DNA from: a virus
DNA: 64,000 nt
IMG/VR virus record: IMGVR_UViG_3300022752_000026
Coordinates: 1 to 64,000 of that record
Direction: 5' to 3' (one strand)
Below the pieces are notes generated by a model. The model saw only the letters and a program-made list of their open reading frames with translations, was not told where the DNA came from and did no database searches. Made by a program: the position numbers and the translations under genes. How positions within the stretch are numbered: the first letter of the stretch is position 1; the number at the start of each line of letters is the position of its first letter. Of this stretch, positions 1 through 64,000 are shown in pieces.

Positions 1-1832
1 CTAAATCCTTCTGGCAATCCCTCAATAGGGTTTTCTTTTGTTGATTCACGCCATGACTCAAAAGGCTTCTCATCTAGTTGAGCATATCCATCTGGAACAT
101 CTTCAATTGTTTTGTTCTCAGGTAGGTGTGGAGTGTGGTCTTTGCTTTCAACAAAGCGAGCAAGTTCGTTCTCGTCTAAACCTTCTAGAAGTGGAGGTAG
201 CGGAGTCTCGTCGCGCTTCTCTTCAATAAATGCAGGTTCTTCTGCTGGAGTTTCTTCATCTGGAGAAATCTCTGTTTCTCTCTTGAAAGACTCAGCAACA
301 TCTGGAGTTGATTGTCCAACACTCTCGTCTCCCTTTCGGGCATCGTTGAGAGCAGTCTCGTTATCATTTCCACCAAGTTGCTTGTCATAAATTCTGGCAA
401 GTTCCATCTCGTTATCTTCGCCAGCCTCTTTGAGGGCAAGATAAAGAGCATCTGCTGGAACATATTCGTTTCCACGACCAAATGGAAGAACTCCATAGCC
501 CAGCGCTGGTTGTCCATCTTCTTGTGGAAGAACGCCTTCTTCTAGAGCATCACGCAAATCTTCAACATCGTAACGCTGCGCAAGTTCAGCAGGGTCGTCA
601 GTGAAATCTGGGCTGTTCTCATCAACTCTTCCTTCTGGAGAGTAGTCAGCATCTGGACGCAACTTATATGCGTTCTCTGGATAGTTGAACTCAAACTTTT
701 TAGCAGGAGCCTTTGCCTTTTCTTCTTTTTGTTCTGGCTTAGCCTCTGGCTGCTTATCTGCTATTTGTTCGTGGTCATCAATTCCATCTAATACATCTGC
801 CCATGAGGACTTATCATCAAATACTTTTTCGCCATCTTTAGTGACAGCATAGTTACGATTTCCAGCGTCATCTTTCTGGACTTCAACTTTCCAGTTTTCA
901 TTTGACCAGATGTTTGGATTGTCCGCGTCTTTTTCCCAGCCATTTGGTGCTTCAAAAAATTCCAAATCTTTTTCATCCATTGGCTTATCAAAGATAGAAA
1001 CATTTCTTACTGGCTTTGGAGAGAATCCATCTTTGCTTTGTCCAGGAAGAACTGCCTTTGTATATTCTCCAACCTCTGGATTTACGGCAACAATTCTTCC
1101 GTCAGCAAGTTCAATCTGCACTCTTCCATCTGGCAAATCTGCAAGTGTGCGTCCAGTGAGACTGAAGATTCCACTAGCACGCTTAATAAGGTTTTTGATA
1201 CCTCCACCTTGGAAAGCAAATCGTCCTAAGCGGTCACGGCGCTGTAGTTGCGCACGGAGCGAACGATTCATTGGAGAGTTTCCGTCACCAAATGCTGCAA
1301 GGAGTGCTTGTAGTGGAACCTCACCTTGTGGAAGTGAAGATAAAAGAGCGTTGTAGTAAGTAAACTCTGGAGAATCAATCTCTGCTATCAAAGCAGAAGC
1401 CAAAACAGTTCTTGCGTAGTCATCTTTGATTGCTGGGTCATCTACATACCAACGAACTCGTGCTTCACGAAGAGCAGAAGCGGTCATTGAGTGATTACGA
1501 GTAGAGCGTGGGTGCGCAACTGGTAGTAAATCAGTATTTGCTAGTGTCAAAGAGTTTGATTTATTGCTTTGGGCAAGATTGATAAATGTAGATAGTTCCT
1601 TGAGAGCCATATGTTGGCGCAAAGAGAAAGGAAGATTTCTTGTCTTCTCTAGGGAACGAAGAACTACAGTAAAAGCAGACTTTTTAGTAATACGACGTGT
1701 GGGAGTGATGCTTAGGTTTGCTTCCTCAACCATAGACAAAGCAGCATCTCTAATGCGACGTGCTTGGTCAATTGATTGCGCACGGCGACCCTCTTCAGAG
1801 ATTGCGTAACTTAGGCGACGAACTCTGCTCAC
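1..1832 (-). CDS. Very large head-associated/virion protein, 5' part only (runs off the left edge; missing from ORF track)
   Basis: GTG at 1832 overlaps the TGA of the upstream gene. Manual translation MSRVRRLSYAISEEG...TDLLPVAHPRST...RAQLQRRDRLGRFAFQGGG; the same frame still reads sense at the window start (>610 codons). Lies in the portal operon. Confidence 0.8.
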   Translation of the reverse strand, partial: MSRVRRLSYAISEEGRRAQSIDQARRIRDAALSMVEEANLSITPTRRITKKSAFTVVLRSLEKTRNLPFSLRQHMALKELSTFINLAQSNKSNSLTLANTDLLPVAHPRSTRNHSMTASALREARVRWYVDDPAIKDDYARTVLASALIAEIDSPEFTYYNALLSSLPQGEVPLQALLAAFGDGNSPMNRSLRAQLQRRDRLGRFAFQGGGIKNLIKRASGIFSLTGRTLADLPDGRVQIELADGRIVAVNPEVGEYTKAVLPGQSKDGFSPKPVRNVSIFDKPMDEKDLEFFEAPNGWEKDADNPNIWSNENWKVEVQKDDAGNRNYAVTKDGEKVFDDKSSWADVLDGIDDHEQIADKQPEAKPEQKEEKAKAPAKKFEFNYPENAYKLRPDADYSPEGRVDENSPDFTDDPAELAQRYDVEDLRDALEEGVLPQEDGQPALGYGVLPFGRGNEYVPADALYLALKEAGEDNEMELARIYDKQLGGNDNETALNDARKGDESVGQSTPDVAESFKRETEISPDEETPAEEPAFIEEKRDETPLPPLLEGLDENELARFVESKDHTPHLPENKTIEDVPDGYAQLDEKPFESWRESTKENPIEGLPEGF

Positions 1833-2773
1833 TCTTCTTCCTCTTCCTGCTCAGGTAACAAATCAGCATCAAGACTTTCATATCCAAGAGAAGCCAATAA
1901 AGAAGCACGGATAAATGGGTCATCACCATTTCTAACACCGCGTAGCCATGCAGCACGAATTGCTGGCTCTGCTTCATAGCCAAATCCAGAATATTCAGTC
2001 ATAGCCAAAATAGCATCCTCTGGATATTCGTAATCTTCTTCTGACCTAAGAGATACTTCTAGTTCTTTTCTTAGTGCATACTCTTCAAGTTCCTCTTCTG
2101 TCTCTGTGAAGTCTTTTTTGATTACCCCATCTGGCAACACAGCGAATCGGCATACTCCCATTGGCTCAACTGGAAGTGAAATAATTTTGCACTCTGTTCC
2201 GCCAGCATAGAGAACGCAGTTTGCGCAATGGACGCCAATTTCTTGGTCTTTGTTCTCAGCGGCTGGTGTATATCCAGCCCAGATGCCAGAAGCATCTTCA
2301 TTGAACTTTCCATACTTGTTTGCTATCTCTAATAGAGCATCTGCTAAATCTTTTTCTTCTGGAACTAATCCTGTAGCAGTAATTGATGCTGCTTTTCTAT
2401 GACTCTTTGGTAGTAAATCGTTATCTGATTTATACGCAGGGTTATTTGGCTTTCCAGACTTTACAAGTTTCAAGAAAGCATTGACACGACCCATTGCCCA
2501 TTGATTGCGAGTCATTCCTGGGCGATGTGAAACAGAATATGCCCCTGCGCCACGACGATAAACTGCTTTTAACTTAGCCAAAGTAACTTTATGCTTTGAC
2601 TTTGCATTGTGGTTTGCTACTTTTTCTTTCAAAGACTTCTCAACGGATGCAGAGAACTTTACTTCTCGTGCAGCCTTCTGACTTCCAGCAGAACCCTTTT
2701 TATTTTTGCTAGAACCCTTAATTCTGTCCTTTTTAGGTGCTGGTGTTTGAGCAATAGTTCTTTTGTCTGACAC
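1829..2773 (-). CDS. Portal-adjacent head protein with WAMGRVNAFL...DNDLLP domain and a HiPIP-like Cys cluster
   Basis: Likely GTG start at 2773 directly after the portal stop. Motifs YRRGAGAYSVSHRPG, WAMGRVNAFL and CANC-x8-C-x12-C. Confidence 0.6.
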   Translation of the reverse strand: MSDKRTIAQTPAPKKDRIKGSSKNKKGSAGSQKAAREVKFSASVEKSLKEKVANHNAKSKHKVTLAKLKAVYRRGAGAYSVSHRPGMTRNQWAMGRVNAFLKLVKSGKPNNPAYKSDNDLLPKSHRKAASITATGLVPEEKDLADALLEIANKYGKFNEDASGIWAGYTPAAENKDQEIGVHCANCVLYAGGTECKIISLPVEPMGVCRFAVLPDGVIKKDFTETEEELEEYALRKELEVSLRSEEDYEYPEDAILAMTEYSGFGYEAEPAIRAAWLRGVRNGDDPFIRASLLASLGYESLDADLLPEQEEEEE

Positions 2774-2774
2774 T

Positions 2775-4505
2775 TTATTGCTCCTGAGCAGGTGGTGCTG
2801 GTTGTTCTGGTTTAGCAAGTGCTTGGTCTAGTTGCTGTTGTAACGCTGGGTCCATAGGAGCAACTGATTGTGCTTGCGCTGCATCACGAACAGCGTTCAT
2901 TGCCTCTGGAGCAAACGCTGCAAGCATTGCTTCTGTAAGTTCTGGAGTAATTGTTCCGCGTTCGTTGAGTAAACGAAGCGCAATCTCTGTTGGAGTAGGC
3001 GCATCGGATTGTGAGAAGCCATGAGCACGACGCCATGCCTCTTGTGAGATAACTCCGCGGTCAAATCCTGAGTCAGCATCTTGAGCACGGTCATTACGAG
3101 TTGAAACTGCTGATGGGTCATACCAAACAACAATCTTTTCAACATCTGCTGGGCTATAACCTTGTGCTTCAAGGTATGGACGAAGATAAACAATAGTGAG
3201 AGCATCAGCAATGAGCAACATAAGTGGTTCAATGTGTGCTTTGTAGAGCGCTTCATCAATTTGAAGTGCGTTTGAATACTTTACGTTCGCAAGACCAGTA
3301 ACAATGTCCTTTGGAACATCAAGTCCCTGCAAGATACGCTCTAGAACTCGGTCAGAACGCTCAGCAAGTGCTGGGTCAAACGAACGCTCAAACTTGAATT
3401 GCTTAATCTTGTCGCCAAGTTCTGCTGGACCACGAATAATAAGTGGAACAACTGCTGATGCAGACTCCTCATCACGAATTGGAGTTGTCATAGCATCAAT
3501 AAGTTGCTCTTCAAACTCATCTTCTGCTTCTTCAGCAACAAACTGTGGATTTAGTTCGTTATCGGTGTCATATGGATAGTCTGGGTCGCCTTGTGCAGCA
3601 ACAGAAAGTCCGTCTGGCAAATACAACGCACCAGCATTGAGGCGAGAGCGTGCAGTAGCACGGAATGTTCTGTTGAGGAGAAGAAGTTCAGCGCAAAGGT
3701 CAAGCAAACCGCGTAAAGATGAATCTGCTTCATCAGAGAAGCGAGGATGAGAACGCCAAATGCGTCCTACAAATGCTTTGTTTGAAAGTTTCTTTGCTCC
3801 AGGTGCATTTCCACCTGTTCCCATCTCACGACGAGAGATGACGTTGTATCCACCACGATTATCAGCAAGAACTTCATCAACAGAGCGGACATCCCAAGAC
3901 TCTGGAACTCCGTGTCCTTTTTGTTCTGGCATTTGAACTAAATAACATTCACCAGCAACAGAAAGATTAAGTGCAGCATCACGAAGAAGACCTGCTTGTC
4001 CTCCGTATGCAGAATTAAGTCTATTGAGAGCACGCTCTGATGCTGCTGCAAGACGTGGGTCAATTTTTGATGAAGAGCGAACTGATACTGGAGTCTCTGA
4101 AGGATTATCAACTACTGCTGCATAAATGCGAATACGAGATACAACAGATGCAACTAGATTGAAAGCATATTTAATTTCACCAATAGCATCGTAATACTCC
4201 CACGCTTCTGCTTGCCATGCTGATGATGCTGCTGAACGACGAGATTTGAATTGCTCAAACTCCCCTTTGTCGTTTACCTTTACTTGAACAGCGGCGGCAG
4301 TCAAAGTTCTTGGTGTTGAATATGTTGCAGACTTTGCTGGATTAGAAAGAAAGATTGATGCTGGACCAGTAACTACTGGAGATGCTGTAACAATTTGTGT
4401 TGAGCGACTGCTACTACGACGAGTAGTGCGCTTCCTGCTGTTTGGGGATGGGGTTGGCTTTTTTGGCTCACTAGCGCCAGCGCCGTCACGCCGAAATACA
4501 CCCAC
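2775..4505 (-). CDS. Portal protein
   Basis: About 576 aa with WQAEAWEYYDAIGEIKYA, LSVAGECYL, RIWRSHPRFSDEADS and RILQGLDVPKDIVTG motifs typical of actinophage portals. GGAG RBS before GTG at 4505. Confidence 0.85.
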   Translation of the reverse strand: MGVFRRDGAGASEPKKPTPSPNSRKRTTRRSSSRSTQIVTASPVVTGPASIFLSNPAKSATYSTPRTLTAAAVQVKVNDKGEFEQFKSRRSAASSAWQAEAWEYYDAIGEIKYAFNLVASVVSRIRIYAAVVDNPSETPVSVRSSSKIDPRLAAASERALNRLNSAYGGQAGLLRDAALNLSVAGECYLVQMPEQKGHGVPESWDVRSVDEVLADNRGGYNVISRREMGTGGNAPGAKKLSNKAFVGRIWRSHPRFSDEADSSLRGLLDLCAELLLLNRTFRATARSRLNAGALYLPDGLSVAAQGDPDYPYDTDNELNPQFVAEEAEDEFEEQLIDAMTTPIRDEESASAVVPLIIRGPAELGDKIKQFKFERSFDPALAERSDRVLERILQGLDVPKDIVTGLANVKYSNALQIDEALYKAHIEPLMLLIADALTIVYLRPYLEAQGYSPADVEKIVVWYDPSAVSTRNDRAQDADSGFDRGVISQEAWRRAHGFSQSDAPTPTEIALRLLNERGTITPELTEAMLAAFAPEAMNAVRDAAQAQSVAPMDPALQQQLDQALAKPEQPAPPAQEQ

Positions 4506-4539
4506 AGAATTACTCCTTGTCTTTTTCACGGAATACGAA

Positions 4540-4833
4540 TCAATCTCTGTTTTCGTATGCGGTTAGAAGACCAACTATGGCTGACAGGGCAAGCACTAGG
4601 CAGACATAGAAAGTTATCGTAGGCATAATGATACTTGATAGAACAAACAATGATGCTGTCCAAATGCTCATACACCACATACATGTGAAGAGATAGCCAA
4701 ACTTATTAGTCTCTGGGGGAAACTTTTTCCACAATCGGTTTCGCAGCGGGGAGACAAGTTCATCTTGAATTACGAATCTAGTAGCACGGTATACGGCTAG
4801 GGCAGTAATAATAAAAACTAGAGGCTCTTTCAT
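4540..4833 (-). CDS. DUF1360-like membrane protein
   Basis: LAVYRATRFVIQD...PLR...GYLFTCMWCMSIW pattern plus hydrophobic helices. Confidence 0.7.
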   Translation of the reverse strand: MKEPLVFIITALAVYRATRFVIQDELVSPLRNRLWKKFPPETNKFGYLFTCMWCMSIWTASLFVLSSIIMPTITFYVCLVLALSAIVGLLTAYENRD

Positions 4834-5174
4834 TCCACAATGCTCCCATACGGCTGCCAAGAACGAAGACGCGACCCGCAGCCACAGTTGTCATCTTTTC
4901 TAAAGACCATTATCTTTCCCTCAATTGTTTGAACCATATGAAGTTTGTCCTGCTTATCGTAGGAAACATACTTTTCTTGGAAAACAAGTTGCGGACCTTC
5001 TGGAGAGTCAAGACCAATCATCACTCTGTCATTGACGACAATGATTCTGCATCTATCAAGCCTTCTAGTGCCTTGTGGACCACCCCCGCGAGGACCGAAG
5101 TTCTCAAAATCAACTTCTGAACCTGGAGGGGCAATCGCAACGGCTGCTGGGAAGACATCAGCATGCACTTTCAT
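4830..5174 (-). CDS. Hypothetical protein (C-terminal NCGCGSRLRSW)
   Basis: ORF overlaps both neighbours by 4 nt, indicating translational coupling. Confidence 0.7.
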   Translation of the reverse strand: MKVHADVFPAAVAIAPPGSEVDFENFGPRGGGPQGTRRLDRCRIIVVNDRVMIGLDSPEGPQLVFQEKYVSYDKQDKLHMVQTIEGKIMVFRKDDNCGCGSRLRSWQPYGSIVE

Positions 5175-5518
5175 TTCAAATCCTTATATTCCGATGGGAC
5201 ATAGAACTCTTCCCAGCCTAGGTAGTGCTTTGCAAGGGTTACTGGAACCAAAAGCGGCTTCTCTCTTGTTGCTTTTCCTTTGAAAAGAACATCATCAATA
5301 TCTTCTTGGCTTCTTGCTACTTGACAATACATCCAAGATTGTATTTTTTGAAGCATCTCTAAAGGAAACGCAATTGGATAAGGGTTTTTATCTGCTGTAA
5401 GTGTCTCAAGGGGCCTTGCGTTAGGTCTAGCCTTTTGCTTTTTAGGATTTGTCCATATAGCAATCACTAAATCATTCTCAGAAAAGGTTCCAGAGGCTGT
5501 TTTGTATGTTCTAGCCAT
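5171..5518 (-). CDS. Hypothetical protein
   Basis: Likely start at ATG 5518 (MARTYK), overlapping the end of the upstream HTH gene. Confidence 0.65.
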   Translation of the reverse strand: MARTYKTASGTFSENDLVIAIWTNPKKQKARPNARPLETLTADKNPYPIAFPLEMLQKIQSWMYCQVARSQEDIDDVLFKGKATREKPLLVPVTLAKHYLGWEEFYVPSEYKDLK

Positions 5519-6011
5519 TAGCCAACCGCCTTGCGATGGCTCGGTAAGTAATCCCAGCGGCTTCAGCGATGTCTGCGGCAGGAACTCCGCGGTTGTAGAG
5601 CATACGAGCGACATGGGTAAGTTCTTGGTTGGCTTTTGCAAACGGACTATCTGGAGGAGTCTTGGCTCTGTAGCGACTAGCAAGAAGGGCTAACTCTTGT
5701 AGGTGAGGTTTGATTTCTGGTGGAACGCTAGGAGAGATACTACGAAGTCTTGGAGAGTTCAGTAGCGGTGCTGTAGTAGTCAAAGACTTAGGTGGAGTCG
5801 CAGGGAGCGGTCTGCGTTGTTCCTCATCGGCTGCGTTCTTGACCCAGAAGTGAACTGTTGATTTTGGTCTAGGTGGTTGTAAAGAATCAGCGATTATTTT
5901 GAGAGACCAACCCGCTTTCCACAACGCCCTGATTCGGTTGTTGAGTGCTGGTGGCTCTAGAGAAGAAAGAAATCTCACTTCATCTGATGGTAGGCGGACT
6001 TTTTTCTTCAT
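5511..6011 (-). CDS. Double helix-turn-helix DNA-binding protein (paralog family)
   Basis: LWKAGWSLKIIADSL...STVHFWV and LYNRGVPAADIAEAAGITYRAIARRL, joined by a Pro-rich linker. Confidence 0.75.
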   Translation of the reverse strand: MKKKVRLPSDEVRFLSSLEPPALNNRIRALWKAGWSLKIIADSLQPPRPKSTVHFWVKNAADEEQRRPLPATPPKSLTTTAPLLNSPRLRSISPSVPPEIKPHLQELALLASRYRAKTPPDSPFAKANQELTHVARMLYNRGVPAADIAEAAGITYRAIARRLANG

Positions 6012-6393
6012 TGTTCTATTCTACAGCAATTTTATTGAGGCGTACAGGCTAAGGCACTACAGCACCTTAGAATGGACGATTTGTAAAATATATGAAGGTT
6101 TACGATTTTTGGTTTTGGCCTGTGAGACGGCTCTGCATGGTGCGAGCCCTTTCCTAAATCGTTTCCGGAAATGTTTTTGATGTATTGGCAAAATTGTTTT
6201 TAGTTTTATTTTTTCTTCAGAAAGTTGAGTCGTGTTGGCTCATGTTTTACTTTTTGGTTCTGGTTTTGTATTGCTGACAAAGACCTGCCTATGTCTAGTC
6301 AAATAAAAATGTTTTTAGTTGTTTGTAGTTGGTCTGGCTAAACATCTTGGTTGCTTATGTCATTGTCTAAAGTTCTAGTCAAGAGTTAGGAGA

Positions 6394-6462
6394 TGGCTAG
6401 GTTACTGACGAGTAACTTACTGGGCTGGCTAAGTTACTAGCGAGTAACTTACTAGGCTGGCT
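6394..6462. repeat. 32-bp tandem duplication, each unit containing the palindrome GTTACT-N4-AGTAAC
   Basis: tggctaggttactgacgagtaacttactgggc followed by tggctaagttactagcgagtaacttactaggc. Confidence 0.9.
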
Positions 6463-6517
6463 GACAACGCTGACAAAATGTGTGAGACAACTAACAAATA
6501 AATGTATGTGTTATGGC

Positions 6518-6546
6518 TTGACATTGGGGGCTATGTGTCTTACTAT
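6518..6546 (+). promoter_or_regulatory. Sigma70/SigA-type early promoter
   Basis: TTGACA-17-TACTAT. Confidence 0.8.
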
Positions 6547-6589
6547 TACTTCATTGCTACAAGGTGTAGCAATAAGAAAGGGAAAACAA

Positions 6590-6829
6590 ATGGCACAGTA
6601 TGGAGTAAGTATCTTGGTAGATGAGGGCAAGTCTTATGGCTCAACTCCCTACTCTTTCGTAGTAGATACAAAGGAAAATGTAAGAGACCTACTACTAAAG
6701 ACCACCGCACCTATCACAGAGGTAATCGTGATGGAAGAGGCTTACGGCAAGGAAGCCCGTATGATGAGCGCAGAGGAAGTGCTGGGTATTGTTCTCAACC
6801 ACCCACGAATGGCACTATCACTAGCCTAA
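6590..6829 (+). CDS. Small early hypothetical protein
   Basis: AAAGGGA RBS before ATG 6590; has its own promoter and terminator. Confidence 0.75.
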   Translation: MAQYGVSILVDEGKSYGSTPYSFVVDTKENVRDLLLKTTAPITEVIVMEEAYGKEARMMSAEEVLGIVLNHPRMALSLA

Positions 6830-6843
6830 AAGTCTTAGCAGAG

Positions 6844-6867
6844 AAGCCCCCGCATGGGGGCTTTTTT
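6844..6867 (+). terminator. Intrinsic terminator
   Basis: AAGCCCCC-gcat-GGGGGCTT followed by a T tract. Confidence 0.85.
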
Positions 6868-6905
6868 GTTGCCTAAAGTATGACTGGTCATCTACCCTTT
6901 ATGGC

Positions 6906-6933
6906 TTGACAAGTCTAAAGTGTTTGATAGTCT
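6906..6933 (+). promoter_or_regulatory. Early promoter
   Basis: TTGACA-16-TAGTCT. Confidence 0.7.
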
Positions 6934-6976
6934 TTAGGTGTTAGGAAAAAGTAAAACCTAACAAAGGGGGAAAGAA

Positions 6977-7126
6977 ATGGAAATCAGAATAACGGCAAAC
7001 CTAACAACTAAAGAAAAGGAAACCTTACAAAAGGTAGGAGATACTTTAGAGGGTGTGGCTAATGTAGTAGTCAAGGCTCTACAAGTAGCAGAGAAGCCGA
7101 TTAGGTTATGGTCTAAGTTCTGGTAA
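6977..7126 (+). CDS. 49 aa early peptide (not in ORF track)
   Basis: AAAGGGGG RBS; MEIRITANLTTKEKETLQKVG...RLWSKFW; sits between a promoter and a terminator. Confidence 0.7.
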   Translation: MEIRITANLTTKEKETLQKVGDTLEGVANVVVKALQVAEKPIRLWSKFW

Positions 7127-7138
7127 AAGGCTCGCAAG

Positions 7139-7163
7139 AAGCCCCCCGCAAGGGGGGTTTTTT
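7139..7163 (+). terminator. Intrinsic terminator
   Basis: GCCCCCC-gcaa-GGGGGGT followed by a T tract. Confidence 0.85.
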
Positions 7164-7199
7164 GTTATCAAAATGTTATCTAAATCACCTAAAATAAAC

Positions 7200-7228
7200 T
7201 TGACACGCTTACCCGCATAGCATAGTAT
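7200..7228 (+). promoter_or_regulatory. Early promoter
   Basis: TTGACA-17-TAGTAT. Confidence 0.8.
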
Positions 7229-7261
7229 TTACTCACAAGCACAAACAAAGGGGGAAACAAA

Positions 7262-7444
7262 ATGCTAGACACAATCACACAGGACACAGAGTTTGATTAC
7301 GGTATGGGTCTAAAGTTAGAGGGCTCAAATGTTCAACCACTAAAGGTCAATAAAAATGCTCGCTATTGCGAGTGTGGCACTAAACTCTCAATGTATAACC
7401 TAGAGAGCAAGTGCTACCGCCACCTAGCGGGCATAGCGTTCTAA
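7262..7444 (+). CDS. Small Cys/His zinc-binding early protein
   Basis: CECGTKLSMYN...CYRH; RBS AAAGGGGG. Confidence 0.7.
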   Translation: MLDTITQDTEFDYGMGLKLEGSNVQPLKVNKNARYCECGTKLSMYNLESKCYRHLAGIAF

Positions 7445-7450
7445 GGCGAG

Positions 7451-7475
7451 AAGCCCCCCGCAAGGGGGGCTTTTC
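7451..7475 (+). terminator. Intrinsic terminator
   Basis: AAGCCCCCC-gcaa-GGGGGGCTT-TT. Confidence 0.85.
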
Positions 7476-7515
7476 TATGCCCGCAACTATGTGCTATAAA
7501 ACACACCTTTATAGT

Positions 7516-7544
7516 TTGACAAATCTACCCCTATGTAATACTAT
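7516..7544 (+). promoter_or_regulatory. Early promoter
   Basis: TTGACA-17-TACTAT. Confidence 0.8.
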
Positions 7545-7574
7545 TAGGTCATAACAAAGAGAAAGGGATAGGAA

Positions 7575-7739
7575 ATGAAAGGACTACCTGATAGCGCAGT
7601 AGTAGGCACATACAAACGCCTACACCGCAAGCCAAAGCGTAGTGCTAAGAGCAGAGAGCATTACCAAAAGGAAGCAGACTTTTGGAACGCTATCGTGTTC
7701 TCGGTTGTAGATGTCTTGAAGCCAAAGCGCAAAAGATAA
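7575..7739 (+). CDS. 54 aa basic peptide, ADFWN family copy 1 (not in ORF track)
   Basis: MKGLPDSAVVGTYKRLHRKPKRSAKSREHYQKEADFWNAIVFSVVDVLKPKRKR; paralog at 13592-13753. Confidence 0.85.
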   Translation: MKGLPDSAVVGTYKRLHRKPKRSAKSREHYQKEADFWNAIVFSVVDVLKPKRKR

Positions 7740-7746
7740 CCGCAAC

Positions 7747-7775
7747 TTGACAAATCCTATCCTCTTGTCTAAGGT
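7747..7775 (+). promoter_or_regulatory. Early promoter
   Basis: TTGACA-17-TAAGGT. Confidence 0.7.
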
Positions 7776-7803
7776 TATGACAAAGAAAGGATAAAAGGAT
7801 AAA

Positions 7804-8439
7804 ATGACAAAGATAAACTTCAGGACAAATCCTGAACAACTAAAGAAAGCGCACTCCGCTAGGGAAATCAACAGATACCCGCGAGTGAAAACAAACCCGC
7901 GACTAGCGGGCGAAATCAACAAAATTGGACAAGTGCTACCGCAGGAAATGGCTGACTTGCTAAAGTCGCTCAACACCGAAAGTAGAAATGGACTTGTTCA
8001 TGCCCTCACTAAGAAAGGCTGGACACAGGCGAGTATTGGTAAAGCGTTAGACCTATCACGAGAAAGTATTAGACAAATCGTGAGAGGAACTACCGCGACA
8101 CCCGTATCACCTGAAATCGTGATACCTGAACCACCACGCTATCCAATGCCTACACAGGTTCAATACACAATGCCAAACCCTGAACTCCTAGCGAGGCTAA
8201 AGGAACTTCAACCTTTCGCTCAACAGGTTCGCTCATCAAGTAAAAAGTTTAGGGCAGAGGCAGAGGAATACTCATACCTGCTCAATCAGGCAACAGAGCA
8301 AGGCGTAACAGTTTATCGTCTAGCAAAGTTACTAGGCGTTACTCCGTCCGCTATTCAATTCCGACTTGTTCGCTATGGCTACCGCAATAGTGCTGGCGAA
8401 AGCAAGTCATACCAAACAATCAAGAAAGAGAACAGATAA
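7804..8439 (+). CDS. Double HTH DNA-binding protein (paralog family)
   Basis: LTKKGWTQASIGKALDLSRESIRQI and QGVTVYRLAKLLGVTPSAIQFRLVRYGY; clearly similar to 46351-46911. Confidence 0.8.
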   Translation: MTKINFRTNPEQLKKAHSAREINRYPRVKTNPRLAGEINKIGQVLPQEMADLLKSLNTESRNGLVHALTKKGWTQASIGKALDLSRESIRQIVRGTTATPVSPEIVIPEPPRYPMPTQVQYTMPNPELLARLKELQPFAQQVRSSSKKFRAEAEEYSYLLNQATEQGVTVYRLAKLLGVTPSAIQFRLVRYGYRNSAGESKSYQTIKKENR

Positions 8440-8443
8440 CTAG

Positions 8444-8797
8444 ATGAAGCCAAGAGCGTGTTCCCAATGCGGGGACTGGTATAACCCTAAGTTTCAGGGA
8501 ACTGAAAGCCTATGTGGGAAGTGCCATCTCAAAGAAGTCATCAAAGAAAAACAAAACGAGGCGGAGGGGAGTGATTACCAAAAAGTAAAAACTCCCCGTC
8601 CGGCAACCCAAACACAAACAACTCATCAACCTGAACCAAGACTCAGGCGTGGAGAGTCAGAGTTCAGAGGCGAGTGCGCTAAATGTGGATTATGGCTTGA
8701 AGGCTCGGAGGTCTATAACAGAGAACGAGGCTGGATTTACAAATGGGTTCATGTTGATTATGACCGCACACGCAGGGACTACTGCTTAGTAGCATAG
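8444..8797 (+). CDS. Zinc-finger hypothetical protein
   Basis: CSQC...CGKC and CAKC motifs. Confidence 0.65.
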   Translation: MKPRACSQCGDWYNPKFQGTESLCGKCHLKEVIKEKQNEAEGSDYQKVKTPRPATQTQTTHQPEPRLRRGESEFRGECAKCGLWLEGSEVYNRERGWIYKWVHVDYDRTRRDYCLVA

Positions 8798-8817
8798 TCA
8801 AATAAACGCCAACGAAG

Positions 8818-8843
8818 AAGCCCCTGATTTCTCAGGGGCTTTT
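8818..8843. terminator. Terminator between convergent transcription units
   Basis: AAGCCCCTGA-tttc-TCAGGGGCTTTT. Confidence 0.75.
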
Positions 8844-8918
8844 CGCTGTTCTAAGTTGTTGTCCTTCCTAAACCTAACAACTCGTGTGTCAAGTTTAGTT
8901 CACAACGAGTGCGACTAT

Positions 8919-9389
8919 TTAGTCAGTTACCTTTACTGAAGTTCCTGCGAAGAGACGCTTGATTAGTTCCGCGTCATCAACCCGCACAGAAGTTTCATCG
9001 CAAGGGCAGAATTCTGCGAGCGCCCTGCGTGTTCCATGACTCAACCAACCCGGCTGGTCTTCATAACCACCATCAAACCCAAGTTGATAAAGTCTTTCTT
9101 GTACCAAATAAACAGAACGAGAGTTTCGTGAAATTGCCTCAAACTTCAGACTAGACAACAAAACAACTTCGTCATCTGCAAAAGTATCTGGCGCTGCCGC
9201 TGCAAACTTTTTACTTTTTGCTGGCTTTTCTTCCGGCACAACAACCGGCACATCTGCAACAACTTCTGGAGTTGTGAAGATTGCTGGTTCTGGTTCTGGC
9301 TCAACTACGATTGACTCCACCGCAACAGGCTCAATTACTGGTTCGTAATAAGGCTGTGGGTCTGGAGTTACGACATCATCATTGTTCAT
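8919..9389 (-). CDS. Acidic Pro-rich protein with a C-terminal peptidoglycan-binding-like domain
   Basis: SRSVYLVQERLYQLGF...PGWLSHGTRRALAEF fits the PG_binding_1 three-helix pattern; coupled to the transglycosylase gene. Confidence 0.6.
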   Translation of the reverse strand: MNNDDVVTPDPQPYYEPVIEPVAVESIVVEPEPEPAIFTTPEVVADVPVVVPEEKPAKSKKFAAAAPDTFADDEVVLLSSLKFEAISRNSRSVYLVQERLYQLGFDGGYEDQPGWLSHGTRRALAEFCPCDETSVRVDDAELIKRLFAGTSVKVTD

Positions 9390-9994
9390 TGTGAAAATCC
9401 TTCTGGGAAGAGTTGATACCAATGCTGAAATCTTACCTCATCACGATTAGTGTAAGGGGCTGAAATCTTCCAAGAAGTCCAATCCTCCCCACCATTACTC
9501 ATGTGATACGCAATCTCAGCGTTGATTACTGGGTCAAACAAATCTTTGTTTGAGTCTAGGTCATACTTGTCTCGGCGCACTACACCAAGACCACCAATCA
9601 TGTTGATTTGGAAGATGCCATAGGAAGAGTCGCCTGTCCGTGTGTTGCCATTGAAAGCAAGGGGGCGACCATTGGATTCTTTCTTCACGACAGCCCACGC
9701 AGTTCTGAGAGCCTTGCCCTCAAAGCCAACCGCAGAGAGCAGTTGTGCGAGTTCTACATCGGAGAACGGGGTTTTCTTTACTGAGAACTTCTTTAGTTGA
9801 AGTTCGGCTAGTTTTGCTTTTTGTGCTTCTATTTCTGCCTCTACAGCCTTTTGAGTTATAGCCTCTTTAGCCTGAAGTTTGGCAACATTTTCTATTCCTG
9901 AAGTTTGGGCAAAAGCCGAGACGACAGACAGAAAAGTTACTGACAATGCCACCGCAGTTATTTTTTCAATGGCTTTGTTAGTAGGTTTTAGCAT
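9386..9994 (-). CDS. Secreted lytic transglycosylase (SLT/lysozyme-like)
   Basis: N-terminal signal/TM segment; AWAVVKKES (catalytic Glu), SYGIFQIN, LFDPVINA and GEDWTSW motifs. Confidence 0.85.
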   Translation of the reverse strand: MLKPTNKAIEKITAVALSVTFLSVVSAFAQTSGIENVAKLQAKEAITQKAVEAEIEAQKAKLAELQLKKFSVKKTPFSDVELAQLLSAVGFEGKALRTAWAVVKKESNGRPLAFNGNTRTGDSSYGIFQINMIGGLGVVRRDKYDLDSNKDLFDPVINAEIAYHMSNGGEDWTSWKISAPYTNRDEVRFQHWYQLFPEGFSQ

Positions 9995-10223
9995 TGATTT
10001 TCCTTTGTTAGGGGACAGGGACAGGTGCTGTGGGAGCCACCTTTATCGGCGTCAAATACCCGCCTTATTCCCCCCGCTGTGGGGAGATGGTTGTGTTACA
10101 ACCTTTCTTTCTAATGCTTCCTTATGTCTAGGTCGCTATGTCTTACTGGATTACCTTAGCACAGAAAAGTCAGACAAGTGGCGATTTCGGGGGTGAAAGT
10201 CGCCACTTTGTCTAACCCGCGTC

Positions 10224-10685
10224 TTACTTCCCGAAAGCCTGTCGGCAGACCGGACCAAGACCTAACTCACGACTTGTTTCGTCTGTGAGTTCAGCACCAC
10301 ACTTGGCACAGCAAGAGTAGTGAACAGCGAACAACTTGGCATACTTGTATGGGTCGCCAAGCAAAACACGCACAAAAGCGAGCGTATCTTCGGGTGCTGG
10401 CTTGATACGAGAGAAGCCTCCGTATGCGCCAAGCAGACGGCGAAGGTATGTGGTCTTCTTGAACTCACGAATTTCAACGAAGACAAGGTCATTATCAACA
10501 GGTTGAACCATGTAATCACCCATAAGTTCATTTGTTGGTATGGCGTATTTAGATTTAGGAAGTTTAGAAAGTGCCTCATAAAGTTCCTTCCAATTGAACT
10601 TTAGGGCTGGATTTGCGACAGGCGCAACAACCGCAGGTGCGGGAGCAGGGTTCTCACCAAAGAGAACCAATTGTTGTGTGGTCAT
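10224..10685 (-). CDS. DUF6011-like zinc-binding protein
   Basis: C-terminal CCAKCGAELTDETSRELGLGPVC. Confidence 0.75.
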   Translation of the reverse strand: MTTQQLVLFGENPAPAPAVVAPVANPALKFNWKELYEALSKLPKSKYAIPTNELMGDYMVQPVDNDLVFVEIREFKKTTYLRRLLGAYGGFSRIKPAPEDTLAFVRVLLGDPYKYAKLFAVHYSCCAKCGAELTDETSRELGLGPVCRQAFGK

Positions 10686-10804
10686 TGTGTGACCCCCTTT
10701 CAAGACAGAACAATACTACAATCCAAAATAAAAGTCAAGACGACACGCAGTAAGAAGCCCCCCACAAGAGGAAGGTATGTGGAGGGCTTTGCCTTGAACT
10801 TTGT

Positions 10805-10957
10805 CTAGCGTTCCCTGCTTGCGAGCGTCGCGCTCGTCAAAGCCGAGAATCCTAGGGCGATAGTCCAAGGAACTGAATTCTGCCATGCCGCGAGAAAAGA
10901 CGCAAGTCCGAAGACTAACGCTCCTACCGCAGTCCAAACTACATTGAGGTTATTCAT
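10805..10957 (-). CDS. Small two-TM membrane protein
   Basis: MNNLNVVWTAVGALVFGLASFLAAW...; start overlaps the stop of the upstream HTH gene. Confidence 0.65.
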   Translation of the reverse strand: MNNLNVVWTAVGALVFGLASFLAAWQNSVPWTIALGFSALTSATLASRER

Positions 10958-11160
10958 TGAGTCGTCTTCTTCCTTTTGGGGCTTGTGCGTCCTTTGACGC
11001 GGGCTGATGGGTCTCGCAGAGGTGTTCCGCGACTTTTGATTGCCTTGCGAGCGCAACGATACGAAACCTTTAGTTCGCTTGCCACACTCTCAATAGACAA
11101 CCCCTCCGCATAAAGGCGGGAGGCGTCATCAGCAATTCTTTTACTTTTTGTTGAACTCAC
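10954..11160 (-). CDS. Small HTH DNA-binding protein
   Basis: LYAEGLSIESVASELKVSYRCARKAIKSRGTPLR. Confidence 0.8.
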   Translation of the reverse strand: MSSTKSKRIADDASRLYAEGLSIESVASELKVSYRCARKAIKSRGTPLRDPSARVKGRTSPKRKKTTQ

Positions 11161-11165
11161 GACTT

Positions 11166-11639
11166 TTACTCCTCGTCATAAGGTCTTTGTTTTGCTCCCA
11201 TGATTACTTCAGGGTCTAAACCTTTTGACCGCAACCACTCCTTGTTCTCAGGGTCTTGGGGGTCATTGACTACATGACGACCCTCGTTCCATGTGAAGAA
11301 AGATGTCGTGCCCTCAGGAAGAACCCAGAGGTGATACTGATTTGAGGTATCAACAAGTTGGCTTTCGGGTGGGAAGATTTCTACTGCCTCTCGTTCCGCG
11401 CCCGCGAGTTCGTTCTTGATACGCTGGAAGTGTCTCCAGTCTCTAATCGCCTTTCGTTCGTTGTGGCGAATAGAAAGATGGATACCACTCTTGTCCCCTA
11501 GTTCGGGTTCAAGTATGTGCTTGATGACTGTATAGAACTTGTTTTTCCAGATAGTTTGATTAGGGTCAAGTGTTACCTCGTGCCCATTTACAACCGCAGT
11601 TGCTTCTACAAACTTATCCCATGTTGGCTTGTTCGTCAT
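11166..11639 (-). CDS. Conserved phage hypothetical protein
   Basis: HLSIR...DWRHFQRIKNELAG...EAVEIFPPESQLVD...YHLW, a widespread phage motif. Confidence 0.75.
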   Translation of the reverse strand: MTNKPTWDKFVEATAVVNGHEVTLDPNQTIWKNKFYTVIKHILEPELGDKSGIHLSIRHNERKAIRDWRHFQRIKNELAGAEREAVEIFPPESQLVDTSNQYHLWVLPEGTTSFFTWNEGRHVVNDPQDPENKEWLRSKGLDPEVIMGAKQRPYDEE

Positions 11640-13031
11640 ACTTTTGGATTGTCCTTTATCTTTTTCACAATGCGATACACCGCATAAGCCACAACACCTG
11701 CGATTAGTGCTGGTGTATAGACGGATACATTGAAGAAGTTAGATGAAACCTCAATCCACTCAAACTGGCACTTGAAGTCGCAATTTGCCTCCGCAATAAC
11801 TTGTGTAGTTTCCATTAGTTCACCTCCTCTGCTATTTGGTTATACATCTCTGTGGCAGAAACATTTGACGGGAATTCAATAAGACTCATACCTTCTCCGG
11901 CAACTAAGAAAAGTGCCGACTCAACCGCATCATAGAGTTCTCTTTTTGCTTCAGGGTCTAATTCGTTGGAAACACTATCATCATCAAGACCTAAACTGTA
12001 GAACTCGTTGGTAAGTGCTTCTCTTAGTTGGAATTGCTTTTCTGGGCTATCTGTTTCTTGCGCCCAACTAAGAGTTAGACCGCAGGAAGCGAGCGCATCT
12101 AAAACTAAAAAGGTAGATACTGGCTCCTTCAACTCGTTAGATAACGAGTCAGTAAACTCTTCAACTAAATCCGCATAGACATTTGTCTCTCTGTCTGTCA
12201 TTTTCTTTCTCCAACTACTTTTTCCCATTCCAACTCAACCAACTCTTGGCGTAGTTGTTTGTTCTCCCGCATCAACTTCCCGTAGGCGTTGATGGAAACT
12301 ACCATCACGAAGCATGAACCTGCGAGCGCGATAATGATTGCGAATAATGTTCCTGTGTCTAAAACCATTTTTACTTTTTCCCTCCTAGTGATGGAAGCGG
12401 AAGATTTCTAACATACTCCCTCCGCGCTTCTCTTGTTGGCAAAGCGTCTCGTTCTGCTAACTGCTCCTGCGTCATGTATGTGAACTTCAATAAGAAATCC
12501 GCAAAGTCGTTATCTGAAATGACCGCAAGGTCTTGTCCAAACTTTCCTTTGTTCATTACTTCCCCTCTCCAAAATAACAAGTAATCATGTCTCCCCAGCA
12601 ATAACCCTCTTCGCCACCGACCCACCATAGGTTTCCTGAAACCTGAAGCAAGCCCCACACAAGCGCACCTGCGAGCGCGAGAGCGATAACAAACGCAACT
12701 CGTCTGCGTTGTATGTATTTCTTTTCCATCTTCATTACTATTGCCATCTTCTTAGCCCTTTCTCTAAGTTTGACTCCTTTGAGCCAATAAGATAATAATA
12801 CCAACTTCCCTGACTTTTTTCAACTTACCTGACTTTCGGCGTGTCGCCCGCAGAAAGATAGATGGGGGTGCTTTTTACTTTTTGGTTAGCACTTTCTTCC
12901 TCCACGCAACCCCACTCCACATAAGCGCACTTGTCCCAATAACAACGGGTAGCAAAGCACATCTCATCACCGCAGGGGCAATCTATCCACTTAGCGTCCG
13001 CATCACACTTGGAGCAAGTGGTCGCTTCCAT
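11636..13031 (-). other. Run of coupled small early genes (11636-11815, 11815-12201, 12198-12368, 12371-12556, 12556-~12747, 12825-13031)
   Basis: Overlapping stop/start codons and GGAG/GGGG RBS; several are single-TM or Cys-rich proteins. Confidence 0.65.
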
Positions 13032-13579
13032 TACTCGCCCTTAGCGGGTAGGGATAGCAACCACTTCTCAAAGGTTGAGTTGAACAAAGCGTAGTCGCTT
13101 CGCTTGTCTCGGATTAGGCAGATTGCTTCTTCCGCAGAGTAGCCCTCTTTCATAAGAACCAATGCCATGATTAGCCCTGAACGATTGAGACCTGCTTGGC
13201 AACGAATAAGAACTTTCTTACCCGACTTCCAATCTTCGTGAGCAATCCGCACAATTTGGAATAACTCCTTGAAGTCAATCCCACTCATGTTCGGGCTATC
13301 GTAAAACGGATAGCGTATTTCTTTTACTAGCCAATCCGCAGGGTTTGCGTATTGGTAGGCAGTAATTACTGTATCAAAGTCTTCTTTAGTAATCTGCGCT
13401 CCCTCACGCTTGCTCTCCCAAATTGTGTCGTCATCATCTGTTCCACCTTGAAAAAGGTTTGGTAAGACTTCACTCCACAATTCATTAGGGTAGTCAATCG
13501 CTTCGTATTGAGGCGCGATACCTAAGTCGTCAATGTCGTCTATCTCTGTCCATGTTGTCTTCGTCATTTTTTCCTCCAT
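13031..13579 (-). CDS. Dual-specificity/protein-tyrosine phosphatase family protein
   Basis: GKKVLIRCQAGLNRSG is the CX5R active site; followed by AEEAICLIRDKR. Confidence 0.9.
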   Translation of the reverse strand: MEEKMTKTTWTEIDDIDDLGIAPQYEAIDYPNELWSEVLPNLFQGGTDDDDTIWESKREGAQITKEDFDTVITAYQYANPADWLVKEIRYPFYDSPNMSGIDFKELFQIVRIAHEDWKSGKKVLIRCQAGLNRSGLIMALVLMKEGYSAEEAICLIRDKRSDYALFNSTFEKWLLSLPAKGE

Positions 13580-13591
13580 TTCCTTATTTTA

Positions 13592-13753
13592 TCATTTTGT
13601 TTTTGTTTTGGCAAATCCTAATACCGCATTAGCAATAGCGTTCCAGAAATCTGCTTCTCTCTGATACTGCGCCCTTGACTTGTAAGTAGCCTTAGGCTTA
13701 CGGCGCATACGCTTGTATGTTCCGACTATTGCGCTATCTGGTAAATACTTCAT
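13592..13753 (-). CDS. 53 aa basic peptide, ADFWN family copy 2, leaderless (not in ORF track)
   Basis: MKYLPDSAIVGTYKRMRRKPKATYKSRAQYQREADFWNAIANAVLGFAKTKTK; promoter TTGACT-17-TATACT ends 6 nt before the ATG. Confidence 0.85.
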   Translation of the reverse strand: MKYLPDSAIVGTYKRMRRKPKATYKSRAQYQREADFWNAIANAVLGFAKTKTK

Positions 13754-13759
13754 AACTGA

Positions 13760-13788
13760 AGTATAGCACTTTCTTTTAGAAAAGTCAA
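13760..13788 (-). promoter_or_regulatory. Early promoter (representative of many minus-strand copies)
   Basis: TTGACT-17-TATACT. Similar promoters at 10710-10738, 14021-14049, 14490-14518, 14923-14951, 15504-15532, 15868-15895, 16465-16493, ~18735-18762, ~27555-27583 and ~29868-29896. Confidence 0.8.
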
Positions 13789-13789
13789 A

Positions 13790-13999
13790 TCAAGCCTTAG
13801 GCTTGCGTGGCTTGCGTTTCTTGGGCTGACGCTTGGCATACTCTTTTTGGGCATACCAACCCGCACCAAAGAACAACAAGAAACTTAGAGCGTTGGCTGA
13901 AATAAGCGCAGTAATAACTATGACCGCAAGCGCGACCCATAGCAACTTCTTATAGATAGCCCACTCTTTAGGGTATGGCTTGAATACATACTTGAACAT
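13790..13999 (-). CDS. Small two-TM membrane protein with basic tail
   Basis: Hydrophobic core; has its own promoter and AAAGGGG RBS. Confidence 0.7.
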   Translation of the reverse strand: MFKYVFKPYPKEWAIYKKLLWVALAVIVITALISANALSFLLFFGAGWYAQKEYAKRQPKKRKPRKPKA

Positions 14000-14246
14000 A
14001 ATTTCCCCTTTCTTGACCTAAGGATAACATCTATCCGCATAAAAGTCAAATTATAAAAAAGAGACATAACTCACAGAAAAAATGTCCGATTTGTCTTTAC
14101 ATGTTTTGAGCCAAGGTTTTTGGCATCTACGAACAAATTAAGTTGTTCTTACCTGGAACCAGGCATTTGGTGATTTTTACTTTTTGCCTATGCGCTTTCC
14201 GGCAAAAAGAAAACCCCCGCTTACGCGAGGGCTTCCTAAAATCTAT

Positions 14247-14459
14247 TTAGTTTTTTACGAGAACCGCAGGGTCAAACCCTTTAGCGCACTCTCGCCCTAC
14301 TGCCCATAAACCTTGGGACTCCTGTGAGTCGCTGGCTGGGTGGAGTATGAACCCCGCATTAGATAGGTGGACGAACCATGGGTTCTTACCTACTGTGCGT
14401 CCGCATTGGCAACACGCATTATCGTTGAGACCATTTACCGCATCTCCGAAACTTAGCAT
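14247..14459 (-). CDS. Small zinc-binding hypothetical protein
   Basis: CCQCG...VGREC; has its own promoter and a terminator at about 14206-14235. Confidence 0.7.
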   Translation of the reverse strand: MLSFGDAVNGLNDNACCQCGRTVGKNPWFVHLSNAGFILHPASDSQESQGLWAVGRECAKGFDPAVLVKN

Positions 14460-14649
14460 TTATAACACCCCCTTTCTGCTAATACCCTAAGTATAACATA
14501 GCAGGGTTGAAAAGTCAAATCATGGCGTGTCGCATTGGAAGCAAACGGGTTCTCCATTTACTTCGTTCATACAACCACTATCAAAGTTCTCCTCGCACTT
14601 TACGCAGTAGCAAGGGTCGTCCTCTACCACATGAGTATTCAAGCAAGAC

Positions 14650-14891
14650 TTACAAAACTTCGCAGTCGTGTCCATACGCCCACTCCTCTGCGTCTATCTC
14701 ATTGAGTAGGTTGAATACTCGTCCGCACTCAACACACTTGGCTTTAGTTGTTATTTCCATGGTGAGTGAACCACCTCGTTGTCGTATCCGCACTTTACGC
14801 AAGTGAACCAATAAGTTGAACCATCATCTTGAAAATCTTCGTTCTCTGCCTCGCACTCATCTGCCTCACATAGAACCACATACTTAGCCAT
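14650..14891 (-). other. Two tiny Cys-rich ORFs (14751-14891 and 14650-14760)
   Basis: MAKYVVLCEADEC...CVKCG and MEITTKAKCVECGRVF...GHDC, behind a TTGCAT/TATAAT promoter. Confidence 0.6.
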
Positions 14892-15111
14892 GTCTTTCCC
14901 CTTTCGTTGGCTTGTTGGTGTAATTATAACAAACGCTTTTTAGAAATGCAAGTCGTGTCGCAAAGTTGTTTTTATGTCCAGCACCGCCGCCGCAGCAAGC
15001 GAGCGCGAAGATGCAGGTTTTTACTTTTTGCTAATGCAGTGGGTCCGGCAAACTTCCGAACAACAAAAAAGACGCGGGGGTTAGTCCGCGCCTTTCTTGT
15101 GGGAAATCTAT

Positions 15112-15480
15112 TTAGTTGTATAGCGCACCGAATAGGTAGGCAGTTGGAATTACTTGTGAGTTATACGCCAACCACTTCTCTACCTGCTCGTCAGTCAGTC
15201 CTAGCGTGTAGCCCTCTTCATCGCTTCCGCCAGTAATGATTACATTGCCGAGAATAGGATTACCTGCTTTCCATGTCTCCGCATAGATAGCCGACCCGTG
15301 TAGGTTTAGTGGCAAGCCCTCTGCTATGCCATTTTCATTTACCCACATGTCTGTGTTCTCGTCAATTCCAACGCACTCTATCATTCCGCCAACCGCGTCA
15401 GATAAAGTCTTGTAAGAAGTTTCGTTAGTAAATTCAACAACGGACTTCTCACCACTTGTTGTGATTATGACTGCTTTCAT
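15112..15480 (-). CDS. DUF3846-like protein
   Basis: LSDAVGGMIECV...MWVNENG...LPLNLHGS...ILGNVIITG. Confidence 0.75.
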   Translation of the reverse strand: MKAVIITTSGEKSVVEFTNETSYKTLSDAVGGMIECVGIDENTDMWVNENGIAEGLPLNLHGSAIYAETWKAGNPILGNVIITGGSDEEGYTLGLTDEQVEKWLAYNSQVIPTAYLFGALYN

Positions 15481-15597
15481 AGTGTCCCCCCTTTCTTTCT
15501 CTAAGTATAACACCGCAGTAAATAAAAGTCAAGTATCTATAAAAAGAAAACTCCCCCGCGCCAAACCAAACGCGAGGGAGTCTCCCACCCGACCCGA

Positions 15598-15837
15598 TTA
15601 GGCTACGAGCACCACTTCGTAGCCTCTTGTAAGTTTAGAACTCACCTTGTCGTTAGCGTATGACTTGGCGAGGAATGGATAAGCAAAAGTCTTGACTTGC
15701 TTTGCTTGTGGAGCGACTTCTTCAGCCTTTCCCCACATTGTAATAACCTTGTTATCTTCAACGATAACCTGATAAATCTTCTTGAGACCGGCATTTCCGC
15801 GTTCTCCGTCAGACTTCTTGACGAGTATCCACTTCAT
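15598..15837 (-). CDS. Stand-alone WGR-domain protein
   Basis: KKIYQVIV...VITMWGKA...KLTRGY. Confidence 0.7.
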   Translation of the reverse strand: MKWILVKKSDGERGNAGLKKIYQVIVEDNKVITMWGKAEEVAPQAKQVKTFAYPFLAKSYANDKVSSKLTRGYEVVLVA

Positions 15838-16114
15838 TGTTTTCCCCTTTCTGAAGTTGATAGGAGTATTTTACCAGTTTGCTAGGGGAAGTCAAGTCCA
15901 AATAGGTATTTCCGTAGTGTGTTCTCTATCACATTTTTTTACCCTATCACAAGAAGAACCCTTTGGCACTTCTTCCGCAAGTTGTTCGTTCTCTCCAGAC
16001 AGCCGGGTCCAGAGCCGGTGGCAAAAAGTAAAAACTCGCTCTTCTGAGCCGGACATCAGAATAACTTGTACATGAAAAAACCCCGGCTCTTCAGCCGGGG
16101 CTTCTCCAGATAAC

Positions 16115-16360
16115 TTATCTATCTAGGCGAAGTATCCGCACTAGGTCGCCGGCAGATAACTCCCAGCCGGAATCAGTCTTGCGAGCGCAAGCGGGGTGTG
16201 GCTCTATGTCCGCAGGTAAAGTAATTACTGCGTCATAGTCTTCCTCTAGATACGCTTCCCATGCTTGGATTGCGGGCTTAGCGTAGTCAAGTGGCAGAGG
16301 TGGGTAGAAATTACCGCGTAGGTGCATTTCCATTTGGATTTCTTTAGATAGTGTGTCCAT
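16115..16360 (-). CDS. Hypothetical protein
   Basis: HLRGNFYPPLP motif; has its own promoter, structured leader and terminator at about 16075-16103. Confidence 0.7.
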   Translation of the reverse strand: MDTLSKEIQMEMHLRGNFYPPLPLDYAKPAIQAWEAYLEEDYDAVITLPADIEPHPACARKTDSGWELSAGDLVRILRLDR

Positions 16361-16600
16361 GCGTTCCCTTTCTTTAGGTTCAGTAGGGGAGTCGTATTGT
16401 TTCCGACCCCCTAGGTTTCAGGTCGTTCAGGTGTCCAGCGACTTGCCCCCTACTGAATAACTGAAGTATAGCAACCCTAGAAAGAAAAGTCAAGTAGTGT
16501 CGTTCAGGAAATAGCGTACGCATAAATACTTGCGAACAACTTTTTGATTTGCAGTGGGTCCGGCTCCAGAAGATTGCGTGCCGGAGATTTTTACTTTTTG

Positions 16601-17173
16601 CTAATGCGTCCCGAAGTGTTGAACCATCACATAGACCGGTGGTGAAGTGTTAGGGTCAAGGCGAGAAGCAATAGTTACTGCTTGCCTTGCTAATGTCTTG
16701 GCAGTTCCCAGAGTCCGCTTGCGTGTTTCCAGCGTAGCAAGTAACGCTCCTTGTGCGTAACCTCCGCCAGACCCGATTGTATAAACTCCCGACTCATCTC
16801 TAGCCCAAGAGAAATCCTCGCCTATCTCGTAGATAGTACCGTTGATAGCAACAATGATTTGGCTCTCATGCTCGCCATCTTTAGAGTATGAGTTGTCCTC
16901 AAAACACTTTTTCATTTCAGGTATGAAGTTCATGGTCATAAACTTATCCAGCCTCACGCCATAAGCGGTTGGAGCAATAGTAGGTGGCTTGAATACATAC
17001 GCCATCAGATTGACGGCTCTCATGTCTCCTGCTACACCAATGAGATACTCGCCATTTTTTATTACCTTGCCGTTGTCTTTCGGTAAAGAATAAATCTTAT
17101 TGTCTTCAGTAACACGACTATCGTATGCCAGTACAGCCCAGTTCTCGCCCTGAACGGCGGCGATTGTAGTCAT
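16601..17173 (-). CDS. Proteasome-beta/HslV-like Ntn threonine peptidase
   Basis: M-TTIAAV (N-terminal Thr nucleophile), AYDSRVT, GK, IGVAGD and TIGSGGGYAQGAL. Confidence 0.85.
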   Translation of the reverse strand: MTTIAAVQGENWAVLAYDSRVTEDNKIYSLPKDNGKVIKNGEYLIGVAGDMRAVNLMAYVFKPPTIAPTAYGVRLDKFMTMNFIPEMKKCFEDNSYSKDGEHESQIIVAINGTIYEIGEDFSWARDESGVYTIGSGGGYAQGALLATLETRKRTLGTAKTLARQAVTIASRLDPNTSPPVYVMVQHFGTH

Positions 17174-17205
17174 CGTACTGCTCCCTGTCGGTTTTTACTT
17201 TTTGC

Positions 17206-18703
17206 CTAGCCTACGAAATCTTCCCAGAGTTCTTCTCTAAGTTGTTCGTATTTCTCTCCGTTATGCCCGTTGAAACGATTTGAGATGTCCTCGTCTCGGA
17301 GAAGATAGTCTAACGAAAGGACGGCAACGCACCCCTCCTCGCCAAACATAATCACAAGTTTCGTGTCGCCATCATCAGGGTTATCCACAATGGAAGCAAT
17401 AAAGGGTGAAGCCCCTCCGTTAGGGTGGTAGTCCTTAGACACTATTCGCATGGCAAAAAGAGTAGCGTGCCGAAATAGTATCAGTAGTTAGTAGAAAGTC
17501 AAGAAAAAAGAGACACCACTCCCTTTGGACAGGAGCAAAGGAGAGTGGCGGAGCGACAGGGGAAAGGGTATTACCCGTGCTCTATGTCGCCACCCGAAAG
17601 GGGGGGAGGTAGCGACAATACTGTTTTTACAGGATTAGATTTTATCAACAATCTCAATGGGCACTACGACTTCGGCAGATAAAATCTCGCCAGCAGAAGT
17701 CTTACGAACAAACCGCCCTTTGGGATTATCAAGGTTGAGAACAATCTTTGTGCGCCTCTTACCGACAACGGAAGCAGTCTCACCGCGTAGATAAGAAGTT
17801 CCGCACCTGTCGTTTAGCCGAACCCTATCTCCTACGGAAAAGTCTTCAACCTTTTTGTTAGCACCAATGACCATCAGCCTTGCGTCAATAAGTTTTCTTA
17901 GGTCGTGAAGTTGTCTGTCCATGTCGCCATTTTCAACTTTGTCCGAGATGGCAACATACAAGTCTAAGTTGTTAGTCGTTATCATCTTCTTCTCCATCTA
18001 CAATGCCAATGTCGTTTGATACAGACGCAACATCAAATCCATAGTATTCGTTGATAAATACACTAGCAACGCGAACCGCAAAGTCCTCATCACTCTCACC
18101 ATCTTGTCTCAACTTCTCGTCAAGAACAACTGTGGTCATAAGCGTGAAGTAATCACCAACGAACATTACTGTTCGTGAAAGATTTATCTCGTCCATTTTT
18201 ACTTTTTCCTTAGCAACTCATGGTGGAGACAACATGGGACAAGTAATCATCATAGGCGTCAGCGTTGCGATAAAACTCGCCATCACCTTGATAGGGATTT
18301 ACCCACTCTTGCTTGGCTTCGTCCCAAATAGTTCCATCAGGAAACCGCGCCTCTTCGCTATCAACATCATGCGACCATACGCCTGTCTCATCATCAAACT
18401 TTAGTATGTAGTGGTGTTCAGCCATTAGAGTCCCTCCTCCTCTGTTGCTTTTTGTATGTGTTCAGCAATCATGTCGGGGTCGCACCCAGCAGACACCAAC
18501 ATCTTGCGCCACAAGGTCATAGCACCAAACTTTTTATCCATAAGGAAGAACAACTCTTCCATGTCCAACTCTTGACCGCGTTCGTTCCTGTTATGTCTGC
18601 GTTCAATCTTTTCGTCCAGCATAGTAATAAAAATGCCGAGCGACATAGTGAGCATGGATACTTCTTCTTCAGTTACTTGTACTTCTACTAAATCGTTAGC
18701 CAT
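17206..18703 (-). other. Five small acidic early proteins (17206-17451, 17635-17997, 17972-18196, 18210-18425, 18425-18703)
   Basis: ORF track, RBS and coupling. 17635-17997 has an SH3/KOW-like FSVGDRVRL segment. Confidence 0.65.
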
Positions 18704-18770
18704 TTGCTAACCCCTTTCTTTACCCTTGTCTTTATTATACAGGACTTGACCCCCAAAGTCAAATCCTTTT

Positions 18771-19847
18771 TTACTTCGCCAACACGAACACCTTGCTCTT
18801 AGCAACAAGTGGCTTATCTTCCGGACCTTTCACATAAGGACTAATCCAAATGCGTTTCTTGATTACGCCTTTGCTTACAGGGTCTTTGTAAGGTTGCCAA
18901 CGCCAATGACCACCAACAATCCATCTATGCGACCACTCAACCGCGCTCTCTTCCTGTGTCTCGTCTGTGTCCGCACTTATGTATCTGCGCTTACGGAACT
19001 GAACAACTACAAACTCTGATGGCAGGTTCTCTCGCTCAATGCGTTTGCGTTGCGCTCTGTTTTCAGGCTTGTGCTTTGTTACTTCTGTAAGTGTCTGCGA
19101 CATGATAAGAAAGTATGACCAAAGAAGTCTTGTTATGTTTGTAGCAGGAACTAACTTAGTTGCTTTGTATTCTTCCCACTCTTCATCAGAAAGTAGTTCT
19201 TTGCCACCCTGCTTGAAAGTAAGTTTTCTTATGGCTTCCATGTCGTTGTCTGATGGCATAACATCTTCGCCACCAATGATTTCATCTTGAAAAACACTTC
19301 CGCACCTTACCCAATGGAAACGACCAAGTAATTGGGTTATGGGGTCTTTTTTGTTTTGGTCAAAGATTTGTTTTGCTACATCATCAGGTTGCGTGTATGC
19401 GTCATTCCAATAAGAAAGTGAAAGACCCATCTGTCCTTTTTCACCGAATACTTTTTTCCATGTAATCAAATGAATTAGCATTGTTCTTCCACGAACATCT
19501 TGTAGTTCTAGTGGCTTCTCAAAGTAAGCAAATCCTCTGTCCGCAGGGACTAAAGCCAAATCAAGTCTATCTGTCGGGTCTAGTTTTCCTGAAGCAAATG
19601 AAATGAGGTCAGTCATTTCACTTTTTACGAAGAAGCACTCCGCATTGTTTCCTACTTCAACAATGTCGTTTTTGTAGATACCAATGACTTTCTTTTCGTC
19701 AGAGGCTTCCCAATCTGCTTCGTTCTCAAAGACATACTTCTTTCCTACTGAAATCTCAATGTAGGTTTGTAGTAAGTCTGTCCAGCGTTTATCGCCACAC
19801 TTCCCCTTGAAGTATGCCTGTATGTCTAGTGCGTCTGTTGGTTTCAC
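18771..19847 (-). CDS. Conserved phage protein of unknown function
   Basis: C-terminal WSHRWIVGGHWRWQPY...RIWISPYVKGP motif. Confidence 0.75.
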   Translation of the reverse strand: MKPTDALDIQAYFKGKCGDKRWTDLLQTYIEISVGKKYVFENEADWEASDEKKVIGIYKNDIVEVGNNAECFFVKSEMTDLISFASGKLDPTDRLDLALVPADRGFAYFEKPLELQDVRGRTMLIHLITWKKVFGEKGQMGLSLSYWNDAYTQPDDVAKQIFDQNKKDPITQLLGRFHWVRCGSVFQDEIIGGEDVMPSDNDMEAIRKLTFKQGGKELLSDEEWEEYKATKLVPATNITRLLWSYFLIMSQTLTEVTKHKPENRAQRKRIERENLPSEFVVVQFRKRRYISADTDETQEESAVEWSHRWIVGGHWRWQPYKDPVSKGVIKKRIWISPYVKGPEDKPLVAKSKVFVLAK

Positions 19848-19886
19848 ACTACCCCTTTCCCTCTACCCCGAATTGTAGTTGATAGA

Positions 19887-22383
19887 TTACTCAAAGTCAA
19901 ATCCATCTTCACTATCTTCTTCAGCGTCTTCTTTTGGAAACAACTCCCTAAGGGGCATTATGTCCAGCATTTCTAGGTGTTCTCTGAAACAAAGAACTAG
20001 ACACTCGTGGCACTCTTTAGTCGCCATGAATTGTTTGGCTATGCCCTTTTGGTAGAACGCCTCAACCATGTCGCTTATGGCTCTGATTTCCCACTCAAAG
20101 AGAACAAGTTTTGTATCGCGTTCATTTTTACTTTTTGCTGACTCACACATTGGTATCCAGCGAGTTGCTCTAGTTATTTTGATTTCGCCATCTTCAGTTG
20201 TGTTCTGTTCTGTGGCGATTGGCTCGTATTGGTGTAGCCCTGTCTTTAGGACTTTATCTACTTTCGTAAAAGAGATTGCTCTGTCTTTATCTTCCATAGT
20301 CTCTCTGTAAGTAAGAGAGAAGCCCCTACCACTTTGGATAGGGGCTTCCCAACTTTTCACTTATTTGCTCCTGTTAGAGCAAGGAGAGTAGCAACTGCCT
20401 CGTCAAGGCTTGCTTCGTTCTTGTGTTGTGGAGTTTTCATCACTTGAACGATTTTGTCTGTGGTGTGTTCAGCGAACACATCAACAAGGTGTGGATTTGC
20501 TTTTAGGAGTTCCTCTTTGTTGAGGTTCTCGCGTGTCTGTGTTCCAATAACTACAACTGGAACTCCAGCGATTGTTCCCTCTGTGGCAATACCAATCCAA
20601 GAAGAGCCAACCTTTTTGTAGCCGAGAAGTGTGTAGAGTTCTGCTTGCGCTTCTTCATACGCCTTTTCTGCTAGTGCTTTTGTGCGTTTTGCGCTTGCTA
20701 GAAGTTCAAGGGCTTGCTTAGCCTTTTTCGCTTCCGCAGGTGTCTTGTCTAGAACCTGTGTAGTTGAAACTTCAACTACTACTGTCTTTTTAGACATTTG
20801 CGTCCTTTCATCTTTTAGGAGAGAAACCTTTTCACTCCTTTGCGTAAGAGAGTTACACTCACTTACAACTCCAAAGATACTCGCATTATTCCGCCAAGTC
20901 AAGTCCAAACAAGGATTTGCTTATGTGTTTTACATCACATAGTATTAGCCCTCGTCAGATACAACCTGCTGGGCTATCTCAACGAAATCTTCGGCTGCCG
21001 AACCCTGAAAGTGCCACTCGCCATTTTCGTAGGTCTCAACAACTTCAGACCATTGTTCGTCTGTAATGAACAATCCGTTTTGGTATCCCTCAACTGTTGC
21101 TTTGTCCCAATAGGCGACAATCAACTCGGTATCAGGTTCGTATGCTTCCAACTGCTCTAGTAGTTCTTTGACTTTCATTTTTACTTTTTGCTTCCTCTCT
21201 TAGGCTACTGCGAGTTCCGAGTTGTTCGGAGTTCGCACTTCTCTTCGCGGTTTGTGTGGGCGTGGAACATCTCCAACCCAATCGCAAACCAATCCGTCAT
21301 ACATGTCCTGCCATAAACCAAAGTCTTCTTTTATTTCCCACCCGCATTTCTTACACACAATCATTTTTACTTTTTCCTTTCCTTGCCGTTAGAAGTGAAA
21401 ATCAACGGGAACTAGATACTGCTTATTTGGTTCAAGGGCGAGCCGATTTCTAAAGAACTCTAGGTTTGCCGAACCCTCTTTCAAGTCATAGACGCCCGTA
21501 TCCGAACACCAATCGTTTGATAAAAGTTTCCCTAGTCGTGCCAATGTCCAAGCACTCATACCTGTGCCGTAGTCAAACTTTTCGGGGTTGTAGTTCTCAA
21601 TCATCTTGCCAATGTCAAACCCGTCTTTTGTTATCTCCGCTAAGTATTTTTCCATTTCCTTTTTACGATACCCAGCGAACTCTCTGATTATGTCGTCAGC
21701 AAGAAGTGGGTTCTCCGCATAGCAGAGAGCGTTCCGTTCTTCTTCCCAGCCCTCAAACAATCCGTCCCACCTGCCACCGACCTCATGCCAATCAGACCAA
21801 GTTGGATACGGGTCTTCTGAATAAGTTATTTGGCTTTTGACTTCGCCAATAGCGTCCTCGCCACTTTCTGCTTCTACCAACATTATTTGGCAAACGTGCA
21901 TTTTGTTCCTCCCTCTCTTACCCCTATTGTAATCATTTATTCTGAAAAGTCAAGTTCCCCATTTATGATTTTTTCAGAGTGCGCTCTGTCTCTTAGATAG
22001 ACCTCTGCGACTTTCAATGCCTCGTCTAGTTCATGCTCTACCGCGTCTAAGTGTTCGCCAAAGCAATACAAATCAAACCAAGAGTTATTTATCCAATCAA
22101 GAAGTTCTTGGTCGTTCGCCAATTTCAATGCGTCATCTGTGTCTATGCCCGCGTCAATGAAATCTGTTGGCGAGAACAAACTAGAAACAATTTCTCCTTG
22201 TGGTGCGTCCAAGAGATTTGCTCTTGTCTCTCCATCACAATAAACATCTACTTGAAATCCTTTGTATTCAACTGTTGCTATACAACCCATACCTGTATAG
22301 AAAATAGCGTCCTGTTGTGATGGGTGTGGGTCAAAGCCTAAGTGATACTTTATTTTTATTTCATCATCTGTCATTGTTGTCAT
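19887..22383 (-). other. Early hypothetical genes (19887-20297, 20357-20797, 20945-21178, ~21205-21365, 21389-21901, 21937-22383)
   Basis: ORF track and RBS. 21389-21901 has WSDWHEVGGRW and VPVDFHF motifs common in phages. Confidence 0.65.
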
Positions 22384-22505
22384 TTGTTTTCCCCTTTTAC
22401 TTTTTAGATGTGTTGGCTCGGCTCTGTGGTGAGAGACGAAAGAGCAGGTTGTCTATTTTCGGAAGGACACTCCTGTCTATCACCGAGCCAACACCTGTTA
22501 GAACA

Positions 22506-24299
22506 TTAGGCAACTGCCCTCTGTCCAACTCTTGTCATTACTTCCATAGCAGAGCGACCAATAACTTCGCTTGCTTGAACAGGGTCAGTAATCTCTGAAA
22601 CAACTTTGGCATAGCCTTGACCGAGTTCTCGCGCTCTGTATCCATTATCAAATGGCAACCATAGAACGCCAACACCTGCTTTTTCGCACTTCTTGATAAT
22701 CTCTTTTGCTAATCGTGTTTCGTCTGAAGTGTATTCTCCATCTGAAACAATAACTAACAATCGTGCGCCATTTCCATGAAGTAGATTTAGTGCGCCATCT
22801 ATTGCTTGAAATGCTTTGTAGAACTTTTCAGTTCCATCACTAGCAGTATAAACACTTACCTGCTCTAGTTTCTGTCCAACCTTTAGTGTTGGGAATACAT
22901 CATTTCCGTAATAGACCATAGCGCACTTACCTTGTATGCGCCGAGTTGCTTCGGACATAACCCACGCAGTTGTCGCCATTGGCTTCATAGCAGAACCCAT
23001 TGAACCTGAAATGTCGCACATGATACCTACTGAAAGAGTTGGTTCGTCTGTGTGCTTGCGAACTCTTTTACGGAAAGGATTTTCGTCCTTATACACACCG
23101 CGAGCGCGGAGTGCTTTGTTCTGAATAATCGCTTTCGTGCGAAGTTTTCCCGGAGGAGTTGCGCTCGCAATAATCATTTCATCTCTCTCACGATACTTTG
23201 CTTTTTCAAGGAGACGAGAAATGATTACGGAAGCAGAACGCTCTTGTGGAGTTGCGTCTCTCTGTTCTACTAATCTGCTATTTGTTTTTGTAGTTCCGGG
23301 ACCTGTTGATTTGCTAAATACTTGTCCAGCAACTTCTTTGTTGTCTGCTTGTTCCTTAGCCTCATTGTGCTTGGCTTCTGCTCGTTCCTTGAAGTCCTCA
23401 CCGAGTTCTTGGTCTGCTAAATCATCATAGTTAGCAATCTCAACTGCTTCCCCTGCTTCTCCAAGTTTTTCTAGGATTTCCTCTACTAACTCTTTTGGCA
23501 TAGGAAAACCGCAACCGCCTGTTTCAGGATTTTCGTTCTCACCGCGTTCTTTCATAAGATTGCGAACTAACTCTGCCCATGCTTTTGCTAATGGGTAAAG
23601 GTCTGTTGCGTCTTTATGATTTGCGTGAAGTTGGAAAGGACGAATAATGTCGCAGAACTTTTCAACATTGTCTGCGCCAATCTGTTCCTCAACCCACTTG
23701 TAAATGTCTGCTACTTCGCGTTGGTCTAACACGCCAGCGATAACGCGACCATGAACAAGACCAATCAACTGTGCGATTGCTTTTGTAGGTGCTTCTTTAT
23801 CAAATGCTTCTCTAGCGTCTCCAATCGCTAACTCCAACGCACTAGAGCGTAGGAATACGCGAGAGCGAGAGTTTGCTTGAACTCCTTGATACTCAATGCG
23901 ACTTTCTTCCAACAAGTTCAATGCTTCATACTCGTCTCGCTTTAGTTCTCTGTGTGCGTCAGGCATAGACCACAATGAGAAACGAGCGTGATAGGCTTCG
24001 TGCGAAATAGCACCTGTCGCCAATGGAAACTCGTATTGTGTTTTGCGAAGTGTTATGTCGCCAATCTTTTCAGGATTGACACCTGTTCCGAAAACTTTTT
24101 CTACAACGACTTCAACTTCTGCGAGCGCAGGATTGAAACGAGCAGGTGCTTCTCCACCGCCAGCGTTTGTTCCTACATACGCAATAATGTCGTCTCGCAA
24201 AGCCAAACGATTTGTTAGCGTTGCGATTTCTCTACCAACTTTCAACCACTCTCTTGGAGTGTCTTGAAACTTAGTCTCACCACTTACTAAATGTTTCAT
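22506..24299 (-). CDS. VWA-domain protein with N-terminal HEXXH metallopeptidase-like domain (CobT-like)
   Basis: AISHEAYH...LNLLEESRIE; MIDAS motif CDISGSMG; VIVSDGE. Confidence 0.85.
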   Translation of the reverse strand: MKHLVSGETKFQDTPREWLKVGREIATLTNRLALRDDIIAYVGTNAGGGEAPARFNPALAEVEVVVEKVFGTGVNPEKIGDITLRKTQYEFPLATGAISHEAYHARFSLWSMPDAHRELKRDEYEALNLLEESRIEYQGVQANSRSRVFLRSSALELAIGDAREAFDKEAPTKAIAQLIGLVHGRVIAGVLDQREVADIYKWVEEQIGADNVEKFCDIIRPFQLHANHKDATDLYPLAKAWAELVRNLMKERGENENPETGGCGFPMPKELVEEILEKLGEAGEAVEIANYDDLADQELGEDFKERAEAKHNEAKEQADNKEVAGQVFSKSTGPGTTKTNSRLVEQRDATPQERSASVIISRLLEKAKYRERDEMIIASATPPGKLRTKAIIQNKALRARGVYKDENPFRKRVRKHTDEPTLSVGIMCDISGSMGSAMKPMATTAWVMSEATRRIQGKCAMVYYGNDVFPTLKVGQKLEQVSVYTASDGTEKFYKAFQAIDGALNLLHGNGARLLVIVSDGEYTSDETRLAKEIIKKCEKAGVGVLWLPFDNGYRARELGQGYAKVVSEITDPVQASEVIGRSAMEVMTRVGQRAVA

Positions 24300-24443
24300 T
24301 TCTTTTTCCCTTTTCTGTTAGTGGCTTCCGAACCACTAATAACCAAAGTATCCCATTTTGTATCCTTTTTGTCAAGTTGGGGGAAAGGGGGTGGGGCAAG
24401 GACACTCAACCCACCCCCCGCGTAGCCCGCGTATCTAAGGGGG

Positions 24444-25505
24444 TTAGATTTTCGCGGGCTTTACTTCCTCACCGAAAGCGCGAGATAGAACATCAGAGAT
24501 ACTCGCCCTGTCGCTTTCAGGTGCGGAAGAGATTAGATTTTCTAGCGCAAACTTAGTTCCGAAAGTTGTTGCTATGTCGCGGAACGCAAGGAGTTCTCGC
24601 ATTTGTGGCGACCAAGAAACTTCGTTCGCAAGTTGCTTGCGATAGAGATTTTGTGCCGAAGTGATTAGCAGACTTGGAACACCCAACTTCTTAGCGAGTG
24701 TGTAGTCAGTAGTCATTTCTGCTTGAAGTGTGAAGCGAGAAAGTAATGCTTCCGACAAACGAACTCCGGGAGCATTTGGATTTGTCGCACTCACTACAAA
24801 GAAGTCAGGGTGTGCTTTTACTACACCGCGTTCAGGATTTGTAGAGACAACAACTTCTCTGCGTCCGTCCATAGCACCATAAAGGATTGCTAGAACCTTT
24901 GGGTCAATCAAACCAATCTCATCTACGAAATAGATTTTGCCCTGTTCCATAGCGCGAATAAGACCGCCATCAACCCACTCAAAGTTTCCACTTGGAGTTT
25001 GGACATAAGAACCAATCAAGTCAGACGCTTCAATGTCGCCATGTCCAATCAAGGTTTCCATGTTGTCTCCGAAAGTTGCTTCAACGAGCGCAGTTTTTCC
25101 TGTACCTGGCGCACCGAACAACAATGGGAACATAGGTGCGATTTCTTCACCTGCGAAACTTCTCTTTGTAGTTGCGTAAGCAAGTTTTAGAACTTCAACA
25201 TCTTTATGCTCTCCCCATAGGCGAGCATGATAGATAGAACCATTTGGTCGCTTGAAAGTATCAGCACCACCAACGATTGCTTCTACCATTGGAAGTTCCT
25301 TTCTAACTTTAGAACCGCGTGGGGCGCGTTCTGCGCCAACTGCTCTCTCAACATAACGACCTGTTGGTAGAACTTTAGAAGCAAGTTCCTTACTTGCTTT
25401 TTCATTTAGACCTTGACTTGCTACCTGCTCAATGATTTCCCATAGAGTAGGTGAAGCGTTAGGTGTTAGAACGCCATAGCGTTCTTTTGCTTTTACATCA
25501 TACAT
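24444..25505 (-). CDS. MoxR/CobS-like AAA+ ATPase
   Basis: Walker A GAPGTGKT, Walker B YFVDEI, HPDFFVVSATNP, ALLSRF. Confidence 0.9.
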   Translation of the reverse strand: MYDVKAKERYGVLTPNASPTLWEIIEQVASQGLNEKASKELASKVLPTGRYVERAVGAERAPRGSKVRKELPMVEAIVGGADTFKRPNGSIYHARLWGEHKDVEVLKLAYATTKRSFAGEEIAPMFPLLFGAPGTGKTALVEATFGDNMETLIGHGDIEASDLIGSYVQTPSGNFEWVDGGLIRAMEQGKIYFVDEIGLIDPKVLAILYGAMDGRREVVVSTNPERGVVKAHPDFFVVSATNPNAPGVRLSEALLSRFTLQAEMTTDYTLAKKLGVPSLLITSAQNLYRKQLANEVSWSPQMRELLAFRDIATTFGTKFALENLISSAPESDRASISDVLSRAFGEEVKPAKI

Positions 25506-25519
25506 AAGTTTAGCCCCCC

Positions 25520-25978
25520 TTAGACTAACTCTTTAGGAAAGCCAAGTGCTTTCCGCGAAATACCTACACGATAGAGAACACGACTTGGAGTAGTTCCCTT
25601 TGCTAAATCGTCAGCGTCAAACTTTGATACTTCAACCAAGATAGGTTCTTGGCGAATAATCCAGCCATGCTTTGTCATTTCATCAAAGAAAGAGAACGCA
25701 TAACGCATACGATTTTCTGTGAAGTCAGAGATTTTTTCGTCCTCAAGTTTTACCCCTACTGCGACATACTCTTTGACTTGTTCGTGGCGAAGCGAAGTGC
25801 TACGCCATTGTTTCTTTAGTGAAGCAGGAGTAACTACTCGTCTATGGATTGCCATAGGAGTAAGTGTTCCTACATTTGTATAACAATCAGGTGTGATTAG
25901 CATTTGCGTTGTTTCGCCAGCCCTTACGAACTCGGCATAAACCGCAACCCCCTGAACTTTTGCTTCTTTGTCTAACAT
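25520..25978 (-). CDS. Hypothetical protein upstream of the AAA ATPase
   Basis: AAAGGA RBS before ATG 25978; TTGACA/TATACT promoter at about 26025-26050. Confidence 0.65.
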   Translation of the reverse strand: MLDKEAKVQGVAVYAEFVRAGETTQMLITPDCYTNVGTLTPMAIHRRVVTPASLKKQWRSTSLRHEQVKEYVAVGVKLEDEKISDFTENRMRYAFSFFDEMTKHGWIIRQEPILVEVSKFDADDLAKGTTPSRVLYRVGISRKALGFPKELV

Positions 25979-26101
25979 GGTGTCCTTTCGTATTTGTGTC
26001 CTTGTATTCAGTTGTATCCCCAAGTATAACTATTTTTAGCAGATTGTCAAATCGTAGAACAAGTGTGTCGGGTAGGGGGTTTCCCCCCTAACCAACCAAT
26101 A

Positions 26102-26344
26102 CTACTCTTTTTCTACTGCTTTGTCAAATTGAGCGTCAAGGTCGTCTTCCATTACTGATTGGTAGATTTCAGCCCTCTGTTGCTCATCTGATTTAGCGAG
26201 CGCATAGGCAACCGAAGCCCTATCCGCGTCCCCTGCCATCTCAACCGCACTCCAATCGTCTTCCGACCAATCGGAAGTTTCCACAATCACAATGCCATCT
26301 GCGTTGCCATAGTTTCCATCTATGGCGAAGTATGAAGTTGCCAC
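26102..26344 (-). CDS. Small acidic hypothetical protein
   Basis: GTG start immediately after an AAAAAGTAAAA motif. Confidence 0.7.
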   Translation of the reverse strand: MATSYFAIDGNYGNADGIVIVETSDWSEDDWSAVEMAGDADRASVAYALAKSDEQQRAEIYQSVMEDDLDAQFDKAVEKE

Positions 26345-26516
26345 TTTTACTTTTTCCTTTCTTTACTTGATTTCGTAGTCAGAGCAGATTTGCTCAACCG
26401 CATCATTGAGAGAGTTTATTAGCAAACTAACTTCGTGGTCGTTGAGATGAGCAATCATCTCATCTGTGATAGATGAACTCCACGCAACCCCTCTTATAGA
26501 TAAACGAGACATAACC

Positions 26517-27185
26517 TTATCCTTTCACTAGTTCTACATCTTTGACCGCAGAAACTTCAATGACTTTTTTAGCCCCCGGACAATCCGAATACCAATCATC
26601 AACATCTTCAGAGTTAGCGCAAGCGCACCCATCTACATTGTCTCGTTCTTCGTAGTCAGCGTGAGAGTCAGGTATGTCCCACTCTTTTTCTATGGAGTGT
26701 TCCCCATCTTGGAAAACATACACGCCACCGAAACCTTGTTCTTCTTCCCAATCTAAAGTTATTTCTAACTCTGGGTATTGAGAAGAAAGATTTTCAAGGG
26801 CTTCAATAGGTGGAGACCACGCAGTTTGAAATCTGTAACCAAGATTAGTTTCAGAGTCATTAGTCATTTCAGTATCAGAATACTTGTTGCTATCTGCTAC
26901 ACCAATGTCCCACTTAGTTCCCCACTCACGATTATTGAAGTTATACCAGTTGAACGCACCATCACCTTGTCGTTCTCCATCTGCGTAACCATGAACACCC
27001 TCATACTCTTCCATCTTGTCTTCAGGTGGGCGAACTATGTTCCAGAACGCAATAATCGGATTTGAGTAAGTCTGCGCCCCATCTTCAAAGTTGCGTTGGT
27101 ATGGCGCATTGAGTTGTGCTTTTACTTTTTGGATTTGCTCTTTGTCGCCATCTATGGACAAAGAGTTGAATACCCAGTTTGGCAT
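26517..27185 (-). CDS. DUF1281/YubB ferredoxin-like domain protein
   Basis: MPNWVFN...WYNFNNREWGTKWD...FQTAWSPP...YPEL. Confidence 0.85.
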   Translation of the reverse strand: MPNWVFNSLSIDGDKEQIQKVKAQLNAPYQRNFEDGAQTYSNPIIAFWNIVRPPEDKMEEYEGVHGYADGERQGDGAFNWYNFNNREWGTKWDIGVADSNKYSDTEMTNDSETNLGYRFQTAWSPPIEALENLSSQYPELEITLDWEEEQGFGGVYVFQDGEHSIEKEWDIPDSHADYEERDNVDGCACANSEDVDDWYSDCPGAKKVIEVSAVKDVELVKG

Positions 27186-27386
27186 TAGTTCTCCTCCCCA
27201 AATGGTTCTGTGTCCCACTCGTAACTAATAAGGTTCTTTCCATCAACAAGTGGCTTTACTTTTTCTTTCATAAACTTGTATGCGAAGTAGTCATACGCAA
27301 CTCCATCAGCAAGTTCTAACTTTAGATAAATGGCGTTTGCCATCTTTGTCCCCTTTCTATAAAGACAATGCTAAGTATAAGGATTT

Positions 27387-27548
27387 TTATTGTTTTGTCA
27401 AGTCTTGTTCCAACAATGCTTTTCGTTTTTGTTCAGCACGGCTTTTGTTGCGCTTTGTTCTCTTGTCTGCGAATACGGCTATCCGTTGGTTCAGGACAAA
27501 GCGACCACGCCCCCGAACCAATCCGTCTAACTCGTTTTGCTTTTTCAT
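27387..27548 (-). CDS. 53 aa Arg/Lys-rich leaderless peptide (not in ORF track)
   Basis: MKKQNELDGLVRGRGRFVLNQRIAVFADKRTKRNKSRAEQKRKALLEQDLTKQ; TTGACA-17-TAAAAT ends 6 nt upstream. Confidence 0.7.
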   Translation of the reverse strand: MKKQNELDGLVRGRGRFVLNQRIAVFADKRTKRNKSRAEQKRKALLEQDLTKQ

Positions 27549-27863
27549 GCTCTCATTTTACAAGATGCGGTTCTCTTTGTCAAGATGGTGTAGTTGGACT
27601 TCCAGCAAATCCCGTTGAGCACATCACAACAACTCGCGGTTCTAGCCAGTAACCTTCCCTGTTTTTACTTTTTGGTAAGGGCACGCCGTTTGCGTTTTTA
27701 CTTTTTGGTGCGTACGCCTTCGCTGTGGCGACATCGCAACAACTTGCGGTTCTACACCAGCAGCGGGCTGCATCGCGTTATGTAAGAGCGAGCCGTTATG
27801 TGCGTACAGCAAAAACGACTTGCCGTTATTACGACAAGCCGTTCTTGGTCTTAGAGAAAGGGA

Positions 27864-29042
27864 TTACGCAGACTCTAGCGACACACGCCGTTTCCAGCCC
27901 TCGCCACTAATGCGAATTCGGAAAACTTCCTCAAACGCTTTAGCAACCATGTCGGTTATGTCTGTGTAATTTTCATCGGCTTCTCTATTGAGCGAGCCGA
28001 CATTTGGGATAGACGGCACATCGGAGTCCTCTGTGTAGTCGCCCAATACTAGAACTCTGTCGCCTGTCCAGCGACCAGAGATGTCGGTTTGTGGAAAGTC
28101 TCCACCACCGCGAGCAGGACTTGTCATCATCAAGATGTACATAGCGTCTGCTAAAGACCCGCCGCCATTGACGGCAGTATGTTCATACTGCTTTAGACCT
28201 AAGCCCAAGCCGTGTGGATTTACTACTTCTCTCTTATCAACATTGACAAGAACATGATACTGACCCAATCTATTTACCCCTTTATCTCTACACGAACCGC
28301 CTCGTGCAATTCGTTGTATTTCATCATAGTATACGCGTCATCAACAAAATTGTCAATAGCGTGGTCTACTAATTCCTCATCTGTAAGACGGGTGTCTAAG
28401 TTTTCGTTGACTAAGTCCTCGTCAAATTCAAATTCAATCTTGGCAATAATTTTGCGACCCACAATTATCCCTTTCTCGTATTTGGTGTTTGTTTCTACTC
28501 TGTGAGTGATAGATGTTTTTCTCATAGCGCAAGGCTATCGTCATACTCATCCTCATCATCAAATTGACCTATGAGTGTTTCAAAACCCTCGTTAGGGTCG
28601 TCTACATTAGTAGTAACCGCGTTGATAAAACGTAGAGAGCACGAGTCATCAAACCACTCTTGTAAAGTTTCAAACATTTTGTCAGGCGACATTTCGTCTG
28701 AAGTAATCAACGGGTCATAACCATAAGTCCGCATTAGTTCTACTTGCTCATCATCCATGAGCAAATAAATTTTGTGGCAGGTGTCCCACGCAATTGCTTT
28801 AGCGTCAACTACTCGCTCTTTGACTAAGTCAAAAGTAATAGGCATTACGCCACCTCCAACTTCTGACCAAACCCTAAACCGAGTTTGTTAGTTGAGTAAG
28901 TCTGATAATCAGACTCGCACATAAAAGCCCATGGTCCCATTTTTGTTTGTGCGTCATACAGCGCAGGGGCGCCGCAGAAATCGCAGTTAGGAATCTCCGA
29001 TACTTTCGCAGTATTCACTTTGTCTCCTTTCTCTAAAGACAA
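27864..29042 (-). other. Four early hypothetical genes (27864-28268, 28274-28525, 28522-28845, 28845-29042)
   Basis: Coupled ORFs. MGQYH...GRWTGDRV and CDFC...YDAQTKMGPWAFMC are recurrent phage motifs. Confidence 0.7.
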
Positions 29043-29050
29043 AGCGCACT

Positions 29051-29512
29051 TTACACCACTAAAACAAACTTGTCAACTATTGATTTTGGTTCAGGCCAGA
29101 CATACTCCAGATTGTTTGGAACATCAGGCCAGAGATGTTGATAGTGTTCAGGGAACTTACGAATCAGGTTTGACTGATGGGACTCGTGAAAGGCTGCATC
29201 ACCAAGCCAAGATGGATAAGTTGTTTGTTCTTGCAGGGCCGCCAGGTCTTCCAGGATTTTCTGGAACCTCGGTTTCATTGTGTCTTTATATCCTCGTGCT
29301 ATCCATTCATCGCAGATGGCGATAGCGTATAGAGCGAGTGCGGTTTCGTATCCGTTCCACATCAGAACAGCAGGATGGTTCCTCCATCCCTTAGTCTCAC
29401 CGTTGAGTGCACGGAAAATCTGAAAGGCTTCTACCCGTTGCTTACCTAGTCTGCGATAGTCCAGCACACTAGCGGTTTCACGGAAATCTGCGCATGGCAG
29501 GAACGTCTGCAT
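29051..29512 (-). CDS. Pyrimidine-dimer DNA glycosylase/endonuclease V-like protein (MSMEG_6728 family)
   Basis: MQTFLP...LDYRRLGKQRVEA...WRNHPAVLMW...HESHQSNLIRK. Confidence 0.85.
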   Translation of the reverse strand: MQTFLPCADFRETASVLDYRRLGKQRVEAFQIFRALNGETKGWRNHPAVLMWNGYETALALYAIAICDEWIARGYKDTMKPRFQKILEDLAALQEQTTYPSWLGDAAFHESHQSNLIRKFPEHYQHLWPDVPNNLEYVWPEPKSIVDKFVLVV

Positions 29513-29680
29513 AATTCGTCTCTCTATCTCTTGCCGCTTTTACTTTTTAGCGGTTAAGCAAAAACAGTAACGGTTAGCGCACGCCGCGTCAATAGTCATG
29601 CCGCTATTTTTTGTTTTTGCTTTTTGGCTTGGATTCTTTCTTCCCTCGCCGCGATTGCAAATAGCGCACGCCATAAAAAC

Positions 29681-29860
29681 TTATTTAGTCTTGTTCTCAC
29701 GGTTGACCTCCCTCCTACCGGTTATTGCGTCCCATACAAAGTATGTAACGGTATTCCAGAAATCGGCAGACCTTTGAGCACGGTTCATATTTACTTCGTA
29801 GTCGCGTTGACTACGGTCAATGTTGAGTAACACTTTTGCAATGATTGCTTCAAATATCAT
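29681..29860 (-). CDS. 59 aa leaderless peptide, ADFWN family copy 3 (not in ORF track)
   Basis: MIFEAIIAKVLLNIDRSQRDYEVNMNRAQRSADFWNTVTYFVWDAITGRREVNRENKTK; TTGACA-17-TAAAAT ends 7 nt upstream. Confidence 0.7.
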   Translation of the reverse strand: MIFEAIIAKVLLNIDRSQRDYEVNMNRAQRSADFWNTVTYFVWDAITGRREVNRENKTK

Positions 29861-30413
29861 AAACAGTATTTTACTTAGCGCTCGCCGTTATGTCAATAGG
29901 GGCACGCCGCTCTTGCCGCTGCTGCCTGGCCGCTGTGAGAAGTTGTTGAATTGTTTGTAGTTGACTTTGCGGCGGAGCCGCAAAGCGGAGTCTAGTGATA
30001 GAAAATATAAAAGTCAAATCCACACGCTCGCCACTCAGAAGACCGGCCGCCAGGTAGAACTACAAACAACTTACGGACATCGTTAAGACATCCCTCGTGG
30101 TGCAGCCTCCCAGATTCAGACACCTGTGTTTTTACTTTTTACTTATCAGGTGGAGGAGATGGTGGTTACGGCGGAGGTGGCGTGCCGGCCCCTGCACATC
30201 AAAACAAGTTGTTGGTTTCTTTACCTGGTCCGGTCATGCCTGAACAACCTGCGCAACGATGCTTGTTCTGGAAGGCGGGCCCTGCAACTACAAACAATTT
30301 GCTGGCTGTGGATAACCAGGTAAACACTCTGGCGCATACAGGATTACAACTAACGGTTTACTAAAAGTAGCACTTGCCGGCTTCTGGCTGCAAGCAACTA
30401 CGAACAATTGCGG

Positions 30414-30572
30414 TTACTGGTCAGTAACTTGTTCTTCGGACGCAGGAGGCACGGTTATGTTAAGAACACCCATCTCTGTTGTGGTTGAGCAACCAGGGCA
30501 CCGTTGATACGCACCCTTCTCATACAGCGTCCCACACCAGAAGCAATCGGTTAATACTTGTTCATTGTCCAT
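30414..30572 (-). CDS. 52 aa zinc-ribbon peptide (not in ORF track)
   Basis: CFWC...CPGC; AAAGGAG RBS. Confidence 0.55.
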   Translation of the reverse strand: MDNEQVLTDCFWCGTLYEKGAYQRCPGCSTTTEMGVLNITVPPASEEQVTDQ

Positions 30573-30704
30573 TCCCAGGCCGCTCCTTTCATTTTTACTT
30601 TTTGGCTAAGCGCAAGCCGTTAGTTACCTTTTGGCACCTAAAGTTACCTTTTGACACCTTAAGGTACATTTGCGCTCGCCGTTGATTTGACTTTTTACTT
30701 TTTA

Positions 30705-30878
30705 CTAACTAGACTGTGCTTCAGCACGGTCTAGTTTGTAAAGTTCAAGAAGTTGCTGTGCTTCGTTAGCGCGAGCCGTTGAGCGAATGTGCGCTTGCCG
30801 GTCTAGCGCTTCTGGGATGTCTGCGGCGCAGCGGTCAGCGTGCTCCTGGAGTAACTCTAGGAAATTGTTTGTAGTCAT
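30705..30878 (-). CDS. 57 aa protein coupled to terS (not in ORF track)
   Basis: TGATG overlap; MTTNNFLELLQEHADRCAADIPEALDRQAHIRSTARANEA... Confidence 0.6.
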   Translation of the reverse strand: MTTNNFLELLQEHADRCAADIPEALDRQAHIRSTARANEAQQLLELYKLDRAEAQSS

Positions 30879-31792
30879 CAGTCTTCAGCCTCCTCAGGCA
30901 CGCCGTTAGTTGAAATTTCAATAACTGGTTCAGCATCAATAATTTTTGTCTCTGGTTTTGCGTCCGCGATGGCACTGAGCGCAGCAATCCTAAGTTGTTC
31001 CATTCTTGCAGCGATGACCTCGTGTGGCGCTGGCCCGTTACTCTCAACCTCTACATTAAGTTCAATCCCACCTCGCACGCCGGCGCGGTCAAGGATTTCT
31101 GTGGCGGCTTTGAGTTGGACTGGCTCTGACTGTGCATCTAGAAGTTCTTCAAGTTTGTCTACAGCGTAGGGGGCAGACTGAACAATTTTCTGACGTGCCC
31201 GTTCAATGTCTCCTCCTGGACGACGGTTGAACTTAAGATGGTAGCGACACAAGCCGTCATCCTTGAGACGACCCGATGCCCACATCAAACAACGCAAGCC
31301 GTCAGACTTGACAGTTTTGCAGCGATGTGGTAGACCTTTAGGTGCACGCCGTTCAGATTTGGGTCCCCCTTGTTCCTGTTCTTCAAGGTAGGCACGGGTA
31401 GCAGCAACTACCCACGGTGGAGTGATTTTGCAAGCGTCACGGTCAATGATGAGGTCCAGGCCCGTTAAGAAGTCTGAGTTGTTATTAGTTGGGTCCGTTA
31501 GGAGCGGACGACGTTCGGAGAAGTTGACGAGTCGGCGCTCGCGGAGTTGTTCTTTAGAGCGTGCCGCAATCAAACCCGTTGTGTGTCCTAGTTGGTCGTA
31601 GACGTAATCCCAAGTGAAGTTGGCGGCTCTGAGTATCTGACGGTTCTCAAAGGTGTCCTCACAGACACCACGGTCATATTCAATAATTCCGAACTCGGTT
31701 AAGTCAGGCCGAAGGTCAACGGGGGTTGATATATCAGGGAGGCCGCTAGCCTCATCCTCGTTGTTCGTAGTTGGTTCCAGGTCACTGGTCAT
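30878..31792 (-). CDS. terS: Probable terminase small subunit
   Basis: CCCH-type finger (RC...DGLRC...GLCRYH) followed by APYAVDKL...VQLKAATEILDRAG, and a C-terminal IIDAE, all typical of TerS-like proteins. Confidence 0.65.
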   Translation of the reverse strand: MTSDLEPTTNNEDEASGLPDISTPVDLRPDLTEFGIIEYDRGVCEDTFENRQILRAANFTWDYVYDQLGHTTGLIAARSKEQLRERRLVNFSERRPLLTDPTNNNSDFLTGLDLIIDRDACKITPPWVVAATRAYLEEQEQGGPKSERRAPKGLPHRCKTVKSDGLRCLMWASGRLKDDGLCRYHLKFNRRPGGDIERARQKIVQSAPYAVDKLEELLDAQSEPVQLKAATEILDRAGVRGGIELNVEVESNGPAPHEVIAARMEQLRIAALSAIADAKPETKIIDAEPVIEISTNGVPEEAED

Positions 31793-31891
31793 TTTTACTT
31801 TTTGGTCCCTTTACGGACTTGGCCCCCCTACGGGATTATTTTATAAATTATTTTTACCGTAGGGCGGGACAAGCCACTTATTTAGTTTTTA

Positions 31892-32197
31892 TTATTTCTT
31901 CTTGGCGGTTTTCTTTGGGGCAGCCTTTGGTGCCTTTGCTGTAGCCTCAGAAAGTTTCTTTGTTGCTTCCTTTGCTACAACTTCAGCGACACGTCCAAAT
32001 GCTGGGTCTTTCTTGTTGATATAGCGAAGCGCTACTGGGACAAGAGATGCCCAAAGGGAATTAGCAACCAAGAGCCACTCTCCCTGTCCGAAATCCAATG
32101 GACTGGAAATTCCGCTGGTGCTTGCCACAATTGTGACTGCGCCAAATACCTGACCGAGCAGGTTGCGGAGGTAGGACTCAATCATTGCCTTGTTCAT
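31892..32197 (-). CDS. Holin-like membrane protein
   Basis: MIESYLR...two hydrophobic segments...VPVALRYINKKDPAFG, with a basic tail. Confidence 0.6.
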   Translation of the reverse strand: MNKAMIESYLRNLLGQVFGAVTIVASTSGISSPLDFGQGEWLLVANSLWASLVPVALRYINKKDPAFGRVAEVVAKEATKKLSEATAKAPKAAPKKTAKKK

Positions 32198-32380
32198 GTT
32201 GTTACTCGTTTCTGTGGAAAGGAAGGTTCCCACGTCATAACAGACATTAGCAGATATGATGGGAAAAGATTTTTGTGAAAACGCGGATACATAAAGAGTT
32301 TTTACTTAACAAGGACTAATTTGAGCGTGTAGAACAGCACGAATCTACTGTCTATTGTATAGAAAAAATATTAAGAAAAA

Positions 32381-34047
32381 TTAGGACAAAGTGCTTTTGA
32401 GATTTGTTTTTGGACTGTCGTTTCTATCATTCCAACACGGTTTACATAACCAACCGTTGAGTTCTTTTTCGTAGAGATAAGTAACTCTGACTGGAATCTT
32501 GGCATCGCAAAGGACGCAATAAGATTTTCTGACATGACTACTCATGGTGGTCAAATGGCCTCTGGAAGTTTCTAACATCATCGCCATTGATTGGCTTGTA
32601 ATCACTTTCACGAATCAGGTCAATGGCTCGTCTTAGTCCTAAGGTGTAAAGACTTTTATCGTCTTCACCCATGCTGGCTTCCCATGCTCTAACTAGTTCT
32701 GCAAGTCCACTAATCAAATACTGTTCTCTGCTATCTATTGCTTCATCTATAAAAGAAATCAAGTCAGGGGCAGAGTCTGGTTTTAGACTTCCATCCATAA
32801 TCTTTTCAGTCATATGCCCAGAGATGACTCTTTTCAGTTCTGCTCTATTCATTCTTTGGCAACCTTCCTGTTGTCTGCAAGGTAGCATCACATTGTTGGC
32901 ATAGCAAAATGTCGTAGCGGTCAAAGAGAATATCTTTGTTCGGTTCGGCTGGTCTACCTTCTCCATCTATAATAACTGGATAGACAGCATCAGTAACTCC
33001 ACATGAAGCACAGATGTATGCGCCATCAATCCAATTGAAAGTTCCACCACTTTCCATCAATGCAACTATCCCTCGGATAAGAGCATGTTGGTTTGCGTTT
33101 CCATCAGAGACTCTTGCAAATGGGTTCAAAGTGCTAGCGGTTATCACTCCACGGAACTTATGGCAATGGCAGTAGCGAATATTGACTTGGCAAATAATCT
33201 GACCTTGAGTATTTCTTTTATGTCTATTAGCGCCGTGTCCACAGATACAGATACCTTTTGAAAGTCTGCGCTGTTTTCTAGTTCCAGACAAATCCTCTAC
33301 AATGCTGTCTGCTGTTGTAGCATCAATGCCCATCTTGGCAAGAACCTCAAGTTGTTCTTTACTCCATCTGCTAGTTGTTTCCTGGTTGTTGTCCACCACC
33401 AAAGTCCCTCCGCATCTGTTCTATTATTTCTTGAAACTCTTCCTCTGTTTGAATCTTTTGTTGAATGTGAGATAGGAAGTCTTCCATCATCCTTCTCTTC
33501 AAAACTCTCTGCCACCAGTTCATAGTGCCAATTGCAAACATTGAAGCAAAGTAGCAAATTACCCAGAGCCCGACAACTTCTATCAGGCTAAACTGCCAAT
33601 CCATTATATTTTCATTCATGTTCTTGAATAACTCCAATTTCTTTTAGATGTTCGTAAATCGCATTGGAGTCACCAAGAGCAATCTCAGTCCACCTCTCCA
33701 AATCATCACCAGTTGGTTTCTTTTTGGGGAACCACCATTTCATCAGAGCAAAAGCCATCTCATCAATCAGGTCGTTGCCTTCCATCTCCCTGCCTTGCTC
33801 ACTCATAGTCTTCTCCTTCCAAACCAGTTCCCCAATCGTTAGGGAAATCTTTTGGGGTGCAAGCGGTTACTTCAGATTTACAGTTATAGCAATGTCCGTT
33901 GACTCCCCACATTCCAATCATGTAACTGTCTTTACAGAACTTGACTGGAACTACTAACCACTCACTTCCACACACTGGACATACAGGGGTAGGAATCCCA
34001 CTGGCATCAATGCTTGGGAACTCATTGCTTCCATTTACTGCCATGTC
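32381..34047 (-). other. Operon of six small hypothetical proteins, several Cys-rich
   Basis: Overlapping ORFs 32381-~32541, 32538-~32852, 32845-33402, 33371-~33619, 33612-33806 and 33799-~34047. Confidence 0.6.
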
Positions 34048-34089
34048 ATTACCGTCCTTTGTCAAGCAAAACAATACACCCTCTGTCAA

Positions 34090-34550
34090 GTATCTGTCTA
34101 TTCAACATTCCAACAATCCCATCAATAATAAAATCTAAAAAGAACTATAACACTATTGTAATCTCTAAACTGTCAAATTACATTTTTTCTTCCCTAATAC
34201 TATCACATAAAAGTATTGTCATGTAATTCAAGTATTACCAAGTATTTTTCCTTAACGTACGCGTGGGGGCCCTTAAGGACCTCTGGAAAATATACTTAGC
34301 AATATATGAATATCTTAGCAATACTTGAATACATGTATACATGAATTACGCACAAATCCACCCAAAAGGTTCACCATGTATTCAACTATCAAAGTATCGC
34401 TAATTTTTCACCTAAAATATATTTAGAGCCGAAACAAAAATTTTTTTATATAAAACATACAAATAACTTGTTCAAGATGTCAAAATTTTCAAAAATCCTT
34501 GACAAAAACTTGACAACCACATTCTAGATTAACAGATATATTTTTGTTGT
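34090..34550. other. AT-rich non-coding gap with iteron-like repeats (candidate replication origin)
   Basis: No credible ORF; CATGTA(A)TTCAAGTATT-like units at ~34220, ~34319 (inverted) and ~34375; two CTTAGCAATA units. Confidence 0.45.
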
Positions 34551-34553
34551 CAG

Positions 34554-34763
34554 TTACTTTTTTACATGTTTTTTGATGTATCGCAAAGTAAAACCAAGTA
34601 TCAAAGCATCATCCATTTGACCCAATACAGGGATAAAGTCAGGAATCAAATCTATTGGAGATGCCAAGTAGAGAACTAGCAGACCAACTACAACCTTTAC
34701 ATGAAGAGGACAACTACGGACATCTTCTATAATGGATTTATACTTCTCAGACTTCATAAACAA
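34554..34763 (-). CDS. YkvA/DUF1232 membrane protein
   Basis: [21 protein letters not shown] signature. Confidence 0.9.
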
Positions 34764-35415
34764 TTTCTTTATGGTGCTTTACTTTGACTAGAGGGTCCAC
34801 AAAAATCTTGAACCCAGCCCTAGTAGCGTTGGCACACCAAGAATAATCCTCACCAACATTGACTCTCATCTCTCGGCCCTCTTCCCATTGGACACGATTT
34901 ATCAAGAACCATGGTCGCTCCATCTTCTCAAAGACACCATGCTTGATAGCCACAAAGCCAAAACCAACTCCACCAACCTCTACTGGCAAATCATGTAGCA
35001 AGAACTCAACCTTGTTGACCCTTGTTGGAACCCCTCGTTCATTCGGGTAGTTCACAGCCACAGTTCCAGCAGAGTCCAGTTGATAGAGACCAGAAACAAT
35101 ATCTAGTTCTGAATAGAACAACTTTAGGAAGTCATCAGGCTCCCACTCAATATCCGAATCAATCCAAAATATCTTTTTATACTCAATTCCCCCAGCAACC
35201 CCTACCCCCTCAGAGTAGTCATGTTGAGTCTTATTGAGAGCGGTTAGTTCTCTAGCGGTTGGCACAAAAGAGGAGTATTGTGATAGAAAGTCGTATTTGA
35301 TACCATTTGCGCTCAATTCACGCAAAGTCTTGGTCAAACTCTTTACATACTCCATTTTTGCCGAATGACCGGGGGTAGCAATCAAAACTCTATTGTCTCC
35401 AACTACAGGACTCAT
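34747..35415 (-). CDS. GT-A fold glycosyltransferase-like protein
   Basis: [13 protein letters not shown] (DXD), VGFGF, GEDYSWC and VKHHK motifs. Confidence 0.8.
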
Positions 35416-36086
35416 AATCTAAACCCAATCTCTTTATGGTGTTGAACCAATACCGACCTATCAACCTTTATTTCAAATCCAGCCCTTTTAGCCTTAAGAC
35501 ACCATGAAAAGTCTTCGCCTACAGAGGTAGCCCCATCTTCCCAAACAACACTCTCAATGCTAAAGTATGGCCTTTCAAGTTTTTCAAAGACCCCCGCTGC
35601 CACACATAGAAATCCAAATCCAACTGTATAAACACCAACAACTTCTTCACCTTCAGGGATAAATCCCAAAAAGTTGCTCTTCTTATGCCAGACCGGCATT
35701 CCGTCCTCTCCACGATAAAAGACGCACAAATCTCCGTCAAGGCTAGAGGCATAGACCCCAGAGATGATACTTTCCTGACTTTTATACAACTTCATAAAAT
35801 CATCAGGGGTCCACGAAATATCTGAATCAATCCAAAAGATTTTGTTGTAAGTAATGCCCTGCAAAATTGGAGCATCTAGAAACTCTGACTTTTTCTCTCC
35901 TGCTCTAGGGTTGGCAAGAATTGTTATCTCCCTAGCATGAGCAACAAAAGAAGAATATTCGCTGACAAAGGTATAACTAATACCCTCTTCTTCTAAGCGT
36001 TTTATAGTGTGAATTAGGCTCTTTACATAAGGAGCCTTCATTGAATGTCCAGGGGTGCAGATAACTACATCGCGGTGTGTTGTCAC
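35412..36086 (-). CDS. GT-A fold glycosyltransferase-like protein (tandem paralog)
   Basis: [28 protein letters not shown] and VQHHK motifs. Confidence 0.8.
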   Translation of the reverse strand: MTTHRDVVICTPGHSMKAPYVKSLIHTIKRLEEEGISYTFVSEYSSFVAHAREITILANPRAGEKKSEFLDAPILQGITYNKIFWIDSDISWTPDDFMKLYKSQESIISGVYASSLDGDLCVFYRGEDGMPVWHKKSNFLGFIPEGEEVVGVYTVGFGFLCVAAGVFEKLERPYFSIESVVWEDGATSVGEDFSWCLKAKRAGFEIKVDRSVLVQHHKEIGFRL

Positions 36087-36120
36087 GGGTTTACTCTACT
36101 CCTTCTGTTAATATTTTCCT

Positions 36121-36584
36121 ATGCCTTTTGAAGACGATTTGGATGTTTTAGATTTTACTTGCGACTTTGTAAATTGTCCAACTCACTACATACGAGGCGC
36201 AAAGGGCTCAGAGTTCGTCACCGTCATCACCAATACAGGGATGCTCTATTTCTATTCAATGGACTGCCTTGCTTTATGGGCAGGGTCTTTTCCTATCGGT
36301 CACTTAGTTACAGGCACAGATGCGGCAGAAGAATAATGGCAAGACCAAAAGTAAGTAAGAAAATCCTTTGGGAGATAGCCGAAAAGATTATGTCTGATAG
36401 GGGTTGGACTCCAGAGCAATCTCCAATAGAGTTTGATAGGAACAGAGACGATAGCCAAATTGTTCTTATCAAAGAGGACCTAGAAGATATGCTTACATAC
36501 TTTAGTTATAGCGAAGTTTATTGCGAACACATTGGTTGTAAGAAAAAAGACATGATTATTTTTACTCACACACATGAACACTAA
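36121..36584 (+). other. Two small hypothetical genes (36121-36336 leaderless; 36336-36584)
   Basis: TAATAT 6 nt before the first ATG; TAATG coupling. Confidence 0.6.
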
Positions 36585-36921
36585 AACTGTAATGAAATCA
36601 AAGATTTATCTTTCTGGTCCAATGACTGGTTATCCAGAATATAACTATCCGTTATTCAATAAAACTGCCGAATATATTCGTTCCTGCGGCTATCCAGTAT
36701 TCAATCCAGCAGAATGTTTTGATGGAGATACTTCTCTTCCTAAAGAAACATATATGCGTGAAGACATCAAAGCAGTCTTAGAGTGTGAGATGGTCGTGAC
36801 TCTTCCTGGATGGCAGGAATCGTCTGGGGCTTTACTTGAGGTTGAGGTTGCTCGCGCTTGCGGAATACCTGTTATAGACTTACAAGAGTTCATGTGGCTA
36901 GAAGAAAACGAGAGGGATTAA
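36574..36921 (+). CDS. DUF4406 / nucleoside deoxyribosyltransferase-like protein
   Basis: KIYLSGPMTG...NYPLF...NPAE...LPGWQESSGALLE. Confidence 0.85.
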   Translation: MNTKTVMKSKIYLSGPMTGYPEYNYPLFNKTAEYIRSCGYPVFNPAECFDGDTSLPKETYMREDIKAVLECEMVVTLPGWQESSGALLEVEVARACGIPVIDLQEFMWLEENERD

Positions 36922-36923
36922 TA

Positions 36924-37163
36924 ATGTCTGATGATGTAGCAGTTCGTTGGAGCAATTATGATGAATTTCGTTCTAGAATTGAATATGAAACAAGACATAA
37001 AATATCAGCACAACTTCAACTTAAAATTGCAGTTGTCAAAGAAGCAGGTCTGTCAACAGAATTTCTTGCTGGTTTATCGTTAGCCAACGCTATTATTCTT
37101 AATCAGATACCAGAAGAAAATAATAAAAAATTGGACGAGTCCTCACAACTACGTCTCATTTAG
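36924..37163 (+). CDS. Hypothetical protein
   Basis: GAGGG RBS and ATG at 36924. Confidence 0.6.
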   Translation: MSDDVAVRWSNYDEFRSRIEYETRHKISAQLQLKIAVVKEAGLSTEFLAGLSLANAIILNQIPEENNKKLDESSQLRLI

Positions 37164-37237
37164 TCTTTGCTAGTATTTCCGTCCAAGGCAGTCGCTAAGG
37201 GTTATAAATCATTCGTTTTCCGTTGAGAGGGGCCTAA

Positions 37238-39289
37238 GTGTCTATTAATTTTTCCTTCAAGTTGTCAGAGGATTTTGTCGGCTCCTATAAGGATAAGAAA
37301 GCACCTTTTGGTTATAGGGATGCTGCTGGCAACTCTGTTGGAGAAATTACTTTCCTACGCACATATTCACGACTCAAAGAAGACGGCACAAAAGAAACTT
37401 GGGCAGATGTTTGCGAGCGCGTAATCAATGGAATGTATTCAATCCAAAAAGACCACGCTAAAACACAGCGTCTTCCTTGGTCTGATACTCGTGCTGCTGC
37501 TAGTGCAAAAGAAGCGTTTGACCGTTTATTTAATTTGAAGTGGACTCCTCCAGGACGCGGTCTTTGGGTTATGGGAACAAACATTGTCAATGTCCAAAGA
37601 AACTCAGCGGCGTTACAAAACTGCGCATTTGTTTCAACAAAAGAAATGACAAAAAACGACCCTGCTAAACCGTTTGCGTTTCTTATGGAAGCATCAATGC
37701 TCGGCGTTGGAGTTGGTTTTGATGACAAAGGCGCAGATAAAGATTTCACAATTTATGAGCCAAAGGGAGAAGAGACATATGTCGTTCCAGATACCAGAGA
37801 AGGATGGGTTGACTCGCTCGTCCTCATCCTCAACTCTTACCTCCGACCAGATACGAAGGCTCCACTATTTGATTACAAAGAAATCCGCCCTGCGGGAACT
37901 CCAATTAAAACATTCGGAGGAACAGCAGCAGGACACGAACCACTAGAAAAACTTCACAACCATATTCATAAACTATTCAAAGGACGCGCTGGTGAAAAAG
38001 TTACTCGTAAAGATATTGCTGATATTGGTAATCTTATCGGTGTCTGCGTCGTTTCTGGCAACGTTCGTCGCTCTGCTGAACTTCTAATTGGTCGCATTGA
38101 CGACCAAAATTTCTTAAACCTAAAGAACGCTGAAGTTTATCCAGAACGCAATTCATATGACCCAGAAAATCCAGGTTGGGCATGGATGTCAAACAACTCT
38201 GTTGAAGCATCAGTTGGTGCTGACCTAACTCCAATTGTTGACGGTATTGCTCGTAACGGAGAACCTGGAGTTATTTGGCTTGATGTATCTCGTAAGTATG
38301 GTCGTCTTATTGACCCACCTAACGATAAAGATTGGCGTGTAGCAGGTTACAACCCATGCGCAGAACAATCACTTGAATCTTATGAGTGCTGCACACTTGT
38401 TGAAACATATCTAAATCGCCACGAATCATCTGAAGACTATAACCGCACATTGAAATTTGCTTATCTTTACGCAAAAACTGTAACTCTTCTTCCAACACAT
38501 TGGGAAGAAACTAACGCAATCATGCAGCGCAACCGTCGCATTGGCACATCAATGTCAGGTGTCGCTAACTTTGCTGACCGCGTTGGTCTTCCCACTCTTC
38601 GTGAATGGATGGACTCAGGATACAAAACCATTCAAGCATACGATAAAACATATTCAGAATGGCTTGGAGTTCGTGAATCAATCAAGACAACTACAGTAAA
38701 GCCTAGTGGAACAGTTTCTATTCTTGCTGGAGAATCACCAGGAGTTCACTGGACTCCAGGCGGCGAATACTTCCTTCGTGCTATTCGTTTTGCTAACTCT
38801 GACCCAATGCTTCCTCTTTTCAAGATGGCTAACTATCGTGTAGAACCAGCATCAGAGTCACCAGACACAACCTCAGTTGTATTCTTCCCAATCAAGTCTG
38901 ATGCTAAGCGAAGTGAAAAAGATGTTTCTATTTACGAAAAGATGTCACTTGCAGCCGTTGCTCAGCGTTATTGGTCTGACAACTCTGTCTCTGTAACAAT
39001 TTCTTTTGACTCAGAGAAAGAAGCAGATGCTGTTGGAACAGTCCTACATATGTATGACGGACAACTAAAGACTGTCTCTTTCCTTCCACAAGGAAACTTT
39101 ACCTACCCACAGATGCCCTACACCCAGATAACTGAAAAAGAATATGAAGAAGATGGAACTCTCAAACTCTTCCCAATTGACTTCTCAGGTGTCTACGCTG
39201 GAATGGGAGCAGAAGCGATTGGCGAGGCTTATTGCACCACAGACGCTTGTGAGATAAAATTGATTACCGAAAACCAGAAGGATAAATAA
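37238..39289 (+). CDS. nrdJ: Class II (adenosylcobalamin-dependent) ribonucleoside-triphosphate reductase, monomeric type
   Basis: RTYSR, PPGRGLW, NCAF, GNVRRSA, NPCAEQ, TTVKPSGTVS and C-terminal YCTTDAC motifs. Confidence 0.95.
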   Translation: MSINFSFKLSEDFVGSYKDKKAPFGYRDAAGNSVGEITFLRTYSRLKEDGTKETWADVCERVINGMYSIQKDHAKTQRLPWSDTRAAASAKEAFDRLFNLKWTPPGRGLWVMGTNIVNVQRNSAALQNCAFVSTKEMTKNDPAKPFAFLMEASMLGVGVGFDDKGADKDFTIYEPKGEETYVVPDTREGWVDSLVLILNSYLRPDTKAPLFDYKEIRPAGTPIKTFGGTAAGHEPLEKLHNHIHKLFKGRAGEKVTRKDIADIGNLIGVCVVSGNVRRSAELLIGRIDDQNFLNLKNAEVYPERNSYDPENPGWAWMSNNSVEASVGADLTPIVDGIARNGEPGVIWLDVSRKYGRLIDPPNDKDWRVAGYNPCAEQSLESYECCTLVETYLNRHESSEDYNRTLKFAYLYAKTVTLLPTHWEETNAIMQRNRRIGTSMSGVANFADRVGLPTLREWMDSGYKTIQAYDKTYSEWLGVRESIKTTTVKPSGTVSILAGESPGVHWTPGGEYFLRAIRFANSDPMLPLFKMANYRVEPASESPDTTSVVFFPIKSDAKRSEKDVSIYEKMSLAAVAQRYWSDNSVSVTISFDSEKEADAVGTVLHMYDGQLKTVSFLPQGNFTYPQMPYTQITEKEYEEDGTLKLFPIDFSGVYAGMGAEAIGEAYCTTDACEIKLITENQKDK

Positions 39290-39534
39290 TGAAGGTAACT
39301 GTTTACACAATGCCTCATTGCGCACAATGTGACATGACTAAAAAACTACTGACTAGAGATAATGTCGTATTTTCTGAAGTTGATGTAAGCATAGACACCG
39401 AGGCATACGACTACATAACCTCTCTAGGCTATAAACAGGCCCCAGTTGTTGTAGTCAACGATGACCTGCATTGGTCTGGGTTTAGGGTAGATAAGATTGC
39501 TTTTCTAAGAAGTCTTGACCTAGGCTCTAACTAA
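39289..39534 (+). CDS. nrdH: NrdH-like glutaredoxin
   Basis: VTVYT..CAQC...LGYKQAPVV...HWSGFR; coupled to the RNR gene. Confidence 0.9.
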   Translation: MKVTVYTMPHCAQCDMTKKLLTRDNVVFSEVDVSIDTEAYDYITSLGYKQAPVVVVNDDLHWSGFRVDKIAFLRSLDLGSN

Positions 39535-39579
39535 AACCTGTAGACTAAGGCTCCATTTCAATACCTAAGGAGTAGTCCC

Positions 39580-39969
39580 GTGTCAGTAGAACACAAACAC
39601 ATCCTCATCAACGCACGGGTCAATAACCCGCTCAATCGCTTTGAGGAAGCAATAGAGTTTTTGAATGATTTAGTAGACCGAGTTGGAATGAAGGTTCTTA
39701 TGGGGCCTCATGCTACCTATGTCAGCACTCCAGGAAATCAGGGAGTTACAGCAATCGTTGGCATTGAGACCAGCCATATTGCTTTCCACGTCTGGGACGA
39801 AGAGATGCCAGCAAGACTTCAGTTTGACCTCTATACCTGTGGTTCTCTAGATAAGGACGTTGTCCTAGAAGCAGTTCATCGTAAATTTGACGTTGTTAGC
39901 GCCGACTACCGAATCTACGATAGAGAGACTGGTTTCGTGCTTCTAGAAGAGGGAACTCTTCCTTCTTAA
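39580..39969 (+). CDS. speD: S-adenosylmethionine decarboxylase proenzyme
   Basis: GVTAIVGIETSHIAFHVW...FDLYTCG. Confidence 0.85.
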   Translation: MSVEHKHILINARVNNPLNRFEEAIEFLNDLVDRVGMKVLMGPHATYVSTPGNQGVTAIVGIETSHIAFHVWDEEMPARLQFDLYTCGSLDKDVVLEAVHRKFDVVSADYRIYDRETGFVLLEEGTLPS

Positions 39970-40019
39970 CCAAAATCACCATCTCCGTCCAACAGTAAAA
40001 TTGTCTACTGGAGGACACG

Positions 40020-40250
40020 ATGTCAAAACGATTTTTAGCACTAACCCTTGTCTGCCTGACTCTCACAGGTTGTGGCTACCAAGGGACATATCGCTACCCA
40101 TGTCAGAACCCTGCCAACTGGGAAAAAGCGGAGTGTAAGCCACCTATCTGTGAAGTGGCTGGAACATGTCCAGAAGACATTGTTGGCGAAGACATTGTAA
40201 ATCCACCGACAGATGCAACCACAACGGACGGGACAACAAACAATGGCTAA
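40020..40250 (+). CDS. Cys-rich lipoprotein
   Basis: Lipobox LTGC; YRYPCQNP..W...EC.PPIC...GTCP. Confidence 0.75.
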   Translation: MSKRFLALTLVCLTLTGCGYQGTYRYPCQNPANWEKAECKPPICEVAGTCPEDIVGEDIVNPPTDATTTDGTTNNG

Positions 40251-40686
40251 ACAGCGCCTTACTCCATCAGAACTAGATGCTCGCTTAAAGTTTATTTTAG
40301 GTATCACTCTAGGAGCAATCCTTTTACTTACAGCAGTAGGAATTCTTTACGGACTTCTATTTGTCTCGCAGCCAATCAATGCGCAGTCAGAAAATGACAA
40401 GATGTTCTTCAATGTTCTTGGTTCCGTTGCCACGTTCATTACAGGAACTTTGGCTGGTCTTTTGATTGGTCAGTCTGGTGCTAAAGACATTATGTCGGCA
40501 CAACTAGCAAACAAAGAGATGGACGCTAAAAACACTCAGGCAGATAAAAAACTTGAGTCAGAACTTGAAATTGCAGAAAAGAAAGTTGATGCTGAGATTG
40601 ACGCTACTCGCGCTCGCTTAGCAGCAAAACCAGATGGCGCAATGCCACAAGAACAACCAGTAGACACTGACTGGGATAAGGAGTAA
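40243..40686 (+). CDS. Two-TM membrane protein with coiled-coil tail (lysis region)
   Basis: Two hydrophobic helices; overlaps the lipoprotein gene. Confidence 0.7.
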   Translation: MAKQRLTPSELDARLKFILGITLGAILLLTAVGILYGLLFVSQPINAQSENDKMFFNVLGSVATFITGTLAGLLIGQSGAKDIMSAQLANKEMDAKNTQADKKLESELEIAEKKVDAEIDATRARLAAKPDGAMPQEQPVDTDWDKE

Positions 40687-40688
40687 TC

Positions 40689-40859
40689 ATGGGAGCCCTA
40701 AGAGCAGCAGCAAAAGCAGCAGCAGAAGCAGCAGCAGCAAAAGCAGCAGAGACAGCAAAAGCAGAAGCAGAACGTGCTGCCCTTGCTGAAAAGGCTAAGT
40801 CAGAAAAGGCAAAAGAAAAAGCCAAGGACTCTTTTGATGATGAAGAGGATGAAGACTAA
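40689..40859 (+). CDS. 56 aa Ala/Lys/Glu-rich peptide
   Basis: AAGGAG RBS; fills the gap before the endolysin. Confidence 0.55.
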   Translation: MGALRAAAKAAAEAAAAKAAETAKAEAERAALAEKAKSEKAKEKAKDSFDDEEDED

Positions 40860-40861
40860 TT

Positions 40862-41515
40862 ATGGCTGTAGATGACTTTCCAGTTCCAGCACCTTCTGAC
40901 GCTAAACCTCAAGGTAGCGTTGCTCGCTTTGTGCAGGTTGCTAAGTCTCAAGTTGGATACATTGAAGGTCCAAAAGATAACGAGACAAAGTATGGAGCAT
41001 ACACAAAAGCCAACTTTCAACCTTGGTGCGGTTCTTTCGTAAACTGGTGTGCAAACGAAGCAGGAGTAAAAATTCCTAATACTGTTTACACTCCAGGTGG
41101 AGCAGCAGCGTTCAAAAAGGCTGGACAGTGGATTGATGTAGATGTTGCTGACCCAGAAGCAGGAGATATTGCCTATTTTGATTTCCCATCAGATGGCGTT
41201 GATAGAATTTCACATGTCGGAATTGTTATTGAAGACAATGAAGATGGAACCGTTTGGTGCATTGAAGGCAATACAACTGGTGATGGCAAAAAAGGTAGCC
41301 AACGAAATGGCGGCGAGGCTTGCAAAAAACTTCGTGCTTATAAGAAAAACAAAGCAGGAGTAATGATTTCTATTGTTGGCTTTGGTCGTCCTAAGTTCAA
41401 AGCAGGTGGTTCAGCATCCGCTCCTTCTAGTTCTACAAAGGCAGCACCATCAACCGAGCAGAAAATAGCACCTAAAAAGAAGACATGCTCAGAATGTGGT
41501 CAGGAAATTAAGTAA
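40862..41515 (+). CDS. CHAP-domain endolysin/amidase
   Basis: SQVGYIEG..NETKYG...QPWCGSFVNW...GDIAYFDF...SHVGIV...IEGNT. Confidence 0.9.
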   Translation: MAVDDFPVPAPSDAKPQGSVARFVQVAKSQVGYIEGPKDNETKYGAYTKANFQPWCGSFVNWCANEAGVKIPNTVYTPGGAAAFKKAGQWIDVDVADPEAGDIAYFDFPSDGVDRISHVGIVIEDNEDGTVWCIEGNTTGDGKKGSQRNGGEACKKLRAYKKNKAGVMISIVGFGRPKFKAGGSASAPSSSTKAAPSTEQKIAPKKKTCSECGQEIK

Positions 41516-41748
41516 TGAAGACAAAAGATAGAGTTATTTATGTTCTTGCGTTATTTGTAGGTCTTGCTGTAATCCTTGCAATTGTTGGAGATTACTGGAC
41601 TGCATACGAAGAAACAAAAGCAACTGGAGAGTCTGTAGAGGTTTCTTCAGAGGTTATGACTCTAGTTCAAACAGCACTTGGTGGTCTCATCGGAATCATC
41701 GGTGGGTATTTTGGTGCTAAAGGCTCTAAGAAAGATGACGAGGAATAA
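41515..41748 (+). CDS. Two-TM holin-like protein
   Basis: Two TM helices, IGGYFG and a charged tail; coupled to the endolysin. Confidence 0.6.
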   Translation: MKTKDRVIYVLALFVGLAVILAIVGDYWTAYEETKATGESVEVSSEVMTLVQTALGGLIGIIGGYFGAKGSKKDDEE

Positions 41749-41753
41749 TAAGA

Positions 41754-42164
41754 ATGTATATCTATCGTGTAAGAAAAGTCCACAAAGTTGTTGATGGTGA
41801 CACTATTGATGTAGACATTGACCTAGGTTTCAACGTCTCTTACTACCAACGTGTTCGTCTTGCTGGAATTGATACTCCAGAGTCTCGCACAACTGATGCT
41901 TACGAGAAAAAACTTGGTCTTGAAGTAAAAGAAAAACTAAAGCACCTTCTTGAGGGCTGCGAAGATATTGTTATCAAGACTCAAAAACCAGACTCAACTG
42001 AAAAGTATGGTCGCATCCTTGGATGGCTTTATCTCAACGGAGCAGAGCAATCTGTAAATGAAGCCCTTGTTGCTGGCGGTTATGCTTGGTCATATATGGG
42101 CGAAACAAAGATTAAAGACTTTGCTGCTCTAGAAGCCAAGCGAAAGGCTTCTGGAACGCTATAG
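41754..42164 (+). CDS. Thermonuclease (staphylococcal nuclease-like)
   Basis: KVVDGDTID...RVRLAGIDTPE...EKYGRILG...VNEALV..GYA. Confidence 0.92.
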   Translation: MYIYRVRKVHKVVDGDTIDVDIDLGFNVSYYQRVRLAGIDTPESRTTDAYEKKLGLEVKEKLKHLLEGCEDIVIKTQKPDSTEKYGRILGWLYLNGAEQSVNEALVAGGYAWSYMGETKIKDFAALEAKRKASGTL

Positions 42165-42268
42165 TTCTCTAATGAGAGAACTTTTTCTTACACTTATTTT
42201 CCCTATCTACTGCTGGGTAGCGGGGATGGTTGTCATGTATATCTGGATGAAACACGGAAAGAAGTAAA

Positions 42269-42436
42269 GTGGCAATTTATGAATACCAGTGCGAGCACTG
42301 CCAAAAACTTGAAGAAACACAAATTCATTTTGAAGTTGGTCCAGATTGCCCTAATTGTTTTAGAACAATGAAAAGGGTGTGGAGTTCTCCCGCTGTGCAC
42401 TTTAAGGGCAAGGGGTTTTACTCCACTGGAGGATAG
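42269..42436 (+). CDS. FmdB-family zinc ribbon protein (not in ORF track)
   Basis: MAIYEYQCEHC...CPNC...MKRVWSSPAVHFKGKGFYSTGG. Confidence 0.85.
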   Translation: MAIYEYQCEHCQKLEETQIHFEVGPDCPNCFRTMKRVWSSPAVHFKGKGFYSTGG

Positions 42437-42610
42437 TTACTTAGTTCCCGCTAATCTTGGGTTAGGAACTTTTTTCATTCTGTAGCGTCCGCGCTTTTCA
42501 TTGAAGACAAGCGTCCAGATAGTTTTCTTATACGCTTTACCGCAGGGGCGATTAGCCCCACTCATTACTTTTGCGGGAGCCGAAGCGCCACCAGATTTTC
42601 CTTTAGCCAT
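42437..42610 (-). CDS. 57 aa basic leaderless peptide (not in ORF track)
   Basis: TAGAAT 6 nt before ATG; MAKGKSGGASAPAKVMSGANRPCGK... Confidence 0.5.
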   Translation of the reverse strand: MAKGKSGGASAPAKVMSGANRPCGKAYKKTIWTLVFNEKRGRYRMKKVPNPRLAGTK

Positions 42611-42656
42611 AAGAGAATTCTAGAGCATAATGTGTTAATGTATGTGAATAAAACAC

Positions 42657-42730
42657 GCGGACGTTGCATATCGGTAGTGCCTCTGCCTTCCAAGCAGAAG
42701 GGGTGGGTTCAATTCCCATCGTCCGCTCCA
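42657..42730 (+). tRNA. tRNA-Gly (anticodon TCC)
   Basis: GCGGACG/CGTCCGC acceptor stem, TCTGC-CTTCCAA-GCAGA anticodon arm, GGTTCAATTCC T arm and encoded CCA. Confidence 0.95.
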
Positions 42731-42781
42731 ATTTGACGTGTCGCACTAATAAGGTAGGAACTAAACAGTTAAAATTATGTT

Positions 42782-43018
42782 ATGAGTGAGACAGTCTTTG
42801 ATGTAGACACCGACACGTTACTTATAGATGACACGGGTGAACATGACCGTTTTGCTCACTATGTTGAAAAAGAGGCTGCTACTCGTTCCATGGTTTATGG
42901 AGAACCAGTAATCGCCCTCTGCGGAAAAATCTGGGTTCCTTCTCGTGACCCAGAGAAATACCCAATCTGTCCTACATGTAAAGACCTTTTCAAAATGATG
43001 TCAGACGGAGGCAACTAA
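42782..43018 (+). CDS. DUF3039 family protein (actinobacterial), leaderless
   Basis: EHDRFAHYV...VIALCGKIWVPSRDPEKYPICPTCK. Confidence 0.9.
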   Translation: MSETVFDVDTDTLLIDDTGEHDRFAHYVEKEAATRSMVYGEPVIALCGKIWVPSRDPEKYPICPTCKDLFKMMSDGGN

Positions 43019-43019
43019 C

Positions 43020-43247
43020 ATGATAGGAACAGAGGCTCCAGAGACTATGAAAGTTATTGGACCACTTGAGCGCTGTGACAGATGCATCGCTAAGGCTGTC
43101 TTTATGGTTGTTTTCAACAACGGTGATTTGTATTTCTGCGCCCATCATTTCAGAGAACACGAAGATAACTTTATAGAGTCTGCTCTAGATATTTATGATG
43201 AGCACGACGAAGTTCTAGTTAATCCTTCTGCTCTGGACGAGGAGTAG
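43020..43247 (+). CDS. Small actinobacterial-type zinc-binding protein
   Basis: ERCDRC.AKA...GDLYFCAHH...HE. Confidence 0.75.
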   Translation: MIGTEAPETMKVIGPLERCDRCIAKAVFMVVFNNGDLYFCAHHFREHEDNFIESALDIYDEHDEVLVNPSALDEE

Positions 43248-43533
43248 ATTTCTTTTTAGGACTCTGCTCGTGGATGTATTCCCTCAACGAATGCATTCTA
43301 AAGTAGGCATCACCGCCACCATCAAGTATGGTCAAAATTTCTTCAATAACTTGCTTGCGTGCTTTAGCACATCCATTACAAGGACACTTCCACCGAGTCA
43401 TATAGACATCCACCCCTCATATCCAGCATCGGGGTTTGCTTCTTTCCACTCTTTCATTTTTTGATTTTCTTCAGCCCAATTCATTCTATGACTTGGCGCT
43501 CCACAAAAATCACAAGGGTCGCACTTTACTTCT

Positions 43534-44466
43534 TCATAAACGTGACGACAGATAGGAAAATCCACCATCTCTTACACCTATTCTTTCACGAGCGATTGTT
43601 GCATAGTCGGGGTTCAGTTCTATACCCACAAAGTTTCTTTCGTGACGTAAAGAAACAACGCCCACTGTCCCAGAGCCAGCAAATGGGTCTAGAACTAAAC
43701 CACCGACACGGCTTCCAGCAAGAACGCATGGTTCCACGAGTTCTTCTGGCATGACAGCAAAATGCGCTCCAGGAAACGGTTTAGTTTTTACAAACCAAAC
43801 ATCCCTTTTGTTTCTTTTGCCATCATAAATCTTATAAACAGGCGGTCTTGCATTTACTCCTGGAATTCCTTGGCGTTCAACAGAACCCTTAGCGCCTTTA
43901 GTTCCAGCAGGAATAACGCCATCTTCTTTTATTGCTTCGCTATCAAAATAGTATTTATTTGATTTACTAAGTAAAAACACATACTCATGTGACTTAGTGC
44001 ATCGGTCTTTTACACTTTCAGGCATTGGATTTGGTTTTGCCCAGATAATGTCCTGTCTGAGATACCAACCATCTGCTCGTAAAGCAAAAGCAAGCATCCA
44101 AGGAATTCCAACTAAATCTTTTGGTTTAGTTCCTTCGGGGACAAGTCCACCAGTTTTATGCTCAAGGTGTCGCTCGTTGTGCTTCTTTCCTAGGTTTCCA
44201 GCAGGTCCTTTTCCAGAACCAGAATAACTATCCCCAATATTGAGCCACAAAGTTCCATCATCTTTGAGAACTCTTTTTACTTCTCTAAAGACTTCAACCA
44301 TCTTGGCTACATACTCGTTTGGGTCTTCTTCTAGACCAATCTGTCCGTCATTGTTGTAATCACGCAAACCCCAATAAGGAGGAGAAGTAACGCAGGTATC
44401 TACTGTTCCGCTTTCAATTTCAGCAATCTTGGCAAGAACATCTCCTACTTTTATTTCATAGCCCAT
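43534..44466 (-). CDS. DNA methyltransferase (N4-C/N6-A, beta class)
   Basis: VTSPPYW catalytic motif before the VLDPFAGSGT SAM-binding motif; HFAVMP. Confidence 0.93.
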   Translation of the reverse strand: MGYEIKVGDVLAKIAEIESGTVDTCVTSPPYWGLRDYNNDGQIGLEEDPNEYVAKMVEVFREVKRVLKDDGTLWLNIGDSYSGSGKGPAGNLGKKHNERHLEHKTGGLVPEGTKPKDLVGIPWMLAFALRADGWYLRQDIIWAKPNPMPESVKDRCTKSHEYVFLLSKSNKYYFDSEAIKEDGVIPAGTKGAKGSVERQGIPGVNARPPVYKIYDGKRNKRDVWFVKTKPFPGAHFAVMPEELVEPCVLAGSRVGGLVLDPFAGSGTVGVVSLRHERNFVGIELNPDYATIARERIGVRDGGFSYLSSRL

Positions 44467-45457
44467 TGACAGCAGCCACCCTTCTCTTTGCTATCTCAAC
44501 ATACTCTTCATTTTGGTCAATTCCAATAAAGGAGTAACCATCAATAACTGCCGCTCTACCCGTTGAGCCAGAACCCATAAATGGGTCAAGCACAACTCCA
44601 GCAGAAGGAGTAATCAAGCGTACCAAGTAGCGCATCAATTCTGTGGGTTTGACAGTCGGGTGAGTGTTCTTTTCTTCTCCCATTCCGTCATTTCTTTCTT
44701 TAGTGTTTGCTTTAGCGCAGTAGAAGAATCTTGCGGCGCTACCGTCATCTCCCATTGCCCTGAATCCACCTTCAGTTTCTTGACCAGATGCAAAAGTTGT
44801 TGATACTGCTTTTCCACGCTTGGCTGGATACGCTCCGCCCTTCGCTCTTGGGAACAACTTAGTGACCTCGTCACTCCCGTCGTGAATAAGATTTGCTGGA
44901 TAACGACCTTTGGTATTCATCTCCTGTGTGTATTCAGGATTTTTAAGTTGTCCGAATCCAGACCAATCTTCAAGTTTATTGATAGGAACAGGCTCACCTG
45001 GCACTCGTGATAGTTCTATGTTAAGAGCCCCAACTCCCCACTTCTTCAAGTTGTTCTCAACTGTTCCTTCTAACGGTTTTCTTGCTAACGCAATCGGTTC
45101 ATGGGCAGGTTTCAAAGCAGTTCCAAGTCCATCACCAACACTCAAAGATTTAGGAAACCCCTGTGCGTAGACCCACATAATTTGGTCACGAATTTCAAAA
45201 CCAGCATCTTCAATCGCACAGACCATGCGGTGATAAGTCCGAGACCCACTAAAAACTAAAATATGCCCACCAGGTTTGATAGCGGCGAGCGCTTTTTTCC
45301 ACACATCAACATTGAAAGCAATTCCTGTGGAATCCCACTTCTTACCCATAAACCCAAGTTCGTATGGAGGGTCGGTGACTATTGCATCAATGCTGTTAGG
45401 TTCTAAAGAATCTAGAACATCCAAACAGTCGCCATGGAGAAACCGAATCACCCACAA
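44456..45457 (-). CDS. DNA methyltransferase (N6-A/N4-C, beta class)
   Basis: VTDPPY, HPTVKP and VLDPFMGSGSTG motifs. Confidence 0.93.
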   Translation of the reverse strand: MWVIRFLHGDCLDVLDSLEPNSIDAIVTDPPYELGFMGKKWDSTGIAFNVDVWKKALAAIKPGGHILVFSGSRTYHRMVCAIEDAGFEIRDQIMWVYAQGFPKSLSVGDGLGTALKPAHEPIALARKPLEGTVENNLKKWGVGALNIELSRVPGEPVPINKLEDWSGFGQLKNPEYTQEMNTKGRYPANLIHDGSDEVTKLFPRAKGGAYPAKRGKAVSTTFASGQETEGGFRAMGDDGSAARFFYCAKANTKERNDGMGEEKNTHPTVKPTELMRYLVRLITPSAGVVLDPFMGSGSTGRAAVIDGYSFIGIDQNEEYVEIAKRRVAAVNGL

Positions 45458-45462
45458 ACCTT

Positions 45463-45529
45463 AACACAAACACACAACTCACTTCCCCGTTTTCCCTCCG
45501 TTTCTTATAACGGAATGAAGGCGCGAAGA
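45463..45529 (+). repeat. Dispersed ~70 bp element, copy 1
   Basis: AC-rich tract, pyrimidine tract, then core TAACGGAATGAAGGCGCGAA at 45508-45527. Confidence 0.9.
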
Positions 45530-45531
45530 AA

Positions 45532-45933
45532 TCAATCATCCATCATAGAGATGCCAAGTTTGTCTATCTGTAAAAGAAAACTAAAGTGTTGACCAATCAA
45601 TTCAATACTTACATCATCAATACTCATAAATCTATCTGCTGGTTCAATCTCCCAAAATCGTTCCATCTCTGGTTCGGTATATGTTGGTCTTATGTAGTTG
45701 ACAGAGTGATTAACAAAATATTGGGGGCGAAGGTTAAAGTCTCCACTTATCTCAGGGTTACTGGCTATTTTTACAGTTCCAGCGCAGATGATTGCCCATT
45801 TTTTGGTAGCGCCTCGGATATACATAAACAGGTTTTCACCACCGTCGTCCACCCCTTCAATAGAGTAAGAAACAATTTCTCCATGAAGTTGGTTCCAAAT
45901 TCGGTCCGTGTCTGCTTTATCAGTCTTAATCAT
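45532..45933 (-). CDS. Hypothetical protein
   Basis: ORF track; divergent from 45961. Confidence 0.6.
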   Translation of the reverse strand: MIKTDKADTDRIWNQLHGEIVSYSIEGVDDGGENLFMYIRGATKKWAIICAGTVKIASNPEISGDFNLRPQYFVNHSVNYIRPTYTEPEMERFWEIEPADRFMSIDDVSIELIGQHFSFLLQIDKLGISMMDD

Positions 45934-45960
45934 CTCTGAAGACTACACTAAAATATATAC

Positions 45961-46233
45961 ATGGAAGAGCGAAACGACGAGTATTACAACAAGGAATTCA
46001 TAAAAATGGTCCTTGACTCTGGATACCGTACGGACAAAGAAGATTTTGTCATGGAAGTTCTCACAAGTCTTTATAACTATATGTCTGAAAAAACTAGCCT
46101 TGCTCCAGAACGACTCACAGACTACATTCAAGAAGTAACCAAGATAGTTGGAGCCCAACATGTTCAGACTCTTAGCGTTGACGAGATGGTTGACTGGATA
46201 AACTGGCTCTTAGAGCAGAGAAACGAAAAGTAA
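45961..46233 (+). CDS. Hypothetical protein, leaderless
   Basis: TAAAAT 6 nt before ATG. Confidence 0.65.
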   Translation: MEERNDEYYNKEFIKMVLDSGYRTDKEDFVMEVLTSLYNYMSEKTSLAPERLTDYIQEVTKIVGAQHVQTLSVDEMVDWINWLLEQRNEK

Positions 46234-46350
46234 CACATTTATCTTTTTTAGAGTAATTTGTCAGGGAAGTATGTTAAGACAAGTTGCAGTCTTTGCAAAT
46301 CTCTACTAAACTATAAGCAAATGACTCAAACACGAAAGGATATTTCAATA

Positions 46351-46911
46351 ATGTCTAGCCCATATACAAAAATTAATCACACTTTGCCAAAAGAGGTTTA
46401 CAAGGCATTTGAAGAGATTGGCGACGACATTGAGAAGCGCAATGCCTACATTGCCGCTCTACGCAATGGTCAGTGGAGTCTTCAGTCAATTGCTGATGCT
46501 GTTGGCTTTACCCGCGAGCGCATTCGTCAAATCTGCGAAGTGACATCTGTTCCAACAAACATTTCATACTCAATTCCAACTCCTCCACTCAAGCCAGTCA
46601 AAGAAAAGCGTGTTCTTCCAGAACCAGACCAGAAGAGCATTGAGCGTCTACTCAAACTTCAGCCAATGGCTCAGCAAGTTCGTTCACACTCAACAAAGTT
46701 CCGTAAGGAAGCAGAGGAATACTCCGCGCTTGTTTACAAGGTTTACAAGGAAGATGGAGTTTCATTGTTCCGTCTTGCTAAGTATCTTGGAGTAACTCAT
46801 GGTGCTCTTCGTTTCCGAATGGCTCGCTATGGATACATCAAGACTAAGAATCCAAAAAGCAGTTGCTACCAACCAATCCTTGAGAAGAATCGCTATGTCC
46901 TCAAATCATAG
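46351..46911 (+). CDS. Double HTH DNA-binding protein (paralog family)
   Basis: LRNGQWSLQSIADAVGFTRERIRQI and DGVSLFRLAKYLGVTHGALRFRMARYGY; shares LQP.AQQVRS.S.KFR.EAEEYS with 7804-8439. Confidence 0.8.
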   Translation: MSSPYTKINHTLPKEVYKAFEEIGDDIEKRNAYIAALRNGQWSLQSIADAVGFTRERIRQICEVTSVPTNISYSIPTPPLKPVKEKRVLPEPDQKSIERLLKLQPMAQQVRSHSTKFRKEAEEYSALVYKVYKEDGVSLFRLAKYLGVTHGALRFRMARYGYIKTKNPKSSCYQPILEKNRYVLKS

Positions 46912-47087
46912 TTTGGAGCCTAAGTTCGGCTGGGGACACCAGCAAGCACTTGAAGACTATAAAGAAGAACTTGCTAAGAAAGTTGAGTCTTTATATGTTG
47001 ATAGTAGTTGGCGTCCCCAGGAAGTTATCAATGCTGTTGTAAGGATGATTAGGCAGTCATAATAGAAGGACGGGGTAGAATACTCTA

Positions 47088-48299
47088 ATGCGAGATAAAA
47101 CCCCGAATGTAAAAGCCAACGGCTATGGCTCGTTCCGAACCGATATGTTCGGACGTATCAAAATTTCAGAGGGTTTTACAATCTTTGACTCTAGTCATCG
47201 TTACAGTCAAAATGGAGACTTTAGCGATGTAACTGAAGTTGGTGGAACTGTATCCCATGCTACATATGAAAGTACGGCTCTTTTAAGTGTCACTGGTCAA
47301 AGCGGTTCTTATGTTTACAGAGAATCTAAAAAAGTTTTTCCTTATCAGCCAGGAAAAGCACTTCAAGTTCTTCAGACTTTTTGCTTTGCTCCTTCCCACT
47401 CAAATCTTAGACAAAGAGTTGGCTACTATGGAAGACAGAATGGCTTTTATCTAGAGCAAGATGGAACTAATGTTTATTTTGTAAGACGTTCTTATGTTAC
47501 TGGCTCAATTGTAGAAACTAGGGTTGCTCAGGCTGACTGGAATGTTGACCCACTTAATGGTTCTGGTCCTAGCGACTTGCTTCTTGATTTATCTAAAGTT
47601 CAAATTTTATGGTCAGAATATGAATGGTTGGGCGCTGGCTCAGTTCGTTTAGGTTTTGTTATTGACGGATACTTTATTATTTGTCACCAATTTAACCACG
47701 CAAATGTAGAGACAGGTGTTTACATGACAACTGCTTCTCTTCCCGTTTCATACGAAATTTATAATAAGGCTGCAACAGGAATTTCTTCTACAATGAAACA
47801 AATATGTGTGTCTATTACTTCTAATGGAGGATTTTTACGACATACAGAGCGTTGGTCTGTAAAATCAAGTGCTAACGCTACAACAACATGGAAACCTCTT
47901 GTTTCTATAAGACTAGCACCAGGAAAAACAGACTCTGTAATCCTTCCAGCATCTGTTGGAATTATGGTTGGAACTTCGGCAAATACAGAGTGGGCAGTCT
48001 ATAAAAACGCAACAGTAACTAACGGAACTTGGGTCACTCACGATGGAACTCCTAATGTTGAATATGACGCGTCATCTACAGCAATCACAGGGGGAACCAT
48101 AATTCGTCAAGGATATTTTGCTGGGTCAAACCAAGGCTCTGGTTCAGTTGATATTAGTGATGGTTTTGGAACTTTTGATATGCAACTGGGGAGAACTAAT
48201 GCTGATACCCCTGTAAGCGATATTTTGACACTAGCCATAAGAACAGTTTCTGGTTCTGGAACCGTCTATGGCTCGCTATCTTTCTACGATTTGCTTTAG
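47088..48299 (+). CDS. Beta-rich conserved phage protein (possibly virion-associated), leaderless
   Basis: DMFGRIKIS...FPYQPGK...VAQADWNVDPLNGSGPS...EWLGAGSVRLGF; TAGAAT 6 nt upstream. Confidence 0.6.
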   Translation: MRDKTPNVKANGYGSFRTDMFGRIKISEGFTIFDSSHRYSQNGDFSDVTEVGGTVSHATYESTALLSVTGQSGSYVYRESKKVFPYQPGKALQVLQTFCFAPSHSNLRQRVGYYGRQNGFYLEQDGTNVYFVRRSYVTGSIVETRVAQADWNVDPLNGSGPSDLLLDLSKVQILWSEYEWLGAGSVRLGFVIDGYFIICHQFNHANVETGVYMTTASLPVSYEIYNKAATGISSTMKQICVSITSNGGFLRHTERWSVKSSANATTTWKPLVSIRLAPGKTDSVILPASVGIMVGTSANTEWAVYKNATVTNGTWVTHDGTPNVEYDASSTAITGGTIIRQGYFAGSNQGSGSVDISDGFGTFDMQLGRTNADTPVSDILTLAIRTVSGSGTVYGSLSFYDLL

Positions 48300-48326
48300 T
48301 TTATTCTAGGTTGTATTATTCAGGAG

Positions 48327-49257
48327 ATGAAGAAAAGAAAAATGAATTGTTCTCGCTGCCAAGTAGTTTTAGAAGAAACTGGTTTTGGTGGCTTTGACAA
48401 CATTCTTCGCGTTCGTTTAGAAGGCGGATACGCCGAATTTGTTGACGATATTGTCTACAGTTCTAGAGATAAAGTCAACTACCCTCTGTATCATGTTCTA
48501 TGTCATCAATGTGGACATGAACTGATGACGTGGCTAAAAGTGCCAGAAGACCAAATAAAACCTTGGCACCCTCTTGACGAGAACGAGCCTCTTTGTAAGG
48601 GTTGGGTTCATCAGAAAACTCTCTAAAATTAGTTGTCATAACCCATATCCTTGAAATATTTCATTCCCTCTTCTGTGGCACTAAAGTGAGCCGTTAGGTC
48701 TTCATCGTAATCTACTTTTACATAACCGTGCTCAAACAAGTTCATTAGGCCGTCATTTACTCCCTGCATGATTTCGTCATACATCTCTGGCATCAAAGAT
48801 TTCATCAATGGAAAGTTATAGACATAAGTAACTTCACCATCTTCATCAAACCCATCTTCTTCTAAGATACCAATTTCTATCAAATAGTCAACAAAGGCAT
48901 CTTCGTCGTCTGGGTCCATAGGCATGAAATCTTCCATTAACTCAACATACCACTGCTAGACTTATTCGTATGGCTTACGCACGGTTTCTTAAATCAGATA
49001 TTTACGTCATCATGTCTTCAGGTGGGTTTCTTTATTGTGTCACTTGTAGCCTTATAGATGACATGAATGGCGCAGGATATTCTGCGCACAACACTCAAGA
49101 CATGATTGACCACATCAAACAACATGAAAATTCTGGTCACAGAGTTCCAGAAAACATATACGAAGAACTGCTTAAAGATGACGCAGAAAACTTCCCAAAC
49201 CAAAACACACAAAACACACAACCCTCCCCCACTCCTCCTCCTCCGTTAACGGAATGA
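48327..49257. other. Three small hypothetical genes (48327-48626 +, 48629-48937 -, 48970-49257 +)
   Basis: ORF track. The last one has MAYARF..SDIYV....C..C, and its C-terminus is encoded by repeat copy 2. Confidence 0.65.
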
Positions 49258-49268
49258 AGGCGCGAAAA
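49201..49268 (+). repeat. Dispersed ~70 bp element, copy 2
   Basis: Core TAACGGAATGAAGGCGCGAA at 49247-49266, preceded by AC and C/T tracts. Confidence 0.9.
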
Positions 49269-49341
49269 AACACACTTTTCATTGTATAAGTAAATAATAA
49301 GCACAAATCACTTTTTCTTTTTAGCCTTACTCTTATAGTTA

Positions 49342-49824
49342 ATGGCTACTAAGAAAAAGAGTGCGTCAACACGACACACCAAATCAGTATCAAAAGCCAA
49401 GGGAATTGGTAAGGCCATACACCTGCTCGCTTCAGAGGGAAAGTCATATAGACAAATATCAAGCGAGTTAGGTGTCTCTAAAGGAACTATCTCTTATCAC
49501 TTAGGAGATAATCAAAAAGACAAAACGATAGGACGAACAAGACATTATCGTTCTCAGATAGATGCCTACCTACAAAAAGAAAAGGCAGCAGTTAAGAATT
49601 GCCCAGACTGCGGAGAAGAAAAGCAGTGGTTTCAGATGGACTTTGACCACGTCCGCGGAGTCAAGAAATTCAGCCTCTCTCAGTATCACCGCCACACTCA
49701 GAGCCTAAAAGTTGTCCAGGCTGAGGTGGCTAAATGCGACATTGTGTGCGCTTGTTGCCATAGACTACGGACCTATATGAGGGCTTTGGAGGCAAAAATC
49801 GCTCGTGAAAATAAGGTGGACTAA
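49342..49824 (+). CDS. HTH plus HNH-type endonuclease
   Basis: EGKSYRQISSELGVSKGTISYHL; CPDCG...MDFDHV...EVAKCDIVCACCHRLRT. Confidence 0.8.
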   Translation: MATKKKSASTRHTKSVSKAKGIGKAIHLLASEGKSYRQISSELGVSKGTISYHLGDNQKDKTIGRTRHYRSQIDAYLQKEKAAVKNCPDCGEEKQWFQMDFDHVRGVKKFSLSQYHRHTQSLKVVQAEVAKCDIVCACCHRLRTYMRALEAKIARENKVD

Positions 49825-50347
49825 AGAACGAGACCAGCGTTTTTGGGATAAAGTCTGGATAGACGAAGAAGAAGACGACTGTTGGTATTGGATTGCTGCC
49901 ACAACAAGCAGAGGTTATGGAGCATTTGCTTATACTAAAACAAAGATTATTACTGCTCACAAACTTTCATACTCTCTTGCCAAAAACAAAGGAGTTTTAG
50001 TTTCCCCCAAACTACACGTTATGCATATGTGCGACAACAAGATATGCGTAAATCCAAGCCATCTACAACTAGGAACTGCTAAAGAAAACAACAGAGATGC
50101 CATAGAACGTGGACTTGCTACTTCTATAGAGCAGATAGTTGGTCGTCCTAGCCAAAGAAGATACTGTAGTCATGGACACCCAAGAACTAAGAAGAACACC
50201 ATCATCAAGTCCAAGAACGGATACCAATATCCTCTCTGTCATATCTGCTACCTAGCAAACAACAGAGCATATAGAAAACGAGTTGCTAAGGCTAAAAAGT
50301 CTCAATACATGCGTGACTACAGAAAAAGAAAGGCTCAAAATGTCTGA
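49805..50347 (+). CDS. HNH homing-type endonuclease
   Basis: RFWDKV...CWYW...GYG...AHKLSY...VMHMCDNKICVNPSHL..GT..EN; C-terminal CSHGH...CHIC. Confidence 0.9.
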   Translation: MKIRWTKERDQRFWDKVWIDEEEDDCWYWIAATTSRGYGAFAYTKTKIITAHKLSYSLAKNKGVLVSPKLHVMHMCDNKICVNPSHLQLGTAKENNRDAIERGLATSIEQIVGRPSQRRYCSHGHPRTKKNTIIKSKNGYQYPLCHICYLANNRAYRKRVAKAKKSQYMRDYRKRKAQNV

Positions 50348-50864
50348 GCGCTATGACTATAGAGAGGCTTTTACCCTTGGCCACGGCTACAACCAAAAGA
50401 TGGCCAAAAGACTTCAAGACCGAGGAGTTGATTGTTACCCACCGTCCCTCAGATTTGCAGACGATACTCCTGAAGCACGTTTTGAGTTTACCCAAAACGA
50501 AAAAGACATTGTCCTTAATAATCCAAGTGGTTTGATAGAGGTCAAATCAAGCAGCACCTATTGGGAAGATGGAGACCCTTCTTCTATAAGAAGCAATTTC
50601 TCCAGCGTTTTTGTAGATACAGTTTCTTCCTACGAGGAAAAACTCATTAAGCCAATAGCCTATATTTTGGTATCTCAGCATACTGATGGTGTTTTGGTTG
50701 TTCCAGTCACAACAAAACCTCTGTGGCAAGTAAAGAAGAATCTTTATGACAAAAAGCAGGGAATCTTTGATGATTTCTACTTAGTTGAGTTTCAGCACCT
50801 CAAAACTTTTGATGAGTTGGTTTCTCACATTATGAAACAACAACAACTACAAACAACTACATAG
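50340..50864 (+). CDS. Possible PD-(D/E)XK nuclease-like protein
   Basis: EKDIVL...LIEVKS pattern. Confidence 0.5.
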   Translation: MSERYDYREAFTLGHGYNQKMAKRLQDRGVDCYPPSLRFADDTPEARFEFTQNEKDIVLNNPSGLIEVKSSSTYWEDGDPSSIRSNFSSVFVDTVSSYEEKLIKPIAYILVSQHTDGVLVVPVTTKPLWQVKKNLYDKKQGIFDDFYLVEFQHLKTFDELVSHIMKQQQLQTTT

Positions 50865-50879
50865 TAGTAAAATAAGATT

Positions 50880-50965
50880 GCTGGGCCTTATCTTAGGATT
50901 GGCTTAGTTACCACTGGCCCCCCCTCGCAAATTGTCCACAATTGTCGGGGGGGAGCCAGCCCAGC
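50880..50965 (+). ncRNA. Candidate small structured RNA
   Basis: TAAAAT 6 nt upstream; closing stem GCTGGG/CCCAGC, long stem CTGGC-CCCCCC/GGGGGG-A-GCCAG and two small hairpins. Confidence 0.45.
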
Positions 50966-51029
50966 AAAAAACACACAACACACACCCCTACCCGCCTTTC
51001 CCGCTTATAAAGGAACGAAGGCGCAAAGA
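50966..51029 (+). repeat. Dispersed ~70 bp element, copy 3
   Basis: Core TAAAGGAACGAAGGCGCAAA at 51008-51027, followed by a TTGCAC/TATCCT promoter. Confidence 0.85.
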
Positions 51030-51065
51030 TTTGCACTTTTTATTGTATAGGTGTATCCTGTCTCC

Positions 51066-51503
51066 ATGACACAAACCATAGACCAAAACGACTTCTACGA
51101 AATCATTGACGAGACATTTGTCTGCTGCGATGAACACCAATTTGTTTACTACTGCAAAGCCCACTCAGAGAGAATGGGTTGCCAGTTCTGCGCCTTTGAC
51201 CCTTACAGTAAATGTGGTTGCGATGAGTAAGAAAGCATCAGTTGCTGCCAACAGGGTTGTTATCTGTCCTGAGTGTAAGAAAGAGATTGAAGTTCGCTCT
51301 GGCTTTGCGCACCACACACTAGTTCGTCATATAAAGGAGCATAAGAAATGAAACTCTTTGGATTAGAGATAAAGCGAAAAGTAAAACCACTCTCTAGTGG
51401 AATGATGGTTAATTGCTACGGCTGCGGTAAACAGTTCTTTCTGTACTCTACTAAAATTAGAGTAATGAATTACTGCTCTCAATGCTCACCTAGAGTTGTA
51501 TAA
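51066..51503 (+). other. Three tiny Cys-rich genes (51066-51230, 51223-51351, 51348-~51503)
   Basis: First ATG is leaderless; CC..H..C, CPEC..H..H and CYGC..CSQC motifs; overlapping starts. Confidence 0.6.
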
Positions 51504-51506
51504 AAG

Positions 51507-51573
51507 CCCACACAAAAAACACACACCTCTCCCCCGTTCTCCCTTTTCGGTTAACGGAATGAAAGCGCGAAGA
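51507..51573 (+). repeat. Dispersed ~70 bp element, copy 4
   Basis: Core TAACGGAATGAAAGCGCGAA at 51552-51571, followed by a TTGCAT/TATAGT promoter. Confidence 0.88.
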
Positions 51574-51609
51574 TTTGCATTTTCTATTGTATAGTGCTAT
51601 AGTGTTCTT

Positions 51610-51888
51610 ATGAAGACACCAGACAAGTTTGCACTAGAGCGTTACTTTCCTAAAGGAATAGTTCCATCTGATGTAAGCGCTGTTCTTGAGATAAAAGGAA
51701 TCAAGACTCTCAAGAGCGGAGCAAAGTTCAAAGTAAAAGGCGAACGCGGAATGTGGACATTTCTTTATGTTCAAGGTGAAGCGGTTACTTGCTTTGACGG
51801 CCTAGGTCAGTTTAGAAGTATCTCAAAAGACAAAGTGAAAAAGGGAATCAATCGCTCTAAGCGCGAGATTGCTTTGGAGAAGGCTTAG
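51610..51888 (+). CDS. Small SH3-like beta-barrel hypothetical protein, leaderless
   Basis: LKSGAKFKVKGERGMWTF...VTCFDG..QFRS; TATAGT 6 nt upstream. Confidence 0.65.
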   Translation: MKTPDKFALERYFPKGIVPSDVSAVLEIKGIKTLKSGAKFKVKGERGMWTFLYVQGEAVTCFDGLGQFRSISKDKVKKGINRSKREIALEKA

Positions 51889-51965
51889 TTTTTAGTCCAG
51901 TTGCCTCGTAAGCATCAATAGCGTCATCCATCGTGTAGGGATGTTCTGCCGAGCAGTTGCCACAA

Positions 51966-53343
51966 TTACGACACATCGTCATCTCCATGGTCATCGCAGA
52001 CAGAATAAAGTCTTTCTTTGATTGCCTTGATGCCAACAGACTTTTTTGCACAGAAGTAGCAAAAAGACCATTGATGCAAGTTCTTCTCACGAAGGTGGTC
52101 CAAATACTGAATCAGCCTTTGGTCCCTACTCCACTGAGTGTGTTGACTTGGCATAGTCTTATTATAGCGTTACAGTTACCCCATGAGAAAACTACTAGCA
52201 AGACCTTTTTGGTTTATCCACGACCAAGCAGATTGGTTCAACCGAGTTGGTTGTTATATTGCCTTTGGCAAGAAATGGAGGACGATGCATGACCCACAAT
52301 GAAAAGAAAGTTATGAAAGAGCCTCCCATGGGGTCAGTAGTAGTTGATATAAGAGGAAGTGCGTGGCAACGACATCCTGTTGGCTGGGCAGTTGCTGGAA
52401 GCGATATGTCATGGTCCTACACTTGGAAGCAACTACTCAAAGAGTTATATAGTCCTATGGATTACCCTTCTCAGGAATGGGCACCAGTCTTGCATGACCC
52501 AAGGCTCCCTTTGATTGTTTATGTCCCCCACGAAGAACTACTACTAGAAGAGGAAGACAATGATGAGTAATGACGGCGAACTAACCCTAAGGGTCAAAAG
52601 AATCACCTTTGAAGGAGAACCTACCCACTGGGACGTTGAAGGAGAGATTGTTAGAGACGGAGAATCTAGTGGAAGTTATGGTGGCACTGGTCCGACCTTC
52701 TACGGGGTCGTAGATGCCTTCTTTGAGTATCTCCATGAACATCTCAAGGACGAAGAGGACAATAAATGGCTGATGTTCAATGCCAATGTCAAGGCTGAAA
52801 AGAATAATAATCCTGTTATTGACGTCCAATAACAATAAGTTGTTCGTAGTTGAAGCCTAGTATATTAACACACCATATATATCCAATGCCAAAAATCGTC
52901 CAATATGACACTTAGAAATAGGGGCTATTTTTTGTATACTTTTAGGTGTAAGAGTGTATAGTTATGCCTAAGAAACTCCATTTACGAGAGGAAAAGACGC
53001 ATGGACTGGAAACAACCGTTTGAACTTGCCTTTGAGTTAGGTCTCTGGGCTATTGGCTGGACATTGGTAGCAATCATTGGATTGTTTATTCTTGCGATTG
53101 CTATTGCTGTAGTCAAAGGAACTATTGCCATGTTCAAGGGAAAGAAGCCCACTAAGGAAGTGACCAAGACTTTTAGATTGGTCAAGGGCGATGGCGCGGG
53201 GCAGTAAGCGCATCAACATCAACCTCGGCTGGGGGACTTGGGATAGTTGGGGGTTTGGTCTCAACTATTGTCCTTATGCTAATTCTGTAACTATTGAGTT
53301 TATCCATTGGTATTTTTATGTAGAGATGTGGAGCCCTAGTGAC
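51966..53343. other. Several small hypothetical genes (51966-52154 -, ~52289-52570 +, 52560-52832 +, 53001-53207 + single TM)
   Basis: ORF track with RBS or coupling. Confidence 0.55.
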
Positions 53344-54007
53344 GACTAAAAAGGTTGCTTACTGTTATGCCCGCGTCTCTACCTCCATGCAAGCAGAAGA
53401 AGGCGTAAGTCTTGATGCTCAAGAAAAGCAACTTATTGGGGCAGCAGAGTTCAATGGATACGAAGATGTTCTTATCTTGCGTGAAGAAGGAAAATCTGGA
53501 AAAAGTATCAAGGGAAGACCTGTTCTAACTAAGGCTTTAGAAGACCTTGATAACGGAAAAGCGGAAGCACTTTTTGTAACTCGTTTAGACCGACTTGCTC
53601 GCTCTACAAGAGACTTTTTAGAGATTGTTGACCGTTCACACAAACATGGTTGGCGTCTAATGCTTCTTGATTTAGGTTTAGATACTGCAACTTATCAGGG
53701 CCGCTTTGTTGTAACCATTATGTCTGCAATGGCTGAAATGGAGCGCGGAATGATTTCTATGCGCCAAAAAGACATTCATCAAGATAGAAGAAGCAGTGGT
53801 AAGCGCTGGGGAGTTGATTTAGGACCACTACCACTTGTATCTAAAGACATTGAAGAAAGAATAAATAAAGAAAGAGATGCAGGACTTTCTTATAAAGAAA
53901 TTTCTGATAATTTGAATAAAGATGCAATACCAACTCTTCTAAAAGGTAAAAAATGGTATGCATCAACTGTTCGTGACATATATTTACGTTATAAATCAAC
54001 TAGTTAG
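53339..54007 (+). CDS. Serine recombinase (resolvase catalytic domain plus short C-terminal DNA-binding domain)
   Basis: YARVST (catalytic Ser), SGKS...RP, VTRLDRLARS, MAEMER; tail GLSYKEIS..LN...IPT....KWYASTV. Confidence 0.92.
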   Translation: MTTKKVAYCYARVSTSMQAEEGVSLDAQEKQLIGAAEFNGYEDVLILREEGKSGKSIKGRPVLTKALEDLDNGKAEALFVTRLDRLARSTRDFLEIVDRSHKHGWRLMLLDLGLDTATYQGRFVVTIMSAMAEMERGMISMRQKDIHQDRRSSGKRWGVDLGPLPLVSKDIEERINKERDAGLSYKEISDNLNKDAIPTLLKGKKWYASTVRDIYLRYKSTS

Positions 54008-54065
54008 ACTTTCATTACTGTAAAATTATCTCCGTCATATTCTTCTGTGGTGGGAGATTTACTAA

Positions 54066-57000
54066 ATGCGCCGTTCGGCTGCTCGCTTTTTATTATTACC
54101 TATTACTAAAAAAGCAATAATAGGTCTTTTTGGGTATTCATTTTTTGTAGTAATCTATTCAATACTTGCCCCGACTTCTGCTTATGCAGAAGAAGGCGTT
54201 CCACAAGATGGGGGTGCTGGCGGAAACAATAACCAGTCTAATTCCAGTGCGTCGTCGGGAGGTGGTCCAGAGGCTTCTTCACAGAGTTCAGCGCCAGAAC
54301 CTATAACTGAAGCGGCAACTGCTGTAGCAACAGCAGAATCTAACGTAACAAGTCTTGAAACTAAAGTCACTCAAATTCAGGAGGTAGCATCATCAATACC
54401 CCAACCATCACAACAAGTTTCTCAATCAATTCAAACTGCGACTACATCATTACAGGAAGCATCTAGCGCAACGGAATCAGCAGCAACATCAGTTGCTACA
54501 GCACAAGCGGCAGTTACTGCGTCAGAGACTGCAAACACTAATCTGGCTCAAGCAACTGCCGCTGTGTCATCTCAAGAGACAGTAGTTGCTACGGCTCAGT
54601 CTGCGGCAACATCAGCAGCACAAGCGGTAACAACTCAAGAAGCAGTGGTTGCTTCAGCACAAACAACAGCAACAGCAGCCCAAGCAGCGGCAAATGCAGC
54701 AAATACAACTACAACAGTTACAGAGACTTTTACCAACAACACAACTTCCGTTGTAACAATTACAACTGGAGCAAGTGGAACTTCGCCTCTTCCAAACAGT
54801 AACGTATCTATTAGTGGACCTTGGAACACACCACAAACATCAGGCCCTGCGCTTGTTCTTATGAATCCAACCAATGATGTTATTATCAATGTAAATCCAA
54901 CTGGTCAGGGAACTGTTACTTCTGTAACTATGGGTGTTTATGCCAAAAATGGCGACACAAATATGATTGCTACAAACTCAGATGGAACAACAACTACTGA
55001 AGTAATAAACAATAACGTATCTTCTCAGACACAAGCAGTCGGATATACCTCAACAGAGACTATAACTGGCTCAAACATTCAAACAGTAACTATTAAAAAA
55101 GATGCTGACTATTATGTTGTTGACAATATTGCTGTAACTAAAACAACTTCTGACCCAGCCCTTACAGCCGCTGCCCAACAAGCCAACGCCACCCTTGCGT
55201 CAGAGCAAACAACCTTAACTACTCTTCAGGCTACTAATGCAGAAGCACAAACAACTTTATCTTCTGCTCAATCAACTCTAACAACTCTTCAATCGTCAGA
55301 ATCAACTGCTACCACTACGGCTCAGCAAGCAGAGACAACAGCAACTAACGCAACTACAACAGCAGTTACCGTTTCTGCAACGGCAACAGCAGAAGTAAAA
55401 GAAGCAACTGTTGACGTTGCTAAGGCTCAGATTGTTGTTTCATCAGCAGCAGTAGAAGTTTTATCTTCTACAGTCACCGCTCTTACACAGACTGCTAATA
55501 CGCTTCAACCTACAACAGAAGTAACTACTGCTATAACAACAGCAACCACTGAAGTTGCTCAAGCACAAGCAGCAGTGACAGCAGCACAGACAGCAATGGC
55601 TACCGCAGAAACTTTAGCAGCGAACGCTCCAACAGTGGCAGCAGCAACTGCTGTAGTTGAGGACAAGACAGCAGTTCTCTTAACTGCTCAAAATGCTGTA
55701 GATGCTCAGGAAGTTGTTGTCGCTCAAGCAACCACCGCTGAGGCAACTGCTCAGGCTGTAGTAAATGCTGCTACATCACCAGGTCTTAAAGTAGAAGTAT
55801 TCAATGTTCAAGGACAGAACAATGCTCCAGTTCTTCCAGCAGGTGCTACACCAATTCTTACAACTACTGATACAAATGGAATCAATGAGCAATGGGGTAA
55901 CGGTAACGTCGCTGGTTCTAATCGTTCAGAAGATGTCATTGTTCGTTATAGCGGAGATATTACGTTTCCAGTGGGGGGAACTATTCGTTTTTATGCTCCT
56001 GGGGATGACGGAGTAAGGGTCACAATCGGCGGGCTTCGGGTAATCAATGATTGGTATGACAAGGGTGGCGGCGGCTCAACTGCTATGGAAAATTTTAATT
56101 CAAATACACCTTATTCTTTTGAACTTATGTATTATGAAAATGGTGGCGGAGCCTGGGTTCAGATGTATTGGCACATTGGTCAGGGATACACAATTATTCC
56201 TGGCTCAGCCTTTACTAATTCAACTGCAACAATTCAGCAATTACAAACTTTAGCAACAGCAGAGGCCACACTTGAGCAAGAGCAAAATGAACTTGAATTT
56301 TTAGAAGCAGAAGAAGACCAGGCTGCTACTAATTTGGCTAATGCTCAATCTAACTTAGTTTCTGCTCAGCAAGCAGTAACTGCTATGAATACAGCAGTTA
56401 CTTTGGCTCAAACAGCAATTACCGAAACTGTTCAAGCAATACAAGCAGTTCAAACTGCTGATGTTGTTGTATCAACAACTCAAGACTCTCAGCAAGCAGC
56501 ACAGGCTGCGGCACAAGCAGCAGCAGCACAATTAGCAGCAGAACAAGCAGCAGCACAGGCTTTAGCAGCACAACAAGCAGCGCAAGCGGCTGCTCAAGCG
56601 GCTGCTCAAGCGGCAGCGGCACAAGCGGCTCAATTAGCAGCACAACAAGCAGCGCAAGCAGCAGCAGCGCAAGCAGCAGCACAGGCAGCATCTGCTGCTC
56701 AAGCAGCGCAAGCAGCAGCAATAGCAGCAGCACAACAAGCAGCGCAAGCAGCAGCGCAAGCAGCGGCAGCAGAGGCAGCACGAATTGCTGCTGAAAAACA
56801 AGCAGCAGATGAGGCTCGTGCAGCAGCAGAAGCAGCAGCACAAGCAGCAGCACAACAACAAACAACTGCTGAAACTTCTGCATCATCAGCGCAATCATCA
56901 GCAACTACAGCACAAGAACAACAAACAACTGCTGAAGAACTTAGTCCTCCACCTCCACCTCCCCCAAGTGAACCAGAACCTCCAGTTGAACCTGAAGTCC

Positions 57001-57881
57001 CACCTACACCAGTAGAACCTGAAGAACCTCCTGCTGAAGAACCACCAGCAGAAGAACCTCCTGCTGAAGAACCACCAGCAGAAGAACCACCAGCAGAAGA
57101 ACCTCCTGCTGAAGAACCACCAGCAGAAGAACCACCAGCAGAAGAACCTCCTGCTGAAGAACCACCAGCAGAAGAACCACCAGCAGAAGAACCACCAGCA
57201 GAAGAACCTCCTGCTGAAGAACCACCTGCTCCTGTTGAACCTGAAAAACCAACAACTCCAGAAGAAGCAGTAGCAGAGGTTGTAAAAGATGCTATGGCAG
57301 ATGGAAAACTTACTGCTGAAGAAAAAGAAGCAGTAGTTACTGCAATATTAGCAACTGTTGCTCCAGGAGAAGCAGTCTCAGGCGATGCGATAAAAGAAGC
57401 AGGACTAACTTATTCAGATTTACCACCAGCAACACCTGTAGATGTTCGTACAGATGAAAATGGCAATGCTGTTGTTATTACTGCGGAAGTAGCAGCAGCC
57501 CTTGAGATACTTGACAATCCAGTACAATTGTTATCCGAAGTTTTCTCTGACCCTGGTAAAGTGCTTCTTGCTTTATCTAGTTTAGGTGCTGATATGAGCC
57601 CAGAAGAACGAGAAGAAGCAGAGAAAATGGTTGTGACAGTTGTTGTCGCTGGTCAAGCAGTGCAGACTGCTTTAGGTGCAGCGGCAGCAGCGACAGGTGC
57701 AGCCGGCGGTGGAGCATCATCTGGTGGAAGCGGTGGAAGTAAAACTCCTTCATCTCCTAGAGGAGGCGGGGATGCTGGCGCTCCTACTGGACGTGAAGAT
57801 GGTACTCGTCGCAAACCAAAAACAAGAAGAGTAAGAAAAACAAAAATTAAGAAGGCAACTAGAACAAGGAGAGCAAAATAA
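54066..57881 (+). CDS. 1271 aa exported/surface protein with Ala/Thr/Gln stalk, PA14 domain and EEPPA repeats
   Basis: Hydrophobic N-terminus ending SAYA/EE; PA14 motifs GLKVEVF, INEQWG, VRYSG, DDGVRV, INDW and YYENGGGA. Confidence 0.8.
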   Translation: MRRSAARFLLLPITKKAIIGLFGYSFFVVIYSILAPTSAYAEEGVPQDGGAGGNNNQSNSSASSGGGPEASSQSSAPEPITEAATAVATAESNVTSLETKVTQIQEVASSIPQPSQQVSQSIQTATTSLQEASSATESAATSVATAQAAVTASETANTNLAQATAAVSSQETVVATAQSAATSAAQAVTTQEAVVASAQTTATAAQAAANAANTTTTVTETFTNNTTSVVTITTGASGTSPLPNSNVSISGPWNTPQTSGPALVLMNPTNDVIINVNPTGQGTVTSVTMGVYAKNGDTNMIATNSDGTTTTEVINNNVSSQTQAVGYTSTETITGSNIQTVTIKKDADYYVVDNIAVTKTTSDPALTAAAQQANATLASEQTTLTTLQATNAEAQTTLSSAQSTLTTLQSSESTATTTAQQAETTATNATTTAVTVSATATAEVKEATVDVAKAQIVVSSAAVEVLSSTVTALTQTANTLQPTTEVTTAITTATTEVAQAQAAVTAAQTAMATAETLAANAPTVAAATAVVEDKTAVLLTAQNAVDAQEVVVAQATTAEATAQAVVNAATSPGLKVEVFNVQGQNNAPVLPAGATPILTTTDTNGINEQWGNGNVAGSNRSEDVIVRYSGDITFPVGGTIRFYAPGDDGVRVTIGGLRVINDWYDKGGGGSTAMENFNSNTPYSFELMYYENGGGAWVQMYWHIGQGYTIIPGSAFTNSTATIQQLQTLATAEATLEQEQNELEFLEAEEDQAATNLANAQSNLVSAQQAVTAMNTAVTLAQTAITETVQAIQAVQTADVVVSTTQDSQQAAQAAAQAAAAQLAAEQAAAQALAAQQAAQAAAQAAAQAAAAQAAQLAAQQAAQAAAAQAAAQAASAAQAAQAAAIAAAQQAAQAAAQAAAAEAARIAAEKQAADEARAAAEAAAQAAAQQQTTAETSASSAQSSATTAQEQQTTAEELSPPPPPPPSEPEPPVEPEVPPTPVEPEEPPAEEPPAEEPPAEEPPAEEPPAEEPPAEEPPAEEPPAEEPPAEEPPAEEPPAEEPPAEEPPAEEPPAPVEPEKPTTPEEAVAEVVKDAMADGKLTAEEKEAVVTAILATVAPGEAVSGDAIKEAGLTYSDLPPATPVDVRTDENGNAVVITAEVAAALEILDNPVQLLSEVFSDPGKVLLALSSLGADMSPEEREEAEKMVVTVVVAGQAVQTALGAAAAATGAAGGGASSGGSGGSKTPSSPRGGGDAGAPTGREDGTRRKPKTRRVRKTKIKKATRTRRAK
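57021..57230 (+). repeat. 15-bp coding tandem repeat, 14 copies (EEPPA)
   Basis: Mixture of gaagaacctcctgct and gaagaaccaccagca units. Confidence 0.95.
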
Positions 57882-58057
57882 TGAAAGACTTCCTCAGAGA
57901 TGTTTTAGACCAAGTCTGGACACTACTAGGCATGTTTATTGCTTGGCTTGTTCTTGACGGGTCTGCAAAAACAGTTGTAGGTTGGGCAATCATTTTCTCT
58001 ATGGTCGTATGGTGGGCAACATACCCAATCAGACGCGATAGAGATGAGGACGAGTAA
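57881..58057 (+). CDS. 58 aa two-TM protein coupled to the surface protein (not in ORF track)
   Basis: TAATG overlap; MKDFLRDVLDQVWTLLGMFIAWLVLDGSAKTVVGWAIIFSMVVWWATYPIRRDRDEDE. Confidence 0.8.
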   Translation: MKDFLRDVLDQVWTLLGMFIAWLVLDGSAKTVVGWAIIFSMVVWWATYPIRRDRDEDE

Positions 58058-58109
58058 ACCCAAATAACCCCTCAACTCTCCGTTATGATAGTGCTACCCA
58101 CTATTTATA

Positions 58110-58583
58110 ATGGAGTTGACAATGAGTGCAGAATTAGTAGAGCAATATAGAGTAATGATTGAACCACTCCTCCCTTTGGCTAAAAGGGCTTATGGTTCTA
58201 GATTTCAAAATACACCTGCACATAAAGCCAGCCGCGAATACACACGGTTGCTCTGCGAATTTTATGAACAAGGCGGAAGTCTTCCAGACTTAGCAAAAGT
58301 GCTAAAAGTTGCGTATCCAGGGGTAAGACGTCGTGTTGTCATGGAGAATGTCTCCATTCAACAGATAAAGCCTCATAAAAAAGCCCACAAGTCAGAGATT
58401 CCATCTGCTGTTGAAAGAATTAAGAATGCTAAACAAAATGGTGGAGTTGAGGCATACCACGCACAAATTGCCGAAGAGTATAAAAATGGATTTTCACTTC
58501 AAGATTTGGCGAAAGGGTTAGGGCTCAGTTCTGCTGCACCGCTTTATTATGGTGCCCAGAGAAGTTTGCAGAAAGGAAACTAG
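58110..58583 (+). CDS. Double HTH DNA-binding protein (divergent family member)
   Basis: PLLPLAKRAYGSR...ASREYTRLL..FYEQGGSLPDLAKVLKVAYPGVRRR and YKNGFSLQDLAKGLGLS. Confidence 0.7.
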   Translation: MELTMSAELVEQYRVMIEPLLPLAKRAYGSRFQNTPAHKASREYTRLLCEFYEQGGSLPDLAKVLKVAYPGVRRRVVMENVSIQQIKPHKKAHKSEIPSAVERIKNAKQNGGVEAYHAQIAEEYKNGFSLQDLAKGLGLSSAAPLYYGAQRSLQKGN

Positions 58584-58586
58584 CCA

Positions 58587-59996
58587 GTGGGACAAAGTAA
58601 GATGGAATGGCTAGCAACCCTTCCATTAGATGAGCAAGAAAAAATTCTTGCCCTCATGGACCCAGAAAAACTTCAATGGGACTGGCGTGCTTGGGGTAGA
58701 CCAGAACAAATACAACCAGATGGTGATTGGAATATTTGGGTCTATCTTGCTGGACGCGGTGCTGGAAAAACTCGCGCTGCATCTGAATGGATTCGTGAAG
58801 AAGCAAGATACACAAACACAGGGCAACGACGTTTTGCTTTAGTAGCAAGAACTGCTGCCGATGTGCGTGACGTTATTGTTGAAGGACAGTCTGGAATTAT
58901 GAATGTTTCTCCTCCCAGCGAAAAACCTTTATACGAGCCATCAAAAAGACGTTTGACATGGCCAAATGGAAATGTTGCTACCTGCTTTACAGCAGATGAA
59001 CCAGACTCTCTTCGTGGTCCTCAATTTACACACGCTTGGGGTGATGAGGTTGGCGCTTGGCGTCAAACTCCAGATGCTGCTGGTATGACCGCATTTGATA
59101 ACTTGCGTGTTGGAACTCGTCTTGGGCAAAATCCAAAAATTATGCTGACTACTACTCCTAAAAGAATTCCTCTTTTATATCAACTTATGGATGAGGCAAA
59201 AAAGCCTGAAGGAAAAGTAATTATTACTAGAGGCTCAACTATGGATAACAGAGGAAATTTGAGCCAATCATACCTTGATGCAATCATGGGTGTTTATGAG
59301 GGAACCTCTCTTGCTCGTCAAGAACTCTATGGAGAGATGATTGATAACATAGAAGGAGCCTTATGGTCTCAGGACATGATTGATGGGGCTAGAGAAAAGT
59401 TATTTCCTCAGTCAACCCCTCTTCGTGTTATTGGAGTTGACCCTTCTGTTGCTGAAAATCCACGAGATATGTGTGGAATTGTTGTCTGCGCCTCAACAGG
59501 AGAGTCAGACTTATATAAGAGACACTCTTGGGTTTTAGAAGACGCAACAATTCATGGTTCTCCAGAAGTCTGGGCAAATAAAGTTGTTGAGATGGCTCGC
59601 CGCTGGGGTTGTCCAGTTGTTGCTGAAGTAAACCAAGGTGGAGCACTTGTTCGTAGTGCAATCAACTCTATTGACCCAAACATAAAAGTTTTTGAAGTTC
59701 ACTCAAAACATGGAAAGGCTCTTCGTGCAGAACCTATTGTTCTTGCATACGAACAGCAGCGTGTTCATCATGTTGGGTATCTTGCAGAACTAGAAGACCA
59801 GATGACTTCCTGGATTCCAGGGGAAGGAAAATCTCCTGACAGAGTTGATGCTCTTGTTCACGCTATGACCGCATTGCTTATTAAGCCACCGCAGGGGTTT
59901 GTTGGAGGAAGACTAATTGCTAAGTCTCCAGCAGCAAGAAGAATTCCAGGAATTAATGGTGGAAATAGAGGAGCAAGAGTATTTCGTCCACGCTAA
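58587..59996 (+). CDS. terL: Terminase large subunit
   Basis: Walker A AGRGAGKT, LRGPQF, Walker B AWGDE, LTTTP, RQELYGE; nuclease motifs IGVDP and SPDRVDA. Confidence 0.95.
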   Translation: MGQSKMEWLATLPLDEQEKILALMDPEKLQWDWRAWGRPEQIQPDGDWNIWVYLAGRGAGKTRAASEWIREEARYTNTGQRRFALVARTAADVRDVIVEGQSGIMNVSPPSEKPLYEPSKRRLTWPNGNVATCFTADEPDSLRGPQFTHAWGDEVGAWRQTPDAAGMTAFDNLRVGTRLGQNPKIMLTTTPKRIPLLYQLMDEAKKPEGKVIITRGSTMDNRGNLSQSYLDAIMGVYEGTSLARQELYGEMIDNIEGALWSQDMIDGAREKLFPQSTPLRVIGVDPSVAENPRDMCGIVVCASTGESDLYKRHSWVLEDATIHGSPEVWANKVVEMARRWGCPVVAEVNQGGALVRSAINSIDPNIKVFEVHSKHGKALRAEPIVLAYEQQRVHHVGYLAELEDQMTSWIPGEGKSPDRVDALVHAMTALLIKPPQGFVGGRLIAKSPAARRIPGINGGNRGARVFRPR

Positions 59997-62638
59997 ATTC
60001 CATAGCGTATAGAAGCAAGTCCAAGACCAGGAATAGTTTCATTTTGAACAATTCTTGGAGGAAGCATAATTCCTTTAACTACTGCACGAGTTCCAGTTCC
60101 TTCAATATCAAGTTGCTTATCTCTAAGTTTTCTATTGAAACCCATCTGACTCAAGCCAAGTTCTCCACGACGCTGACTCCAAAGTTTATAAGTCAAATAC
60201 AAATCTGAAATAATAATTGAAGCATCTGGATTTGGCTTTGTCTCTTCTTCTAAGAATAGGCCAATTCTATCCTCTTCTTTTTGATAAATGTCTGATGCCT
60301 CTTTAACAACACTGCACCAACCTAAAGCATCCATTGAACTTGAATTCAAATATTTGATAGCGCCCTCAACTGCCCAAGCAAGAACTCCAGGCAATGCTCC
60401 TTCAGCATCAAAAATATAATCTTTTAGTCCAGGGTCTGGTTTTTCTGGAACCTGAGTAAATGGAACTGGACGGATACGACGCCACATAGCATCATCAGTA
60501 ATAATCGGTCTGTGGTTAGTTGAAATCCAAAGTTTTGCATGAGACTGAAAAGAAAATGGTTTTTCTCCAGGAGAACGTCCAGTAATTTCAGATGAACCAG
60601 TAAGACGCTTCAACGAGTTTTCTTTGATGCGTTCAGAGTCTGGCAACTCGTCAACCCACACGACGCGACGACCACGCAACTGAGCCCAGTAGTAAGCATC
60701 CTGCTGGGAGTTTCCTTTTCCATCACCTAAAGAGATAACGCTTGTATCAAATGGCCAAGAATATTGTTGAGTTCCTAGTGCTTTAACTATGGCTTCAACA
60801 AATGTATTTTTACCAGAGCCCGGTGGTCCGTAGACCATAAACATTACATCTAAGTTTTTATACCCTGTAAGAGAGTATCCAGCAGCCCTCTGTAGCCATT
60901 CTTGAAATTCAACATCTCCACCAGTGGCGTAGTCCAAAAACTGTTTCCATCTCGTGTTTGTGTGACCAGGAATGTATCCAACAGGACAGGTTCTTGTTAT
61001 GTATAAATTAGGGCTGTTCTTTATCAGTTTTCCAGTTTTTAGGTCAACCACACCATTGCGAACACCAAGTAATTCAGGGTTTTGGTCCCAATCTTCTACT
61101 TTCAAACGAATACGAGTATCTGACTGAGCCGAATCAATAGCAGAATTTATTCTGGCTACTGACTTAGAGTCATTGCCCCATCGCACAGTTTTTAGAATTT
61201 GGTCATCTTCCGTGTATTGCTTACTTTCAGAGACGATTATTGAACCTAACTTTTTAGTAAGTTCTTTAATATCAAGTTTTTCGTAATCTGGTTTCCAGTG
61301 AGAACCGTCCCAGTGGAACCACCCAAGACCTTCTGTGTAGCGAATCATTGGATTGAAAAGGTCTACTAAACGACGACCATTTCCAACGTCAGTGAGGCTT
61401 CGTTTTCCAGGAGTTCCACCATCTTCTTCATAGAGAGCATCTTGGTCAGGAGCAATATCTAAGTTTCTATTGAGAAGACTTTGTTCCATAGGAACACCAG
61501 CCTCTATAGATTCCCTAAGTCCGTTATACGCTTCTAATGGTGTCAGAGAATAGATTTCTGTTTTTGGACTAACAACTCCAGTCAATGGCTTCAAGTCCCC
61601 TGAGCCACGACTTTCTGCCTGAGATTTTTCAGCCCATGATGTTAGCGCTTGTTCCTCTTCAAAAGATGTTCCTGCTGGCCAAAACATATTTGATTTTGGA
61701 TTATCTGCTACAAAATCTATTGCTCTTCTAGTGTGCATTAGAAGACTGTTTGTTCCTTCTAGCGGCATAGGAGGATTTACTTTTTCAGCATTGAACCGAA
61801 TCATCGTGGTTTCAATTGCTGTCCTCTGCGCTTCTGTTTGGACTCCAATTTTATTAGCAAGAGATAAAGCAATCTTGTAAAGACCTACTGCTCTTTCTCC
61901 CTCAACCAAACCTTTATCAAGAAGTTTGTCAATATCAAGTCTTTCTCCGTTAAACTGAAGTTCATCAAATATGCTGTCCCAGTCTCCCGCAGCGTAACTT
62001 GTTCCCTTCTTTTTTCTGTTCTTTTTGCGTAAAAATTGAAGCAGTTCTTCTGGAGCATCTGCAATCTCAATTTGGTCAGGACGCTTCCCGTCAACCCACT
62101 CGTAGGTTGTTCCTGAATAGTGTTTTGATGGAGCAATAAGAACATAACCGTTATGCTTAATATCAACACCGCGAAGACCTACTTTTTCAAGGTTTCCAAT
62201 CAAATCTTCGCTTGGGTCACATTTGTAATAAAGATGACGCCCACGGACACTCTGTGAATTCAATGTGTATGTTCCAGTAAGAGCCTCAATTGTTGGCGGT
62301 AAATTTCCATCAACAAGTTCTTCAAACTTAGAAAATGAATCAGTTCCATCAGAACGAGGGTCAATATCAATCACTAAAAACCCACTAGGACGACATACAA
62401 CACCTACGTTGTAGTTTGGTTCTGTGTGCCACCAACGCCTAATTGTTTCTATATCTGAAGTTGCTGCTTGATTCCATGAAGTAACTGGATGCTTACCAAT
62501 ATCTTTTGGCTCAGCATGAGAACCCCTACATGTACACTTATTTCCTTCAGTAATTCCGTGACAGGGGACAATCTTCCAACCAAGATTTGCGTACCACTCG
62601 GCAGACGCCAGTAGCAAATTGTTGTTTTCCGATGTCAC
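59993..62638 (-). CDS. Bifunctional Prim-Pol primase / D5-like SF3 helicase
   Basis: N-terminal GKHP, NVGV, LVIDID, GRHLYY and GYVLIAPS; D5_N LTDVGNGRRL; Walker A GPPGSGKN, VWVDE, STNHRP and AMWRR. Confidence 0.93.
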   Translation of the reverse strand: MTSENNNLLLASAEWYANLGWKIVPCHGITEGNKCTCRGSHAEPKDIGKHPVTSWNQAATSDIETIRRWWHTEPNYNVGVVCRPSGFLVIDIDPRSDGTDSFSKFEELVDGNLPPTIEALTGTYTLNSQSVRGRHLYYKCDPSEDLIGNLEKVGLRGVDIKHNGYVLIAPSKHYSGTTYEWVDGKRPDQIEIADAPEELLQFLRKKNRKKKGTSYAAGDWDSIFDELQFNGERLDIDKLLDKGLVEGERAVGLYKIALSLANKIGVQTEAQRTAIETTMIRFNAEKVNPPMPLEGTNSLLMHTRRAIDFVADNPKSNMFWPAGTSFEEEQALTSWAEKSQAESRGSGDLKPLTGVVSPKTEIYSLTPLEAYNGLRESIEAGVPMEQSLLNRNLDIAPDQDALYEEDGGTPGKRSLTDVGNGRRLVDLFNPMIRYTEGLGWFHWDGSHWKPDYEKLDIKELTKKLGSIIVSESKQYTEDDQILKTVRWGNDSKSVARINSAIDSAQSDTRIRLKVEDWDQNPELLGVRNGVVDLKTGKLIKNSPNLYITRTCPVGYIPGHTNTRWKQFLDYATGGDVEFQEWLQRAAGYSLTGYKNLDVMFMVYGPPGSGKNTFVEAIVKALGTQQYSWPFDTSVISLGDGKGNSQQDAYYWAQLRGRRVVWVDELPDSERIKENSLKRLTGSSEITGRSPGEKPFSFQSHAKLWISTNHRPIITDDAMWRRIRPVPFTQVPEKPDPGLKDYIFDAEGALPGVLAWAVEGAIKYLNSSSMDALGWCSVVKEASDIYQKEEDRIGLFLEEETKPNPDASIIISDLYLTYKLWSQRRGELGLSQMGFNRKLRDKQLDIEGTGTRAVVKGIMLPPRIVQNETIPGLGLASIRYGI

Positions 62639-62863
62639 TATGCGTCACTCGCTTCCTCTTACTGGCCCAAAAAGACGGGACAAAGTTTTGCCTCTGGGTG
62701 TGGCTTAAGTCAATAGTGACTATACCCCTAATTTTTAATTTTTGCTGACAGACCCGCCGTAGGGGGCTAATACTAGCCAATACCTGTATAGAAAGTATGC
62801 CAAAATACTCTATAAGGCGACCCTGCCGAATACCATCGGGAATTGTATACAATGTTTTCACAA

Positions 62864-63202
62864 ATGTCGCCTTTGTCTGAACTTTTGTTCTTAGTTGGAG
62901 CAGTAACTACTTTAGTTAGTTTTGCATTGGTTATTTATAAAATTGCAAAAAGAATTGATGCTGCTATTGGGGTAGACGGAGAAGGAAGAAGCCTAAGCGA
63001 AAGAATGGAAAAAGTTGAATATCAACTTTGGCCAAACAGTGGAAAATCTTTGATGGACAGAGTTAATCGTCTAGAGGAAACAAGTAACAAAGTATCAGCA
63101 GAAATTGCTATTGTCAAAAATTTAGTAACTATTTTAGTTGACTCTCATGTCACAAACAACACTCCTAAAAAACCACGCAGTCGCAGAAAGACGTCAGAAT
63201 AG
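62864..63202 (+). CDS. Single-TM coiled-coil protein
   Basis: TM helix, then QLWPNSGKSLMDRVNRLE, resembling the PNGGxS motif of actinophage DUF2746-like proteins. Confidence 0.65.
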   Translation: MSPLSELLFLVGAVTTLVSFALVIYKIAKRIDAAIGVDGEGRSLSERMEKVEYQLWPNSGKSLMDRVNRLEETSNKVSAEIAIVKNLVTILVDSHVTNNTPKKPRSRRKTSE

Positions 63203-63306
63203 GCTAAAGCGACACGCCGAGTAGGTATCTTCCTATCGGTAAGACTTACTGTTACTCTACCGTTCACAAATCCGCCGGGGTTTGTTAGAAACGGAGCATA
63301 ACTCTT

Positions 63307-63669
63307 ATGAGTCTTGCAGAACGAATAAACAAACTAACACCAACAGGACCAGGCTTGCCATGTGGTGTTGGAAAGTTAGTGTCTCAACTTGGTGATGTTG
63401 ATAGGGAAGCACTTATTGCTCTTTTTGATGCTAGCCCATACCCTAACGGTGTGTCAAATAGATTGATTTTTAGAATTCTAGAAGAAGAGGGCTACAACAT
63501 AGCATTTGCCTCTATTAGATTACATAGGTCTAAAAATTGCAGATGCTTTATTGGAAAAAATAGTCCTTACCGCAATAACCCAGTAACGATTCCTGAAGTT
63601 CCTACAACATCAAAAAATGTCTCCATTGGGAAGAAAACAAAGTCGCGGGCGGGGGCTAAAAATAAATGA
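63307..63669 (+). CDS. Hypothetical protein (C...HR...C.C motif)
   Basis: PCGVG...ILEEEGYNI...IRLHRSKNCRC. Confidence 0.7.
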   Translation: MSLAERINKLTPTGPGLPCGVGKLVSQLGDVDREALIALFDASPYPNGVSNRLIFRILEEEGYNIAFASIRLHRSKNCRCFIGKNSPYRNNPVTIPEVPTTSKNVSIGKKTKSRAGAKNK

Positions 63670-64000
63670 AAAAAGTTGCTGAGGAGAAAGACCCTAACTC
63701 ACTCCTAAAAGCAATCCATGAAAAGTTATCTTCTCCTGGAGTCACTGGAAGCGACACAAAACAGTCTGCTCCAGCAGAAGAATGGCGACCACGAATTGAA
63801 CTTGACGAAAATGGCGGGTTTTTAGTCTCTACTCCAAGAAAAGACAACAACGCTGATTCCGAGGAAATTCTAAAAGAATTTAATTTAGACCCGAAGCAGT
63901 GGGCGGTAGTTGGAGTTAGAACAAGTAGGTGGCAAAAGCATGATGAAGACTGGCTTACTTCATACAGACTAACATTAGTCCCTAAAGCAGTAGAAACTGC
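63666..64000 (+). CDS. 5' part of a probable metallophosphoesterase/Mre11-like nuclease gene (runs off the right edge)
   Basis: MKKVAEE...FNLDPKQWAVVGVRTSRWQ...WLTSYR resembles the N-terminus of actinophage phosphoesterases. The catalytic part is not in the window. Confidence 0.5.
   Translation, partial: MKKVAEEKDPNSLLKAIHEKLSSPGVTGSDTKQSAPAEEWRPRIELDENGGFLVSTPRKDNNADSEEILKEFNLDPKQWAVVGVRTSRWQKHDEDWLTSYRLTLVPKAVET

Follow-up and report, generated by a model that had tools for sequence, protein, structure and literature searches.

Early block and repeated word

The window, the whole stretch of 64,000 bases analysed here, belongs to the 124,941-base record (G000) of an uncultured lake phage of actinobacteria and shows a block of small early genes in which the word AAAAAGTAAAA is repeated. 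The initial annotation had listed 26 copies of this word and a near copy at 27254. All 26 are exact: 23 read TTTTACTTTTT on the plus strand (minus-strand sites below), and three, at 6946, 8580 and 16023, are in minus-strand notation (plus-strand sites below); the near copy is present as AAAAAGTAAAG. The confinement to one block proposed there extends to the whole 124,941-base record, where every copy is within 6245-31803 and no exact copy is found outside. Seven variants with one mismatch are in or beside the block, against the 26 exact copies: six are inside and one is at 5433, 0.8 kb before the first copy of the block. The early block has roughly one site per kilobase, and these occupy nearly all of its available non-coding junctions. 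The extended consensus, T-W-A-S-C-AAAAAGTAAAA-R, is asymmetric and spans about 17 bases, and a purine directly follows the conserved stretch in 24 of the 26 copies.

Dinucleotide shuffles give 0.19 expected copies in the window, and none of 100 attains 26. Markov models of orders 1 to 5, which cover the orders 4 and 5 suggested in the initial annotation and include models trained on the early block itself, give from 0.05 to at most 1.4 copies. Other words of the form A5-NN-A4 occur only 0 to 3 times each in the block, so A-tract composition, the alternative considered earlier, does not explain the 26 copies.

Location of the copies

The copies are located at cistron junctions, adjoining start codons, shortly after stops or upstream of host-type promoters. 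The block contains 25 of the 32 strict matches to TTGAC[AT]-N16-18-TAnnnT found in the window, and is predicted to be transcribed by the host polymerase. Host-type promoters with leaderless starts, showing a -10 box six or seven bases before the ATG, are found at 13753, 27548 and 29860. Among 47 curated minus-strand genes, 20 have a promoter but not the word, eight lack a promoter and have the word at most 30 bases upstream, and two have both. No -10 or -35 element is found at a fixed distance on either side of the word in the 26 copies, and no extended inverted repeats are found around them. In six records, a start codon is within one base of the word end at 35 of 129 sites (ATG offset 0 in 24, -1 in seven and +1 in four). 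About half of the copies are not close to a start codon. Six G000 genes show the ribosome-binding site, the word and the start codon in succession with zero spare bases, and further copies are 11 to 25 bases ahead of the start codon, before the ribosome-binding site.

The copy at the left block edge (6245..6255) is followed by cATG and is about 230 bases upstream of the helix-turn-helix (HTH) gene 5511-6011. Six further positions, where the initial annotation had placed the word directly on start codons, were verified. The copy at 12369..12379 adjoins ATG 12368 and supplies, with its TAA, the stop codon of ORF 12371-12628; it is retained in L132, where the ATG is one base nearer. The copy at 18197..18207 adjoins ATG 18196, with stop 18210 two bases before it; its last A is overlapped by the ATG in L131, and the copy is absent in G001. 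The copy at 21179..21189 adjoins ATG 21178, a start codon also adjoined in G001 and L131, and the one at 21365..21375 adjoins ATG 21364, 13 bases after stop 21389, is retained in L131 and has no equivalent upstream of the G001 orthologue. The copy at 26345..26355 adjoins GTG 26344, seven bases after stop 26363, and the right block edge copy (31793..31803) adjoins ATG 31792, again a start codon adjoined in L131 and G001. Other copies are ahead of the start codon: 22395..22405, 11 bases before ATG 22383 with a GGGG ribosome-binding site in between; 29538..29548, 25 bases before ATG 29512 of a gene with a Pyr_excise match (pyrimidine dimer glycosylase); and 30593..30603, 20 bases before ATG 30572 (40 bases in G001).

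Several copies are one or two bases past stops or 50 to 125 bases upstream of the next promoter. The three positions previously described as just after stops have this spacing: 16589..16599, one base after stop 16601 and followed after 95 bases by the promoter at 16493; 17193..17203, between two genes, with stop 17206 two bases before it and ATG 17173 of a proteasome/HslV-like gene 19 bases after it, the latter spacing being the same in G001; and 30693..30703, one base after stop 30705. Intergenic copies are found at 14175..14185 (stop 14247 is 61 bases before it, and the promoter at 14049 is 125 bases downstream), at 15019..15029 (stop 15112 is 82 bases before it, and ATG 14891 follows after 127 bases) and at 30130..30140 (112 bases upstream of the promoter at 30017). 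A tandem pair is in non-coding DNA: the first copy, 27663..27673, is 79 bases upstream of the promoter at 27583, and the second, 27696..27706, is 33 bases from the first. This non-coding stretch contains four copies in L131.

Of the copies that the initial annotation had assigned to genes, those at 8580, 9209, 12873 and 27120 are in ORFs taken as coding, but the other two did not hold in the same way. The copy at 11139..11149 is, in the gene model, intergenic: ORF 11166-11639 ends 16 bases ahead of it, with its stop at 11166, and the next start, at 11056, follows after 82 bases (81 bases in G001). The copy at 20126..20136 is in ORF 19887-20360, of uncertain coding status and with a weak coding signal (third-position share of substitutions 0.53); its adjacent ATG is out of frame with this ORF and is missing in L131. 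The copy at 9209..9219 is inside ORF 8919-9389 and G001 has a copy at the corresponding place (77799), the one at 12873..12883 is near the 3' end of ORF 12825-13031, with the -35 box at 12823 located 49 bases downstream, and the one at 27120..27130, inside ORF 26517-27185, is retained in L131 and absent in the G001 orthologue. The copy at 8580..8590 (plus strand) is inside ORF 8444-8797, at the same offset in the G001 orthologue (46% identity).

The two remaining plus-strand copies differ in their surroundings. The copy at 6946..6956, in a divergent plus-strand gene cluster, is just downstream of a promoter, 12 bases past the -10 box of TTGACA-16-TAGTCT at 6906, in the loop of a seven-pair stem and with an ATG about 20 bases further on; copy and promoter are both retained in G002. 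The copy at 16023..16033 is the sole one reversed with respect to local transcription and is about 45 bases behind a terminator, CCCCGGCT-gaag-AGCCGGGG-TTTTTT. Reversed counterparts are at the corresponding place in L131, L132, L146, L147 and L149, and a terminator is ahead in five of the six records.

Stems around the copies average 4.38 pairs for the best stem, against 4.34 at random places. The stem flanking 12873 is GTGCT/AGCAC in G000 and GGGCT/AGCCC in L131. The seven-pair stem around 8580 is replaced by a different seven-pair stem in L146 and is absent in G001 and G003, and the six-pair stem at 30130 (CACCTG/CAGGTG) is disrupted by one change in L131.

Orientation of the word

Local gene direction is shared by 25 of the 26 copies (P = 4e-7 against 0.5), so that the earlier claim that the word flips with gene direction stands with 16023 as the exception. 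The argument drawn from it is weaker: with the motif masked, the sense strand of the block shows 61 A-runs of at least five bases against 15 T-runs. The orientation bias may be partly compositional and, since the sense strand avoids T-runs about 4:1, it is no proof of polar action. A terminator-like hairpin precedes 12 of 23 reversed sites in 13 records, compared with 29 of 152 sense sites and 58 of 687 randomly chosen positions. The repeated word of lineage L142 is located between a terminator and a promoter.

Conservation in related genomes

In L131, also named G002, whose DNA is about 84% identical, 220 of 220 motif bases are unchanged, while other non-coding DNA is 83% identical and the DNA neighbouring the copies 83-85%. 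Orthologues with 46-60% protein identity retain the in-gene copies at matching positions. These comparisons place the word under strong purifying selection and agree with the nucleic-acid-level selection proposed in the initial annotation. The conservation in relatives that it had suggested checking was also found: relatives at about 60-75% protein identity contain 24 to 32 copies concentrated in the early block, and confinement, examined in three further records besides G000, includes 23 of 25 copies in G001. The sister lineage G004 shows its own word, GGGTAAAAA, with 22 of 25 copies in one 21-kb stretch, and to judge from sequence this word has the same role. Copies turn over between genomes, with four extra in L131 and both losses and gains in G001, and the ATG offset shifts by one or two bases between orthologous sites.

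Putative reader proteins

The genome contains three proteins with two HTH units each. The protein encoded at 7804..8439 (plus strand), of 211 residues, matches HTH_3 and Sigma70_r4 at residues 53-100 and shows weak HTH matches at 159-190; its structure model has two helical units with a linker between them, and no solved relative was found by sequence or fold. Its recognition helices are the same in G000 and in the G001-type protein, which is 65% identical, whereas relatives without the motif have different ones. A paralogue with 42% identity is outside the block (46258..46911, plus strand). The third, distant protein (5511..6011, minus strand) is a homologue of gp76 of Pumpernickel, whose gene is flanked by two terminase genes, and probably belongs to the packaging module instead of being the reader; the two motif classes are distinguished by 12 of its 166 columns, and the first HTH region contains three of these, the second none. 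As reader of the word, a two-HTH protein like 7804-8439 is only a candidate. Homologues of 7804-8439 occur in cultured Microbacterium phages, but the early region of Pumpernickel, the sole one of these examined, shows no such word array; and no 7804-type orthologue was found in G004, although G004 has an array. Both results count against the docking-site reading proposed below.

No T7-like polymerase family match was obtained in G000, G001, G002, G003, G004 and DSL-LC01, in a search run without a positive control; sigma region 2 was not found either, and the large proteins of no assigned function have family matches to head and virion proteins. Among 23 block proteins scanned, none was recognised as a member of an RNA-binding or nuclease family, the Lsr2 family gave no match, and neither a tyrosine integrase nor a recognisable immunity repressor was found.

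Comparison with known systems

The initial annotation had likened the word to stoperators and start-associated sequences (SAS), and its layout does resemble both (PMC9283540, PMC3203893). In Cluster A phages, a monomer with two DNA-binding domains reads more than 20 asymmetric 13-mers, which are found at promoters and in short gaps between genes (PMC9283540). The operators and stoperators of L5 gp71 and the TipsytheTRex repressor share with the word the short asymmetric site, more than 20 copies, short intergenic spaces plus a promoter, and an orientation that goes with transcription; two DNA-binding units in one protein would be compatible with a monomeric reader here (PMC9283540). Unlike them, the phage word has a different sequence, is limited to a 25 kb early block and not genome-wide, adjoins start codons at a quarter of its sites and occurs where no integrase or repressor of the above kinds was found (PMC9283540). 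The SAS/ESAS of Cluster K are likewise asymmetric, about 13 bases long and found only in the non-structural genome part. They have one orientation, with a single reversed copy away from a gene start, are tied to start codons and have no function established in print (PMC3203893, PMC12699233). However, SAS holds a Shine-Dalgarno core three to seven bases before nearly every associated start, whereas the phage word has no such core and either separates the ribosome-binding site from the ATG or precedes both, about half of its copies are away from starts, and it shows no extended inverted repeats (PMC3203893, PMC12699233).

RegA/RegB homologues are not among the matches of the family scans. In T4, early expression is switched off through RegA/RegB signals, which are located between the genes and at the translation initiation regions of early messages; RegB cleaves the tetranucleotide GGAG and RegA recognises loosely defined sites, whereas the phage early block conserves an exact 11-mer.

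Function of the word

We interpret the word, tentatively and with a probability of about 0.45, as the DNA docking site of a sequence-specific phage regulator with a stoperator-like layout. The main rival, which we regard as rather unlikely, is an RNA-level element: AAAAAGUAAAA in early mRNAs would be the binding site of a translational repressor or the cleavage site of a sequence-specific nuclease, switching early messages off or trimming them before the AUG to leave them leaderless. The sense-strand bias, the abutment on start codons, the six tightly packed G000 genes, the copies ahead of the ribosome-binding site and the existing use of leaderless starts from host-type promoters are all in its favour, as are the copies in loops of stems of five to seven pairs with covarying arms (12873 in G000 and L131, 8580 in G000 and L146), which fit RNA better than DNA and count against the docking site. 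The abutment also counts against it, because a roadblock does not predict it, and the docking reading could only account for it by pressure for a short distance between ribosome-binding site and ATG; compaction may also explain it. Against the RNA-level element are the copies not close to a start codon, the reversed copies conserved behind terminators, where little sense RNA is expected, the lack of a general hairpin and the result of the RNA-binding and nuclease scan.

A DNA mark without polar action, such as a loading or nucleation array for a coating, positioning or silencing protein, or a recombination word that helps to shuffle small early genes, is improbable in our view; its orientation would be set solely by avoidance of U-tracts inside transcripts. 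It agrees with the regular density at junctions, the T-run avoidance, the turnover of copies and the location of reversed copies behind terminators, where a T-run is harmless or useful, but not with the Lsr2 search, and the copy 12 bases after a -10 box and those before promoterless genes suggest a link to transcription. Highly improbable is a phage-specific promoter, from which transcripts would begin at the base after the word, leaderless where an ATG follows and with short leaders elsewhere. The conserved stretch ending right before a purine and the eight promoterless genes would suit it, and exact conservation within a genome with lineage-specific spelling, as seen here, is typical of phage-polymerase promoters. 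This reading is nevertheless weak because no phage RNA polymerase or sigma factor was found; in addition, the unassigned large proteins look structural, no -10 or -35 element accompanies the word, the word is missing from the replication and structural gene regions, the block already holds about 25 host-type promoters and the ATG offset varies between orthologous sites.

The docking site is favoured by the reversed copies in spacers behind terminators, such as 16023, which probably lie in little-transcribed DNA, and by the L142 word; both lean towards DNA-level action. It is also supported by the exactness of the copies and their conservation in L131, the confinement of the array to the early block, the placement of the copies relative to genes and promoters, the Cluster A precedent and the presence of three two-HTH proteins. 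The packaging-like third HTH protein counts against it, as do the T-run avoidance, which may account for the orientation bias, the absence of sites from the rest of the genome, unlike stoperators, and the missing tyrosine integrase. A regulator acting on the host polymerase would fit, since the block contains host-type promoters and lacks a detectable phage polymerase or sigma factor, and it would most likely be a phage-encoded DNA-binding protein. This regulator would dock on the asymmetric site of about 17 bases at the junctions of the early block and, as it accumulates, the occupied sites would halt or hold the host RNA polymerase at cistron junctions, operon ends and one or two promoters. 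Early transcription would thereby be shut down or partitioned, as by the Cluster A mycobacteriophage repressors at their stoperators.

Genome context and a probable early block

The viral record that contains the window (G000) has 124,941 bases, is estimated to be 86% complete, and the window is its first 64 kb. Its products include a portal, a major head protein, collagen-like fibres, a class II ribonucleotide reductase and a primase-helicase. The nearest named relative is the Actinomycetia phage DSL-LC01 from lake water, whose portal is 74% identical, followed by large Microbacterium and Arthrobacter phages, and the public sequencing runs containing the stretch are mostly freshwater metagenomes. 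From this gene content, these relatives and these runs, we identify G000 as a large tailed phage that infects uncultured actinobacteria of fresh water.

The block between 6.2 and 31.8 kb, which gave zero megablast matches to named phages, shows about 50 small genes, located on the minus strand nearly throughout, and, at 6.5-8.8 kb, a short cluster of divergent plus-strand genes. Host-type promoters crowd this block, which holds 25 of the 32 strict TTGAC[AT]-N16-18-TAnnnT matches of the window, and a strong ribosome-binding site lies downstream of many of these promoters. At three minus-strand genes, starting at 13753, 27548 and 29860, the ATG is only 6-7 bases past the -10 box of a strong TTGAC[AT]-17-TAnnnT promoter, and their messages are therefore probably leaderless. 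Recognised block products are an AAA+ ATPase with a VWA partner, a pyrimidine-dimer glycosylase, a proteasome-like subunit, a phosphatase, a lysozyme-like protein and HTH proteins. From the promoters, the ribosome-binding sites and leaderless starts, this set of products and a syntenic block in DSL-LC01, we infer that the block is an early region transcribed by the host polymerase. Three metatranscriptome runs contain the stretch, as assembled contigs only, which carry no transcript ends, strand or level and cover the block evenly in two of the runs. The assembly of one RNA library includes an 86-base unitig at 21220-21305 whose depth, 1036, is about 6-7x that of its neighbours (137-170); this piece may be repeated or shared.

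An exact word confined to the block

The window contains 26 copies of the A-rich word A5GTA4 (TTTTACTTTTT or AAAAAGTAAAA), each at the coordinate reported in the initial annotation. Markov models of order 1-5 expect 0.05-1.4 copies, even with the block as training set, and dinucleotide shuffles expect 0.19. A-tract composition does not explain the count, since the other A5-NN-A4 words have 0-3 copies each in the block. The confinement that had been proposed extends to the whole record: all copies lie within 25.6 kb of 124.9 kb, and the remaining 100 kb or so has none. Seven one-mismatch variants are found in or beside the block, six within it and one at 5433. The conserved stretch exceeds 11 bases: the five bases preceding the word show T-W-A-S-C, and the base directly 3' is a purine in 24 of the 26 copies. 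The full site is thus about 17 bases, asymmetric and not palindromic, with no other conservation within 45 bases on either side of the word. A reading of the word as part of a host-type promoter was rejected, as no -35 or -10 box is conserved at a fixed offset within these 45 bases. Among the literature matches listed for the 11-mer, its complement and its RNA spelling, none has a phage context.

Placement at gene junctions

Coding frames were set from third-position substitutions against a relative, and 47 minus-strand genes were curated. Twenty of them have a promoter in the 110 upstream bases but lack the word, eight have the word within 30 bases upstream but lack a promoter, two show both, and 17, many of which overlap the preceding gene, show neither; ten genes in all have a copy within 30 bases upstream. 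Six copies abut the start codon without a spare base, with a purine-rich ribosome-binding site directly before the word, and five are 11-25 bases 5' of the start codon. Other copies are located 1-2 bases past a stop codon or precede the next promoter by 50-125 bases, one plus-strand copy is 12 bases 3' of a -10 box, and four are within coding ORFs. At 12369-12379, the upstream ORF 12371-12628 ends on the TAA that the word contains in one frame. Roughly half of the copies in G000 are distant from start codons. Among 129 sites of six records, the ATG begins within one base of the word end at 35 (offset 0 in 24, -1 in seven and +1 in four).

Conservation and respelling in related phages

The expectation that relatives would conserve the word is borne out in G002 (locus L131), a related record with about 84% DNA identity, where the 19 sense sites that can be aligned, and the reversed site too, all retain the word exactly. 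There, 220 of 220 word bases are kept, versus an identity of 83% for the rest of the non-coding DNA and 85% for coding DNA, and identity drops to background exactly at the word edges. G001, a relative of 122.9 kb (92% complete) whose block proteins are mostly 50-80% identical to those of G000, contains 25 copies, of which 23 fall within a single stretch of 29 kb. Placement relative to orthologous genes is retained in G001 at about nine sites, including spacings of 0, 19 and 81-82 bases, as are two in-gene sites; the remaining sites were gained or lost between the two genomes. Two fragments of distant relatives contain 32 and 24 copies. A conserved neighbouring gene led to 34 further loci, 27 with the word and seven with GGGGTAAAA(A). 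A direct scan of viral contigs for GCAAAAAGTAAAAA matched at least 118 stretches, and failed to single out relatives because each stretch had one match among those listed.

The sister lineage G004, a complete 136-kb record, has 22 of its 25 copies of GGGTAAAAA within one 21-kb stretch, in the same kinds of context as A5GTA4, ATG abutment included. Yet other lineages have different words, and the junction-word spellings known so far in this phage group, of which 205 contigs were matched, are A5GTA4, GGGTAAAAA, ACTTCCAACGAAG, AAACTTCTAACGAAG and TATTCGTTTTTTCC.

Other repeated elements

A second box, AAC-N-A-N-AAACAACTT, is located 25-50 bases beyond the word in inter-operon spacers of several lineages: at 14140, 14963, 15979, 29940 and 30065 in the window, and in the related loci L192, L210 and L147. 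The bare 8-mer AACAACTT has 47 copies genome-wide, on both strands and mostly in coding DNA. The syntenic block of DSL-LC01 (L002-L008, 24-43.4 kb), from which the A-rich word is absent, has a strong extended -10 promoter, TTCTAAAGATGTTATAAT, in 17 copies, at most of which a palindrome GATTCTA...TAGAATC surrounds the -10 box, and a conserved leader core, CGAAAGGACA, with 18 copies 5' of start codons, 17 of them as the longer ACGAAAGGACA. In the related lineage of locus L142, TATTCGTTTTTTC, a word whose sense strand is T-rich, recurs 13 times at 12057-21471; most copies follow an intrinsic terminator by about 10 bases and precede a promoter-like site by 20-60. The L140 lineage contains 15 promoters with a common ATTTGACAA, most of which have a box like CGACACGCC 15-25 bases upstream.

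Orientation and reversed copies

The initial annotation described the word as following gene direction, with the exception of 16023, and named a polar transcription roadblock among three possible actions. The orientation stands, 25 of the 26 G000 copies agreeing with the local genes, but it is not proof of polarity. Of the sites in 11 records, 110 follow transcription, 21 oppose it and 12 are ambiguous. Once the word is masked, 61 A-runs of five or more but only 15 T-runs remain on the sense strand of the block. Within transcription units, such avoidance of T-runs would leave any site with two A-runs A-rich on its sense side, whatever its function, and the site could turn round wherever a T-run does no harm. 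The bias in orientation is thus real, but taken alone it is no demonstration of polar action; this caveat, tested on this block, may apply to the orientation bias of other phage motif arrays.

The copy at 16023 (+) is not noise, since all five other lineages compared show a reversed copy at the matching place; in five of the six records it is about 40-55 bases past an intrinsic terminator. More distant lineages have two or three reversed copies per 20 kb, mostly past terminators and sometimes forming the T-tail itself. In a tally of 13 records, some of them mutually related, a terminator-like hairpin precedes 12 of 23 reversed sites, versus 29 of 152 sense sites and 58 of 687 random places.

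Possible modes of action

Our leading but tentative reading, with a probability of about 0.45, is that a DNA-bound regulator blocks or holds the host polymerase at these sites and so would shut down early transcription. Docking of a sequence-specific regulator on DNA would account for every class of site: junctions would be the spots where an exact word of 11-17 bases fits without harming proteins, and next to an ATG the word would be wedged between ribosome-binding site and start. Pressure to keep that distance short can explain the abutment. The same abutment also favours an RNA-level element in early messages, as do a few sites that place the word in loops with covarying stems. Good stems occur at a few sites (6946, 8580, 30130 and 12873), but a hairpin was rejected as a general feature: the best enclosing stem averages 4.38 pairs, versus 4.34 at 2000 random block places, and stems of at least five pairs occur at 42% of word sites and 40% of random places. 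Half of the copies are remote from starts, and reversed copies are conserved where sense RNA should be scarce, all of which counts against an RNA-level element, which we rate as clearly less probable than docking on DNA. Very improbable, in our judgement, is a processing signal, in which early polycistronic messages would be cleaved directly after AAAAAGUAAAA by a phage or host factor whose sequence specificity is unusually long. Internal cistrons would then become leaderless, a type of message translated well by actinobacterial ribosomes, or early messages would be destroyed at the switch to later expression; reversed DNA copies past terminators would be a separate use, with the T-rich strand as terminator tail.

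The shape of the word would also fit a promoter for a phage polymerase. This reading is rated low because neither such an enzyme nor a sigma factor was found, the block is already equipped with host-type promoters and the word is missing from later gene regions. The phage RNA polymerase profile PF00940 had no match in G000, its relatives G001, G002, G003 and G004, or DSL-LC01, and absence is not proven by this, as control genomes were also blank; the Sigma70_r2 profile had no match. The large uncharacterised proteins match head and virion families, among them a 1736-residue protein that matches head-protein PHROGs and has no solved relative.

Candidate readers

For the regulator proposed to dock on the DNA, evidence on candidates is mixed. 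Three G000 proteins contain two HTH units each; they are encoded at 7804-8439 (+), within the divergent cluster of the block, 46258-46911 (+) and 5511-6011 (-). No sequence or fold match to solved repressors was found for the two-HTH proteins; a fold model of the 7804-8439 protein (mean pLDDT 74.8, pTM 0.48) gave only weak partial rows against the PDB and nothing at E <=0.001. A further candidate is the product of 15112-15480, a DUF3846 protein with a Cro-like HTH tail. The protein at 46258-46911, with 42% identity to the early one, is encoded just 5' of a virion structural gene (47088-48299), which hints that paralogous two-HTH regulators may serve distinct gene classes. Covariation gave no evidence for the 5511-type protein as reader: 12 of the 166 columns distinguish the 28 A-class sequences from the seven of the G class, three of them in the first HTH region (about two expected) and none in the second, and the separation is uninformative as the G class is probably one clade. 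Its homologue in the cultured Microbacterium phage Pumpernickel sits among terminase genes, and the early region of that phage shows no high-copy word. A family search for an Lsr2-like protein had no match.

Comparison with known phage systems

Oriented multi-copy words are known in cultured actinobacteriophages and, to our knowledge, the mechanism is proven for the stoperator only. The Cluster A stoperator system is the closest worked example for docking on DNA: PMC9283540 describes a monomer with two DNA-binding domains that binds asymmetric 13-mers at promoters and short intergenic spaces. In stoperator systems, reversal of a site abolishes the elongation block. Like stoperators, which are asymmetric, of about 13 bases and in more than 20 copies, the word has 26 exact copies in a site of about 17 bases, is located in short intergenic junctions and at one site near a promoter, and tracks transcription in its orientation, with the caveat that the sense strand generally avoids T-runs. 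Stoperators are distributed genome-wide in temperate phages, whereas the word is limited to 25.6 kb. Their reader is a monomeric repressor with an HTH and a stoperator domain; the two-HTH proteins of G000 would suit a monomeric reader, and they have no sequence or fold match to solved repressors. No tyrosine integrase was found in the 86%-complete record, only a small serine recombinase at 53339-54007 (+) (Resolvase family, E 2.6e-38). Its gene is directly 5' of 54066-57881 (+), which encodes a 1271-residue protein with a PA14 domain, and the enzyme may be an invertase that controls a gene for an adhesin or fibre, not an integrase.

The start-associated sequences (SAS) of Cluster K, whose consensus GGGATAGGAGCCC includes the Shine-Dalgarno core in the part of PMC3203893 that describes it, resemble the word in being restricted to the non-structural region, in one orientation, with a lone reversed copy off starts. 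They differ from it in that the word is A-rich and lacks AGGAG, the ribosome-binding site being beside it; nearly all SAS are 3-7 bases before the start, whereas the word has an ATG within one base of its end at 35 of 129 sites, and about half of its G000 copies are elsewhere; and the extended Cluster K form has 17-base inverted repeats upstream, whereas the word has neither a conserved upstream element nor a general stem. A passage of PMC12699233 still treats SAS as unexplained in 2025. At promoters of phage-encoded RNA polymerases, transcripts begin at a fixed base of a conserved word; unlike in such phages, no phage RNA polymerase gene was matched in the six records searched here.

The same kind of signal is now found in large phages, apparently lytic, whose hosts are uncultured freshwater actinobacteria, as a word confined to the early block, letter-exact across wide divergence and respelled in sister lineages. 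The candidate HTH proteins have homologues in cultured Microbacterium phages, a possible experimental route, and the different spellings provide natural sets of genomes in which the reader could be sought by covariation.

Follow-up and report, generated by a model that had tools for sequence, protein, structure and literature searches.

The question raised by this locus is why one short word, CCGCA, accumulates on a single strand across a long block in the genome of a lake actinophage, and what kind of machine might read it there. In the window, i.e. the whole 64,000-nt stretch that was analysed (positions 1 to 64,000 of IMG/VR record IMGVR_UViG_3300022752_000026), the + strand contains 78 copies of CCGCA and 28 copies of its reverse complement, TGCGG. 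These are distributed unevenly: 1 and 3 copies, respectively, at 1–6199, 50 and 3 at 6200–16300 (the counts are identical for 6700–16300), 16 and 3 at 16301–29000, and 11 and 19 at 29001–64000. A recount thus bears out the sequence-only reading, which had estimated about 50 and 3 copies in the dense part, about 15 further copies up to 29 kb, and about 10 in the remainder. The array comprises 66 copies across ~22 kb, irregularly spaced (median, 192 bp) and without a period, and the enrichment is confined to the 6.2–29 kb block within the full contig of 124,941 bases. No 5-mer of 6200–16300 is more strand-asymmetric than CCGCA, and the core CCGC (75 versus 12) and CCGCG (14 versus 2) are likewise polar there. 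The density had also been placed highest at the 6.2-kb border; this holds only for the pooled relatives described below, with 5.2–5.9 copies per kb in the first kilobase, whereas in the window the maximum lies at 12–16 kb (14 and 11 copies per 2 kb). The relevant features are as follows.

5511–6011, − strand: double-HTH protein, orthologue (35–39% identity, full length) of the terminase-adjacent HTH protein in phages Pumpernickel and A3Wally; a candidate DNA-recognition partner of packaging
5839–5873, no strand: k-mer depth step, read as the inner repeat boundary (contig depths, four of four metagenome runs)
6012–6481, no strand: non-coding border without a motif copy; two 32-bp direct repeats at 6394–6457, each with an internal palindrome
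6482–8797, + strand: six small genes with terminators and promoters of sigma-70-like type; the motif keeps to the DNA strand that it occupies in the minus-strand genes
6705–16214, + strand: dense part of the array, 50 CCGCA (TGCGG on the − strand) versus 3 in the opposite orientation (counts, shuffles)
7804–8439, + strand: paralogue of the double-HTH protein, encoded within the array; 41% identity to Pumpernickel gp49, which is located in the terminal repeat of that phage
8919–29512, − strand: early small-gene block encoding an SLT lysozyme-like protein, a dual-specificity phosphatase, an AAA ATPase plus a CobT-like protein, and several DUFs
16301–29000, + strand: thinning tail of the array, 1.26 copies per kb (16 CCGCA versus 3 TGCGG, by counts)
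30878–31792, − strand: homologue (tblastx) of Pumpernickel gene 1, the first gene at the left physical end of that phage
58587–59996, + strand: large terminase subunit (TerL), outside the array and containing no TGCGG; 56–60% identical to the Pumpernickel terminase in two segments
59993–62638: primase-helicase of the Prim-Pol plus D5_N type (Prim-Pol/D5)

The enrichment persists through shuffles that preserve composition or coding. Compared with the 50 copies observed at 6200–16300, dinucleotide shuffles gave 7.4 ± 2.7 (maximum, 14; n = 500), codon permutation gave 18.7 ± 3.0, and synonymous-codon shuffling within genes gave 24.8 ± 2.9 (maximum, 35; n = 1000). In the last procedure the 10 intergenic copies were held fixed, and the coding part therefore contains 40 copies where about 15 are expected. 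The polarity also ignores gene direction, as had been claimed: at 6200–8900, which contains the plus-strand genes and their spacers, CCGCA occurs 11 times and TGCGG once (1.3 expected), and 11 was reached in none of 1,000 shuffles. Three of these 11 copies form the loops of one terminator family. Among the 35 copies in minus-strand genes, 25 occupy the frame xxT-GCG-Gxx, i.e. they reflect a synonymous choice of the alanine codon GCG, which is used in 25 of 33 T_G contexts in the block but in only 26 of 470 elsewhere in the genome.

The array is located at the same map position in phage DSL-LC01 and in every one of the 34 related contigs that extend 5 kb or more upstream of the portal gene, and is kept in every relative examined, down to ~47% portal identity. 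It is local and occurs once per phage genome. In the pooled arrays TGCGG is the top 5-mer (748 versus 54), TGCGGT is found 406 versus 12 times, and AGCGG is weakly polar (130 versus 82). Intergenic copies in the 34 relatives number 235 versus 32 in the opposite orientation; in 27 relatives, 305 copies were observed in portal-sense ORFs (143 ± 10 in shuffles) and 197 in antisense ORFs (64 ± 7). Copies in the inverse orientation fall short of expectation by a factor of about two to four (27 versus 42; 4 versus 17), and portal-side control regions show the ordinary coding bias, which is opposite to the polarity of the array (38 versus 104). These data show that selection maintains TGCGG, mostly as TGCGGT, on a single DNA strand and for the most part at synonymous sites. 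The selected strand is the one that carries the portal gene in sense orientation, hence CCGCA on the + strand of the window, and the selected region is an early-gene block of 10–25 kb. The proposal of a polar, DNA-level signal that follows the genome's physical orientation and not transcription is upheld, both in the window and in its relatives.

We also found TGCGG arrays, again on the portal-sense strand, inside the direct terminal repeats (DTRs) of three cultured soil phages: Atuin (1.8–5.7 kb; 41 versus 5, 6.1 expected, 41 reached in 0 of 300 shuffles), A3Wally (2–9 kb; 41 versus 6, 0 of 300 shuffles), and Pumpernickel (4–10 kb; 22 versus 3, 1 of 300 shuffles). The Atuin array includes a stretch inside a minus-strand gene with 10 versus 1 copies. 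In these soil phages the array occupies the left part of the repeat and in the lake clade the right part, so that the polarity is conserved but the nearness to one end is not. Array density depends on place and not on the gene, since terL of DSL-LC01, which lies inside the array, contains 11 TGCGG, some of them at synonymous positions in the codons of conserved residues, whereas its orthologues outside the array in genomes G0, G1, and G2 contain 0, 0, and 1, respectively.

Pumpernickel and Atuin have exact DTRs of 19,963 and 17,312 bp, respectively, without mismatches, and these DTRs consist of the homologous early blocks. Given these repeats, the colinearity of three genes with Pumpernickel, including its gene 1 (tblastx), the related terminase, and a step in contig (not read) k-mer depth at ~5.84 kb from ~1x on the left to 1.7–2x on the right in four of four metagenome runs, the early-gene block of this genome is very probably a collapsed DTR of ~26 kb, a feature newly recognized here. 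Its inner, portal-side boundary would lie at ~5.84 kb and, judging from the position of the homologue of Pumpernickel gene 1, its outer end at ~31.85 kb. The block avoids palindromes, with 19 6-mer palindromes versus 163 expected; the ratio to expectation is ~0.1 at 6.2–30 kb and 0.38 elsewhere. Because the block that carries the array is very probably the long terminal repeat, it is reasonable to link the array to the genome ends; and as the one-strand excess disregards gene direction and recurs in the long terminal repeats of relatives, the word is probably read by a direction-sensing DNA machine.

For the identity of this machine we tentatively favour, with confidence well short of even, a Chi-like, single-strand polar signal that controls end resection and recombination of the repeat. 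An enzyme moving from a genome end would read the word on one strand and be switched by it as by Chi: a helicase-nuclease would halt degradation of the 3′-ended strand while still within the redundant repeat, and the surviving tail would recombine with the second copy of the repeat, producing circles or concatemers and sparing unique DNA. A weakly recognized 5-mer would require many copies, which fits the density of 3–10 per kb, and the irregular spacing fits density-type signals. The array agrees with the description of Chi as a short asymmetric word favoured in one orientation, in the window as in the pooled relatives and regardless of gene direction. The geometry may also be suitable, as TGCGG would stand on the strand whose 3′ end is at the predicted 5.84-kb terminus, the orientation in which Chi is read: from that end TGCGG is met from its 3′ side, and CCGCA is met equally from the other end. 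Candidate enzymes would be the host AdnAB or a phage module consisting of a Cas4-family exonuclease [PD-(D/E)XK], an SNF2 helicase, and a Sak4-like (AAA_24) recombinase. This module was identified in G0, G1, G2, and DSL-LC01, and the Cas4-family exonuclease also in A3Wally, Pumpernickel, and Atuin. Five of five small actinobacterial genomes were found to contain an AdnAB-like pair of long PD-(D/E)XK frames, and RecC was found in none of the five; by sequence, AdnAB is the only helicase-nuclease of this class found in those genomes.

Several observations count against a Chi-like role. Depletion of the inverse orientation is outside the prediction for Chi, and these phages carry their own recombination genes, which the Chi-rich lambdoid phages lack. 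In three of three sampled actinobacterial genomes (400 kb each; host identity unverified), TGCGG showed no host-chromosome signature, i.e. neither the over-representation nor the co-orientation with replication typical of Chi, nor a skew of the KOPS/SRS type (strand counts of 306 versus 296, 298 versus 345, and 974 versus 835; observed/expected ratios of 0.91–1.09). Finally, the array does not adjoin the same end in the soil and lake clades, so that either end may be the one attacked and the word of either strand the one read.

Some of these points are accommodated by a polar signal for the phage's own DNA translocation, a serious competitor that we nevertheless consider rather unlikely. Words of the same orientation would be read by the packaging motor, by the terminase-adjacent double-HTH family as its DNA-recognition partner, or during ejection, and would set direction, distinguish two otherwise identical ends, or brake the motor ahead of the terminal cut. 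The depleted inverse orientation is in keeping with a guiding signal such as KOPS, and the missing signature in the three actinobacterial genomes fits a phage-encoded reader. In phages whose ends are known, the array is found only within the terminal repeat, its polarity is invariant relative to the portal/terminase map, the window phage and Pumpernickel have a terminase lineage in common, and the double-HTH gene at 5511–6011 borders the array, with paralogues inside it and a short way upstream of terL. That packaging motors follow chiefly the 5′–3′ strand in the direction of travel also speaks for this explanation. The layout, however, is not that of packaging sites: known pac/cos repeats number 3–7 within a few hundred bases beside the cut, whereas here 40–100 copies are scattered irregularly over 4–20 kb, mostly in genes, and the position of the array within the repeat differs between clades. 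Recognition repeats of the pac/cos type, which require a few repeats beside the cut, were rejected, as the window has 66 copies over ~22 kb and none in the non-coding border at 6012–6481.

The remaining explanations are less probable. It appears improbable that the words are sites at which DNA synthesis is primed or started in one direction through the repeat, with a 5′-CCGCA-3′ template yielding a pppGCGG primer for lagging-strand synthesis from a border origin or for repeat duplication before packaging. A pentamer with a three-base core resembles phage primase sites (GGGTC-type in T7, GCA in SP6), strand polarity fits a one-way fork, the 32-bp repeats of the border are iteron-like, and a primase-helicase is encoded at 59993–62638; yet this enzyme is of the Prim-Pol/AEP type, whereas such pentamers are known for primases of the zinc-finger/TOPRIM type, and on this ground DnaG-type sites were rejected. 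Moreover, among the matches listed, full-length primase homologues come from Microbacterium phages only, with DSL-LC01 covered at just 65%; Atuin, which has the densest array, is absent from the 14 best matches; and the background already supplies one site per 2–3 kb, leaving the local 5–10-fold excess unexplained. Strand-specific nick or base-modification sites in virion DNA, kept off the other strand against double-strand breaks, are quite improbable. Confinement to one strand and depletion of the inverse orientation would suit them, and T5 virion DNA combines one-strand nicks with a long terminal repeat of early genes. However, comparison of DSL-LC01 genes with G0, G1, and G2 yielded no conserved nickase or methyltransferase: the three DSL-LC01 methyltransferases have no homologue in G0 or G1, making a modifying protein, one of the roles originally proposed, unlikely, and its small endonuclease has one weak partial match, in G2. 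Pfam scans of 20 early proteins revealed no nuclease, and neither idea accounts for a selected excess of sites. A by-product of coding or composition bias, palindrome avoidance, or evasion of orientation-dependent (Type III-like) restriction is very improbable indeed. The predominance of a single frame in the minus-strand genes, the extreme palindrome avoidance of the block, and the bias against one word orientation known from T7 and EcoP15I could be cited for it, but the excess survives synonymous shuffles, stays on one DNA strand in plus- and minus-strand genes and in the spacers between them, and runs against ordinary coding bias. Palindrome (TGCA/AGCT) avoidance as the cause was rejected because DSL-LC01 carries the array without avoiding palindromes; restriction evasion would remove one orientation and leave the other at its expected frequency, whereas here the kept orientation is 5–7 times above it.

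Among known systems, long terminal repeats carrying early or host-takeover genes occur in T5 (the first-step-transfer DNA) and SPO1. The block resembles these in being a repeat of at least 10 kb with small early genes and strong promoters, and in that first-entering DNA is poor in restriction sites; it differs in length (17–26 kb here). We know of no strand-polar pentamer array in T5/SPO1-type repeats, and none in such long terminal repeats was found in the published literature. The KOPS/SRS words of FtsK/SpoIIIE are similarly polar, recognized by a motor as it moves along DNA irrespective of gene direction, and disfavoured in the inverse orientation, but they are chromosome-wide 8-mers that converge on dif and are read by a host translocase, whereas the array is local to a phage repeat. 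The Chi sequences that AddAB reads in Bacillus subtilis (AGCGG) and Staphylococcus aureus (GAAGCGG) resemble the word in form: like TGCGG, they are very short and G-rich and contain GCGG, and they act on the 3′-ended strand, as TGCGG would. The likeness is one of sequence, and a T precedes GCGG here, the B. subtilis word itself being only weakly polar in the arrays.

Returning to the Chi-like reading, the nearest phage precedents in the available text of one report are oriented, terminally clustered Chi sites in phages LLS (20 versus 3) and MD8 (32 versus 0) and the 50 Chi sites of P1, which needs RecBCD and RecA to recombine its terminal repeats; there, Chi is thought to turn an end-entering helicase-nuclease to recombination, giving circles or concatemers (Genome Res 2025, PMC12315714). 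The array is likewise a short asymmetric word enriched in one orientation and clustered toward a DNA end. As far as that text describes them, those phages use the known 8-mer Chi of their host, with RecBCD as the reader, and the LLS class is without recombination genes, whereas here the word is a 5–6-mer, RecC was not found in the sampled actinobacterial genomes, and the phages carry their own module. The array is further distinguished by its confinement to an exact terminal repeat of 17–26 kb (predicted in this genome) and by the depletion of the inverse orientation.

In the available text of a second report, AddAB is the closest studied relative of AdnAB, for which no Chi is known and which was proposed to work possibly without one (PMC5314763), a further point against the Chi-like reading. 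A more specific and still more speculative suggestion, which we regard as unlikely, is that the AdnAB class, or a phage Cas4-family resection module, has in TGCGG(T) its first Chi-equivalent, and that this actinophage lineage has loaded its long terminal repeats with the word so that resection stops in redundant DNA and feeds repeat-to-repeat recombination. If this is true, phage arrays would reveal a regulatory word that is hidden from host-genome statistics.

The source contig (124,941 bases, from lake water), of which the window covers bases 1–64000, is recorded as linear in IMG/VR, with an estimated completeness of 86% (CheckV). On the plus strand of the window, CCGCA and TGCGG occur 50 and 3 times, respectively, between 6200 and 16300, which bears out the excess that the sequence-only reading had described at 6.7–16.3 kb, and 16 and 3 times between 16301 and 29000. 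The corresponding counts are 11 and 19 in 29001–64000 and 1 and 3 in 1–6199, and over the entire contig the CCGCA excess is confined to this early-gene block. CCGCA ranks top in strand asymmetry among the 5-mers of this block, where the core CCGC is present at 75 versus 12 copies and CCGCG represents a weaker polar variant (14 versus 2). For 6200–16300, dinucleotide shuffles yield 7.4 ± 2.7 copies, codon permutation 18.7, and synonymous within-gene shuffles, in which the 10 intergenic copies were kept fixed, 24.8 ± 2.9 with a maximum of 35 in 1000 runs; the 50 observed copies thus exceed every run of the codon-aware shuffle, the check proposed by the sequence-only reading.

In the minus-strand genes, 25 of the 35 copies have the frame xxT-GCG-Gxx. 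Alanine codons in the T_G context are GCG in 25 of 33 cases in the block versus 26 of 470 elsewhere in the genome, most of the latter (352) being GCT, and this preference indicates that the word is written mainly through synonymous choice. The plus-strand gene part (6200–8900) contains 11 CCGCA and one TGCGG, with 1.3 expected and at least 11 reached in none of 1000 shuffles; three of the 11 form the loops of a single terminator family. The proposed independence from gene direction therefore holds in this part, and the sense and antisense open reading frames (ORFs) of relatives agree. Since the word stays on one DNA strand in plus- and minus-strand genes alike, mRNAs would carry UGCGG in some cases and CCGCA in others, and a signal acting at the RNA level was rejected.

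Among named phages, DSL-LC01, assembled from a metagenome, is the closest (portal 74% identical); the available text of its description gives only a predicted actinobacterial host and leaves the genome ends unreported (PMC10611076). The 20 kb directly upstream of its portal gene contain 100 TGCGG and 24 CCGCA, TGCGG being the word as read on the portal-sense strand. Among 80 related IMG/VR loci (portal 73–98% identical), the words were counted in the 34 that extend ≥5 kb upstream of the portal, the 46 with <5 kb being left uncounted. All 34 have a TGCGG excess upstream of the portal (range 13/5 to 45/7), so the array recurs in related genomes, as the sequence-only reading had suggested checking, and none has such an excess downstream. 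On the portal-sense strand and with crude gene calls, TGCGG and CCGCA number 417 and 70 in portal-sense ORFs, 213 and 6 in antisense ORFs, and 235 and 32 in intergenic sequence. Shuffles and pooled counts cover 27 of the 34 loci; the seven omitted (L016, L018, L036, L065, L082, L084, and L085) were judged near-duplicates from counts and motif lists, with identical rows only for L064 and L065. In these 27 non-redundant loci, synonymous shuffles give 143 ± 10 copies in sense ORFs (305 observed) and 64 ± 7 in antisense ORFs (197 observed), and the inverse word is depleted (27 observed versus 42 shuffled in sense and 4 versus 17 in antisense ORFs). TGCGG is the top 5-mer of the pooled arrays (748 versus 54), its copies are irregularly spaced (median 192 bp), and the following base is T in 54% and seldom C (TGCGGT, 406 versus 12). 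The array edge is sharp at 2.0 kb upstream of the portal start in the pooled relatives, L065 being omitted from this profile as a duplicate of L064. Two more strand-biased words, CGCTCGC (96 versus 3) and GATTG (420 versus 83), were noted in pooled arrays upstream of the portal (loci L007–L081), and GCGAGCG follows CCGCA at two window sites, near 12085 and 14995.

The terminase gene terL provides a natural experiment, which supports a dependence of word density on place. In DSL-LC01, terL lies inside the array and contains 11 TGCGG, several of which fall on synonymous sites in codons for conserved residues, whereas the orthologues outside the array in the compared genome records G0, G1, and G2 contain 0, 0, and 1, respectively; the higher G+C content of DSL-LC01 terL (62 versus 44%) explains part of this surplus. 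In the records G001 and G002, the array is present only at the same map position, with a second copy at the chimeric end of G002. A megablast search of window 6000–16500 against the phage collection returned no match.

Palindromes are also strongly depleted. The 125-kb genome contains no AGCT, GATC, or TCGA at all, and ACGT, ATAT, GGCC, GTAC, TTAA, and TGCA are almost absent from the block (6.2–30 kb). The two halves of the block contain 19 and 22 6-mer palindromes versus 163 and 211 expected, i.e. ~0.1 of expectation, compared with 636 versus 1673 elsewhere, and the edges are sharp near 6 and 28 kb. This depletion represents extreme restriction-site avoidance. G001 and G002 have the same palindrome-poor block, but DSL-LC01 has the array without the avoidance, indicating that the two features are independent; the array as a by-product of palindrome avoidance was therefore rejected, including the TGCA/AGCT avoidance that had been named as a possible cause.

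Cultured soil relatives indicate what the block may be. An exact direct terminal repeat (DTR) of 19,963 bp forms the early small-gene block of Microbacterium phage Pumpernickel (portal 62% identical), and another exact DTR, of 17,312 bp, is present in Arthrobacter phage Atuin. The large terminase of the window phage is 56–60% identical to that of Pumpernickel in two aligned segments, and end type is held to correlate with terminase sequence, a principle quoted in PMC12315714. Window ORF 30878–31792 is a homologue of Pumpernickel gene 1, whose start is 62 bases away from the left physical end of that phage, and Pumpernickel gp40 and gp49 are colinear with window 10.2–10.6 kb and 7.98–8.39 kb, respectively. 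In four metagenome runs from four studies, k-mer depth, given as contig means rather than read depths, rises at ~5.84 kb:

Run X1, which may be the source sample of the contig: depth 27 to 54 at ~5.84 kb
Run X7: depth ~5 to 10–11 at ~5.84 kb
Run X8: depth ~5 to 9–15 at ~5.84 kb
Run X3: depth 59 to ~101 at ~5.84 kb

An X3 contig spanning 3432–10572 has a mean depth of 84.4, compared with predictions of ~87 for a step at 5.84 kb and ~69 for one at 8.85 kb. From the exact DTRs of the relatives, the related terminase, the colinear genes, and the depth step, we conclude that a collapsed terminal repeat of ~26 kb very probably spans ~5.84–31.85 kb, the latter being its putative outer end. Among 47 contig starts of relatives, several lie 1.6–1.9 kb upstream of the portal, without a common start sequence. 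G001 has a self-overlap of 758 bp at 96%. The first and last 24 kb of G002, an IMG/VR record of 160,704 bases, are just 80–85% identical, and this self-overlap was rejected as an assembled repeat; the record is a chimeric wrap-around joining two related phages rather than one genome.

Several other features were observed in and around the block. Two tandem 32-bp direct repeats, each with a GTTACT...AGTAAC palindrome, occupy 6394–6457 in the motif-free non-coding border of the array and could serve as an operator, as an origin, or as a site related to a genome end. A 109-nt inverted repeat (7585–7693 and 13635–13743; 73% identity) reflects paralogous small genes on opposite strands. Between 6245 and 30715, the A/T-rich TTTTTACTTTTT (AAAAAGTAAAAA in gene sense) lies immediately upstream of many early genes and, unlike CCGCA, flips with gene direction. 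The Pumpernickel terminase (L006, 27251–29614) has 787 aa versus 469 aa in the window phage, and the ~270 extra residues between the two aligned pieces resemble an inserted element, for instance an intein or homing element.

In the soil phages, the array lies within the terminal repeat. On the portal-sense strand, TGCGG and CCGCA number 41 and 5 at 1.8–5.7 kb of Atuin (6.1 expected; reached in 0 of 300 shuffles), 41 and 6 at 2–9 kb of A3Wally (0 of 300), and 22 and 3 at 4–10 kb of Pumpernickel, a weak array (1 of 300). The Atuin array includes minus-strand gene 4 (10 versus 1); the 575-base spacer after this gene has 11 versus 0, and the minus-strand block has 7 versus 1. Elsewhere in these genomes, ordinary coding bias favours the opposite word (e.g. 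12 versus 46 in Atuin). No array is present in Gordonia phage Forza, whose portal is 39% identical. Atuin (L150) also carries four TGCGG in a short tandem-like GCATGCGGTGG repeat at 16234–16305, at a distance of ~1 kb from the terminal repeat's inner end, and two further copies ≤70 bases from that end. The array is thus a selected, polar, and conserved feature located in the terminal repeats of the relatives; lake and soil phages share its polarity with respect to the genome map but not its position in the repeat, where it occupies the left part in the soil phages but lies toward the boundary on the portal side in the lake clade.

Candidate readers were sought in both phage and host. G0, G1, G2, and DSL-LC01 share a module of a Sak4-like AAA_24 protein, a Cas4-family PD-(D/E)XK exonuclease, and an SNF2 helicase, the exonuclease occurring in A3Wally, Pumpernickel, and Atuin as well. 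Paralogous double-HTH proteins are encoded at 5511–6011, 7804–8439, 46258–46911, and 58110–58583, one of them directly upstream of terL; that at 5511–6011, on the array border, is orthologous to the HTH protein that Pumpernickel and A3Wally encode alongside the terminase. On the host side, candidate genomes were selected by size (1.2–1.4 Mb) out of a class-wide actinobacterial sample and may not include the hosts of this phage; the unpublished genomes G248, G023, G035, and G028 of this sample underlie none of the conclusions. RecC is absent from all five small actinobacterial genomes examined, each of which has two adjacent frames of ~1000 codons with a PD-(D/E)XK domain in each; from this architecture the pair appears to be AdnAB-like, although in two of these genomes the matched part of the second frame is interrupted by stop codons. 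AdnAB has no known Chi and may be Chi-independent, according to the available part of PMC5314763, and in PMC13000450 Chi as a word appears only in the reference list. In 400 kb from base 1 of each of three actinobacterial genomes (G+C 42, 48.5, and 72%), taken as host candidates, TGCGG has neither over-representation nor strand skew (306/296, 298/345, and 974/835), the last count agreeing with other words of equal composition in the same genome. An exact search of genome contigs with the phage tRNA-Gly gave no match, and a WhiB-based host search returned a single Streptomyces locus.

The reading ranked first, albeit tentatively, is a Chi-like switch of end resection by a putative reader, because a polar, density-type, synonymous-site-selected signal in terminally redundant DNA resembles the Chi of phages LLS, MD8, and P1. 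The array most resembles LLS and MD8, with oriented, terminally clustered Chi, and is likened to the Chi-rich P1, whose terminal repeats recombine in a RecBCD- and RecA-dependent manner, as these phages are described in the available part of PMC12315714. Such a word would hold degradation inside the redundant repeat, and the spared repeat DNA would feed repeat-to-repeat recombination. However, the sampled host-candidate genomes show no signature, the phage has its own recombination genes, the inverse word is depleted, and the array position within the repeat varies. The absent host signature, the inverse depletion, and the invariant polarity would all be accounted for by a signal that the phage-encoded translocation machinery, or the HTH partner of this machinery, reads, but 40–100 irregularly spaced copies within genes fit this poorly, and we consider it possible but somewhat less probable than the Chi-like switch.

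The remaining readings are unlikely to differing degrees. Priming sites rank third, with a low probability; among the best 14 matches of the Prim-Pol primase, only those in Microbacterium phages are full-length, and DSL-LC01 is partly covered. Nick or modification sites follow as slightly more doubtful still: no conserved methyltransferase or nickase was found on comparing DSL-LC01 enzymes with G0, G1, and G2 or in Pfam searches of 20 early proteins, and the lack of a conserved methyltransferase makes a modification target unlikely. By-product readings come last and are highly improbable.

In the literature, we found no description of the TGCGG word or of such arrays in phages and nothing relevant on freshwater actinophages with terminal repeats. 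The array provides a concrete candidate word and orientation for the question of an AdnAB Chi, which is open according to the available part of PMC5314763. A direct bench test is possible, since Atuin, A3Wally, and Pumpernickel are cultured and combine defined ends and tractable hosts with the array. If it is read by the machinery of packaging or ejection, the array would constitute a long-range polar signal of a new kind, by which a phage could distinguish two ends that are identical over ~20 kb. Whatever the reader, the array is a simple sequence mark, from which the position of the terminal repeat and the orientation of the genome can be read in metagenomic assemblies, and the lake phages bearing it are an abundant group.
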